NCBI GenBank assembly: GCA_002633005.1
Contig: NMRA01001046.1
Span: forward strand, 556-64,555
DNA length: 64,000 nt
Source: Phoronis australis
Taxonomy: Eukaryota; Animalia; Phoronida
Direction: 5' to 3'
Made by a program: the position numbers and the translations under genes. The notes under the pieces are model-generated. The model ran no database searches. It saw only the letters and a list, made by a program, of their open reading frames with translations, and had not been told where the DNA came from. This document shows positions 1 through 64,000 of the stretch, piece by piece (the stretch's first letter is position 1; each line of letters opens with the position of its first letter).

Positions 1-1318
1 CTTGAACGCGTTTCGTCTCATCCCTAATATTTACTTCACCAACACCACCTCCGCCAGACCTCTACTGTAGAAGTCTACACCTCACGAGCATTGGAACACT
101 CACATTTCACCTGGCAGAGGAAGGTTACCGGCCCATGGCAAATACATGCCCGCACCCACCAGGTGCAACGTGTGCGAATGTATGCTCTTTGTCTACTTTT
201 CGTTGTCAACTAGTGGAAAAACGAAGATTTTAGTATTGTCAGCAGCTTTGTGGTCAGGTCAAATTACACACGGCAACCGCGTGCGATGGGAGGGCCTCAT
301 TTCTCTGGGCACGTGCCCTAAATGAACCCTAATATCGATATTATTACCAAATTTTGTTCGATTTAAATGTAAAGAAAAAACATTCATTTTTGTTGTATCC
401 ATATTTTGATTCATGAAAACACAAAAATTCGTACTTCTTGATAGCTATTCACAGAAAAGTGGAAAATTTTGAATACAACTCCTACTAGGATATTGGAGAA
501 CAGTACTCAAAACATGTTTATGGAAGTTTCAAATGATAATGAATCCGATCCGTCATTGCCGTCATTAGCTATCTCAGCTTCACATTATAGACACAAAAGT
601 TGACGTCATTTTCTTTCAATTTCCTTAGCTTTTGTCTTGGTATGATCCTGCAGAATACCTGAGAACGCGAGTTCAATTAACGAAGTTTCCGGTAATGGGT
701 TACTCGACTGCCAATTTCGTCAACACACATTTCATGTATTTTTATACCTTTAGGAGCAGTGTCTCAGTTAAAATGAGAGTCGAGAAGTCAGGCTCTAATA
801 ATCAACCTTGAACACTGTCAATATCCATTTCCACGAAAATTTTTTTTTTTTCTTTTTCGTTAATGTCGAGTGAAATAAAAATAAATCGTAACGTCGAATG
901 AAGTATAGAGTTCTTTATCTGACGACGATTGCGTCGTCAAATCCTGCAGTCCCAGTTTGGTCCGGTTACTTCACCCCCCAATTACATGCCGGGTTAGGGT
1001 ATGAAATACCAATCTTAGGGCCAACCACGACTTACCTTTGGGACCTCAAGACTCCCGAGATGTCCGGAATACTCATGAGATAACAAAAGTATAATTTCAA
1101 CCAATCACGTGCCACCGGTTATGATTTTTACCGATGAGTACCATACTCGTGGGCCTCCAAACTAAGCATAACGTTCCCCGAAGCACAGCGACCACTAGGC
1201 CTATCGTGTTTTGTCACCATGGCACAATCAAGGGTCAATCGCACTGGAACCACACAATGCAACCCCCTAGACTTTCCCCCCAAAAAACACTTAACAATGC
1301 CAGCATTGCAATTCATAA

Positions 1319-4300
1319 TTTATTTTTAACAACAATCCCAGTTTGGTTTTCATTTAGTTCATACATGTAAGCGGCTTTTTCAAAATATAGAAAAAACGGA
1401 GCCGGTCGAAGTCATCTAGCTAGGCAAAGCTTTAAGTTTGCATCGGTTTCAAAATCAAGCACAGTAAATAAAATCAGAATTCTAAACAACAACAAAATAC
1501 TAAAATATAAAACAACAATGAAATTCATCAAACACAAAATCTACGGGAATGCATAATTGACAAGATGCCCTTGCAAAGACTGTACGTTCGACACTGTTGG
1601 AATCATTACCCTTTGTTTGAATTGAAATTCGTTACTATACATCGCCTGGAATACTATCTCATGGCAGTGACACTGAACTTGCTGGTTTGAAGTACGACTG
1701 ACAGTCCTCAGCCTACGGATCATTTCTAAATACATGTACGAGTATAGAACAAGTTGAGACCAATTTTACAACTTTACAGTAAGTGCCCTAAATCAGACGT
1801 TGGCCTTTGACCACAGAATGGTTTTATTGAATTTAAAAACGGCAGACAACATCACTCAATGGTGACTAACACCTGGAACCACTGGCACTTTCAGTTGTGT
1901 GGCCGACCACAGGATTGAGAACGAGGTTTTCAATTATTGTCTGACGTGGGCTGCTGGAAACTAGATGTGCAGAAAATGATCGACCACTGTAAAAATGGGA
2001 TACTGGTAACAGACCTTGGCGTGTGGGACCATGCCACTGGTAAAATATAGTGGCGTAGGGGACATTTTTCAAAGATTGTAGCAAACGGCGACTTTCAAAT
2101 ATCGAGGAATAACACGTCTTCCCGCGCGTCTCATTACACATGCTCCACCTGAGTAAGTGTTCCCCGTGACAGAACAGCAACCAAGATATGCTTTTGTAGA
2201 CCATAGGTTACTAGTCTCTTCACAACCCCATGTCTGAACCCACAATAAAACAGCTAGGTGTACTTCATGCACAAGACTGCCAGTTTCAGGTGGCACGATA
2301 CTGTTCCTCTGTCAAGTCTACCATTCTGGGCTTTGCTATTCAAAACCAACAAGGGGTAATAAAACAATAAGCCAGGGTCATAAACCATTTGTTAAACTGT
2401 GTTTACTTATATGGACCATTTGGGACAATTGTGTGATTAAGAGCAGGGCTAACACAGAAACCTCATCACTGACCTTGCATGACAACATCAAAAGGCCTAT
2501 TGTGCATGAGCAACACCCAGGATTTACAACCATGTGCAAACTTTTAAGCCATCACCTCGACTAGTTACCCCTCCAAGACCAAAATGTACAAACTGATATA
2601 AACCTTATCCTACGAAGGCTACTGAACTTGAACAAAAAGGTTCTAATCCTTGGTAAAAAATGCACGGTTGTCCAATCAGGCGCATTCAATTTCATTTAAA
2701 TACATGTACTATACTAACAACACATCAGAAGCAACCTGGTAAATCCTACCAATGGCAAGTTATGCTAATTGTTCTTTAACCCAATTGTTCCTTTCTACAT
2801 ATCATGTTGCACTCCATAGAAAACAACCTCTCCTACTATGTACAGGTTCAAGTTTCAAAGCTATGCAATGGAATATTTATACATACAAAATCCTCAAACC
2901 CTCGCCTACACCAACAACAACTAGAACAAGATTTACTTAGGTTCCTGAAATTTTCCAACAATTCAAGTTCAAAATAATTTACTACTAACACTGAAGTTCC
3001 ATTCAATTTCTATAAAATATTCACACGATAATGCATCATGCATGCCAAAAATGAATGCCGCTTTTGTTTATAAATGTATTCAATCTCACATCCTGTACAC
3101 CAAGAATGAAAGAGGGCATTTCTAGGTCTGGACAAGGAAAATAATTTGCACAAACATTTATGTCAGTGAACACGAATTACTTAACATTTTTAATTGGGAG
3201 CCTCGGTAATTTTGGTCACCTATGCATACCTGTACAAAACAAAAGTATTAAAAGTAATAACACAAAATACCATTTCCGGGCACGACAGGAAATGGTAAAA
3301 AGGAGCTGTTAATTACTACTATGGGTTTCATAACCTTGCTAAATTTGCTGAAAATTTTTCTCCAGTTTCAGCTGTGAGGGTAGGCAACTCAGACAATGAA
3401 TTCACTTCTGCCCAGCCTTCACCATGGGGAAATTCCGTGTCATTTTGTCTGAAAACCTTTGACCTGTATTGCACATTTAACTCCCATCACCCACACACTT
3501 AGACAGCACTAGTTATAAATGTAATCTATTCTAACACTTGACACAAGTAAATCAGTGTTTAATGTGACGTTATGGCAGCTACCCAGAAATTGGTAATTTG
3601 TAAATGGACTGGCAAGAGTAATTTTCGTAATTTCGAAAAAATCTGCAGAGCCACAACTATCGAAATTTTGTTGAGAACTTGTCAAAAGGCAAAGAATAGT
3701 CACTGTTTTGTGCGCCAAAACTGTGTTATTGCGTCACTGTCCAGTTTATTTTGAAACCCCCTGCAGGACTAAGAACACTTCGAGACAAGTTCTGCTGTAA
3801 ACTTGCCTTTTGTAGAAAAATTGGTACAGACAAGGTACCATTATACACTTAGACTCAGACTGGTCCTGGGCACAAGATTTGGCTGATGACCAGTGCTTGA
3901 GACAACATGTTGGCTTGAACTGGCAGCTCAGTCTATGTGTGAAGCAAAGCCTCTAACAATAACAACAAATCCCTCTCTCTTAGTCCATAAACCACAGTAA
4001 ACTATCTAAACTGTAATTTGGGACCACAACACTTTTGAAGTCATGATGACAACAACTCATCCAGTCACACTAAACTCTTACATACTAGTACTTAGAATTT
4101 TAAATTATTTCAACAAAGGTGCCCATAAATGGTCTTTTCAATACTTAATTAATTTCACAAGAACAGCTTTAGAATCAACATTCTAAGCTTACAGTCATTT
4201 CACATCCACATATGGCACTATACTTCCACACTGAGATGCTCAGTTCATTTATATTGAAATAAGTGCACCCTCCGAAAAACAGCCCCCTTGGGGATCAGCT

Positions 4301-5408
4301 TAGCGTAAAATTACGCGGGTAAAAAATGCCCTCCTCTGCTTTAAGTAAACAGGGTCTTCTGGTTGTGAACCTTGAATTTTTCTTTTGCCAATTTCCAAAT
4401 TTGTAAGACACAGGACAAAAGGAATTGTAAAAAACAGTGTTTCCTCATCGAGACCAGGTAATGACAGTGATGACAGGTCATTCTAGTTGATGAGGAGTTC
4501 TGCTGGCATCCAGAAATGCTGACGGGGAATCCCGCTGGCACTCCGCCACCATGATGAGTAATTCTGGGTAATTTTGTCCGATTATTTTAGAGTGCACGAT
4601 AAGAAGCCAAGGTAGGACATTTACAACAAATAGCAGTTCACCTTTAGCACCACCAAAAGTCAACAGTTCATAAGCGGGAATGTACTGGAATTCGCAAGAA
4701 GTTCCCGCAAGCAAAAAATGTGCAACTCGTCACGATTGACGGATAAGATGCATGTGCTTCTTCTTAGGATGACAATGTAAAAACTCGGATAAACGCAATA
4801 GGAACGGAAAGTGTGACGTCAGCTTACAAGGGTAGTCTAGAAGATTCCACTTTAGTTGTAACCCTTGGCATTTCTCTACAGGAATGCATAATAGGTCAAA
4901 CGTTTAACTGGAAAATCACCAGTTCAACTCTGTTTTAGAACATACGTGGTCAATATGTGAATTTGAGTGCTTCACAGGTCCATGAGCTTCAGATTCTAAA
5001 ACGTTAAATTTATCAAATTTGTCAGTTTGAACAATTAGCGCATGGGAATAAGTCACCATCATGTTGTTTGCCATCAAAAGGAGGAGTTGCTGAGGGCATA
5101 ACATAATCACTTTCCATCTCTAGTGGTGAATCCGCTTGCAAACAAGCTTCTGTAGTTAAGAGGAAAAGTATTCAGGCACTTTCACTTAAGTTCGGTAAAG
5201 AAGTCTCAGTTCAGAGTCAGTATAGACTTCGAGTTGCCTGTAGAAAACAATATACACAGTTCCAAAGTAGCAGCAACTACGAAGAAATAGACCTCCTCTG
5301 TTGTGAATTGAGAAAAATAAATGAGACATTGTAGCAATGTACTTGAATGGGATTTCACAATGTCTTCATCTAGTCCACTCATAGTCCTCTTTTGATCATC
5401 TCCCTATC
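1319..5408 (-). other. Probable non-coding 3' terminal exon (long 3'UTR) of the FAM174-like gene
   Basis: Donor A|GTAAGT at 6903/6902 lies 21 nt after the stop. Candidate acceptor ctcactttcag|G at 5409/5408. Minus-strand AATAAA at 1823-1828 and 1319-1324. No convincing ORF in the interval. The 3' end is uncertain. Confidence 0.35.
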
Positions 5409-5584
5409 CTGAAAGTGAGCAACGACACAGTGAATCAACACGAAAAAGTCTTATGCTACTTTGGACAGTGAAACAAACAGGTTACTCAATTCAGAGGAGA
5501 TAAAAGTTTTAAAATCATTAAATTTCAATAGGTTTTCTCGAGAAAGATGAATACTCAATTTTTGGCAATGGTCAGATGTAACAC

Positions 5585-5654
5585 GCCAATATTTTGAGAA
5601 CCAGTCAAATGCCCGTTATTCAGTGGAGAAAACTGGTTTCCAAAACGTGGGCAT
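5585..5654. repeat. About 70-bp hairpin mini-element, copy 1 (other copies at 8290-8360 and 10131-10192)
   Basis: Shared core ttttgagaaccagt...ttattcagtggagaaaactggtt..caaaa with self-complementary ends, seen three times within the FAM174 introns. Confidence 0.7.
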
Positions 5655-5855
5655 CCCAAAAGAGATTGACTTCTTGACTACCAAATATGTTCCCATTTCA
5701 TTTGTACATGGATCTTGTCATACAATGCAAAGGTTCAATAGACATAGCACAAGGCTATGTTATTTTTCATCAGGCTTTGTTAGTGATGGGGTACACTGTA
5801 GAAAATCTCATCAGTGCAAACAAAATGCAGTCCACAATACATCAGAAATGCAATC

Positions 5856-6294
5856 TACCCACAAACAGATCACAGGTCAGACCTCCCTCTAACTAGGAAA
5901 AGACCACAGGTCTGACCTCCCTCTAACCACAAACAGATCACAGGTATGACCTCCCTCTAACCACAAACAGACCACAGGTCTGACCTCCCTATAACCACAA
6001 ACCCATCAAAAGTCTGACCTCCCTCTAACCACAAACAAACCACAGGTCTGACCTCCTCTAACCACAAACAAATCACTAGTCTGACCTCCCTCTAACCACA
6101 CACAGATCAAAAGTCTGCCCTTCGCTAACCACAAACAAATCACTGGTCTGACCTCCCTCTAACCACAAAAAGATTAAAATTCTGACCTCCCTCTAACCAC
6201 AAACAAATCACTAGTCTGACCTCCCTCTACCCACAAACAAATAACTGGTCTAACCTCCCTTTAACCACAAACAGATCACAGTCTGACCTTCCTC
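5856..6294. repeat. 34-bp minisatellite, about 13 copies (consensus aaccacaaacagatcacaggtctgacctccctct), with one further copy at about 6853-6889
   Basis: Tandem units are directly visible. Period 34 measured from 5925 to 5959. Confidence 0.95.
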
Positions 6295-6853
6295 TCTCAC
6301 TGGTTCCATGCACGCCGCTAGGTGGTCAGTAACCAACATGCAGGTATCAGTTAATTTTCCTCGGAAAATCCTTTTACACTGGCATTTCTGATTGGCTGGT
6401 CGAATTCTCAACAGGCAGCGCTTTACGCAAACAAACTGGCATGACTGATGGACTGCAGTGTAAATGTGGTCTGTTGTACATGTTCAGGATATGTGAATCC
6501 TAGGAATTGAGGTTGCGCCTTTAAGGTGTGCATCTTTTTACTGTCAATGACTTTTGTTTACGATACTGTTCTGAATTCATACAGTATGAATGCCACAGGT
6601 TAAATCAGCCACTGTGTTTACTGTATGTATGTGTTTCAAGCACGCCCCTATTACACAACAGTGCAGAAACGAAATAGTTGCCGCCACGCAAGTTGCATGA
6701 CAAGGCTAAGAATCGTTCGCAGTCCGCCATTTTTTCACCGTGTTGAAAAGCTAACCAATGACTGCTGAGGTTACATCGACCAATGCTAATGCGTATACCA
6801 CTGCGTGATACCTGCGTACTGGCTCAGGCTAGGCATGTAGGGAACCAGCGACA
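6295..6853. mobile_element. MITE-like insertion with imperfect terminal inverted repeats, inside the minisatellite
   Basis: Left end tctcactggttccatgcacgcc versus reverse complement of right end tgtcgctggttccctacatgcc. Minisatellite units resume immediately after it. Confidence 0.6.
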
Positions 6854-6923
6854 CCTCCCTCAAACCACAAACGGACCACAGGTCTGACCAAAAATCACTT
6901 ACTATGTATTGTACATTCAGACG

Positions 6924-7062
6924 CTATTTAAGTAACCTAGCCCGGCCGTTGGTTTCAAACACCGTCATGTCGTCATCTTCGTCATCGAGGTCAAGGGGTT
7001 GAAGTTCAAGATTATCTGCTGAGCTCACGATCCCGTATTTCTTTGTCTTGCGGCGTCTCATC
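6924..7062 (-). CDS. FAM174: FAM174-family membrane protein, coding exon 2 (cytoplasmic tail and stop)
   Basis: Acceptor ttttacag|G completes the CG+G Arg codon. Reads RMRRRKTKKYGIVSSADNLELQPLDLDDEDDDMTVFETNGRARLLK*, matching the FAM174/DUF1180 tail pattern (RK..YG, LE..PL, acidic run, T.F). Confidence 0.9.
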
Positions 7063-7092
7063 CTGTAAAAACAAAAAACAACCAATTCTCAN

Positions 7093-8027
7093 TATATAGA
7101 TATAGCCATGAGCGCAAAAAAAAACAAAACTGCCACTAGGAGACACCACAGTAGTCAAACTGGTTGGAAATTCAATGTCAGTTGTTCACTTTATAGTAAA
7201 AACATACATGCTCATTTTTACAACTATCCTGAAAGCGGTTTGGTTGATAGACGAGTGAATGCCAAAAAACAGACTCGAAAACAGTAAAAATGGCCACTAG
7301 GGGGGGCAAACTAGGTTGTATCCACCTAAACACAGAGAGGTAGAATGACTTCATTAGGATAAGCCAAATTTTATGAAAATATGTTGAGGACCTTTGAATA
7401 TACAGAGGTAAATGTAAAAAATAAAATTGCCACTAGGTGGCACAACAGTAGTCAGGTCTGTCAGAAAGTCATCATCTTCCTTTGCTAACATCATATAAAT
7501 ATACTTACTAAATTTAGTAAAGATCCTGCAAACGGTTTAGGAGATACAGCCATAGGTGTAAAAAATCATAACTGCCACTAGGAAGCGCCACAGTGGTCAA
7601 AGTCGTCGGAAAATCATCGTCAGCCGTCCACTTCATAACAAGAACACACATGCCAATTTTTACAATCATCCTTTGAGCAGTTTGGTTGACTCAAAACCAG
7701 TAAAAATGGCCATAAGTGGCGCAAACTAGGTCAAATTCGTCCAAAAACGGAAGGATCGCGTCACTTTACTAACAGGTGCCTATATACCAAATTTTATGAG
7801 AATCCGTTCACGACTTTCGAAGATACAGAGGTAAACGTAAAAAACTACAATTGCCACTAGGGTGCACACCGGTAGTCGGATCCGTCCAAACGTTCGCTCA
7901 TGCCCTCCCATCCACATGTATGAAATTTCATGAACATACGCCGAGGCGTTTTGGAGACAGAGCAGCCGACGCCAGTCGGAGATGACAGCATAATGTGTCC
8001 ACATATAAATATGTGGGCGCATAAAAA
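7093..8027 (-). mobile_element. Helentron-like non-autonomous element (HINE/DINE-1 type) with internal tandem repeats
   Basis: Terminal hairpin tgtgtccacatat-aa-atatgtgggcgcata followed by aaaaa at about 7994-8027. Six aaaa(c/t)tgccactagg-type units recur about every 140-160 bp. Confidence 0.55.
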
Positions 8028-11000
8028 GCAATATTTCATTTCTTCCTAGAACCAATATAAAGTCTTTACGACTTTTACGTATACAACACAAGCTACCAAC
8101 TCACAAAGTTTCAGATAAGAATAAGTACTTGCAACAGTGCTTGAAGCCCTTTGAAAAATGTAAGAGATTTAATTCCCCAATAATTCATGTCTGAAATTGA
8201 CAACATTTTAAACTAATTGCAGCATTTCCTTATTTTCACACCTGCATGCTGGCACATGCCAAGAACCATAGACAACAATCTGATATAATATGCCCCTATT
8301 TTGAGAACCAGTTGATCTCCATTATTCAGTGGAGAAAACTGGTTCACAATACATGGACATGTAATATCCAACTATTACTGAACCTTATGCACATCTGAAA
8401 CAACAGCAACAGGTGATGTCCTAGATCAGAATTTGCTCAACTGTAGCTGAAGTGTTTCACAACTGAACAAATAAGGCTTTGCAGAAAATTAGAATCAGGA
8501 CGTGAATTAGCAAGTTTAGTGGGGAAACACCTCACCAACATGAATTTAGGACGCAATTGAGTGAAATTTTATATTTTAATTAAAAAAAAAAAGATTATGA
8601 GAAACAGCTCTAATAACTTGCTTTATCAGTTTTAGAGATCTATACCAAACAACATCTTGCAATGATACTGAGAAATTGTGGGAAAACACCACTATTGGCA
8701 ATTATTGTTGTCTGAAATCACACAATTTTACTGTAATAGGACTGCTTTGTTGTTCTTTAGCCATATATGCAGATCTAATTCCAAGTTTGTCAGATAATGG
8801 CAAAATGATGAAAGAGCTGAATGCAATCATAATCAGTAATTTATTTCATTGGTGTCATATTACTTTTTCCACATTATATTATCCAGTCATGACCGATTAC
8901 ATGCAACGGAAAACACACCAGTTTGACGAAAAATAATGAAAAATATGAGGATGATTTTTCATTTTTCAAAGACTGTTTGCATTTTTATAAATGGCTGCCA
9001 AACCTTTGACTGATGGCAGCTGAAAATTGAAACCACAGCGTCATGTGATCCTACCATTTGTCAATCAAGCAAGTTGTCCTGTGACCATGCCATGCTATCA
9101 ACCACATCAAAAACCACAAAGTAAACACCCACTGATTTGGAATCTTAAGAGCAGCAAAACACAACTTCCACTGAGCCTTACTAGTAATTTGTTCACTGAG
9201 GACAAATATATGCATATATCGCGCCAAGCGCTATCTTCACTGTGAAACCCATTTCTTGCTCAGAGTTACTGTTGTTGAGATGAATGTTCTTTTATCAACA
9301 TGTTCCTTGAATGTGCTGAATTCTGTTGAATTGTGCTACAAATAGCATTTTTTTGTATGATCAACATGACATTTACAACGTTTATTTCGCCAATAGTTCA
9401 AAAACTAAATAGCTTTGGGGCTCAATCAGATACAAGATGGCGCTGTGGTGATCGTTTTTCAAATGATTTTTGCAAAGCTCAAGCTCTCTGGAGTGATTTT
9501 TGGACACAACCTTGTAAAATTTGGAACGGTAAAAGACCCCTTTGAGTGCTCTTTGCAGTGCCTTATTGTTTTTTCATTACGTCTTATACAGTTCTTGAAT
9601 TATTTACGAATTACTATCTTCTAATTTGACAAATGCTCTCTTATTGTGTAATTTTAATGATTATCATGATCTATTGGTGTACCAGGCTCGTGGTCATTTG
9701 CGTTGTTGGTTTCGTCGACCTGTTACGTTTTTATAATTTCCACGATTCATGTTAGAAAAATGCAGTTATGGGTCAATTGACCAACAGAGCCCCAAATTTA
9801 TGGGTCAGTCTTGAAGACCTAAGCCATTCGATCATGAATCCGCAGGTTATTCTTGCATTATTTACATGCTTTAGCGTGTGTTTAACCCTCCTCCAATAGA
9901 TGTACCTATAGCATCATGGCCCCTACATTCAGCTTCTTATAGAAACCTTATCACAGGCAAGATTATTTCTAGGCCTTTCTTGCACTGCCATGGTGAATTT
10001 ATGTTTGAAATGCATTTGCATGAGAAGGAACACTAACTGTGTTGGTTTTTACTAATAAATAGTGAGTTTATTACCTACACCGATGCAAAGCTGGGCAACA
10101 GTCTTGATATAATGTGTCCGTAGTTACTAGTAGGGAATCAGTTGATGCTCGTTATTCAACTGGAGAAAGCTGGTTCTCAAAATGCAAGCACGTTATATTA
10201 GAATATTACCGGAAAGCTGGTGAACCCATTCAATAACAATGTGGAGTCAGGAATGGGTGACCTTATCAAGACCACAAGCCTCCTCAGCATCTGATCGTCC
10301 CCAAGACACTACTACACTTGGTATGACACTCGAGACTAGAAATTCCACAGGTGCTTTACTTCAGCAGTCCACATCAAACACAAAACTTAATAGATTTATG
10401 CAAAATAAGGGCTCGACAAACCATGAGCAGTTGTTCTTCCTTCTAATGCCATTTACGGTGTCCTGTCCCAGCGAGTTCGCAACAAATCTGTGGTCAAAGC
10501 ACAAAAATCTTCCCAAAAAGCAACATTACTCCAGGGGCATGCTGATTGGGGGGCTTTCCAATTTGTTTCCATTTGTCCAATCATCATGAATGTGAATTAA
10601 TTATTGTATTTGGTTATTGTATTGAGTTTGAGGGTAAACGTAAACACTGCAGTGTGAACTGCTTCATCAGTTTACTCTGCCTCTACTTTTGCTGTTATTA
10701 GTTGATGTAAGCATTCTGAAGATGTTGCGAGGGGCCTTATGAGCATGGGCATTAGATGATGCCGAATGGGCCGGTTTATGCTTTTCGCTTTGCCGTGAAT
10801 GTTAGCAATTGAACTAGGAAAATCTGCTGGTGTTGTTTTTATTTGCTTCGATGTCAACAAATGGAAGCGGTGAACGTGTTGCTGTCACATATAAAATGTT
10901 TGAGTTAATTTACTCTCAGATTTGACAGGCTTGGAGTTATTCCGGATGTGACTGCCAGACGGCCATATTTAATAGCAGTTGTGTACCCCTCTCTATACAG

Positions 11001-11217
11001 TCGAGGGATAGTTAAAGGTGCCTGTAGTTGAACCTGTTTTGTATAAATTAATCAATTGAGTTTCAAATGCGTTTCATATGGACAGCTGAAGTGAAGCACC
11101 TGTGCATGGAATTTCATTCCCATGTACCTCTGTTGTAGTATATTGTTGAAGATGTGCTTCCAGTGAAACATATGAGCCTCTGTTAGCTACTCGCTAACGG
11201 GAAATTGACTATAAACT

Positions 11218-11340
11218 GAATGGTTAGCACGGTTGCTAGTTTTATGGGGGTCACTGGTTCCATTCCCGGGTCGGGTAAACTCGGCTATTACTAGAATATT
11301 GTGAGCTGGGGACAATGAGAAACTGAGGATGGCTGTGATC
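11218..11340 (+). mobile_element. Degenerate tRNA-derived SINE head (possible)
   Basis: A-box-like tggttagcacgg and B-box-like ggttcccattccc at tRNA-like spacing. Heavily diverged. Confidence 0.3.
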
Positions 11341-11395
11341 AAGACAAATAAAATCTATGAGTAAGCCTAGGTTGTTGTGGGTAAAAGTGACTTAC

Positions 11396-11793
11396 CGCCA
11401 ATACTTCACTCCAAAATATATCACAACAATGCCTGTGACTCCCATTAACACGTACAGTGTTCGTTTTATCATTTCGAAATTTTCGTGCCAGAACTTGTCG
11501 ATCTCGCCCATTATTCCATGGTAGTCGACGGCACAGTCCGTAGAGTTTGAATTTGTGCAGTTCTGATTTCCAGGCACGGTGGAATTGTTTTTGGGAATCT
11601 GTTGATTATCCGTGGTTTGTGCTGTAGCAGCTGCAGTCCGCTTTGACGACGTCATTGTCGTGGAGTCCACGTCAGCGCTTGTTGTTTTAGTCGCTGCCTC
11701 GACTCTGACAGATCCATGTGCGACAGCACACGCCAAAATAACGAACGATACAAGAACAGACGTGCAACAAAGTGTTCTAACCATTGTGTCCAT
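11396..11793 (-). CDS. FAM174: FAM174-family membrane protein, coding exon 1 (signal peptide, S/T/N-rich ectodomain, TM helix)
   Basis: ORF MDTMVRTLCCTSVLVSFVILACAVAHG (signal-like), then T/S-rich region, then KRTLYVLMGVTGIVVIYFGVKYW (TM). Ends at TGG CG|GTAAG donor (phase 2, 398 nt). Confidence 0.9.
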
Positions 11794-11848
11794 CGTTTTA
11801 CAAAGAATATGCTAGCGCAACAAACAACAACAACTACATGATCTAAAA

Positions 11849-11862
11849 CCGGAAGTCACATG
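11849..11862. promoter_or_regulatory. ETS motif CCGGAAGT overlapping an E-box-like TCACATG, about 55 bp upstream of the FAM174 ATG
   Basis: Sequence ccggaagtcacatg sits just upstream of the start codon. This is a typical metazoan housekeeping-promoter motif, but the match is short. Confidence 0.4.
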
Positions 11863-13284
11863 AATACGGTTATAAACTTGCAACGAATATAACTGTACAA
11901 GACTTCAAAGTTTTTAAAGTGTACTTTGTACTTTTCAAGCCTCCCAATAGCTATCTGACGCCCAGAAAATTCTAAATAATCACAATTTTTAAGTAAGTAA
12001 TTCGAAGTGCCGAATGGAGTAGCGACATCTATAGAATGAAACTGTAAACGATGGCAAAGCGAATGATGCATGATATCAAAGCCACTGGGGGAAATTCAAG
12101 CCAGGCAGATTAAGGGGGACGTGTGAAGGTAGCCGACCACTCGGTTCACTCTTGACTCTATAGTTGCGACGGCCGGCATGATACTTAGTGAATCTATGGC
12201 CGAAGTTATGTCATGGGTTAACAAGAACCTTCAGCGACGGCGCCTGCGATCACTGAGTTGCGGGCGACGGCGCCTGCACTAATCACTGAGTTAGACCGTT
12301 GACATTTTGCTACGATTTTGTTGTGTTAACACCCAAGTGTTTGCATTATTGCTTAAGAGATCTTATTGCATGCTCGTAGGCCTACTGCCAGAGCCGACCT
12401 GCCCATGACTGTATGCGCGCGGGGGGGCGGTGTCCCGAAGGGCCCGGCGGGCGGGCGGCGGCCGGTGCCGCTGCCGCGGCGGGAGCCCGCCGGAGTAGGC
12501 AAAGGCCGGGTCTGCCGAATTTATTCAGATTACCCTGCCGTACTTAGTCAATTACCTACACGTAATGCTCTTTTACTTAAAATATTTTTCGCTGAAAATG
12601 AAAGATTCACTTGTCAGCTACCTGCGGCACCATAGGCTATATGTAGCACTAGAAAAAGCTAGGTACCCGGTAGGCCTACGGCACCGGTAACAAGTCTTAC
12701 TGTTTATAGTATCGAGTGTTTAGTTTTTTTAAACCATCTCGTTCCTCGTAATATGCTTAATAACACCAGAACCATTCAATATTACCTATATTTACGTTTG
12801 GCCACATACGTTTTGATAAAGTCGTGCGGCACTAACCGTGCCACGTGTCCGTGCAATAATCAATTTAAAGGGTTCATACGGTCAAGTGGCCGTAACAACC
12901 ATCGTCGAGTGACCAAAACAGAATTAGGCCTACTTTTTCGGCTGGAATTCCAAAGTTTCAACACGATCAACCACGATTTAAGCTGGGTAAGTTATGTACG
13001 TGAAATTACCTTTTCAAAGGATAATTTCATTGAATTAAAATTACTATTTCAAAAAACTAAATAAACGTAATACACTGGAGAGCATCATTTTGGTAATTAA
13101 CATCGTTCTCCTCATAATAAACGAACATTTTTTGCCACTCGGCTTTTGTTGTCACTCCTTCCTCAAATTTGCCCGTTCACGACAGTTCGTAAACAATGCC
13201 TTATGAATCAATTATTTTAATAACAGTGGTAACTGCGGTAGAGTTCTGTTTTCACTATTGTTTGGTGTAAAACTAACATAACCT

Positions 13285-13470
13285 TACCGGGAATTTCCGT
13301 AAATAAGCCCATGGGCGTGTATTCGGAAAATTCATAAATATACCCCCAACTGTCTAGACACTTGACACCCGCAAGTTGTAACACCAAATAAACATCCAAT
13401 TGTCATAATTTTCCGAATAAACGCCCATGGGTGTTTCATCGGGTGGGCTTACCTACGGAAAACCCCGGTA
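13285..13470. mobile_element. TA-flanked MITE (Tc1/mariner-type) with terminal and internal inverted repeats
   Basis: taccgggaatttccgtaaataagccca ... tgggcttacctacggaaaaccccggta. Inner inverted pair cccatgggcgtgtattcggaaaatt / aattttccgaataaacgcccatggg. Confidence 0.7.
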
Positions 13471-15384
13471 GAAAAACACGTGCACGTAGTTCAACATAAT
13501 TACCTGTTGACAATTTTTAACAAATAAATGCAAAAAAGCAGTTAAGTACTTGAAGCTGATTTAACTCAAACTTTGAAGCTACTGACAGAGCGTCTCAGAA
13601 AATTTGTCCGGGTCTATTGGTCGATTCCCAGGATGACAGCCTGTTTTAAAGGTCGGGGTTCCAGTTTATCGGACTTGTTAGCTGTTGTGAATTTGCGTTA
13701 GTCTGTTTTCGACTCCGGGATATCTGTTTTGCACCTGGATTTCAATTTTGATGGAACACCTTGTCTATGGCGCGCGTACTTCTGATTGATTCCGATGACA
13801 CGGCCCGGCGTCTCTGGCATTTGTGGACAGGCTACTTCTCGTTTGCACGTACGGAACAAAACTATTATACATGTATGTACATGTAGTTTACTCAACCCGC
13901 GCGTACAAGCTAGGGCCGGGTCAAGCAATAATTGGTCGGACATCAAAACCACTTGCTCGGATTTCAAAATCAGCTGTAAGCCTATAGTGGCTGGACTGCA
14001 ATCCCCAATGTTAGTTTTGGGTGCAGCCAAATTGTTTTCGGAGTAAGACACGCGTTTTGAAGTCTGGACAACACGTTTGATCACCGGTCATTTCAAATGA
14101 TTTTGCAAACCAGACAAATGGTTTTGAAGTCCGGGTGAAGAGTGTCTTTGAAGTCCGACCACTTGTTGACCGCCAACCCCTCTCTTTCGAGAAGTGTGTT
14201 ACCAATTTTCTTCCAGTAACCAGCTTAATTTCCAGGATGGTGTCTTTGGTAATCTAGGAATTTCAGCTTTTGACACAAATGTACTCCTCGATCCGACCTT
14301 TCCCCCAGTCGGCACTATGTGGGTCTACAATCGTGCTTTGCGCGATTGTTTAGGAGACAAAATGTTGCACCACCCGCCTCATGATATCCTAGATCCACCA
14401 CTGTACTACACGTAACTTTGAGAAGTTTTTTTTTAGTTAGGCCTAACAGTTTGTTTTCTCAAACTATATTTACTGCAAAAATTACACGTGTATTTCTGAA
14501 CTTTCCACTGTCTCCCAAAATTAGCTTGAATCCGCTACCATTCACTGAAACTCGGACGAGACGATTAGCCCACACTCGGCTAGAAAAAAAAAACGATTTG
14601 TTACGATGCAACACACCTGTAGGTCTTTGATTTGATTTGGTCGCGTTGTTTTTATTTTCTATTTTTGTCTTTCAAACTTGCTAAATCGCTTCTCGTAATT
14701 GCATATACATGTAACAGAGAAGATCCAACCGAGCTCACGACCAGACTCGTTGGTCTTGCAAGTCCGCACTCTTAATGTATGTTCAGATCTAGTCGAGCTG
14801 TGGGTCGAGGGGGTCGTGGATCGAGGGGATCTTGGTGTGTGGGGTCGAGAGGGTTTTAGAACAATGCCTAACAGTTTGCTAGCAGTGATTTGGAAGTGGA
14901 CTCAACGTTTGTTATTTGCTAAGAGCGCGATCTGTCATTTTTCTGCTAACTCAGAAACCACGTCTCGTCTGCGCACAGTGAAGACGTTGAGGCCAATTTT
15001 ATAGTGATTCACGGTCGTAACCCAAAAGCTTGCTTCTTAAGCGGAACGTCGGTTTATGGCAGCATTAAACTTGTTAGTCAGGGATGGGAGTTGAGGACAG
15101 CCAAGTGCGCGGGATAAATGGTGCTCAGAAATGAGATCAAAATGACACCTGTGTCATCCAAAACGTAGGGGAGGATAAATTAGAAACAGTTCTGTAATAA
15201 GGGTCACTTTTTTCGCTCGCGTCTAGTGTCAAGCGTGCACTTAGAGTGCATGCCTGCCACTGCTATTAATGTACATTGTTTGGTAAAAACCCAGTTCAAT
15301 GAGTGGATTCATAGACTAGTAAGTGGACAGCCAACTCCGTAGATTTTTAATGGACAAAGTACACCTGTATGTGATCTTACACAT

Positions 15385-15800
15385 AAGCCGTCACGTCATT
15401 ATTCACTAGTGACACCTGGCAAAAATAGCAAGCAAGACTTCCGTCAAGTACGTCGTCTGCTAACCGTGGTTGGCTGTTGTGTGGTCGTTTTTTTTTCGGC
15501 CACACAAGCCAAATGTAAGTTTCTAAACACTGAAGTTTGAATTTTGCAATTACATGACCAGTAGCATTGCCAAAGGTACTCACGATACCAAAAGTTCTAC
15601 TATTGGAACACTTTGAACAGCGTTTCAATGTCCAAATTAATTTTTTCGTTGTAGGCATACTTGACAGTAAAATAGATGCGAGAATTTCCCATCGCGATAT
15701 TCTAACCGGGAACTGAAATTAGTAATCTAGGAGGGTAGCACCTCCTCTACGAAAATACGCAAGAAACTTTCGGAGTTGCGAATCCATTGTCAAAAATCTA
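15385..15800 (+). repeat. Dispersed repeat (probable non-autonomous DNA element); related copies at 22765-23210 and, inverted, at 62070-62153
   Basis: Shared blocks gacacctg..., caagtacgtcgtctgc, actcacgatacca, taaaatagatgc and ggagttgcgaatc in the same order. Confidence 0.75.
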
Positions 15801-17789
15801 TGGTGGATTTCAGTGTTTTTGTCAAAGCACAAAGTATAGAACTAATGCACGTGGGACTTAAAACAGACAGGACGCGAGACTAAGTAAAATTGCCCGTAGG
15901 ATTATATTAAAACATGTCATGCTAAACAAGCACGTGAGTTGACCTCTATATCCCACGTGAATTGTTACAGATTCAAGCCAATTTATTTTTTTTAGTGCGC
16001 GATATGCTAACGTCAATGTATACTTAACGAAAGAAGTTTATGATCTATCAGTAAGTTCATTTGATGTATGTTGCGCTTGCTGGGTGCTATCAAAACCAGT
16101 GTTCGGCAATCGCCAACTCAACTGTCAAGCTCAAGTTGTCTCATTTATTCGTTTTGATTGAGTGCATGCATGTACACACGGGACACACTCGATATTCTGT
16201 GTTAGCGTATGCTTTGAAATGGTTTTAAGGCTAGATATTTCAATATTTTTTAAATTCACATCTTATGATTGCCCTCAAATCTTTATATCAACACTAATTG
16301 TTTTTCGACAAGTAATGCTGAAAAAAAGAACTTCCTGATACTTGATGCACAAGCACCGTGCACAAATTAAACAAACGATTTGAAACTCACTTGTGAAGCA
16401 TCGAGAGAAAGAAAATGACGTTTCCGTGTACATGTCCTATGAAGCTTTAGTGCACAGCTGTTCAGTCAATGCAGTGATATCAAAAATAAACAAGAAGTTC
16501 CTCGTACACAATACACACGCAGTTTTAAGCTTCACCTAATGTTTGGCGAGATGACACAAGGCGTAATTTTGGTGTTGGAGTAGCCGGCCAGCTAGCTGTA
16601 TGAAGACTATCGACCACCCTGAGCGAGTTTTTATTTTCATAAAAACAGCTGATGGAAATAATGGCGTTCTTTACGATATGCATACATTAAGTTCACACAA
16701 AAACTGCAATTGACTAATCAAATATATTTTTGAACCAACGTAGCATCTTTATCGTCGCAAATGCAAAAGTTCAACTTATTGGTGAGAAGTGCACGATTGA
16801 GTTTAAAGCATGTTTTTCTTAAACGATGTGCCACTAAAAGTTTTCTTAAATCCGGTTCATGTAAATTTCTCTTTTTAAGTAGGTACTCGTTTGGGGACGT
16901 TTTTTGGGGTATAATGTTTATAAATATCCAATAGATGTCAACATAAGCCTAGGGTTTACTATTAAAAATCAAACGTAAGTTTTTAATTTGGATGTAAACT
17001 AGTATGCAAGCACATTCATTCACGCGTAGAGCAGGCCTAGCCGCATTTAACGAGCCACATATTGTACCAGTGCGTATGATTTATTTATGGGGTGCGGGAG
17101 GAGTTTCAATCTCAAGCGTGGTTTTCCTCACTTTGTTAGCGTACATGTATAAGCGAAAGCGCCTGATTCCGTATATAGGCGTAGCTTCGAATGTAAGCTC
17201 ATGAGCCTCTAGAAATCACTCGCGTATACGGTAAAAACTTGATACTTTTCTGCAACTGAATTTCGTATGAAAAGTTGACACTTAAAAAATACTAGTAACT
17301 TTCGCAGAAACTTCAATTCTGACACATGTATGAATGTTCAGATTGATTTGCAATGCAAACATACACGTAGAATATTTAACAACGAGGCACAGCAAATCGA
17401 TCATCACTTGACGTCCCACTCGGCTCGGTCGGAAGAGATTTAGAGGTCTAAAGCTTCGAAAATTTGGACACAAACATTACTGTACGCGTTTCTATACATC
17501 TGCAAATGACGAGTGGTGATGTCATAATGTAGGAATTACCGTAACAGTGTTTAGGCCCTAGAGACGTCGTTTGATGATTGTTATATTAAAATGCTGCGTG
17601 CGCGAAAACCCCCACACTCTGAAAATGATGCCACTCGGCAATTAGAATTTTTGAAAAATAGAAAAGGGTAAGATGCATAGATGACTCGTTTAAAGAAGCA
17701 TCATCGATCAACGAATTTTTCTGATTAGCTGTGCAGCATATGTTTAGACAACTTAGGCCTACATTAATCAGGTACTGAGCAGTTACTTA

Positions 17790-18042
17790 AACTGGCTACA
17801 TTTGACCGTCTACTACCATTTTATTAAGTGTATTAATTAAAAGTACACATGACCGTCGACCATTTTGTTAATGATATTAAGTTCACTACACGCGACCATC
17901 CACCAGTTTGTTAAATGTAGTAAATTGACTACATGCATTTGTCTACCATTTTGTTAATTTTATTTAGCTGACTACATTAGACCGTCCAGCATTTTGTTAA
18001 GTATAGTAATCTGGCTACACGTGACCGTCTACCATTTTGTTA
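17790..18042. repeat. Degenerate minisatellite of about 43 bp (ctaca..tgaccgtc.accattttgttaa), about 6 copies, plus one more at about 18410-18447
   Basis: Tandem units are visible. The array is interrupted by the dispersed repeat at 18047-18330. Confidence 0.75.
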
Positions 18043-18046
18043 CAAG

Positions 18047-18330
18047 ATTACAAAACCCGGCCTTGGCCTATGTTCTCAAAACGACGCTCCCATACAGTTC
18101 TCTGAAACAAAGTAATGCTCTCTAACCCTCGACAAACTTCAAATGTTTGGGGGAAATTTTGAAAACTCCTTTCAAAGTCTACTAAACGGGCAAGCGTGAC
18201 ATATGCTTTTAGCGAATTACACGGCAACTGTGGAAAAGGCCTCCCTGCACCCCCGACAACAATATCCAATCTGTGAGATTTTAGTTGATTCCTGTCTTTA
18301 AGTTGGAAGATTGATGCCAATAATGCATGT
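18047..18330 (+). repeat. Dispersed repeat, related copy at about 63185-63365
   Basis: Shared ttttgaaaactcctttcaa.gtc...ttacacg...gagat...ttgattcc blocks. Confidence 0.65.
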
Positions 18331-19707
18331 GCAGGTGGCAGAACGAGGTTTGGTGGTAATCATCAAAGCTAGGTTTAAACTTTAGTATCCTTTCTACATA
18401 CTGTACAGTAATTAACCGACTACATGTGACTGCCCACCATTTCATTAGAGGAGCATGCCACCCCAAAAACAACCTAATTTGTATCAATTTAGATCGAGTG
18501 GTTCTACTCCACAAGGACATGTACGGTTGCGTTACCTGACACCTGACGGCAGGCGGAGGTGTTGAAATTATCCAATGACGTCATCGGTTTCACACGCAGT
18601 CTGTTCAGCAGTTCACAACACGGGATACTGGTGTCAGCTTATCGTTTGAAGTCATCATTTAACAACAATAAATCATCAAACTACGATGTAAAACCTTTAA
18701 AAATACACCGAATTCTTATAAAAACGTGTTTTTTTTATTTCTCTCTTATGGATTTATTGGTATTTGGATACCGTAGCCTACCGAAGTTTGGCAGGCCAAT
18801 AAGGTCCGTAGCAGGAGTTTGGGGTCTGTTCGGAGATAATTTCGAAGGATTTTTCCGTGAGATACTTACAGGAGAACATAGATCTGTGTTGTTTAGACTT
18901 CTGATTTTTTGAGTTCTAAACACAAAACGCTTGTCATCCTGGCCAGTGGCTCGGAGCCCGATCAGGCCCTTCGCGGCCGCCGCCGGGGCCGGATTGACTG
19001 TCCCGGCCAGTGGCTTGGAAACTGTGATCAGACATCGCGAATATAAACCAGCCAAAGTTCAGTGGAAACTAAACTTCTAGTCAAGAAAATACTATACTAG
19101 TGAGCCAAAGTAATTTGCACGTGATTATGTTGGTGAATTAGCCACAAAACTGCAAATCTACTTAATCGTCGGGGGCCGCGAATTCAGATTCCGTTTTGGC
19201 CACAGCACCGTCAGGGCAGAAGTTGTACATTGACAATGATTATTTGAGTAATGTAAATGTAAATAAAGATTTGACCTTAACACCTGGCCGTGGCATGGAA
19301 ATGGAGTTGTTTTACAACAGTTTCTGCCAGCAAACACTAAATCAGCATGAGCTCACACGGCCTCGGTGTCCCGTCAATTAGTTTTATTGCAGCTAAAGCC
19401 GGTAACGCAGTGATTTATTCATTGCTAGATTCTCAAATCATTTGCACTCACGAACACTCAAAAGGCATTACAAATTGCATCTAATGAGCCAGACTTTCTC
19501 TCATTTTTATATAATATTGGTTAAGGTGAGAATAATTCATTTTGAAACAGAACGCTCAGTAATAAACGCCAACATGGTAACCGTCGCAATCCTGACTTAG
19601 GACGAGCTAGAGCTCACCAGTCCCGACTTCGCAGGTGGATCGAACAGGAATACAGTGATGAAGAAATACTACAGAGGCGCCGTGAACAAGCTCAGACAAC
19701 GGAACGT

Positions 19708-19720
19708 ATGAAGTTATTTG
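19708..19720 (+). CDS. Candidate start of the giant Ig gene (MKLF, phase-1 donor)
   Basis: ATG AAG TTA TTT G|gtaagc. Joins in frame to 20607-20669 and 21727-21834. Short and therefore speculative. Confidence 0.3.
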
Positions 19721-20606
19721 GTAAGCCGGCATTGATCGTCAGACACTGTCGACGTCTGCAGGCCACAGTCACGGAGATATTTCATGGCCTCATACTTGCA
19801 ATTTACAGCGTACATTTAATTCTTCACTACCATGAACCACTTTCTAAGCATTTCGGACTCTTGAGGAAGTAAAAAAAAAACGATATACCCGCTTTCCTCG
19901 CAGTTGCTAAGTTCGGACAAGCGGGAACGATGCACCGCAACATAGCGGCATTCACTCTGCATATGAACCATTAACGTCGCTAGCGTCTTTTCTCACCTTC
20001 CTCACAGGTTAGCGCTACACCTCTTGGCAAGGTAAGGTCGACCGTATGCGAGGCGATGTGGATATAGACCGATTAAGACCGCAAAAAAAGACTAATTAAA
20101 TCGGATGGCATTCTCTTTTAAGTATGCAAAATGTAGTAAGCACTATGACAATAGTTCAAAAAAAAAACTTGCTCCTCTGTTTTACTAAAATTTCCACATA
20201 TATATAATATGGCACATCAATGTCATGGTCTGTTCGATGCATTTTGTACATTTGTCCCTTGCCTTCTATGCGCAGGTTGTGGGTGACCTTCGCATAAGAC
20301 AACAGAAAATGCTGTCGATATGTCATTTATTAAGGCTACGTGGACATATTTTCTTCGAAAATAACGACCAGCTACCTTCGTCAGACTAGATCCGCCAGGG
20401 ATATGATTGAGCGTGCGTGCACACACAGTCAAGCATCTAAACGAAGACCGAAGTTTTTATTTGAAATGTGACTGTCGGCAACATTTTTGATATTTTGGGG
20501 CATGGCCGTCCTTTGTGCTAACAGTATGGGTAAAGACTGATATGAATGTTCAATGAAACGTTAAAAGAGAAAAAATCCTCTTAACTCGATGCATACTTAT
20601 TTCCAG

Positions 20607-20669
20607 TGACACTCAGGGCCACGCTGGTTCATGAAGCCGTCTTTATAGCAACCGCTATTGTGGGGATTG
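20607..20669 (+). CDS. Candidate signal-peptide exon of the giant Ig gene ((V)TLRATLVHEAVFIATAIVGI)
   Basis: Good sites ttatttccag| and G|gtatgt, 63 nt. Open only in the phase 1-1 frame used by all downstream exons. Hydrophobic AVFIATAIVGI. Confidence 0.4.
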
Positions 20670-21481
20670 GTATGTGCCCAAATTTGAGGCGAAATCATTA
20701 ACATTATCTGTCAATTGTACCTTAGAGTTTGATGCGCATTCTAAAGGCCATTTGTTGTACATGCATAATGTCATCAAATTGTATGCACAGTTTTGTAAAA
20801 CTAGTGATAAACTGAATTTGCAATTTGCCATGTTAAGCTGCCTAAATAAAATCGAATTTGTCCCTTACTCTCTGAAATCTGTGTCACAACATTTCGTAGC
20901 GTGATATAATTCCCTCCCCCTAACCAAATCAAGTCACAAGAATGCGAACGTGCAACAATTGCAAATTCGCAATTTTAGGTTTGGGCAAACTTGACATTAA
21001 CATTTTAAGCATTCTTTGAGACGTTGCTGGTTTTTGATGCTCTTGGGATGGGAATAGAATCCCGTTATGGTCAGGAATATCTTGACACCTATTGTATGAA
21101 AGTAAAAACCGATCCTCGTATTTATCCAGCTAATTAGGGTGAAACCTTGCTTGAAATAGTTCTTTCGAACGGCGTTGAAACTAATATTTGATGACGCGGA
21201 ACTACATGTAGCAATCTGACGCATTTTGTTCCGAAAGTCAAAGTTTTCGTTGCTTTCCAAATCAACTACTGTTCCAGTTGGCTTACAAATTACTTTACAC
21301 AAAGCGAAATCTCAAAACTAAAAAATAACGTAATGAGGAATCTTTAGGACATGTACAAAGATTCTGCAATTGCTACCGCAAGCATTATATTTGCCATCGG
21401 CATTATCGTTTTGATTCGCAGTAGCTTAGTGTCAGAAGAAGTGGAGAATAGGTTCGTCATTGGTCTCTAGGTGGCATTGAA

Positions 21482-21670
21482 GTATAAGATGATCACAAAC
21501 TTAGAGACGTGGTGGGTTGTTTTCAGATGTTTCGACCTGGTCCGTCACGTCTTTGTCATTGAATGAGCGAAAGGCGGGAAATCCCTTATTCATTGATAAA
21601 GACCTGTTGGACCACGTCGAAACGTCTACAAACAACCTACCACGTCTCTAAGGAAGTGAACACCTTATAC
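21482..21670. mobile_element. Long imperfect inverted repeat with Penelope-type minimal hammerhead ribozyme remnants on both arms
   Basis: Arms of about 85 bp: gtataagatgatcac..cttagagacgtggt / accacgtctctaag..gtgaacaccttatac. Plus arm ttca-TTGATAA-aGAC..GTC-GAAAC-GTC; minus arm ttca-ATGACAA-aGAC..GTC-GAAAC-ATC-tgaa. Confidence 0.55.
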
Positions 21671-21726
21671 TACAATCTTTGAATCGTTTGGAGATGCACA
21701 TTATTTTGTTTGGCATTTTATAACAG

Positions 21727-21834
21727 CGAATGTTACGACTGTGTCCATCGCAAGCATACCAACAGCAACGAATCCACCGACACAGACAAGTGCAGTCACC
21801 TCACCAATCATTACGAGCACAACACAACCTTCAA
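21727..21834 (+). CDS. Giant Ig gene, S/T/P-rich (mucin-like) exon
   Basis: ttttataacag| ... A|gtaagt, 108 nt, phase 1-1. NVTTVSIASIPTATNPPTQTSAVTSPIITSTTQPS. Confidence 0.7.
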
Positions 21835-22764
21835 GTAAGTGTGACTACAAACTGTGTTCAAAAAGCCTGTGACAAGAACACTGACGTTCACCGCGATCAA
21901 TCGGTGGATTTTGTTGAACGAGAATGACCGAGGCGTTTTATGTGGTAATATAAGTAGGTTTTTATTGAGAATCAAAGCCAACATCAAAATGAAAAGTCGT
22001 TCTGTTGGTGAAATGTTCTTACGTTATAGAAAGAAAGGGTGTATTTCATGGAGATAAAATGTTAATAATGCAACTTTACACAACAGTTCATTTATTAACA
22101 GAGAGAGCAACTTTGTATAAGGTATCTTACAATTAGTAACCAAAATTTGAGACGTACATGTATGTATGTATGTAACGGGTGCATGTGAGTATTTTCAGTA
22201 ACCTAAATATAAGACGGATATAACGGCTACACGTGAATATTTTCACAAAGCTTGGCGTCATTTGGTATACTTAACAGATCATTATGTGCAGTTTTCTTCT
22301 GAAAAGTTTAATTTATGTTAAAAACACTAGATTTTGTTTACCAACACTTCAGCACATTGCAGAATCAGATAAGGCTAAACCTATACATGTATTAACGTTG
22401 GCGATCTTGCATTTAAAAATGACTACCTACACATCTTTTGATAAAACATGTTCGGACTCAGTGCTTGACATTTAGGTTGATGTCAAGTCGCATTTGGGGA
22501 CCTGACAATAATCCCAGATCGCCAAAACGAGGGTGGCAAACGAAATCGGTGGTGGCCAAAACTGACGTCGGAACCGTTGGCTAAAATGGGGAGGGGGTTG
22601 CCGCACTCCAATCTGAGAAAGTTCCGACGCATACATATACCTAATCAATTTCTTCCCTTTAGCTTATGTAACATTCCTCTTGACACCTTAGACTACATGT
22701 ATACCCTGTAGTACATGGACCACCAACTCCGTGTATTTTCATTGGGCGAAACTCGTGATACTAC

Positions 22765-23210
22765 GTGGCGTCACTATTCATTAGCGACACCTGTCAGGCA
22801 TAACACGTTTTACTTCCGACAAGTACGTCGTCTGCCAATCATTTCGCAATTACATGAATACTAGCACTGCCACAAATACTCACGATACCAAGAGTTGTAC
22901 GACTGGAAGACCTTGAACAGTGTTTCCATGCCGAAATTATTTATTTTTTTTCGTTGTACTGAACACTAAAATAGATGCAAGAATTTCCATGCCACAATAC
23001 AGTAACGGGATGCTGAGTTTGCTATGTTTAGAGGGTGGCGGCTCCTCTAGGATATTACGCAAGAACATGTTGGAGTTGCGAATCTGTTGTCTATAATCTA
23101 TGCTGACACCATAGACTATAGACAACAGATTCGCAACTCCGATATATTCTTGCGTAGTATCCTAGAGAAGGCGCCACTCTCCTAATTTACCAACTTCAGT
23201 TTCCGGTTTG
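22765..23210. repeat. Second copy of the 15385 repeat, followed head-to-head by an inverted copy of its end (about 95-bp arms around 23095-23116)
   Basis: ...ggagttgcgaatctgttgtctata / tatagacaacagattcgcaactcc... is an inverted pair. Confidence 0.7.
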
Positions 23211-23344
23211 TGTCTGCTGCTACACGTAGCTTTACTTTCAAATGAAATGTCAAGAGTAATTATGAACAGGGACTGATTTTAATTGAATATAGCTTTCAAA
23301 ATCAACACGGTTACCTCAACACTGTTACAACGCATTTCTTTCAG

Positions 23345-23716
23345 TTGCTGGGTTTCGCATCACACTGACTGGTAATGTCACGTCCGCAGCCATATCACCG
23401 AATTCCTCGTACCCGCTAACCTATGGAGCCAATTACTACGTAGCTTGTGAAACAAACTTCATTCAAGTAGGCGCCACATTTGAGTTCGGTTTTGTGATCA
23501 CACAAGGAGGCAATTGGTCTATTACCAATCACTCAGAGATGTCTAGGTTTGGCGCTGGAGCTTTGACAGCACCTCCATATCCGCCGAACAACCTCGCGAA
23601 TTACTCGGCATCCATAACGTTCACTGCCAACGAAAGCATACACCACCGGGAAATAGCTTGCAGAATTAGCGGTGTTTCTGGTACTTTGATGAGAGCCTTT
23701 AAGGTGCATTTGAGTG
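23345..23716 (+). CDS. Giant Ig gene, Ig domain 1 (type A)
   Basis: tttctttcag| ... G|gtgagt, 372 nt, phase 1-1. YYVAC..FEFGF..EMSRFGAG..FTANESIHHREIAC. Confidence 0.85.
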
Positions 23717-24741
23717 GTGAGTTTTTGTGCGATGTGGTTCCTTTCTCACCTCAGTAAGGCTAGATTGATTCTTACATATCTATGTATCTACGTGTGCTTA
23801 ACGTGAAAACTGTTAAATTCAAACTGTAGTAACGCACGATGGTGAACATTGAGACGTGTACAAAAAACGGACTACTGTATTCCAAAATGAGGCACCAAAT
23901 TTGTGGACGGAGTATTCAAAATATCCCTGAAGGACAATCTTTGCAAACCATTCGAGTAGTTTATTTACAGAAAAATCAAGTGTTCCTGCCTGCGAGACTG
24001 AGTGTATCGGTGAAAAAGTTGTGGCTATCTACGTATAGTCCCTCAATTAGGCGCATGTACTGTTATGCTGGACATTTGAGTTGAACGTGCGTTGATTTTG
24101 GTGCTTCGGATATAGTTGCACCTCCCTAGTTTGCACAGACAGAAAGTCAGACACGATCGTTTCGGATTAGACATGAAAGCCTTCATGTATGCAACGGTAG
24201 CAGACAGTCAGGTTGAACAATCGCGACTCGATTGCTACTAAAACGTTGTGGCAGTTAAGTATATTTTTCAGATGAGATGAACCAAGCGATATTTTATGCA
24301 TGAGTCGTTCTTGAAAATGAAGCTTGTAATGCGTTTTAAAACTGTGTATCCTTAAACTTTAACTGATCCTGTACCAACCCAGAGTGTCACTAACTCACAC
24401 ACCCTGTGAGAAATAAAATGCATTTAGTGTATTTTTAAAAAATCATTCGAGGTTTGCCTATAACCGGATCATCACCTGCTCATAATTGTGGAACATACAT
24501 GTACATGTACATGTAGGTGCATGCGACTGTATGTGGGACATTTGAGCAACAAAATCTTTCTAAAACAAAAAAACGGATTGATCCGCATATTGGCGCATGC
24601 GAGTAATTGCGGGGCTGTACGGTTTTAATTCCTTAAAGGTGAAATACTGTCACGTAGAGTTATGTGGTCGATTTCAACGCCCTCTAGTTATCGCTTCGCC
24701 GCATACTGCATGATTTGAAACTTAATTTACGCATTTTACAG

Positions 24742-25083
24742 TCCAAACGCCCACGTTGGTTTTGGTAATTAAAGACGATAACGACACCGTGGTAATTGGG
24801 TCTTCAAGCAGAAGTGAGGGCGTCCTTGTGTGGGGCAGAAATTACACCGCACAGTGTCATGTCAATACTGCTTTTGAAACTGATGTGCAATTCTCTTGGG
24901 AGCCAACTCAATTCCCAAGGAAAACTCCTCGCTTAAGTTCTTCCAGTGGATCCTATACGTATACATCTCGCTCGGTATTCACTGCGTCAAGATTCAACCA
25001 CACCAAAACCGTGAAATGCACCTTGTGGCATGACACCATACATGAACTGAATGCGTCACAAACACTACTGATGAAAGTGTTCT
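24742..25083 (+). CDS. Giant Ig gene, Ig domain 2 (type B)
   Basis: ttttacag| ... T|gtaagt, 342 nt. GRNYTAQC..VQFSW..FTASRFNHTKTVKCTLWH. Confidence 0.88.
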
Positions 25084-26337
25084 GTAAGTAGAAAGAAGTG
25101 ACAGATTTTCTTTCGGTAGGATCACGTGGCAGCTAAAGGTTTAGGGCGGACAACTCACGCTCATGCTATACAATGTTTGTCATTTCGTCTCATCATTACA
25201 TGGAAGACCAGCGTGCGCAACAAATTGCCCTCGCAAATTATATTTTAGTACGCTAAACGTTTTTTAGGCATTCCTGTGAGGTTTCAAGAAACTGTGCATA
25301 CATGTACTTATTGACGTCATAGCTGTGGTTCATGTACCATTTCTTGTTTATTTCATTTAAAAACGTCTTAAATCACCGCCTTGCTAACATTTTATAACCT
25401 CTCTAGCTATACCCATAAGAGAAATTAGGCTTCACAGCTCCTTTTCTGTGCCAAGTTTTTGAAATCCGTTTAATTAATATGTTATGCGGAACGTGATCTT
25501 TACAGGTTGTCTCTAATTTTTTTCGAAATGCATGTTTGAAAGAGTACTGAAGTCCAGTTTCAAATGCGGACAATTATTATTTTTATAAAACGCGCGTGAT
25601 TGGGTTATATCTGTATGCAATTGAGTTTGCTGTCCCGTTGAAGCAACCGTATACACAATATTCCTGAATGGCCCAATAACCTGATGGAGGATGGGTACAT
25701 GCCAAATGCTTAATGGTGTTGTGATATTCTTCATTTTATATCAACACTTATTATTCGATATACGTTATGATTCGGCAACCGGGGTTACTAGGGAATGGTT
25801 ACCGTATATTTGGCATAACACAGACTGTGAATTAACTGATCAGACGGCTATGCGCATCATATTTCATTTCCCTTTGTTGCCTTCCAATGTCTGTGTGGTA
25901 CGAAACCTATAATCTGTTTATCCACACAGGCTGGCACGACTAGCCTACATGTACATGTACATGAATACACATGCCGTGATGCGAAGTATACTTTTGTACA
26001 TGTGCTACTGCCGCCACTTCCCACTTCGTGCTTGACGTAATCTGCATCTCTCCATAACAAACCATTTACACTTAGCTATCATTAGATTCTTTAAGGTCAA
26101 CCAGTTTCTAACTTTTCCCAAGTTGGGCTCGTCTACTAGCCTTCCACCGTCGACTTTGGAGTGGTACATATTTCGGAATTGCCTCCAGTATCTTCTTCTT
26201 TATAACCGGGTGCTGCTTTTAGACCTCAATATAATCCTTGAGGTCTTAGAGATGACACAATAGGGCTTTCCAAACAAAATTCTGGGCACTGGTTCTCCCA
26301 CCATTTCGCAGGCTATTCCTGGAAATCTGTTTTGTAG

Positions 26338-26721
26338 ATGGACCACTAGACACAGAAATACGAGGTAATTACAGTAGTGACAATACCACAGACCAGGACA
26401 CATATCTTCCTCTGCTGCGTGGACAAACCTACCAGGTCACGTGCTCAAGTAAACTTTATTCCGCCGCTGAGGTGATCTTTGGGTTTCTTGCGTCGCACTT
26501 GCAAGACGTGTCCACAGTCAAGACTACAGACCTTACCAACATAAGAACTACCATTATCCGGCGAACAAACACTACATCTGGTGGGCTGGGCGATGAATTT
26601 GTCGCCAGTTTAATGTTCACTGCCGACGAAATTGTTCACTACAGGACGATTGCCTGCGTAATCAAAAATTCAAACGTAACAACATTTGTCGATGCCCAAC
26701 GTATTCGATTTTACTTGAAAG
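26338..26721 (+). CDS. Giant Ig gene, Ig domain 3 (type A)
   Basis: ttttgtag| ... G|gtaagc, 384 nt. Junction gives YGP; GQTYQVTC..VIFGF..FTADEIVHYRTIAC. Confidence 0.85.
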
Positions 26722-27421
26722 GTAAGCTCAGTGCAAACCTACTGTCCCACCAGGCACCATATTTCTTTAGAGCACAGGCGCGCAGGAGGGTATTTCTTCA
26801 AATGCGAGTGCTCCGCCGGAATTGGACTCGTCTCTCTGCCAAAATGTAATACCCTGTTTCACGATGCAAGTAGTGATTCCCAGGGCTTTGGATGCAACTC
26901 GTGTCAGTCCTAGCAGTATGTCCCCATCTATGTCTTGGAATATTGAGCAAACGCAATGAACGGCAAGCTATTGATCCTCTGTCTGTACCGGACAATTCAA
27001 CGAAATTTTGACGCAACAAAACGCGATTTAACACCCGTTTATTCTACAACAATGAAAATATCTCTTGTGATATGATATGCAGGCAGGGATTTCAGAATGC
27101 GGACATTAATCTAGTCTATTATTTTCCAAAATATATTGGTCTATCCACAACACATTTCAGCCATGTCATTTTTATCACCCTCGCACCAGAGAGTGGACTT
27201 TTGCCGAATGAGAAGACTAATGCCAATGCACACAGAAACCGTTCTGTTGAGGCACTGCTTTTGTTGGAAACACTACCACGGGTTAGATTTTATGAACCCA
27301 AGTTGATTACGTCCTGTTTTCTTTTATCTTGGGGTAACTTGAAATGGGGAGTGCAGTTTGTTAAAACTGACAGGTTTTAGGTAGAATTGTATGAATGCAT
27401 AATGAAATCATTTGTTTTCAG

Positions 27422-27748
27422 ATCTGAGTGTTCAACTTGACGTGACGATAAACATTACAGACAGCAACAACAACAGCGTGAATGAAGGGTACTTGAAGGC
27501 AGGTTATAATTACACTGCCGTGTGTGGCTTGCGTAGTATCCTGTCCAGTGGCATTTCTATGGAATGGCGACGACCAAGTGCATCAGCCAACTTGAAAACC
27601 AGAATGCTGTCGTACACCGACTACATGTACTCTATCGAGGTCCCGTTGGAATGGCCTAAGGGGCAAACTGAAATCACGCTAGAATGCTTTGCATCACACA
27701 ATATGTCTGGACTTAATTGGACACACACAGATGTGTTTAACATTTTCT
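27422..27748 (+). CDS. Giant Ig gene, Ig domain 4 (type B)
   Basis: ttgttttcag| ... T|gttagt, 327 nt. GYNYTAVC..ISMEW..ITLECFASH. Confidence 0.85.
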
Positions 27749-28548
27749 GTTAGTATACTGTTTTTCGTTTTTAGTGTTATGCGAAAGAGGTGCACGAGTT
27801 GGGACTGATTATCATCTGTGTGAATGTAATGAATTACCACTCATATTTTCACTCCTCAAACGTGATATCCCTTTCTTTGAATTAAATGTTGTTGCATTCC
27901 AAAGCTTAAACCTATTTCAACCAACGTCCTTTCCTTAAGTTTATTGGCACCAAATTCATTTGTTAAGAAAGTTATAAACCATAACAAGCGAATCTGTAGT
28001 CCACTAAAACAAACTCAAGCTTCGTGGTATTTTATTACGTTTGGACCGTGGAAGGAGGCTCCGTTTAAATAACTACAAGTTTTGTTTGTTGATGGCTTAA
28101 CTTGAAATGATACTCCCCACACGTGCACTGAATAAAATCATCATTTTTTACTGTAGTTCACAAATTAAAATTTTCCACTGAGTAGCAAAATATGGTGCAA
28201 GTGGGTACACACAAATGCACCTCTTCTTACTCTTCTTCCGATACGTCCAACTTCCTCTGGTTGAAGACATTGACGGAAAATGTTTGGTCACTTCCAGAAG
28301 ACAAAATGCTGTTATTAATAGCAAAATGTGATACACATCGCAAGATAAAACAATTGAACAAGGTAATTTGATGGCATTTGGAACAATCTGTTCCGGAATG
28401 CCTCCACAGATGGTGCTGACTGCAGAATAGTGGTGGGGAAGAAGCTTTGCAACTGACCTCCCGTAGTTCACGTAACTTGTTGACGCACCAGGTCGCGGCT
28501 CACCTCAAAAAGTGGCATACTTTAGTGACACCACGACATACTGTCATG

Positions 28549-28695
28549 CAGGGGCGGATCCAGGATTTTGAGTTAGGAGGGCTGGGCACAGTACTAGCCA
28601 TGACTGTGCCAGTCAGACATTCGAACCCCGAACTGCCAAATAGAATCTGGTAGAATTTTAGGGGGGCATGGTCCCCTTGCCCCCATTTCAGCACT
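28549..28695 (+). mobile_element. GC-rich MITE-like fragment (caggggcggatccaggatttt end); inverted related end at 49647-49686
   Basis: caggggcggatccaggattttgagttaggagggctgggcaca nearly equals the reverse complement of 49647-49686. Confidence 0.55.
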
Positions 28696-29422
28696 GCAGC
28701 AAAATGCCCTTTACGTGGCTGTAAGAGATAGTGGTTGAATTCGCTTACGCATGTACTCTTTCGGGACTCATGCGGTGGTGGCCTATGCAGAGCAAAACTT
28801 ACCATGTAGCTTCAAAACCAAAATGATCGCTGGAGTTAGAACGCGATAGGAGCGTTTTCACCCCTCTGGCTTGACCATCATGTCGACGTCTTTAACAAGG
28901 AAGTCGACGTACAGTTGGTGGGCATAAAGTCGACTTATTGTTGGCTGCAAGGACATGGTCAAACACCACGTTGTTGATGTCATTTCTGTCAACATGCTGG
29001 GACTAAAAATGGCTACTCTTGATTGACGTATCCTGTACCGACGAATCAACCGGCTAAGATATTCTCTACGATGAGTTCCAGCTAGGAACCATACTGGAAC
29101 TCATCGTAGAGAACCAGTATGGTTCCTAGGTTCCAGCATACAAATGAATCAGATATCGTTACCGGTTGACCCGACGGAATCGACGAAGTCAATCGAACGG
29201 CTTATTCGGACAACAAACAATGACGTTTTATGTCACCGTTATGGAAATACACCTCAGTCGTGTTTGTCGGTCTTGTTAAAATCCGCTTTTCTCTATACCT
29301 ATGCAAGAAGCTAAGAATCTCTGTTTATTATCACGTGTTATTTGCGCTTTTCTTGTAGCGGAAATGTACGGAAAACATCCACATGGTTCTTGAAATATGC
29401 CAACTACCTTTACTTATTCCAG

Positions 29423-29803
29423 TCGGACCGACCGAGTTGGCTCTCACTGGCAACCTTACAGACGTCCACTCAAGGGGGGAAATGTATACACTTAAGCACG
29501 GCCAAATATACTCTCTGTCCTGCTCAAGTGATGTACTAAATCCATCAGGATCCGTTGAGCTCGGATTTGTCACTTGCTTGCAGTTAGATCAGTGCATCGC
29601 CAATGCCACTGAGGCAGGCAGTTACGGATCAGGTGAGCTGACACTCGAACAGAGCCCAACGGGAGCCAATGGCGTGAACTATACAGCCACTTTAACGCTC
29701 ACTGCTGACGCGAGCATTCATCAAAAGGAGATTGCCTGTTACGTCCGGAACACAGACGTAAGGGAATTCGCAGTGACCACAAATGTGTCGGTTTGTTTAG
29801 ACA
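29423..29803 (+). CDS. Giant Ig gene, Ig domain 5 (type A, extra cysteines)
   Basis: ttattccag| ... A|gtaagt, 381 nt. FGP..GQIYSLSC..VELGF..LTADASIHQKEIAC. Confidence 0.88.
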
Positions 29804-30332
29804 GTAAGTACTGCATAAAGAACTTCCTCGTGTTCTTCATTCTCATTAGCGAACAGAAAAAACAGATTCGACTATGGTAGGTCTTGTTTTCAACTGATAT
29901 TATCTGTGCCATACCCCACTGTATCAGTAGCACCGAATAAAGTTTGTACGATACACTTAATTTGAGACTGAAGTCATTTTAGCTTGCTTGTACTACATGT
30001 ACGTCACGAACTAGAGCCTGTATCGTTCGAGGTCTTTTGTCTTTCCGTTATCTCTGTTAACAACGATCGTCGATTAAGCAGACTCTCTTATTAGGAAGAT
30101 TCTATTCAAACTAACTAAGGTTGATAATGGTTGATTTATGTTATACGACCTGGGCGCAAGAAGTTAACAGTCACTTACACTATACAGGGGTCCCATCCTC
30201 AACTGGGTAACGGACATGAAACTGGTCTGTTCCCAAAAAATACGGGGTCCTTAAAACTGTCAATTGCCGAAGAAAATAACACCCGGTGACAGTACTAAGC
30301 TGAGGTGAACAAATTAACCTTTGAAGAAAGCT

Positions 30333-30757
30333 GTGCCCAGTTGCATGAAACAGTCCCAAACACGGACTCCACTAAGTTCCCTAAATCTGCTGAGTACTTC
30401 TTGACTTGTTAAGACATCGATTGATCTTCCTTGTATTGCGTTAGTTTCATTACTAAGTCGACATATGACATTGATACACATCTAGAGTGAACTCAACGTT
30501 GAAATTCCAATATTATCTAAAATACACTGGGATCTTTTCATGCAAAACCCCCAATTTAAGGACTGAGTCGCTACCTATTTTCAATAAATTCTGGACTCAG
30601 TTTTTAGTTATGATATTAAAAAATATTAATCGACGAAAACTTCATAATGAAGATGGAATGCTAGAATGTTGCATATTGCATCTTTGAGTCCATAAAGAGA
30701 CAAATACGCCAAAAGAATTAGGGTCCCTATTTGGGACTGTTACATGCAACCGACCAC
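30333..30757. mobile_element. MITE with terminal inverted repeats of about 28 bp
   Basis: gtgcccagttgcatgaaacagtcccaaa ... tttgggactgttacatgcaaccgaccac. Confidence 0.65.
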
Positions 30758-30899
30758 ATATGCCCAATATGCGATCATAAGCAGAGACGACCAGCCTGGA
30801 ATGATGTGGTCAGACTGGTTAGTGCCCAGCGATTGGTGTTGACCACTATCGAGACATTAAAATCACTCATGTGCAAATAAACTGTAAATTCACTTTCAG

Positions 30900-31254
30900 T
30901 CGGTGATCCAAAATTGATGATAACCCTCGAGGATGCGAAAGCTACCATTTTTAGCGCCGAAGCCAACAACAAGACAGCAGAAAAAGTTCATGTGGTTGAG
31001 GGTCAAACATATACAATCAAGTGCCTGCTTACAACTGTAATTCGTAATGGTGTGGAAATCACATGGAATTCGACTTTGGTCAACCTACNCGAATGTATCC
31101 AGTACAACACTCAACAGAGGCGGTATTTTACACCTGAACTGGTTTTCTTTCAAGGCATCTCGTGACAATCCCACTAGTCTCTCGAGATGTAACACGGGAC
31201 ACAGGTTCTTGCACGCACTGAACATGTCCATAAACGTAACCATGGACGTTTTCT
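30900..31254 (+). CDS. Giant Ig gene, Ig domain 6 (type B); apparent +1 frameshift at N 31089
   Basis: cactttcag| ... T|gtaagt. 355 nt including one N; removing the N gives 354 nt and a continuous GQTYTIKC..VEITW..FKASRDNPTSLSRCNTGH. Confidence 0.82.
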
Positions 31255-32716
31255 GTAAGTTAGTGGTATACTGCCTAATTTTATTAAGAAGTTGTTTTTC
31301 CTTGAGTTTCATTTTTCAAATACTTAATGAAACATGGAATTCAAAAACTCGTAAAGGAAATTAATATTTTAAACAGATCGTGACAAGTCTGGTTCTTGGG
31401 GATTCTATCGTGAGAGTTATTCACAGTGAATCTTTGAAAGAGTTTTTTGAAAAGTCTTCCGATTCAATTTTTTGAAATACGATTTTCAAATTTCTCGCCC
31501 CTGATAACACATTTGCGCACATGGGCTCAAAGTAGTCCGACTGGCTGTTGCTCGAAAACCGTTTTTTTGTTTTTATCAAAAGTCAAAGGTCACATCTTAC
31601 CATAACTAATAAGGAGACGTGCTCTGTCGTGTAGGAGGAAAATGAGGATGTGACGAGCACTTGAGTGATCGCTTTTTAGTTGAAATTTGAAAAGCCATGA
31701 CATCAAAAGAAATTCAAAATCTTTATGAAAAGGCCGTAAAAAATCCCTTGTGAAAAGATCAACCTCTGTTTCAGTGGCTGACAGCAAATTTGAACGTTTT
31801 TTTTTAACATTCTATATCACTATCAGACTTGGCAATACTCAGACAGTATAGCTAAATTCTTCATACTGGTTTGTACAGGTCTAGGACAACAGTTATTTCA
31901 AGTGCACTTACACACACTTCGGGGTAGAACAAAAGGCTTTTAGCATGTGCATCTTACATAGTTAGTTTTCTCAATGATTCAATTAAATCTCAACATGGAA
32001 ACCTGTTGGGATTCTATGATCAGTGAATATGGTACAGGAACATCTCCACGAGCTTTATAAATGATCCACTTTAGTTGCAGTCTGGAAGTTTGTCTTCTGG
32101 CAGCCCAGGAAAAATAAGATCTATTTCTAATTTGCGTGGAAAAAATCCAGCAGGGTGGCTAGTGGGTACAGATTAATGCTGCGAAGTAGACCACTGCGCT
32201 GTCCACTGCCTAATCCGGACATCTATTGTAATTGCATGCAATGTCATTTTGGCGAACGATAAGTGGCAAACCGCGTTGTCAGCGACTTTTGATTAGACGG
32301 TCGTGGTTTCGAAATTTACTTTGCACAAACAATTCACCGTCGTTGTTCGTGTGAATTTCCGTTCAGTCTGATTACTGCGTATGGAAATCTATCAACATTA
32401 ATATCGGGTTTCTAAAAATAATGCATCATTGGGTTTTATTGACTGGTTTAGTTATAGGTATGACAGAAATATGAATACATGTGTGCCCCTGATATTTGAC
32501 TTGACCGAAACAATTTCGTCAGAATCAATGGTCAGTTGTGTATAAATGATTTGATTAGCGAGAGTGGCTTCCAAACTTTTGCATATGACCTTAGATTGCA
32601 TGCGTGCTAATGTCTGAAAATACAAATAGCCAGGTGCCTACATGTATATCTTGGGCCACGTGTATTTCAGCAAACATGAAGGGCGTATTTTAACCCAGAA
32701 CTCCATGTTATTCCAG

Positions 32717-33049
32717 ATGGGCCGGTAAACTTGTTCTTGTTTGTCAATAACGCAACGCATCACCGCCGTTCTATCAATATGGAGATCAACGCCACAATGT
32801 CATTGGGTTGCAAGACCGACAGTGTTCGTCGCAACGCGTCTGTGACATGGATCTCACCCTCAAATGTTTTCGTGCCTACCAACGAGATCATGAGTTTCTC
32901 GCGTGGCAACGGCACCGATGATACAGTCGTCCATTCACGCAACACATACACAATCAGCCGTCTCCATCATACGCACAATATAACATGTACTGTAAAGAAC
33001 GTTGACTCCAACGTAACCGCTGCAAAGACGTTAATTCTGAATGTAATAC
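32717..33049 (+). CDS. Giant Ig gene, Ig domain 7 (type C)
   Basis: ttattccag| ... C|gtaagt, 333 nt. YGP..MSLGC..ASVTW..HHTHNITCTVKN. Confidence 0.87.
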
Positions 33050-33946
33050 GTAAGTAAGCGGTGTGGTCAAAACAAACCACGTTCACATTGCTTTCTATGA
33101 AATGTCCGACCGTTTGACATTTTGATGTTACTTTTGGTCCGTATTATTTGTTTTATTTCGTAAATCATATTTTGTAAAATTTCTTTGCTCAAGCTTCTTC
33201 TTCAAAGATTTTTGTATATCTACTGGTTCATTGATCAAAGCAATTGTTGATTCCTCTCTCTGTCTCACTCAAATGGTGATATCTCGTGGTTATCCGACAA
33301 ATCAGGTACACACGTCATTTGCGTCAATAAAATTTAAACCATTTGCCGCTAAAAGGATACCAAACCCGGTTTGGAACTGTTAACATATACTGGAAACGAC
33401 TTCCCATCCTGTTCTCTTGATCAATTTGCTTTGTAACCCCCAACAACTCTCAAGTTTGGAGGAAATAAAACACCTTTCAACATTTGTCAATCGGGGGGAG
33501 CGAGTTTAGCGAATTACATGACAACAGTCGGAATCAACCCCCCATCACAGACCAGGATGTCCAATTTATAAGAGCGGCGAGTTTAGTAAATTCCTGCTTT
33601 CATCTTTCACCTGTGGCGCCGATGAGGCATATTAGCAGGTGATAGACTCAGGATTGGTTTATATCATCAATATAGGATTTAGTGTCCTTTCAATTTACTT
33701 GTGTTGTTCTTTAATCGGGTTAGACGTTATATCTGACCTTGTGAATAAATAGGAGATTTGGTACTAATTTAGCTTGACCCAACAGTTCTGAGCTCTATAA
33801 CCGGAAGTAGTCTAAATCAAAATACATATGCATCTTTTTTCATGGATGCGGAATCTTGACGGATTTCGTGATGTGGGAATTTCGATAATTAGTTCTCCAA
33901 GGTCGGTGAGATTCAGATGAAATCATGTCCTTCTTTGATATTACAG

Positions 33947-34330
33947 AGGGGCCGTCGCGGCTCCAAGTCGAAGGCAGCATTAGTAACACGACCGTTCAGT
34001 CGAACGTTAGCTACGCCATCAGGTACGGAGAGCGTCATTCCCTCCGGTGTACGACTGACAATACCTTTCCAGGTGCCCAGGTTGAGTTTGGGTTTTACAC
34101 AGGACCAGGGGCCAACCGCCGCATAGCTAACGCAAGCGACATGCAGCACTTCGGAGGCGGGAGCTTGAAGATAATGAACGAAACAGACCCGGGGACAGGT
34201 TTCGTGAATTACACCGCTAACGTCTCCTTTGTAGCAGATTTAAGTATTCACAACACGACTATATCTTGCAGAGCAGTCAATGTTGAGAATCAGGAGACAT
34301 TAGCTGTCGATTTTTCGGTGTACATTTCAG
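33947..34330 (+). CDS. Giant Ig gene, Ig domain 8 (type A)
   Basis: attacag| ... G|gtaagt, 384 nt. QGP..HSLRC..VEFGF..IANASDMQHFGGG..FVADLSIHNTTISC. Confidence 0.88.
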
Positions 34331-35610
34331 GTAAGTCTTGTGCAAACTGACGACTTCCGTTTAGCATCGCCAACATCTCTCGGAGTAGCGCTTTGTATGA
34401 CGAAACCATTTTCTAACTACCCAACTTTGGCAAGGAGGAATGAAACGTGATGTCAATGATTTCGCGATCTACGGATTGGAAAACACTGAACACAGCACGG
34501 TGAACACATAAAGTGTCAAGGCAGGCATTCTTACACATCTGAGGCTTTTACGTATCTCAAGCTCTTATAAAAATGACTTTTTCCGATTTTTTTATATTTT
34601 CTCTGAATTACTTTTTGATGAGGTTCGCACACTCGTGCAGCGACGTTGAGGTGCTCAGTTGCACATCCGGGTCACTTAAAGTGGATACGCATGAGGTGAG
34701 AGACTTGGAGATTTGAAGCACGTCTTTCGTGAGTTTCCAACTTATCTGTCGTTTGCCTTTTGAAGTGGATAAGATGCGGTTTACCCGATATTTCAAGCAA
34801 TCGAAAACCCTAGTGTAGTTTATGTGAATGCCAGTATTATCTTTTGCTTGCCCACTAAGTTGTTAGATAATTTTCCCCGAGTCTTTAAACACAGAACTCA
34901 CTTATACAGCTTAGGCGTCCCAAGCGATAGCTTAGCATTTTTCCCAAGCAAAATGCAAATGCACGTATTCAGTTCCCGTGATTGAGGCACTGTCGTGCGA
35001 GCAACTCTGGTGCACGTGACCTCACGGCGCGTCGGTGCGTTTTTGCAAAATGAATCCACGTGTGAAGGTGAAGTAACATTTGAGCAAAGGAGAAGTTCAC
35101 ATGGAATTGCTGTGATATAAAGATACATTCCAAGCATACATGTAATTAGCTGTCACCATGTTTAAATCTCGACTGAATGACTTCTATTTCAAACACATTG
35201 CCACGTTTTTCCAAACTTGAAATACTATGGCACACGTCGGCAATTCAAATCGCATGCGGTGCGTAAACGCGTCATTTTCGACTTTTGAAATGTGTAATCT
35301 CAATAAGTTCTTAAGCGTTTTCTTCAACCGATGATGGTTGCAATGTGCTTGATTTTTTGAGAAATATAGAATACTAGCACGGCGAAAACTGATACGAGAC
35401 CAATTTTATTTGAGTAGAAAATGTATGCCGACGTTTGTCCTATAGCAAGCTTTACAGGGCTTGGTGCATCTTTAACATCTTTGCTCAAATGAGCTTCTTG
35501 GTTACTTTGATATTTGAAGATTGTCTGCTGAGCGAGTCATGTGCTGGTCATGGAAAATTGGTTGGAGAACCTTAATCAGTAGTTTAATAAATATTTACAT
35601 TTATTTGCAG

Positions 35611-35964
35611 CGGAAAACGTTGAAATCACCATCAGCATAACAAATGAGAACGGTCTAGACAACTACAAAGAACCCAATCCAGTGGGCAGCGTCGCTACCC
35701 CATTGATAGCTGGTAAAAATTACACTGCGAAATGTAGCTTCACAAGCGAGGTGGCGTTGGGAGTCATCATTTCCTGGGATCACTCTCCAAACCCTCCACC
35801 TCCGGTGAAAAAGAATGTGCTTTCGTCAGGAAATTACAAATACTTGTCGGAGACTGCCTTTACGGCGTCAAAGATGTTCGACGGGACTACTTTTAGGTGC
35901 AAGGCGTCGCACGGGAAGATTCGTGACTTTGACGCTGAGCAGTCAGTCACAGTCTATGTATACT
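35611..35964 (+). CDS. Giant Ig gene, Ig domain 9 (type B)
   Basis: ttatttgcag| ... T|gtaagt, 354 nt. GKNYTAKC..VIISW..FTASKMFDGTTFRCKASH. Confidence 0.88.
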
Positions 35965-38900
35965 GTAAGTGTCATAAACTACCGACTCCTGCGCTTGGAA
36001 AGTTGGCAACGTGTATGCAGCATTACTACATCTGATAATAAAAGAAAATTCAACGTAAAATAACTTATTCGCACATCAATTCACGAATATGATGTTTCAA
36101 CTTAAACGTCTCCGCCCTTAACGCAAATTCAACTAGGTTGTTGAGTTAATAGGAAGTTGTCTTCGATACCCAATCGGATGCCCTAGCCGGTTGACCCGGA
36201 AGAACGGATAAGTCAGTCAAGTTTAACCATCACGGCGTAGCGTGTTTCCCTTCTTTATAATCGCAGGCTGATTGCCTACATGTAAGTAACTTCTGTTTTA
36301 GTAAACTTAGTAAAGCAACTTTCTTATATGAGGATCTTTAGTACAGGATGTATACGATATATGTAAAATTCAAGAAGGATGTGACTCATTCTGTTGGTTA
36401 AATACTTATACTTGAACGAGTGTACATGATTGCCGAATGTTTTTCCGCCGACAGAAGGCATTGTCTACCACACCACAGCTGTAGATACACTGTATGGAGA
36501 TTGGCTATCACGTGTTAAAGTGAAACGTGGCGGCCATTTTTGTAATTTTTTGTGTTATGGACCGCTTAAGCCGATGGCATAAAAGGCTCTAACTTTGAAA
36601 CTGTGCCTTCTACATGTATGTTGATGAAATAGGTACCGCAGTGGTGGCATATTCAAACTCATTCTAGCGATCTCTCTTTTCAGATTTTTTGAAATTAAAA
36701 TGTAAATACTCAGTTTAAATGAAAAACCTGAGTTTAATTAACCTGTTAATAATAATCGGTCGGCTTTTGTTTCGTTTTATTTGTTCCTTTAGTCAGTATT
36801 TTGCATTTAATACTGTTTGTATACCAAGATCCTTTATCAGCCTAGAGGGCCACGTCGAAATGTTTACAGCGACCTGCGAGCAAACAATATAGCACTGCCT
36901 GAGGTGACATTCATAGTAAAACGCCAGATCTCGCTCTCGTCATACCTACAGTATATTTCATTATAAATAAACCTAAACATTCCTGTCCAAAATTCACAAA
37001 TGCAACAGTTGGAGACTTTACAAATGGTCAGGAATGAATTCTTCATTACAAATGTCTCTATAGTTTACAGATTCACTGGTCCGGAGAGTGTCTCATTTGT
37101 GCAATTTTAGGCAACACTGGCTGATGAACTTGACATGTACTGGTTTAGTGATTATGACAGACGGCTTAATTGGCCAATCAGAACAAAGCATTCTTGGCAC
37201 ACCTTTGTCTGCGTTTCCAAGCCGCCTTTATACCCGACAAACCACACGTAGTCGAGTAAAACTTACTTTGGTCTATAGCTCAAGAAATTGTCCGCCAAGA
37301 ATGGGGAAACGGTGTTGATATGGCGTGTGTAGCACCGAAAGCCGTTATGCTGCTCCAGAATAATATCTCGTCATTTTTTGGCATGTCGTAAGACGAAAAA
37401 TGATGTTGAAAAGTGTAAACTATGGATCAAACTGTACGGCCACACGAGCAGCTGAACTTAGCGATGTTGCTTGATAACTCGAAGGCTATAATGAACACAA
37501 ATATATTAGTTCCAAGATACGCACTTTTCGGCTTGGTGGCTATGGTGAAGGGCTATCTCAGGCTCCCGAGTTTCCTACGTGTGGCCGCCTTTTTCATCGT
37601 CACCTTACAAATTCCCATATCATGAACGTACGATTCTTTGTTGAAAAGCATCGCCTCTTGTCTCTGTCGGAGCGTTTTCACATAGTGCAAAAACACTCAT
37701 TGATTCCACCAGGAACGTCGTTTAGCGACAGTGTATTTGCCTCTGGCATCTCGTTCGAATGTCGGGTATCACGTGACTTTTCGCATAGGGGCGGAGCTTG
37801 CGATAGGTCAATTTATCGGAACGTCGCAATTACCGGCAGGTTCAGGGCTGCGTTTCGTAGGCACAGGGCACTCAAGAGAAAAGCAAGTGTTATCACAAGG
37901 CGATAACTCGCGAAGTCCCCAGTTGCATGAATGACTGATTTATATCATTTTAAGAAAAAAATGAGCACTTAAGAGTTCGTTTATGGAATCAAATGCCTCT
38001 CGTCTTTGTTACAGCACACAGCAGTTAAATTAGGACTTGTGATTTGGGGTGGAAAGAAGATTCTCGGTGGTTTTGTACCGATAAAGGCGCCGGTATTTTC
38101 CCCAAGAATACCATTTCTTTTTAAGATCTTTGCGGATAGGCAGACTGTATGAAGGTTCTTAGCCGTCTAAATCTGTTAAGGAGTAACCAGGTTTTAAGAG
38201 AATGCTGATTATTATTCCATCCCTACAGCTATACTCGTGTTCATTCGCATAGATTCATTTTAGATGTCCAAAGACACTTCAAAACAAGTACTCCAAGTCC
38301 CCAAAGCACTTTGTCAACCGTCTTCTGAGCTGCGATACAATGAGGTTTGTTCACAGCTTAGTTGTGTCTATGATGACCTCTTGATGCTGTTTGGTCGAGA
38401 AAAAAATCTGGGGCGCCAAAAAGCCACGGAATATAGGGTAGGGGTAAAAGACGCTGCACTTAATTAATGGCCGTGGAGAATTAAGTACAGTAGCCATTCG
38501 CTTTTCAAAAGTCCATGTACACTCTGTATGTCAAATGTCAAATTGGCACTTTTTCCATTTTACGACGGATTTAAAGCGACTTGTCATTAGCTGGCTCTAA
38601 ACGAAAATTAAATTAGACAATTTGCTCTCCTAAAACAAGGTACGTAGAAGTCCTTAGGGCGGTACAGTTCTATTCCAATTTCCTTTTTCATTTGTTCTAT
38701 ATCAAGAACCTCGATACATCGCCGATTCAGAAAAAAAACTTCACGTCAATTTTATGGGGGTTTAGTGTGAATTCGAAATTGGGACATTCATGCAGTAATA
38801 GGAATTCGAGTTGCCGGCTTATCGGGAAAGAATTAAAGATTGGGATGACGGGGTGAGGTTTTTAATCTGCAAAGCAACTTGGTTTGGAATCTTATATTGA

Positions 38901-39334
38901 GAGCTGAACTGTGACAAAACTCAGCTGTGAGGTCTTTTTCAACAATGAACGACGCGAGTCGTCTGCCGATTTTAATTGGACATTCTGATTTATTGGTGGA
39001 TAATCGCGACTAGACTTTCAGTTATCCCAAAAAATCGCAAGTTACAAGCTCAATAATTGGACAGTGAATGATGAAGCCAGTTTGTTGAGCCCCCGCCTGT
39101 GAACATGTGCCTTCTGAAATGAATCATCTTAGCGGGGGCTTACATTTAGGTTGAAGCAAACAATGAACTATGGTTTTATTGTTTACTTACTAATGCATGG
39201 CCCCCTTGCCCCCTCCCCCCGGGCATTGAATACACTAAAACGTTAAACGGGTAAAGCAATGGCGCTGGACGAAGTGTTAAATTTCACTGAGTTAAGTTTA
39301 TTTTCAAGTCTGAGTAATCTGTAACTCATTTTAG

Positions 39335-39667
39335 ATGGTCCGACAGCGATGTCGCTGTACGTAAACAATACGTTATTCCACGCCGGATGGATCGACGTAA
39401 CTGCCGGGACTCCTTTAGACATCAGGTGTCTGACAGATGACGTCAAGCCAGACGGTGGAGCCGAATGGTCTTCGTTGTATGGTGCCACCTTTTCACCTGT
39501 GGTGCAGAAATTGTCTGGCAACATCACGGGAACTAAAGTCATCGATACATCTGTTGTGATAATCTCCTCCGTGAAATCGCATGCAGATGTGTATTCTTGC
39601 GAAGCACACAACCTAGCTGAAAAAAACATTCTGTTTTTTACAAGAAGCCTCAGGGTGAATGTTAAAT
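39335..39667 (+). CDS. Giant Ig gene, Ig domain 10 (type C)
   Basis: cattttag| ... T|gtaagt, 333 nt. YGP..LDIRC..GAEW..HADVYSCEAHN. Confidence 0.87.
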
Positions 39668-40061
39668 GTAAGTAGGTGAGTTTACTTTCAGTGCACGAAT
39701 CTTTCTCCATGTAGATAGTAATTACTCATCAGAAACAACCCAGGTATTTCTGTAGCCTAAACATTTCGTCTGAGGTATGTCAGCAAGTTTGAAAAAAATC
39801 TCATCACTTCATTGGATTAGAATTATTTCTGGAGTTGAGAACAACTGATTGGTCCAGATTGGTTGACTTTGAAGGTTCCTTCTGGTCAGCGTGCTAAGAT
39901 AGGGTCGTAAGCAGAAGTCGTCATCAATAACAGATCAACTGTTTTTAGGCGGAAAAATCGATAAAATAGATGTACAATGTACACCCAATGCTTCGACTCC
40001 AGACCATTAAATTGCTTGTCACGGCGGGTTCATGTCAGGTAGCCAAGGTAGTATGTCCCTT

Positions 40062-41149
40062 CCAAGCGATTTACTTCTGATTAAAAACTTTTCTAAAATA
40101 ATGTATTGTTTTTGTTGCTAAGACGGGCTCACACGAGATTGCTGTTTTTTCTGTTCTAAACGAAATTGAATCATGTTCTGTCACTTTTCTGTTAGTTTCA
40201 TTAGCTAAATATTATATTGACTGCAACCCCTTAGTAACTACAACGTTACATAAAGTTAGTTAATTATTTTCTGCAAATGTTACAAATTCAATACACAATT
40301 GCCGTTGCTTTTATCTCAGCTATCTCTTTCCAAGTAATAAATAGTTACAAATAAAACTATTTCTTTTACCATAGAAAAAATGTAATATAACGCGCAAGTA
40401 CATACACATACATGTAGGATGTGATACGCCACATTAACAGTCTGTGTGATGTATTTAAAAATTTTGGCAAAAAAATGAAAGAAACTTAAGAATTCGAAAC
40501 GAACGGGGCAAATTCAGTCTCGATCGTTACGCGGAATATTGTCTCATGGCATATTACTTCATCCACGCCACTCCCGATACGTTTGTGTATATATTTCCAT
40601 TTCTNCCAAGCGATTTACTTCTGATTAAAAACTTTTCTAAAATAATGTAGTGTTTTTGTTGCTAAGACGGGCTCACACGAGATTGCTGTTTTTTTCTGTT
40701 CTAAACGAAATTGAATCATGTTCTGTCACTTTTCTGTTAGTTTCATTAGCTAAATATTATATCGACTGCAACTCCTTAGTAACTACAACGTTACATAAAG
40801 TTAGTTAATTATTTTCTGCAAATGTTACAAATTCAATACACAATTGCCGTTGCTTTTATCTCAGTTATCTCTTTCCAAGTAATAAATAGTTGCAAATAAA
40901 ACTATTTCTTTTACCATAGAAAAAATGTAATATAACGCGCAAGTACATACACATACATGTAGGATGTGATACGCCACATTAACAGTCTGTGTGATGTATT
41001 TAAAAATTTTGGCAAAAAAATGAAAGAAACTTAAGAATTCGAAACGAACGGGGCAAATTCAGTCTCGATCGTTACGCGGAATAATGTCTCATGGCATATT
41101 ACTTCATCCACGCCACTCCCGATACGTTTGTGTATATATTTCCATTTCT
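40062..41149. repeat. Near-identical tandem duplication of about 543 bp (40062-40604 and 40606-41149) split by a single N; probable uncollapsed haplotype overlap
   Basis: Both copies run ccaagcgatttact ... tttccatttct and differ by a few SNPs/indels. The junction is an N. Confidence 0.85.
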
Positions 41150-42370
41150 AAGTATGATATGGGCTTTGACACACGCAAAGAGAGAACTCTATTTTTAATT
41201 GTCACTGTCAATGGAATTCAGTAAGGACCTTTTTATTCACTGCTCCTCGTTTAAGGACTAAATCAAAATTTATTTTCATTGAAATTAGGGTCCAGTCTTC
41301 AACTGCAGAGAAGGATTTTAAGCAAAGTAAGGCGCAAACACGCAAAAGATTTTGGGAACTTAGTTGAGCCCCTCTTCGGTATATTGTATTATTCCGTGCA
41401 AAAGAACAAAGGTATACTTTTATTTTGAAGATAAAAATACTGTCAAAAACATGAAGAGTTGTTTTTCAAGGAAAGGCCGTTCAGAAGAAGTTTTTAGACC
41501 TCGTTTTGATCAAATTAAATAAAAAACAGACCTGGGCTGCTTTCACGTTTTTGGCCTTATCGTAATTACAATATTCACAAACTTCCGGTAAGCGTTTTCC
41601 AATTTGCGTGGCATGAGACTAACTTTTGTCATGCCCAAAATAAATCACCTGTCGATACACCTAAATGTATGCATAGACCAACCAGCTCGTATACTGAGTT
41701 TTTTAGTCAATTGGATGATGTTTATTTTCTTGAAAATTCACTATGGCCTCGCTGAAGTCCCTAAAAGTTGTAACGCGACTTGAAGACGATTTCCATGTTG
41801 CAGTAGATTTGAAACCGGATGTCTCACAAGCCCGGTAAGCCAGCCAGCACCCTCTGACACGGCGTCAGATATACTGAAAAGCGGCCTTGTGGAAACATGA
41901 TGGAAGACACACGGAATTCCGTGTGTGGGCATCAATGCACATGCCTTGGTCGGAAGTACACCGATTACAGTACCACCACTTGCACACGCCTTTTTGCGCT
42001 GTATTTATTTGGGTTGAAGCCACTGGAACGGGGCTCCCTTGATTTTGTTTACTTTGATCACAGCCCGTTTTAGTAAAAACTCAAGTATTCAAGTCAAAAG
42101 TGGACGTCATACTTGGTAACTGTAAACTGAAAGGGGTTTCTCAAATTTCAACCAATGGAAATGACTGGATGTTTTGGCGTCGTTTTCATTACTCTAAAAA
42201 TGAGAAGCCATGTTAACCAACATTCGACACTGGTACATGTACCTTTCGTAACACTGTGAACGAGTGTAACCCAGCCACGTGACTGGTTGTGCAACCCATG
42301 GTGACTATGCATTCCAGCTTTAAGATTACGCTTTGCACACATTTTGTGGACCGATAGCCCTTTGTTACAG

Positions 42371-42691
42371 TTGGACCCTCGCACATGAATGTTACCATAA
42401 ACGGAAATGAAGTAACCGACTCCGCATACAACTTCACTCACAACCGTTTCGTCTTAGTCGAGTTTGTGACGGATGAGGCCTACCCGAATGTCACCATGGA
42501 AACGCAGTCACCTGGATTAACGGCAAATATCTCGTTTAGAGAGAGAGAAGGCAGGAGATCGAAATATTTTGTTGCCAGCTTCGGTTTTGTTCCCCAACCG
42601 TCTCACAATACCCACTCACTGATTTGTAACGCCTCCAATGTTGAGACGCCAACGGTGGTATTCGTGAAAAGTATTACAATGAACGTCATAG
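42371..42691 (+). CDS. Giant Ig gene, Ig domain 11 (divergent; lacks the B-strand Cys)
   Basis: tttgttacag| ... G|gtaagt, 321 nt. FGP..LVEFVTDEAYP..FVPQPSHNTHSLICNASN. Confidence 0.83.
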
Positions 42692-42789
42692 GTAAGTGTG
42701 TGGATATGTATATGTAGAGCACTTGAATAATGTATACACTGTATTTCTTTCGAACAACCTTTTGGAAACAAAATCATTTACGAATGATT

Positions 42790-43993
42790 TAATTACTCTG
42801 CACGCGTAAGCGCAGAGTACTGTTGTTCCTGGGTTTTCTTCAATTTTATTCTTCTTATTCTTATTCTTCTTCCGACCAAATTTAAGGTTTAATAACTCCA
42901 AATTGGGTGCAGGTACGGTCTTTGAATTCAGCATATGACTTTTGACATTATATAAATTTTGATTGGTTATTTAATCATATTCCACAATGCACCGGAAGAG
43001 GTCGTTTGGTGCAAAGATCATATAATTTTCAAAATGCTACTCCTCATTCAGTTTTAAAGCTATCTTTTTCAAATTCGGTGCACAGGTATAAGTCAACATG
43101 ACAATTTTAAGTAATCAGGTCATCCAATCACGTGAAATAGGTCAAAGGTCATTAGGTGCAAAAGAGAATTTTGAGCTAGACACTTTAAAGTGACAGGTCT
43201 GATTGCCACAGGTAAATCAAATCGGAATCCAAAGTTTCAGGTCATTTAGTGTAAACATGGGGTCATTAGATGCATTTTTCTTCTGAAAATTTGACCTTTT
43301 CAATCAGCAAGTATTCTAATGTGTCAACCGTTAGACAACTGTGATTCTCAGAGTTAAACACATTTTCCATGGGCTTTGCAATAATTCTCCTAAAGATGCT
43401 TAAAATGCACTGGATAAGGTCAATTAGTGCAAATGTCATGTAACGTTCAAAATGTTATATCTCTTACGTTTTTCAAGGAATTCTTTTCGATTTCAGCACA
43501 CTGGTGTAAGTCAACATGCCAAGTGAATTCCCTACTTTACTTCGCAATAGGCCTAACCAATCAGAAAAATAGGTCAAAGGTCATTGAGTGCAAAATAAAT
43601 GTTCAGAATTACGTATCTGTTTACTAAGTGCGATTGAGTTTGAATTCTAAATTTTCAGGTCATTTGGTGCACCCATGGGGTCATTAGGTGCATTTTTCTT
43701 CTGAAAGTTTGACCACTTCATTCATCTTGTATTCTAAAGTGCTTAAAGTAAAACATCTGTGATTATTAGCATTCACCACACTTTTAATCGAGTTAACAAT
43801 TACTCCCTCATCGGGGCTCATAACATTAGTGGAAATGTAATCAAAAAATTAATATGTAATTTCTCCTACAATTTTAAAGAATCCCTTTTCATATTGGTAA
43901 ACGGGTTGCGGTCAGTAACTTCCCATAATAATTCCAGTAATACGCACGCGCAGAGTCCGTTATTGTCACGCCGTAACAATAATCTTTCTAGTT
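42790..43993 (+). mobile_element. Helentron-like non-autonomous element (HINE/DINE-1 type), apparently complete
   Basis: 5' hairpin actctgcacgcgtaagcgcagagt, then a ttc/tta microsatellite, then two internal units of about 420 bp (aggtcaaaggtcatt, catggggtcattag.tgcatttttcttctgaaa). 3' subterminal repeat acgcgcagagt, stem-loop ttattgtcacg..cgtaacaataa and terminal ctagtt. Confidence 0.7.
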
Positions 43994-45902
43994 TAATATT
44001 GCTAGACTCTTGCATTAAGGCAAGATAACAAGGGTTGCGCAATATAGCTATAAATGTATTCTGGTCGACACATGTCGTGGTTTTCTCTTGGACAGCTGTG
44101 CGCTTCGTGGTGTTATTAACGATTCCATCATGGCTTCCTCTGAATGACAGTTATTTTAAATGTTTGCACCGAGTGTTCATCTCTGCTTGGACTGTTTTTG
44201 TATTGTGTAATACATATTTCACAACATCTTGATTAGCCCTCACAGGTACGCCAAACGTGATATGTGTTCTGTGCGATGTTAACCAATGTATGTGACTAAA
44301 AATCTTATAGTACTCATGGGCATTTTTACTCAGCCCGCGGGGAACTAGGTCGCAATCTCGTCGCATAGATATCGATAGATAGGCCTATCCAGTGTTCACT
44401 TTGCATTGTTGTCTTATGATAAAGACATTGACAAGCAATTATCCCTAACGAGCTGTTGTTTGTCTAAGATACAATGTCCATGAGACATGTATTGGTATGT
44501 CCAAGAAAGACCCAACGAAGAAAAAGAATTCAAGTGTCTTATCGGCGATAACATTGAGACGCTTTTTCGCCCGTCGCATGGATGTCGCCAATTAAACAAT
44601 ACCCTGCAACTTCCATACCACGTCATTTGGCATGGGCTTCATTTTAATAGCATAAATAAAAGCAACACGATTTTTCAAATTTCCTTCAATGTCTCAGACA
44701 TCATCATCACTACAAGCAACCAAAGCCATCTTACGATCTTTATCCACGCAGTGCGCAGTAGAGCTACATTTTGCATCACCAGACATAATAGCAAGAAAAC
44801 GTCTAAACCAGTGGCAGCGTGCTGTGAGCTAGTTGCTCATTCAATTCAGGCTTGAACCAGCTGAAGTAAATTGACTCACGTATTTTGAGTTACCTCGTCT
44901 CATCCTGATCCAGAATATTAAACCCTTTGCTGAAAGCGCATTCAGCATTACGGACACTGGATGTTTGCAAGTGGTCCTGAGCGTGATAACTTAATTGTCA
45001 GTACCTAAATGTTGTTTAGCCCCGGTTTTAAGGAGGCGAGCAGTTTCAAAAATGTAGCTGGAACTATAACCAACACAAACAAATGTACATTGTATACTCT
45101 GTCCCTCTACTCCTCAAATATAATGCTTCAAAAGTTTGTTAAATTTTCACTGTGCAACCTTGGAAAAGGAGTGAACAAAGAGAGTTTGAAATATTTACAG
45201 TTGTCCATCGGGAAATACTATCAGGTTTAAGTAACCTCTCTCTCGCAGTAGCTTGTTTATCAAATACATGGATAACCGTTTTTTTTTCAAATTGATCCAC
45301 ACCAAGTGTTGTTATATTTGACAACACAGACCTCATACAAATAGGGTATAAAATTATTTTATCATGTATACAAACCAATGAAAGTTTTCTTATGAAACAC
45401 CGATGTAACTACAGTGGACCCTGCAAAGTTATCTGTTAACTCTAGAGAGAACGTTTGATGTTCAGCCTCAAGCTTAAGGTTGTGTGCTACATCTACTCAA
45501 TATTCACCATAAAACAAGATTGGCGTCCATAGGCTAGGTCGTAGGATACTGCTGACGAATTGCAAATGAATTTGGGGTCATTGGCGGCTCCTGAAGGCCT
45601 GGTGACACCACAAATAACCTGGTGAGATGCTCAACGTTTGTCGGTCAGATACCAATACTTTGGGAACTGCTCAGCACTTATTAGTCGTCGCTAATTATGC
45701 GATCGAAATCAGTAAGCACGGACACGACTGTAAAGGCTGAAATACATGTACAATAACACCAGTGCAAGTAACGGGAGCTGAAACCAAAGAGAGATATAAG
45801 CACCCCGCTTAAGATACGTTCTTAACGTAGTCCAGCCCTTGCACTATATGGTGTATCCTCGACAGTTAAATTCTAATTCCGCAATATGCATGTACCTTTC
45901 AG

Positions 45903-46253
45903 CTGGTCCATCGACTCTCACAATCCGGAGTACGGGCGGAATTGTAAATGGCTCGAGTACATTCTTGGTCGAATTTCAAAGAATATATGAGGTCACTTGC
46001 GAAAGTGACAGTGTGAACCCATACCCAGAGATGACGTTTACACTTCAGAGAAAGCGTATGCGTAACGTTACCAAGAATAGCCACGCATACAACTATCGGT
46101 TGTCTACAGACCCGTTATTGATGCAGCGATACGCGGTGAATATGACGTTTACGGCTACAACCAACGTCCATGGGATGCCATTGAGCTGCAATGCAAGAAA
46201 CATCCAAAGCGAAGAACTTTCAGCATACACGTCTGTGGAAGTTACATTAGCAG
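45903..46253 (+). CDS. Giant Ig gene, Ig domain 12 (type A-like, shorter)
   Basis: cctttcag| ... G|gtaagt, 351 nt. AGP..IYEVTC..PEMTF..FTATTNVHGMPLSCNARN. Confidence 0.87.
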
Positions 46254-47218
46254 GTAAGTATTAACAACATTGTTCAAGGTGGCTGTGGTCATAATTCCAA
46301 CTTTTCGCCCTTACTGACACTGATTCGCGGAAACCACGATATGTAAGCGACGCTATAACTAATTTTGTAAACTGTAATGGCGGTTTTGGCATTACAGTTC
46401 AATAGCGATCAATATACACTGAACAGAATCGGAGATCGATTAATTTTTGGCGCACTCAGTATTCACTTCGTTCAAACTAAAATCTGTTTCAAATCCAATG
46501 AATTATCGACACAATCCTGCATCCAACAATATACCATAACCAAGACAAAATAAATGTCCTCGTGGCTAGATAGAATGAGAGAGTGTAGAGATAGTACGAC
46601 TTTATTACTAGCATAGCAATTGCTAAAGTACAATACATAAGCTGGATATCATCAAATGTAAACGCTATCCCAGCGAGGATCAGCGTACAACACGATACAA
46701 CGCAATGTTGGAAAGCATCATCGGTTAATGTTGTTTACTTTTTTCTCTCTTAACAATTTATTAACAGATACTCCAGCACGATAAAACTCAGCCCGGAAAC
46801 CGCAGTTAGCATTTTGTTCGGGCTTTAGACAATAAACAAGAACATTAAACTGCTTTCCTTATACAATTTCATTATTTTCTCTTCATACATTTTATGCACC
46901 ATTGAAGGAAAGGTACATGGAATCAATGGGTACTTGAACAATTTTTAGTGTGCCTTTGTTTTAAAATATGAACATGCTTTTTAATGGTTTGTTGTATCTC
47001 CAAGTAGGCAACCCCATCTATTACCCATTTTGCCCATGGTCTAAAGGGGCAGTAATCACGTAATAGATTAGAGTCAATCAATGGGAGTCAAACGCACAGG
47101 CAACATTTGCAATTACCATACAACTAAGAACTTTTATCCAGAATTGGATATATTTCAGCGTAAATTGATTTAAGGTGTTTGACACGTGTTTTTCATGAAT
47201 GCTTCGGCTGTTTTTCAG

Positions 47219-47569
47219 TGAGCAAAGTCAACATCACGGTGACCATTTACAACGCAACGAACGGCAGTGAAGTGTACAAGTACATCAACGACACCATTGT
47301 TGCACAGCGTGATCTTTTTAGCAATGAAGAATACAAGTTTGAATGCAGCGCCCCTAGCATCTTTCCCAACGTGTCAGTCATCTGGACGCCCAGTAATATT
47401 ACCAGCTTACCAGTTACGACATCAACTGGAAGCAACCCGACCATATTTGCGTCCAACTTCACGCTAAATGTCTCCTCTGTACACAACAAAGCAATGGTGA
47501 ATTGTACGGTCCAACACGGTGATATACCAGAGTTCCAAAGTATTCACTCTATTCTTTTGAATGTCCTCT
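47219..47569 (+). CDS. Giant Ig gene, Ig domain 13 (type B)
   Basis: tttttcag| ... T|gtaagt, 351 nt. EEYKFEC..VSVIW..VHNKAMVNCTVQH. Confidence 0.88.
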
Positions 47570-48238
47570 GTAAGTTGATACGTAGGTAACGCTGATACAC
47601 ACAGTTGGTTTTTGTGTCCAATATCAGAGTGATGGTTAAATGGGGTTTTAATGTTGTCGCACCAAAACAATGCCTCAAATGTGATAAAAACAACATTCAC
47701 ACAAAGCAATGTCTTATCTTGTAACAACACTAAACTAGCGATTTGTGTTCGGCAACATTTGCCTACAGCACCTACAAGTAGCTGCCTAAAGCATTAGCCA
47801 CGTTTCCTGATTAATAACAAGGCCGCCAAAAATGATAACCTATAAAAATACATCCATTTCTAAATGAGCAATGTGAAAGAATTATCGACAGTTCCTTTCT
47901 TCCGCTGGCAGAAGATTTCCCATTATAGCTGCGATAACCTAATGGCCTGTGTGCTCAGACACCCATACTGTACAGTACATCCACCTGAAGATCTAGAAAA
48001 ATCTCAAGAACTTGTATTTTTATTTATTTTTTTCAAAAATATATTAGAAGGGCGGTCTTACTAAGGACATGGGCCGTATACAGTAAGCCACTACCACTAA
48101 TGTTGTTATTGAATAAGTTTTAACAAGGTTTTAAAGTATTTTACCAGCTTCTAATGCACGTGTACCATGTCTGACATCAGGCAAAATGTCGAGCCCTGGC
48201 TCACGTTTAAGAATAATACTTTTAATGGTGTATTTTAG

Positions 48239-48622
48239 TTGGACCTACGACTTTAACCATTGAGAGCAACGTTGATGGCGTTGTCCCTGAGGATCAGTCA
48301 TCATACTTTGTAAAATTTGGTAAGATGTACAACCTCACGTGCTCAACAGACACGGTTTACAAGAACGCCTCTCTAAAATTCGCGTTCGAGATCACCGTTG
48401 GAGGAATTTCAGCAGTTGCAACCAAAGCCCAGATGTCACAGTTCGGTCAAGGAGTGCTTCGTGAAGCAGAACTCGCGTCAAACCCTCCCGACTTGTCGTA
48501 TAAGGCCGGTATGGGATTCACTGCCGACTTTACAACACACAGAATGGTTGCCATATGCTTGGCGGTCAATGATGACTTGCCTAGATTCAAAGTTAAACGA
48601 TCTGTTTCCATTTTACTTGATG
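48239..48622 (+). CDS. Giant Ig gene, Ig domain 14 (type A)
   Basis: tattttag| ... G|gtaagt, 384 nt. FGP..MYNLTC..LKFAF..QMSQFGQG..FTADFTTHRMVAIC. Confidence 0.87.
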
Positions 48623-49994
48623 GTAAGTCATGTTGAGATTGAAAACGCGCTACTGCAGGATTAAGTCGCTGTGATACAGAACTCCCCGCCATATGTTTTA
48701 GCTGTTTGTTACAGTACGTCGGGAAAAAGATGATATGCCATCCATAAAATAGCTTATTTACGTGCTCAAATTTACTCTGAGAAAGTACATGGAGGGCTGA
48801 GGTGTGAACGCGACAAATACAAATCTCTAAAATCTTCCTTTCTTCGGAAGTTAATCCATCCAAATAACTTGAATCAGGGATCATTCCGGCCATTTTTTGT
48901 GACCGTCTGTAGAATTACAAGTAATGTGATCACTAGAAAACAGGGCCAATTATATCATGCACTTTGAGGCAAGTAACATATTGACACAGTTGTGGCAGGG
49001 TGATTCAAAAGTACGCAAATAAAATTTACATGTACACGTGCTAACTCGTGTGCATTCCAGAAGAGGTCTTTTCATCTTCTGCTATAAACAATACATGTGC
49101 AGCACAACAAAAACAGTATACATGAATGTAAGGATGACTTAATGAACAGCATGCATGCACCTGCCTTTATGCCAAGTCCGTCCACCATAGTTGGGAATGA
49201 TTTGTATCTACGATCTTTGGCAGCATACATAGCCAAAAACTGAAATGTCACCTTTGTGATTATATGTAGGTACGCGTCGACCATGACAATACATGTAGAG
49301 GCCTCAACTAGAAGCTCTCGTACACCCATTGATATTATTCTATACCTGTTAGATATAAAGGCAGTGGCGGATTTAGGGGAGGGAGGTAAGGGGGTCATGG
49401 TTCATCCGTAAAATTCTCCCAGATACCATTTGGAAGTGCGGGGTGCGAATTGTTGACTACCACATGTGCGCACCCAAGGGGGCTGGGGGGGGGGGGGNGG
49501 GCAGTGCATAATTCATAAGCCTTGGACAAACCCCGTTTACCGTTTTTCTTTTTAGTAATATGGCCAACAAACCCAAAAATTCGAGGCTCCCGAATCCCTT
49601 ACATTTTAGGAAGGGCGCACACATGTGGCGAAATTATGGCTATTGTTGTGCCCTGCCCCCCTAACTTAAAATCCTGGATCCGCCTGTTTAAGGGGAGCTT
49701 TGAACTAGTTCTAATTGTTAGTTTATGCGTTAAGGTGTGGCCATGTCTTTTGACGGCCAACTGCTTAAAATCAAGAAGCATCGTTAAAGAAGTGTCTAAC
49801 ATTCCGTCAAAGTCACGGATGTAAGTCATAGCTGGACTGGTACGACCTTTGGACATTTTTGCATTGTGGTTTTTTTTCATTACCGTTATCTATGGCGTGC
49901 TGTAAATGAATAAGTTTAAAGATTCATTGTCTTTAGTAAATTACATATGTTCTTGCTTTCGGATAAGGTAGTGTTGTTTTCGTTTTTGTCCTAG

Positions 49995-50345
49995 TTCAAC
50001 GAGCAGACATCGTTGTCACTATCGTGGACACAGACGGCACTGCAATCTACAACATTTCGAACCAGCAAAGTATGAAGAGCGCTCTGGTGACCGGGAAGAG
50101 ATACAATGTTCAGTGTGAAGTCATCAGCGTTCTTCCAAGTGGTGTTGACATCGCATGGAATCCGATAAGTCAATCTCAACTGAACACAACACAGTCTGCT
50201 CTTCCCGGTGGTGCATATAGTTATTATTCTAACTTCAGCTTCACCGCTTCCAAAGATCACCACAAACGACAGTACACTTGCTCAGTCGCCCACAGCGTTG
50301 TGAGCGAGATTAATTCAACAAGACAATTTGAACTAGATGTTCACT
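49995..50345 (+). CDS. Giant Ig gene, Ig domain 15 (type B)
   Basis: ttttgtcctag| ... T|gtgagt, 351 nt. GKRYNVQC..VDIAW..FTASKDHHKRQYTCSVAH. Confidence 0.88.
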
Positions 50346-52344
50346 GTGAGTACAACACGCAATTTCTTTACCCTTAGACAGATACGGAAAATTACGCATT
50401 TTGGTGAATTACCACATTGTTTTGTTGGAAAAACAGCATTTTTTCCAAGACAAATTTACCTATTAAAGCGGCTATGACTGGGCGTCCTTTGGTATCTGAG
50501 AAACGGACTATAGTTACATGTAGGTGTAACGCTGACTAGGCTCCCATTATCGCGCATCATGAATCGTTGTGGTCGGAAAATTCATGTTTTTATCGCCATT
50601 AACACAATGCGCACGAATGCTGACTGAGTTAATTGCAATTTTTAGTGAGCCTCTAAGTGCCCGTGCGCGGCTGACATATTTAACGGATTCTGCGGTGAAA
50701 GTCGGTCGTAGCACCATCCTTTACTACGAGAGCGTTTGGTCGCCCGAGGTAACTATCGAAGTTTCCTGTGAACTTCCTTCGTGCACCACCCTCTGGATAG
50801 AAACTTTTTTTCTTTCGAAATTTCATTCAGAAAGTCGGGAACTTGATATATCTGACGTGTAATCATCGAAAACGCTCACAAAAACATAATTTAACGTTAT
50901 TGAACACCTTTTTAGTTGAAAAATCTCTTAGCAATTTCAACTACCTTCATTTCCTTTGCCAAGCACTCGTATGTAGTGTATGCGTGCGTGCCTGCCTGCG
51001 TGCGTGTGTGCGTGTGAGTTTACATTTTTATGAGGAACAATGAGTGAACAGTGAAGAACACTACCCGGTGACCACAGAAATATTTACGTCTAGAACTCCA
51101 CGTACAATAAATCAACAGGCCTGTTGTTCAGTAAATCTTCATGTTAGCCTGTCACCTTACCTTCAAGAAAACGAATACACTTTTCAATTTTTGCCATACA
51201 CTGCATGTTGTAGGCATGGAATGATGCTATCTTTTAAAATGCAAACATCTCAACCATGAATACTGCCACAAAACTGACTGGTCACTTACAGCTTCCTACC
51301 CTTTTCCAGTTTAGAGCCGTCAGTGTAACAAAGCAGATACTTATGCTTATTATTTCTGCTATTGGCCATTGTATGAGCCGCGGAATGGGCAAAGAACAGT
51401 TAAAAGCAAATTTAAACCTCATTCGAAAAATATGAGCCTCGGGAATGGCAGAACATAGTTAATGGCTTGATTTTTACGAATTAGGATGTTATTTTTAAGA
51501 TTTAGGTTTGATTTAATGTTAACTGATTAATGGCCTTTCCGCGCACTTAGGTAGTTCCTGTTTCCACCGACATGTTTGATTGTTTGATATTCCGAACTCT
51601 AAAGATTTGATTTTTACGTGTTGGATTTGATTTTCCAAAACACGTTCGATTTTTAAGATTTAGGTNNNNNNNNNNNNNNNNNNCCCCCCCCCCCCCCATC
51701 CCCCCATACTTCCGTCAGCAATAACCGTAAATAAATCGTATGTATGTTTAAAAAATGTGATCTGGTCATCACAAAGGGTGCTCGACAGTTGCCCAAGTTT
51801 GTCGTTTAGCTTATTACTCACGTTCCTGTGACTTCTGCGAGCAGCAAAATGAGGGATGAGAGTTTTCACCCACTTACGATTATATCTGAGACAAAGCGCT
51901 GGACAAGTGGCCCCGTGCGCTCTCAAGGTACATGTACACTAGTTGTAGACCATTTAGCATTTCTAGAGCTGCAGAAGGCCTTCTAAAAAGCAGAGGTGAT
52001 GCACAAGCAGGCTAGACGTTGCAGCTGCTTATATGTGTTGGTAACTGAACCCTTTGAGGGCAATAACTTAACGATAATAATTTGACCTCCAAAGATTTTC
52101 GCTATCATGTATGCATCACCAAAAATCCACGCCCAGTCCGTAGCCTCGCCTGGTGAATCTGCTTTAAACATTGACCAGTACATTTGTACATGTATGTGCG
52201 TACTAGGCCTATGCGCGTTTACTCGAAATAAGTTTTTATCAAAGAACATTTTAGCACACATATGTACCATATACTGTAGGCTCAGACTGCGACCAAATCT
52301 TAAACTGGGTAATTACTTGTCCAGTATGTTGGTCTGACAGCAAC

Positions 52345-52850
52345 TTTTTTACTTGGCGAAATAAATTTCGCCAAGTATGTTGCTCTTCCACTAAGTTTGT
52401 TTTTTTTTGTTTGTTCGCACGATACAGGTCGCAATTTTCGTCCGATCATCACGAAATTCACACATAACACGTACTTCCGGAAGTACTGGAAGCCTATTGT
52501 TTTTCGTTAAAATCGGATCCAAGATGGCGGCTGTGGCGGCCATTTTTTTCCATTTAAAGGTTCAAATGCTTCTGGAGGCTACAATTTTTTACGTCAACGG
52601 CTAAGAATCGGCACAGTAAATGGACCGGAAGTTTGCTACAAGTATGCCGGAAATTGTTTACTTCCGGTTAAAGATGGCGGAAATATTGGCGATCGCGCAT
52701 GCGCACCTCGATTTTGGCCTAAAACGTTTTCTCCTGTAGAGGGCGCATTATCAGACCAATTCCTTCGAATTTTTACAGGTATTGGTTTCTTAGCAAAAGG
52801 TACCCGCTCATCCAAAACCTTTACGGCAAACAGATGGCGCTTCTCATCAT
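52345..52850 (+). mobile_element. Helentron-like non-autonomous element, 5' part
   Basis: T-run then hairpin acttggcgaaat-aa-atttcgccaagt, a ttgttt microsatellite, and a body rich in aagatggcgg. Same layout as 42790. The right end is unclear. Confidence 0.45.
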
Positions 52851-55800
52851 TTTATCGCTCAAGACTACCAGAGAATCTTAACCAAGCACCTTGACCTACA
52901 TTCTGCTTTTACTGACTGTAGCCATCAGGTCACGAGAGTTCATGAACCAGACAGTGTATGTCCTGATGAGTGGCGAATTTGTGTGGAAAAGAAATCTTTG
53001 TGTCCGACATTCCATGTTTAAAACCTCATTTGTAATAACTATTTATAACATATAATTAAGATGAAAGTGTTAATAATCTACGCTGTTGTGGTTGCTCGGC
53101 CTAAACGCTGGGGTAAAATATATATTCAATGAACGTGACCATGGTGAGGCTACTAAACCGGGCCCGGCCACTTTTCCGCCTGGCGAGATTTTGGCAACTC
53201 AACAACCATAATTTTAATTAGGTTGAAATATAACCACTATATTTTTTAAATAATGCTTGAATTATACATGGTGATATGCATGTTAGGTTTTATTCTCTTG
53301 CGATATTTTCTTTTTCGTTCAGTGTCTCGTTATTCAACAACAGCCCAGCAGACCGGACTGGCCGTGGCACGGCACGGCAGCTGATGGTTCACCAAGTAGA
53401 AACGTCTGTAATATTTTATGTTCTATCAACACTAAGGCAAAAGAGAGTGGTTTCAACTGATATAGTATCGATTTAACGAACTGAACCATGCACTATGAAC
53501 ATGTTGGTGGCCATGATTAATAACAGCTGACAGTATAAACAAAGAGTGAAGCACTGAGCTCATCATGTCACGTTGTCACAACGGCGATGTGACGTCAGCA
53601 GCTGTAGAATGTAGGTCAAGGTGCTGGGTCAAGATTCAGTNTGACCCAGCCAGCACTGTCCTACTGTAGACTGGACCGTCATGTTGCGCCATCTATTGTT
53701 CTTTCTTGTTATTGTAGTTGATTGTATGCTCTCTATTTGATTTCTTCGCTAGTCACATGAATGATATCGTGTTCGTCGTCTTTTCGATTAATCCCGCCAA
53801 GTGTCGCTCCTCCGAGCGCTCTCGTTTGTGTTATTGTTTATTTCTCTTTTACTGTATGAGTAAATAGTAGTTTGACTACACGTCAACTACATGCGTATCA
53901 CTCTGTCCGTAAGCCATTTGGCGTGCAATAACTTCACGTTTTCAAAAAATGACGTGAAATATTTGCTGTAGCAAATACACACTTATTAAAGGTAGAATCA
54001 ATAACTTCACTTCTTAGATGTCCGTTCAGGTTTGCTTACGATGAATACATGTATAACGCAGTAGGCTATACCCGCTCTTCGCTCCATGTGGGTCTCCTTC
54101 CGAATGGTGTCCAATGATGGACCAAAGGATTAGCCTTAAGTTATGAGTGATTGTTATCATTTATTACTTTTTGTCGGCAAAAAGGCTCCATCATAAATCA
54201 TATTAACAGCGTGTCCCTACCGTAACAATGACAGGACCTGATTCCTGGGTGATAAAATTGATCGCTGTTAGAAACCAAACGTATGTTAGCCGGGTATCGA
54301 ACCACCGATTCTTTCCAAGGCGAGATATGACCTTAAAATTACCTACGGAGCACTTTATCAACACATCCCAGAATGTATGCGGTCTAAATTAAAAGTTAGA
54401 CTTGTGAGGCATATCGCTTCAGAGATAGTGTACACAAATATTTTTGTAAATTTCTTATCGCGTATGTTGTATTTATTATAGTATTTATTATTATATTTGT
54501 GTATATTATGATAGTGAATTAATAATAAAAGCATTTCCGCTATATTTTAATTTAAACGGATACTAACACAAGATTGTTCATTCGAAACGTAAACCCAAAT
54601 AGTGAGCCTTCAGCGCAATAACAAATAGCTTCAAGCTTAAAAAATGATACTAATTTTGTAGCTTATTTTTATTTTTGTTGCTGCAAAACTACCCAAAACG
54701 GCCGTCGTAGGGAATAACAGCTAATCCGTGCATTCTTGGTCCGCACTCAACAACCGCCACTTGCGATGGGTTTCCGCGGAAAGCACTCCCACTAAAAAAT
54801 AGTGTACAAATTAAAAGAAAAATAAAGCAAAAACTAACATGACTGAAAAATAACGTATGGTTATATTTTAGTGATATCCTTCCACTTACAAAACTTACAT
54901 GTATGTTGTTTCCAATATTGTGAAAAAGTATCATTAAGTGTCACGTTTTACCGCCTAGATGCGTGGTTGAGTTGTCAATGGCTTCCAGTGCGATAATAGA
55001 CTAAAGACTGGCCCTACATGTAATTCCTCACGTTATTACTCTTAACCTTTTGTTCACGCGTGTACTCAGACAAAAGTTTCAACGTTATCTCTAGCCAGTG
55101 CTTCGAAGACTCGGCGTGAGATGAGACACTCGTCCACCGACTGTTGCACTTGTTGATCCAATAACCTTCTGTCTCGGTGAGAAAATGTTCAGCATGACGT
55201 CATTTTGACGTCATTTTGACGTTTTGGACCAGTGTGACGACATGTTTTTTTATTTCCGGGTCCAAACTGTGTCATCTACTGCCATGACACGTCATCCGTG
55301 AACACCCGAATAGCTGGTTCTCTGTCGATTAATACTGTAATTCTGTGACAGCAACTCAGCTGTAACTGTGTCTGTATTTCAAGGCCTAATTCTAAATCTA
55401 CAGACTGTCCCTAACCCGTATTTACATTCTAGAACTTTTCACCTATTCAAGTATATTCTAGAACATTCTAGAATATGCCCAGTCATTCTATCAACATTAA
55501 GTGGGCTCAAACTGTTCCATAATACAGTTCTACATTAACCTCCAATATATTGGATTCTCCTTGAATTAACATTCTCTGGTAATCCATTGTAATCACCACT
55601 GTTCAGATCTAATGGGTCATGCCAATCAAGTGCTACATATACATGTACTGGTGTAGTAAGCTAATAGAACAGTCTTTTAAATGTGATTTGAATAAACCCA
55701 TTGCGTGGTACCCCTGACATTAATTAATACATGGATGGACACGTCGTAGAAAATCTTGAATATACACTGTGTACATGTAGTTTATTCAAGCAATGCAAAC

Positions 55801-55886
55801 AGTTCTATTAAATTGTAATGTAGCTTTGTAGTTGTGTGAGAATCTAAACAAAAAAAAAAACGCTGACGACAACTTATTTCTTTCAG

Positions 55887-56222
55887 ACGGTCCGGATAGC
55901 TTAAATATCAGTGTGAGCAACGGAACTCTTGACTGGTCAAATAATCAGCTGTCTGTGCGCTACATGAAGAACTATACAATCTTCTGTCAGACCGAACTCT
56001 ATCCATCCGCGAGTGTGTTGCTGAGAATTATTTTAAGTGACCTTACAGAAATTGAGACAGATGATGCAGTCGTCTTGACTTCGTCAAGTTATGGAAAAAT
56101 CATCGTTGCCAATGTCACATTTCAAGCCACTTTTGCATCTCACAATAGTAAAGTTACCTGTACAATAACGAATCGTGCCACCAGAGCGTCCAGTTCGCAA
56201 GAAATCAAGATATTGATGTCTG
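55887..56222 (+). CDS. Giant Ig gene, Ig domain 16 (type A-like); GC splice donor
   Basis: ttctttcag| ... G|gcaagt, 336 nt. YGP..NYTIFC..FQATFASHNSKVTCTITN. Confidence 0.82.
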
Positions 56223-57100
56223 GCAAGTACATGTAGATCATGGGTGTGCTTCATCGCTTTCACTGAACACTCTACATGTTTAAAGAAGTTATTCAAGTAG
56301 TGGTGAGACTATGAGTACCTAGCCCTTCTGCGTCACGAGGCTCAATGTACGACGTTTATTTCACTGTTTCCTAAATAGTAGCTTACTGTAAAAGCGTGTT
56401 CACTTGTTCAGCAGCTGATGTGAAACTTCATCAACTTCACATACATTTGCACAACACTTCAACATGCTGCCTTTATCCAGTTACCAAGGTACAGTAGAAC
56501 CCCAGAAAAAATTCCTAAAATTGACGAAATTTGGAGCATCTGAAAACGACTGGCTTTATTCAGATGAAACGTTTGGATATCATACTTTATCCCTGTCTTA
56601 TTGTGGTTACATGTACGTCAGACACATGACCAAATACTAAGTCTTTTAGTTATGTAACGGACTGACAGATCGATTCACTGGGAAATTGGAAACTTGGCTT
56701 GCGAGAGATTTGAACTTGAGTCTCAGAACTTGCAAGCGCACTAAGACTAGGCAGGCGCACTACAAGCAGAATTGATAAAAGTGTATATAATCAAGATTTG
56801 CCCAAGAATACTCAATGTCTGAGACATACTACTTTAATATAATATTATCAACGTAAAAAGAAAACTTTCAAAGCTTTATTTATCGATGTAGGCGAAATAA
56901 TTAAACTTAAAGAACAGTACGCATCGAAGCTGAATAACTAAAAAGTTACATGTAACGAATGCCAAACACAAAATTATGGAAAACATTATAAGTTTGACAG
57001 AGCAAATGACAAAAAATCTTATACTTTTGTTGTCGTCAGTGTTGACCTGATGACCTATGACGCCTTCGAAGTAGTTTCAAAAGCATCGACATGGAGGAAC

Positions 57101-57165
57101 TGAAAGTTTTTAACAGACTGGAGGTTTTTAACAGACTAAGGGTTTCTAACAGACGGAAGGTTTTA
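57101..57165. repeat. 18-bp tandem repeat (ctg.aggtttttaacaga), about 3.5 copies
   Basis: Directly visible. Confidence 0.75.
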
Positions 57166-58528
57166 TATAAATGACAGAAAAGTGAGGAGTAAGTAGGTTA
57201 TTCAATGGTTCCCGGGTTATTAAACGTATTATGAGGAAGAGAGTGTTTTTTTAAAAAATATAATTTGAGGGTTAAGCCCTTAATTGATATTTAAAAAAAA
57301 TTCTTCGAGATACGTTGAATAACGCCACAGCCATCCCAAAAGCTATATTTATGCACTATTTCCAATATAGAAATTTTGTAATTTCAGTGAAGACAATCAA
57401 AATATAAGTTTAACAAAAATGGAAATGGCAATATAAAACGCTGCAACATCATTTTTGATAATTCTGAGCATTTATAAAAAACGAAATTGACAATGTTATA
57501 GAAGCCACGTTATTGCTATTAATGTAACTTTCTGCTAACTTTAATTACATATACATGGATGCGTCGTCATGTGACCTGTTTTGATTCTAAGGGATATCTG
57601 ACTATTTTTGAAAATATACTCATTTACTGAGTTGAAAGTGAATGCTTTTGTGGATATTTGGCTAAGTTCACAAACTACAGGTTCTATATAACCTTAATAT
57701 TGTCACGGCGTGTGATAGTTTAGACTAATGTTGCATCTTGCAGTCGTCTAAATATCTTCCGGAACCCATCAGGGCATGCGCAAATATAAATTCGATATTC
57801 TGCTGTTGGTACTAATGTGTTCTGAACATCCGAATAGGCTGAAGGAAGAAAGTCGCTTTGTGTGACCCGAACTCAGTAATTTCTACGAAAATGTATGTTG
57901 TGGCAGGAATTGTCGTATACGACACATGTTGTCACCGATAATACATACATGTAACCCAATAAGACAAACGTGCTTCACTTACGAATTGTAGTGACATTCA
58001 AGACCCTTAATGATGTTGGCGTTTTTGTAACTTGCATAACGCTAAATCGTCGTGAGAGACCGTCCGGAGTTGGTATATGGTGCAACTCCGGACGGCCTGG
58101 GGTGAACAGAAAACCACAGTTCAACTGTGAGTCTACACCAATGTGACAAATGAGAGTAGTTCTACTTGCTACGTAAGCTGCGGGTATGCTTATCTCTTTT
58201 ATGACACACAATGTGTGACTGGGCAAACGTTTTCAAAATAAAGTGGATAAATCAGCGGAGTGTGAGACCCATGAAGTCCCTGTCAAGTCCTCACATCAAT
58301 TCTACGTTGTGTGTGTCATGGAAGTCTCTGAGTACCGCCTGGGTAACGTATGTATTGATGCATCCCAGCTACGTTGTTTTTAAGCATCCTTGTATCTTTC
58401 CATCGTCTAACCATGTAAACGGCATCTTGCGAAGGTGAAGTTCATCTACGTTAATTAACATTTCATTATATATCAGAACCGGGTGGGTTGAAACGGAATT
58501 TTTTAAGCTATCGCTATTTTAATTGCAG

Positions 58529-58882
58529 AAAAAATGCCGGATTTAAGTGTAATCGTCCAGTCCGTCGCGACAGGAATCATTCACTATAACCATTCTTCGG
58601 AGACCTTGAAACACTATGAAGACCTAACGGAAGGCGTGTCATATTATGTCGAATGCAAGACCGTCGGGACATTGCCAAATATTCAATTAAAGTGGACCAG
58701 ACCGACATTTAGCAATCAAGAGGTCAGCAACGATACGCGTTCAGGTCAAATGTACACCAGCATTCGTTCGTTCACGTTCATTGCCAAAGACATTCACCAC
58801 CAACAATTTATTGGATGTCAAACAAAACAGATGAACTTGGAATACCTGCAACAGGAGGCTGTCTTTAAAATTCATGCCCTGT
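58529..58882 (+). CDS. Giant Ig gene, Ig domain 17 (type B)
   Basis: aattgcag| ... T|gtaagt, 354 nt. GVSYYVEC..IQLKW..FIAKDIHHQQFIGC. Confidence 0.87.
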
Positions 58883-59238
58883 GTAAGTATCACACTACAT
58901 GCACCAACGTACACAATATTTTGAGCAGTTGGAGGCGAAGCCACCTACTTGAAATCTAATTTGCAAAGTCTGCTTCTATACCATGAAGGAAACTTGTGAT
59001 TGTGTGAGAAATGTGTGATGGCTGTCGCCGTTGACGGATTAGATGAAAATAGAGGGAGGGAAGAGCGTAGAATTTTGAAGAAAAAAATACTCAAACGTAC
59101 ACTTCCGTAACTCACACACTTAATGCTACAACAATAATAATATAAATATATAATGATATAAGTCGGCGTGTTATAAACACGATATAGTTATTGATTCTGT
59201 CACATGGTTTAACCTGAACAAGGCTGCCAAGCCCGGTG

Positions 59239-59311
59239 GTCCCGATAGCTTAAAGGTTCAAAGCTCCAGCACAGTTAACAGAAGTTCCGGCATTGGGCCC
59301 TGGTCGGGACA
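59239..59311 (+). pseudogene. tRNA-like relic (tRNA pseudogene or SINE head)
   Basis: 73 nt with a perfect 7-bp acceptor stem GTCCCGA/TCGGGAC plus A, TA then a GCTT..AAGC D-stem. Anticodon and T arms are degenerate. T-run a few nt downstream. Confidence 0.5.
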
Positions 59312-60070
59312 GAGACTTTTTCAGACTGACCTGTAGGTCAACACTGTTTAGTTTGTAAGAACACGAGGAATTCTTGCCTGCGCCATTTCAAAACGCTATT
59401 TTATAACAGTGCAGTTGCAGGTTTCATTTTAGAAACGCGTGGGTATTGGTGTATTGACCCAAACCGCCTCAACTATATGGACCGATCTGGAGAACCTACG
59501 GATGTATGGGTCATTTTTTCCCTTTCGCCTCCAATTTTAAAGGGCTTTTTGGCACAATTTACACGTAAGCTAGCACAGTGCGTCAACGATATTCCGTGTG
59601 TGATAAACGTGTATATGCACTCACAAGTTATGGTAAGATGTTTCTTGTTAAGTTTGGCTGGGCTTGTGTCAGTTGTACAAACATATCCCCATCGACCTTC
59701 AGTGACACTGTTCACAAACTCGTTCAGAGCAAAAGTTTTACAAAAACAATCGACGCGTTATTTGGAATGTCCACGAGTCTCGTGGAATCCTATCGAATCC
59801 ATATCTGAATAGTCCCTTTCACTTAAAAAACTGTATTAAAACGAATGTATGGTTTCAATTGCAACTTACGCGGCTGCTTCAATAATGTTTAATGATTTGT
59901 GAAAAGCTGGAAAATCATATTTTTTGCACTAAGAAAATGTCTACAAATACGCCAATTGACTTTGACAGTTCTTTATAGGCACTTGTTCATTGTCACAAAT
60001 AGCGACACACAGTCATCGCAAGACTCGCTGACGCCGTCGATATGTGTCTTCGATTCACATGTTTTAACAT

Positions 60071-60130
60071 GACTTAATCATACTAAGAGATGGCGTCTTA
60101 AAAGACGCCATCTCTTAGTATGATAAAGTC
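60071..60130. repeat. Near-perfect palindrome: 23-bp perfect stem, 2-nt loop
   Basis: atcatactaagagatggcgtctt-aa-aagacgccatctcttagtatgat, extended by gactt/aagtc after one mismatch. Confidence 0.9.
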
Positions 60131-60849
60131 AGTGGAGATATAGAACACGAAGTGGTATAAGTTCAAACAGAAAACGGTAAAAAAACGAAATCAATTCTGG
60201 CAAAACATACCCTTAAAAATTCAACGTTTAGGTTATTGTTGCTCAAAAAAACGACGTGGAATGGAGGTGAAGTAGGAAAAAACAGGAGACAATTGTGCCA
60301 AGAGTTTGGGAACGTAAATGTAGTGCGTTCACTATCGAATTTGTTTTGTGAACCTATCAGTAGCGGCCTAAGCTACTATTTTGAATGACATTGACAAGGT
60401 GCGTTTTGTGTTTGAATTTCTAAGAATACCCTGATACTTGGGATTTAGGCTGTCGGCTAGTCCCGCCTTTGTCTTAAGAGCGCTTAACCTAAAATGCACA
60501 CCCAGGGGGCGAAGCTCAGGGAGCTCGAATAAGCCCCCCATGTGGCGAAGCGGGCAAGAAGGTTCGCCCCTTAGAGACAAAATGTCCGAGAAAATGGGAC
60601 AAATGTCTACTTAATGAGCACAAACGCGCAATCCACGGTGGTGCTCCAGTTTTTGTTTTGTTTTTTTTTTTAGTCCGCATGCTCCATTAACCTGAGAAAT
60701 ACGAGCCCCCCTAAATTGGAGGCTTGGGTGCGCGCATGCATTTTTAGCGAAATCCAAATCTGTTGAAAATAGAGATAAGTGTAAGACAATACAAGCACCT
60801 CTATTTGTTCTTTTGAACTGTCACATGACTTCACTTTGGTTTGCCACAG

Positions 60850-61221
60850 ATGGACCTTCAACAACTGAAATACGTGTGAACTCAACGACAGGGACCAGCC
60901 TTGGCTACGGCCTGGAGTACGGGCGAGTGTATGTAGCGAGTTGCAAGAGCTCGAGCGTCAGTCGAACAGCAAACGTTTCCTTTGGATTCGAAACTGCCCC
61001 ATCAAAAATAGCTACTGATGCATCAGAGTTGGCAGTTTTCGGTGAAGCAGCTCTTCTGCTACAGACTAATGAGTCTGGAACCAACAACGGATTGAAGTTT
61101 TTATCAAAGATAACGTTTACTGCGGACGCCAGCGTCCATAAGCGAACGCTTCGATGTTTTGCCGAGAATAACATTATATCTCGTTTCAACGCGTCTTCAA
61201 GCGTCGTGGTTTATATTGACA
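60850..61221 (+). CDS. Giant Ig gene, Ig domain 18 (type A)
   Basis: tttgccacag| ... A|gtaggt, 372 nt. YGP..GRVYVASC..VSFGF..ASELAVFG..FTADASVHKRTLRC. Confidence 0.86.
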
Positions 61222-62724
61222 GTAGGTGACCCAATGTTTTGTTTCCAACCTTATCGTTGTCTTATATCACTAAACAACGTTTTGTTGAGATCCCGATCAA
61301 AGTTATTGAAATTTGAATCTCATGGTACATGTACGTAGGATCGGTTACATGTCCTTAAGACCTCGGGCCGGTGTTGGATGCATTACTCAATTTCTCGTTA
61401 AAGTGAGTCTAAACCTACCATTTATTACAGTGTACATGTTTTATTGTCTAGGTAATTCAGAGTGATGATATCGACCTCAATTTGTTGTTTGATAAAAATC
61501 CACGTGGTTCCGGGGATTACAAACGGCTTAGAGTTCGCTTCTGCATGAGATTTACTGTACCTCTTCACGTTGACTTGCTGTGGAGCGTTACTTTAAACTC
61601 CTATCTTGTCTTCAAGCCAGTTCTATGCAAGACTAAAACCCTTTCTCATATTAATAAGGGAAACGTTGAGACCAATTTAATTGCGCTAACTGGCATTACT
61701 CAAATCTAAACATTCTACGGAACGTGGGTTTAAAATTCTACGTCTCATCATAGAATAAACACAGCAGATTGGCTTCTAGTTTTCTGTCCAGTATAACAAA
61801 AAATATAATTTCGGCATTAGCCTTTGGTATTTCCATAGATAATGAATCTAGAAATTTTTAGCAGCGCCGGCGTGCATTCAAGCTTGAATGAAACGCTCTG
61901 TGTACTACGTAAACTGTTCTTGGAGAGCAAGATAGATTCTGAGTAGCCCTGGTGGTAATTTCTGGAGTATTAATTTGACCTTTTTTAAGACATTAACGTT
62001 TTACGAGCGTGCAATTTATTTAAACACGGATGTGACTTCCGCAAAATCGCCAATCTAACTTCCGACAAAAATGACCATGATTAGCAGACGACGTACTAAC
62101 CGGAAATAAAACGTGCTATGTCTGCCAGGTGTCGCTAGTGAACCGTGACGTCACAGCTTAGGCCTACAAATTTCGTCCATTGAAAATTTACGCAGTTGGC
62201 GGTCCATGTACTATAGTCTATTCTCTCGTTAAAACCGTCAGTGATTACTGAAACTTGTAGCAAGCGCCACCTTGTGACTTCCTGGCGAACTCTGTGTACA
62301 GGTACATGTATAACCAGTATTAGAAAAAAAATGTAACTAAATCGCTGTTTAAAGAAAACACCTCCACTGATATACATGTACAGAAAAAAGAAGTGTGATC
62401 GTATAGAAAACCCTAGTAATTCCAAATATTACACAATCATTATTAATAGTCAAATGCACTACATGCAGTAATAAAAACAGTGCCTTGTTTCATAAGGGTA
62501 ACAATGACAAATTACCATAATCAGTCACATAAGAATAGTCTCGCAAAACGTGACTTCTGCGATATTGTGAAGGCAATTGGTTCTCGGAAGACCCTGGGTT
62601 ATTTGTAAACTATACCTTCTTTTGCATATTCACAATTTAATGATGTATAGCATCTTTAAAAACGCTTTACCCACCTCTGTAACACAAATGCAAACCTCAT
62701 CCGATCTTGTAATTATATCCTCAG

Positions 62725-63051
62725 CAAAGGAAACCGACTTGCTCATTTCCGTCTTTGAAATTGGAAGCAAATCGCCAACACCGCCAGACCAGCGCAGTAA
62801 AATAGTTCTTGTTGATGGGTGGAGCTACACAGCAGTATGTCAAACCGACAATGTGATACCTAACATTACAATACACTGGGTGACGTCACCTGGGATGAAA
62901 GTCACCCCAGTTAACGGGACGAATCGCTATCAAGCAACAGTCAATGTCACTGCCAATTCTTCGCTTAAGGACACTGCAATGGAATGCTCTGCGAATCACA
63001 GTGTCATTTTGACGCTAGCATCTTCAAAGACCATAGGACTGGACGTTTACT
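62725..63051 (+). CDS. Giant Ig gene, Ig domain 19 (type B); gene continues beyond the window
   Basis: atcctcag| ... T|gtaaga, 327 nt. GWSYTAVC..ITIHW..TAMECSANH..LDVY. Confidence 0.85.
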
Positions 63052-64000
63052 GTAAGAAAGCTTTTAAATATACCATTTATTTGCAATTTAAAATGATAGC
63101 ACACCCCATTCTGGTTTATTCAGGTAAATGTATACTAACAACAGGTTTTCCATCCACTACCTTGTAACGAAATAATACTCTGTTACCCGGGACCTTCCTC
63201 AAAATTCGAAGGAATTTTGAAAACTCCTTTCAAGGTCGGCGAAACTGGTAAGCACGACCAACGCTTCTAGCGACTTACACGCCATCTTTCGAGTAAGAAC
63301 ACCGAGCATGGACCATAATGTCCGATTTATGAGATGGTGTTTTTGAGTTTTTAATTGATTCCCGCTATATCTTACACGTGTTACGCCAACGATACATTTG
63401 CATGTAAAAGAACGGGATTAATCGAAATCAACAAACCAGGATTATTCTCCTTTTAAGGAAATTTGGCCACTGAGCTCTGAATTGTGGGGAAACGTTTGGT
63501 GAGTTATTTCACCTGGCAATTTACTTGTTTCTTGTATGACTAAAGAGGTATTTCCAAATCGTTATTTAAGTTACTTGAAAACACCTACTTTTCATCAAAA
63601 ACATAGAAGAAACAACCCCAGTGGTTGATCGAGTTTCAAGTTAGAACATCTACAAACACTTTCTAAGGACATGTAAATTAGCTGGGGTTACGAGCATCTA
63701 TTGGGCGATCTATACTGTAGAACGACTGATCGGGACCACTAATCTCGTTAATTGTCGTCCTCCATTGTGTTTAGTGTAAAAACATGGTCAAATTACAGTA
63801 AAATATAGTGATTTGGCAACGCGCTTAACACAAACGTGAACGCGAGAGGTAGGTTTACCTTGCTTACTACATGTACGCCACAACGTCGACCAAAATCGTC
63901 TCTTTAATCTCGTCACACGGACGGCTACATCTTGAAGGCAGTTGATCTGGCTTAAGACCATTGCGTGAATTTCAATTGCTAAATTATATTGTTAATTGTT

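Follow-up and report, generated by a model that had tools for sequence, protein, structure and literature searches.

One-domain exons in phase 1-1 are the usual layout of genes of the immunoglobulin (Ig) superfamily. Dscam genes hold arrays of mutually exclusive alternative exons, hemicentin carries an N-terminal VWA domain before its I-set array, and sialoadhesin and CEACAM5 show an alternating two-domain pattern; a single Ig domain is 4–4.5 nm long. Beyond their Ig domains, nephrin/SYG-2 proteins carry FN3, a membrane helix and a PDZ-binding tail, and Kirrel/SYG-1 proteins a membrane helix; type I membrane proteins have a cleaved signal peptide and a C-terminal membrane helix. Nephrins, with nine Ig domains plus FN3, and Kirrels, with five, are described as invariant (PMC10084454). 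For Siglecs and sialoadhesin, PMC13070564 gives as hallmark an N-terminal V-set domain with a conserved Arg, and describes the 17 Ig domains of sialoadhesin (CD169/Siglec-1) as raising the binding site past the glycocalyx. Sequence profiles hardly pick up the Alr proteins of Hydractinia, which are divergent Ig proteins of an invertebrate (PMC9546547), and a paper of 2025 still describes C1-like domains outside vertebrates as unreported before sponges (PMC11926128).

Here, we describe a gene of Phoronis australis on the + strand of a 64,000-nt stretch of DNA (the window), made up of an exon array at 21727–63051 and one upstream exon at 20607–20669. It shares with nephrin/SYG-2/Sns and Kirrel/SYG-1 the fold of their domain 2, to judge from the structure matches to SYG-2 and Rst, but it differs in its mucin segment at the N-terminus, in its 19 or more Ig domains, which all belong to a single fold class, and in lacking a match at the level of sequence. 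It is an uncharacterised, unusually long form of a known kind of protein, with no new mechanism beyond sialoadhesin or nephrin.

Exon Array and Reading Frame

The first-pass annotation had read a mucin-like exon and 19 Ig exons, all in phase 1-1, as one frame, and we recovered every one of them at the positions given. The start of the gene, on the other hand, lies upstream of the 21727 proposed: a leader-like, phase 1-1 exon of 63 nt (E0, 20607–20669) is spliced in RNA reads to the Thr/Ser/Pro-rich mucin-like exon (21727–21834, 35 amino acids), which is in turn joined to the first Ig exon. The Ig exons, numbered D1 to D19, are 321–384 nt long and multiples of 3, except that D6 (355 nt) includes one N, at 31089, which shifts the frame of the assembly. 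Their acceptors are AG in phase 1 and their donors GT, with GC at D16 and a weak GTTAG at D4. Once the N is removed, the exons join into a single open frame that, E0 included, runs for 2,293 codons with no stop and holds 83 N-x-S/T sequons (about four per domain). Seventeen domains have two Cys, D5 has five, and D11 has only that of the F strand, so that the B–F pair is kept in 18 of 19. The [YF]GP linkers noted earlier are found at 8 of the 18 Ig–Ig junctions and xGP at two more.

Acceptor hits numbered 21 on the + strand, none on the reverse strand and one in total over 20 Markov resamples, a favourable test since its criteria were taken from the same exons. A 19-domain profile found no further Ig exon in the six frames of the window (next best E 0.08). 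Introns reach 2.7–5.5 kb around D10–D12 and D15–D16. Neither a membrane-anchor exon nor a stop exon was found in the introns, where leader-like candidates amounted to one (donor at 56612) against two in the antisense control. Past the N-terminus, the 2,293 residues contain no hydrophobic stretch of membrane length, the top KD19 windows all falling within the first 13 positions. D19 ends in a phase-1 donor, so the gene probably extends beyond the window, which does not reach its C-terminus.

E0 is likely a signal peptide, as predicted from hydropathy: its hydrophobic stretch of 12 residues ends at the exon border, where small residues occupy positions −3 and −1. Small residues at these positions of a phase-1 border are the usual pattern of leader exons. 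KD19 rises up to 2.0 across the border between E0 and the mucin exon. E0 has no Met of its own; therefore, a further exon upstream is needed. A microexon candidate at about 20009–20032 was dropped because reads of both strands cover the repeat in which it sits, as was a hydrophobic open reading frame near 21350–21460, past which the RNA is spliced.

Transcription and Splicing

The gene is transcribed and spliced in series over its first half. The splice test covered 19700–39699, from E0 to D10, with 11 junctions, six of which are backed by reads on the correct strand in two of three raw-read runs, X1 and X2: E0–mucin (14 and 9 reads, respectively), mucin–D1 (11 and 5), D2–D3 (7 and 3), D3–D4 (7 and 4), D5–D6 (8 and 7) and D6–D7 (5 and 5). 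The other five (D1–D2, D4–D5, D7–D8, D8–D9 and D9–D10) are absent among the 15 of 34 joints listed. In that same set, every joint of the gene links adjacent exons and none skips one; the combinatorial length variation suggested earlier is thus formally allowed by the symmetry of the exons but unseen among those joints. Leader, mucin exon and D1 are spliced directly in that order. E0 through D10 share the same on/off pattern across runs, sense-strand cover is low in the interior of the D9–D10 intron, and cover of D4 and D5 is uneven in X1. The contig run X4 (2015) has almost no depth on exon bins and carries no weight either way. Extreme allelic polymorphism and allele-specific binding mark allorecognition receptors of the Alr type; two exonic differences are among the 40 of 556 entries listed.

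By domain, RNA backs the acceptors of D1 (23345–23716), D4 (27422–27748) and D7 (32717–33049), the donors of D2 (24742–25083) and D5 (29423–29803), and both borders of D3 (26338–26721) and D6 (30900–31254). Reads from X1 and X2 also cover D8 (33947–34330), D9 (35611–35964) and D10 (39335–39667). Read-through of the weak donor of D4 ends at a stop after a single codon; three poly(A) signals lie within 420 nt. The single expressed transcript of the first-pass annotation is borne out over the first half. The second half is drawn from sequence only: D11 (42371–42691), D12 (45903–46253), D13 (47219–47569), D14 (48239–48622), D16 (55887–56222), D17 (58529–58882), D18 (60850–61221) and D19 (62725–63051), together with D15 (49995–50345), for which there is also a structure model. 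We infer that D11–D19 are part of the same transcript.

Fold and Domain Types

Models of two of the 19 domains (D15, pLDDT 91; D8, pLDDT 87), taken with the Cys counts, indicate seven-strand beta-sandwiches with a B–F Cys pair, that is, Ig-superfamily domains. Their predicted fold is that of the CD80-like C2-set (PF08205) and resembles the second domains of SYG-2, Rst, nectin-like proteins and CD80. The D8 model matches domain 2 of SYG-2 (Z 14.2, rmsd 1.9 Å, 105 residues aligned) and of Rst (Z 12.4). D15 is closest to domain 2 of MAG, SYG-2 and CD22, tied at Z 10.5–10.6 (for SYG-2, Z 10.6, rmsd 2.9, 102 aligned), with IgM lower at 9.0; overall, second domains of adhesion molecules ranked 1.5 Z above antibody/MHC constant domains for D15 (VIA), and Foldseek returned a mixture of nectin-like, HLA-DM and IgM. 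In the Atlas, both of the domains tried have PF08205 as their top cluster (0.96), and the nephrin/CD80-like C2-set resemblance seen at first pass is supported.

By sequence profile, PF08205 matches 9 of the 18 exons scanned at E ≤ 0.1, with only D13, a domain of nine sequons, above its cut-off (25 bits), and the halves of D6 give no match. D2 (24.8 bits) and D15 (29.8 bits) exceed the Pfam C1-set cut-off. I-set and V-set have no Pfam match in the 18 exons, and the 19 domains include neither FN3 nor EGF nor any further receptor module; matrix modules (VWA, EGF, collagen) are likewise absent from the part seen.

The Ig domains are not of one class throughout, as had been assumed, but form a pair of types, A followed by B, eight times: D1–D2, D3–D4, D5–D6, D8–D9, D12–D13, D14–D15, D16–D17 and D18–D19, plus three inserts of a type C (D7, D10 and D11). 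The eight A–B adjacencies were equalled in 3 of 200,000 shuffles, and each of the eight A and eight B domains has its best partner within its own type. The exons are only 11–35% identical in pairs. Against PDB sequences, the B profile scores best with constant domains of antibodies (E 4e-12 for IgM); the A profile has no match at E ≤ 1. We propose that the array was built long ago, when a two-exon unit was duplicated in tandem, a step that leaves the frame intact because the exons are symmetric (phase 1-1).

Relatives

HMMER, run with the A profile only against 1.84 billion representatives, gave 16 matches at E ≤ 1e-3. Twelve we judged not to be animal Ig relatives but weak partial matches added together in repeat proteins of bacteria, a plant protein and low-complexity repeats; four are animal or animal-like (P0006, P0013, P0015 and P0016). 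The best named animal match is P0006, a 'synaptogenesis protein syg-2-like' of the starfish Acanthaster planci (XP_022104107.1, E 1.1e-5). Its name is automatic and the protein is uncharacterised. It has tandem C2-set_2 domains, a stalk, a membrane helix and a 50-residue tail without an ITIM match, and it also scores on C1-set. Like the Phoronis gene, it carries tandem PF08205 domains from a duplicated two-domain unit (odd domains 36–43% identical, even ones 45–56%), and the design is thus already present, on a smaller scale, in an annotated protein. It has, however, about 10 Ig domains against at least 19, its per-domain identity to the Phoronis gene is about 13–31%, its domains form a separate group (support 91), and its stalk adjoins the membrane whereas the mucin segment of Phoronis is N-terminal. 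The separate grouping indicates that the two-domain pair expanded independently, and together with the low identity it makes the starfish protein an analogue rather than an orthologue.

No orthologue was found. The same protein-database search also missed the conserved FAM174 neighbour (both exons) that served as control, so the blank is uninformative and lineage specificity cannot be inferred from it. The A alignment was also used in a word-based search for homologues, which gave 0 of 7,997 candidates among proteins of 224–2,000 amino acids, a size range that the Phoronis protein exceeds. The one metagenome match, to D8 in one of 178 stretches (L001), is a chance hit, off-frame in a bacterial beta-galactosidase gene. 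Rfam gave no match, and no description of such a gene was found in titles and starts of abstracts, within a coverage that excludes most subscription journals.

Discussion

The first-pass annotation had set the gene apart from nephrin, Dscam and hemicentin, and domain counts and splicing agree. Nephrin/SYG-2 is rejected by 19 Ig exons in one frame instead of nine, ten of them within the RNA-covered stretch, and Kirrel/SYG-1 by the lack of an anchor exon after D5, with D5–D6–D7 spliced in series. Dscam is excluded by the serial joining of adjacent exons at all gene joints listed, and hemicentin by the direct leader–mucin–D1 splice and the absence of I-set matches in the 18 exons. A Siglec or sialoadhesin is rejected too, since D1 is by sequence a type A domain that groups with D8, with no V-set match. 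Likeness to sialoadhesin lies in the very long Ig chain, which there extends the reach, and in the tie of D15 with MAG and CD22; it is, however, a vertebrate family with a sialic-acid-binding Arg in a V-set tip, a domain without a match in the 18 Phoronis exons scanned. A likeness to the C1-set of antibodies, MHC and sponge SAML/RTK proteins shows in the preference of the B profile for IgM and in the Pfam scores of D2 and D15; in structure, the second domains of adhesion molecules score higher against the D15 model, and no V domain was matched. Hydractinia Alr proteins are likewise divergent invertebrate Ig proteins, but have one to three V/I-set domains, mostly without the B–F disulfide, in a multigene cluster; the Phoronis gene encodes one long chain with the disulfide kept in 18 of 19 domains.

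We infer a function in adhesion or recognition. The reading that we favour, and to which we give about an even chance, is a heavily glycosylated Ig rod, probably anchored in the membrane beyond the window, that holds its N-terminal tip far out for binding. The signal peptide would export the mucin segment and at least 19 Ig domains, in keeping with the exported glycoprotein supposed from the start; the eight A–B pairs would form a single rod of about 75–85 nm if each of 19 domains spans 4–4.5 nm. By analogy with the starfish protein, a membrane anchor and short tail would be encoded past the window; since the C-terminus lies beyond it, these two parts are drawn from the analogy alone. The N-terminal end would stand well away from the cell surface and there bind other cells, matrix or microbes, in an adhesion or spacer role such as that of sialoadhesin. 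Against this stand the absence, in the Pfam scan, of a V-set/I-set binding tip like those of sialoadhesin or nephrin, and the placement of the mucin segment, N-terminal here and next to the membrane in the starfish stalk.

The same leader, mucin segment and 83 sequons, with no anchor in 2,293 residues, would also suit a scaffold protein secreted as part of mucus, cuticle, glue or extracellular matrix, whose Ig chain serves as a structural spacer resistant to proteases. Expression in only two of three runs fits it, and the weak D4 donor with its nearby stop and three poly(A) signals could yield a short secreted form; we hold it to be rather unlikely, as P0006, the closest analogue among named animal proteins, is bound to the membrane and no VWA, EGF or collagen module has appeared so far. 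The open donor of D19 could equally lead into a receptor phosphatase or kinase, an adhesion GPCR or an immune receptor with ITIM, ITAM or death domain, and ITAM/ITIM tails are known from Ig receptors of invertebrates (PMC9546547, PMC11999971). A signalling receptor of this kind is unlikely, given 19 domains without FN3, EGF or another receptor module and the short, ITIM-free tail of the starfish analogue; nothing points specifically to the allorecognition or immune receptor put forward earlier. Decidedly unlikely, in our view, is a more far-reaching proposal: a rod of well over 80 nm with C1-like/CD80-like domains only and no V- or I-set tip, possibly type II with the mucin stalk first, whose rigid A–B pairs would act in long-range recognition as a recurring module of binding or self-association, with read-through at D4 giving a short secreted four-domain isoform; it would be among the longest such invertebrate chains.

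Other readings concern the gene model itself. The exons might belong to at least two tandem genes, or to one gene with short isoforms, divided within a long intron or after D4; this would be compatible with RNA joints at only 6 of 11 first-half junctions among those listed, with a second half taken from the letters of the genome, with introns of 2.7–5.5 kb, with the leader-like candidate whose donor is at 56612 and with the uneven cover of D4/D5 in X1. We regard this as improbable: the introns hold no stop or anchor exon, leader candidates are at control level, E0–D10 go on and off together and the A–B order is unbroken. The order hydrophobic exon, mucin, Ig is that expected of a membrane-proximal stalk, and with KD19 of 2.0 across the E0/mucin border it could suggest a type II protein in which E0 stays on as an uncleaved anchor and the Ig chain extends outward, with the C-terminus as the tip; yet only 12 residues are clearly hydrophobic, they end, as leaders do, at a phase-1 border whose −3 and −1 positions hold small residues, and type II Ig proteins are, to our knowledge, rare, which leaves it very improbable. 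Symmetric exons, whose skipping keeps the frame, would also permit a Dscam-like array with one or few exons used per transcript. This is largely refuted already and its probability is close to nil: RNA joins neighbours serially (D2–D3, D3–D4, D5–D6, D6–D7), no skip occurs among the joints listed, and the exons are only 11–35% identical to one another.

The ranking of functions for the membrane-anchored rod and its competitors depends on the C-terminus and the tissue. The gene is a clean example of growth in which a symmetric unit of two exons is duplicated, and it adds C1-like domains outside vertebrates. If the model holds, invertebrates would have amplified the domain-2 module of nephrin-type adhesion proteins, in units of two domains and on more than one independent occasion, to build very long surface or secreted glycoproteins, which annotation pipelines would name 'nephrin-like' or 'syg-2-like', or miss.

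Results

Six-frame translation of the window exposed 19 beta-rich open frames, all on the + strand and within 23.3–63.1 kb. Each is one immunoglobulin (Ig) exon of 321–384 nt that opens at an AG acceptor and closes at a donor, phase 1 at either end; the donor of exon 16 is GC, that of exon 4 is a weak GTTAG, and exon 6 contains one N at 31089. A mucin-like exon (21727–21834, + strand) precedes the first domain, D1. Joined, with the N dropped and an upstream exon (E0) added, the exons form 2,293 codons with no stops, 40 Cys and 83 sequons, which bears out the array of phase-1 Ig exons behind a mucin-like exon claimed by the first-pass annotation. A chance scan using criteria taken from the exons themselves gave 21 acceptor matches on the + strand, none on the reverse strand and one in 20 resampled sequences together. 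No extra Ig exon was found in the window with a profile of all 19 domains. D5 (29423–29803) carries three extra Cys, two in the C–D insert and one in strand G, possibly forming an additional or inter-chain disulfide; D11 (42371–42691) lacks the B-strand Cys, leaving one Cys unpaired.

RNA was mapped on 19700–39699, using three raw-read runs (X1–X3, about 18–19% of each sampled) and one contig run with the same species label. Joints match the predicted borders exactly in X1 and X2 and are absent from X3. All GT..AG, they are crossed in X1 and X2, respectively, by 14 and 9 reads (20669>21727, E0 to mucin-like exon), 11 and 5 (mucin-like exon to D1), 7 and 3 (D2 to D3), 7 and 4 (D3 to D4), 8 and 7 (D5 to D6) and 5 and 5 (D6 to D7). 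At least 6 of the 11 junctions in this stretch are thus RNA-supported, counting the 15 of 34 joints listed, many repeat-derived; no skipping of Ig-gene exons is seen among those 15. First mates map to the − strand, as a stranded library should give for RNA of the + strand. In low-repeat bins (the repeat-dominated ones at D1 and in parts of D5 and D6 were excluded), exon depth is about 2–17 in X1, 2–9 in X2 and 0–0.6 in X3; since it is low in two runs and nearly nil in the third, expression of the E0–D10 stretch is modest and limited to some samples. Dispersed repeats at 19700–20121, 28549–28666 and 37150–37813 have heavy two-strand RNA cover in all runs, from other copies.

The reads place E0, of 63 nt (20607–20669), upstream of the mucin-like exon. 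Its product has a hydrophobic run of 12 residues reaching up to the exon border, and the highest hydropathy windows of the whole chain fall in its region. E0 has no in-frame Met and therefore requires another exon upstream; a sequence search there returned no convincing start-exon candidate. At two positions in E0 (20621 and 20637) the individuals sampled for RNA depart from the assembly, each time with a conservative residue change.

Pairwise identity among D1–D19 is 11–35%. Alignments separate a mostly longer type A (D1, 3, 5, 8, 12, 14, 16 and 18), in which Phe or another aliphatic or aromatic residue replaces the C-strand Trp and most members bear a short helix in an insertion that separates the C and D strands, from type B (D2, 4, 6, 9, 13, 15, 17 and 19), which keeps this Trp; D7, 10 and 11 form a loose type C. 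Along the chain, the types follow the order AB AB AB C AB C C AB AB AB AB. With types fixed beforehand from alignments, its eight A–B adjacencies were matched in 3 of 200,000 shuffles. The closest partner of every A and every B domain is of its own type, and the A and B profiles are mutually related (hhalign probability 95%). Because of this order, these partnerships and this kinship, we conclude that the gene grew as a unit of two exons was duplicated long ago, repeatedly, giving a two-domain period that the first-pass annotation missed.

Word-based protein searches returned no homologue, a blank that is uninformative. HMMER with the A profile only, against 1.84 billion proteins, gave 16 weak matches, most of them bacterial repeat proteins whose scores add up several partial matches. 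The top named animal match is Acanthaster planci XP_022104107.1 (P0006; "syg-2-like", 1,226 aa), in which about 10 Ig domains are accompanied by a stalk, a membrane helix and a tail of 50 residues. Its first six domains alternate too (within-type identity 36–43% and 45–56%) but cluster apart from those of the Ig gene (support 91; the tree was a quick one, its branches are long, and Ap8–10 were excluded), and its even domains are preferred by neither profile; for these reasons we infer the same design, expanded independently. Another match, P0016, is an unnamed 125-aa single-exon-like fragment that matches along the whole domain (27% to D10); it suggests that closer relatives exist in unannotated animals.

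Pfam matched an Ig family in 10 of the 18 exons scanned; D13 passed the cut-off for C2-set_2, and D2 and D15 for C1-set. In the ESM Atlas, D8 and D15 adjoin PF08205 clusters at 0.96. AlphaFold models of D15 (pLDDT 91) and D8 (pLDDT 87) are confident seven-strand sandwiches. The D8 model is closest to SYG-2 D2 (Z 14.2, rmsd 1.9, 105 aligned), then Rst D2 (12.4), and Foldseek is consistent with this; for D15, MAG D2, SYG-2 D2 and CD22 D2 are tied (Z 10.5–10.6; IgM 9.0), and Foldseek returns a mixture of nectin-like proteins, HLA-DM and IgM. Against PDB sequences the B profile ranks antibody constant domains on top (E 4e-12) and the A profile has no match. C1-set domains were unreported outside vertebrates before sponge structures, according to a 2025 paper (PMC11926128). 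We do not claim antibody-type domains, because the ranking of the models favours the widespread CD80-like class and P0006 scores on C1-set as well.

The sole other gene recognised in the window, for a FAM174-like membrane protein (− strand; exon 1 about 11395–11796, exon 2 about 6924–7062; PF06679 in both), is divergent from the Ig gene (head to head) at a distance of about 9 kb, and identifies the DNA as animal. CpG observed/expected is 0.90 in the window, which speaks for an invertebrate; in bulk vertebrate DNA it is far below this. At 40059–41149 a 546-bp segment occurs twice, head to tail (98.5% identity, one N at the join, 40605), likely an assembly artefact, and further single Ns at 7092, 31089, 49498 and 53641 resemble that marker. 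MITE-like inverted repeats of about 200 bp occur at 21476–21676 and 23004–23208 (arms 78–81%), the latter with a relative at 15541–15805, and minisatellites at 5854–6295 (period 34, 13 copies) and 17844–18042 (period 43, 4.6 copies).

Discussion

We propose that the product would be exported as a glycan-coated chain of at least 19 Ig domains, some 75–85 nm long if straight, given the per-domain length of Ig folds. A C-terminal anchor beyond the window would most likely tether it, and it would act as an elongated molecule for adhesion or spacing. The parallel is sialoadhesin, whose 17 domains raise its tip past the glycocalyx (PMC13070564).

The simplest reading of E0 is a predicted cleaved leader; that its hydrophobic stretch is instead the uncleaved anchor of a type II membrane protein, with the mucin segment as stalk, seems to us very improbable. 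Several genes in place of one are improbable too: within the window no Ig-gene intron holds a membrane-anchor exon, leader-like intronic candidates are at control level (one sense, two antisense), and the E0–D10 exons share one on/off pattern across RNA runs. A split is conceivable, notably after D4, where a short form might terminate through the weak donor, the stop right behind it and poly(A) signals. At 27748–28170, the GTTAG donor is followed by a stop one codon into the intron, with poly(A) signals at 27881, 28131 and 28164, and in X1 D4 is deeper than D5; the gene may also yield a short, secreted isoform of four domains. In the D16–D17 intron, a leader-like frame of 16 codons has a phase-1 donor at 56612; it is at chance level, possibly an internal start.

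Of the alternatives to a single tethered chain, secretion as a scaffold is unlikely, and service as the ectodomain of a signalling receptor somewhat less likely again; a Dscam-like array is scarcely credible. Invertebrate Ig receptors whose tails carry ITAM or ITIM motifs are on record (PMC9546547, PMC11999971). The protein would work like nephrin (9 Ig + FN3; PMC10084454), Kirrel, Siglec, Dscam, hemicentin and Alr (PMC9546547), but is a member of none; the first-pass annotation's view that it is not nephrin, Dscam or hemicentin holds.

The protein is of a kind already known, and the part that decides its function lies beyond the window; the gene itself is real, of unusual length and as yet uncharacterised, its two-domain period is clear, and its E0–D10 stretch is expressed.
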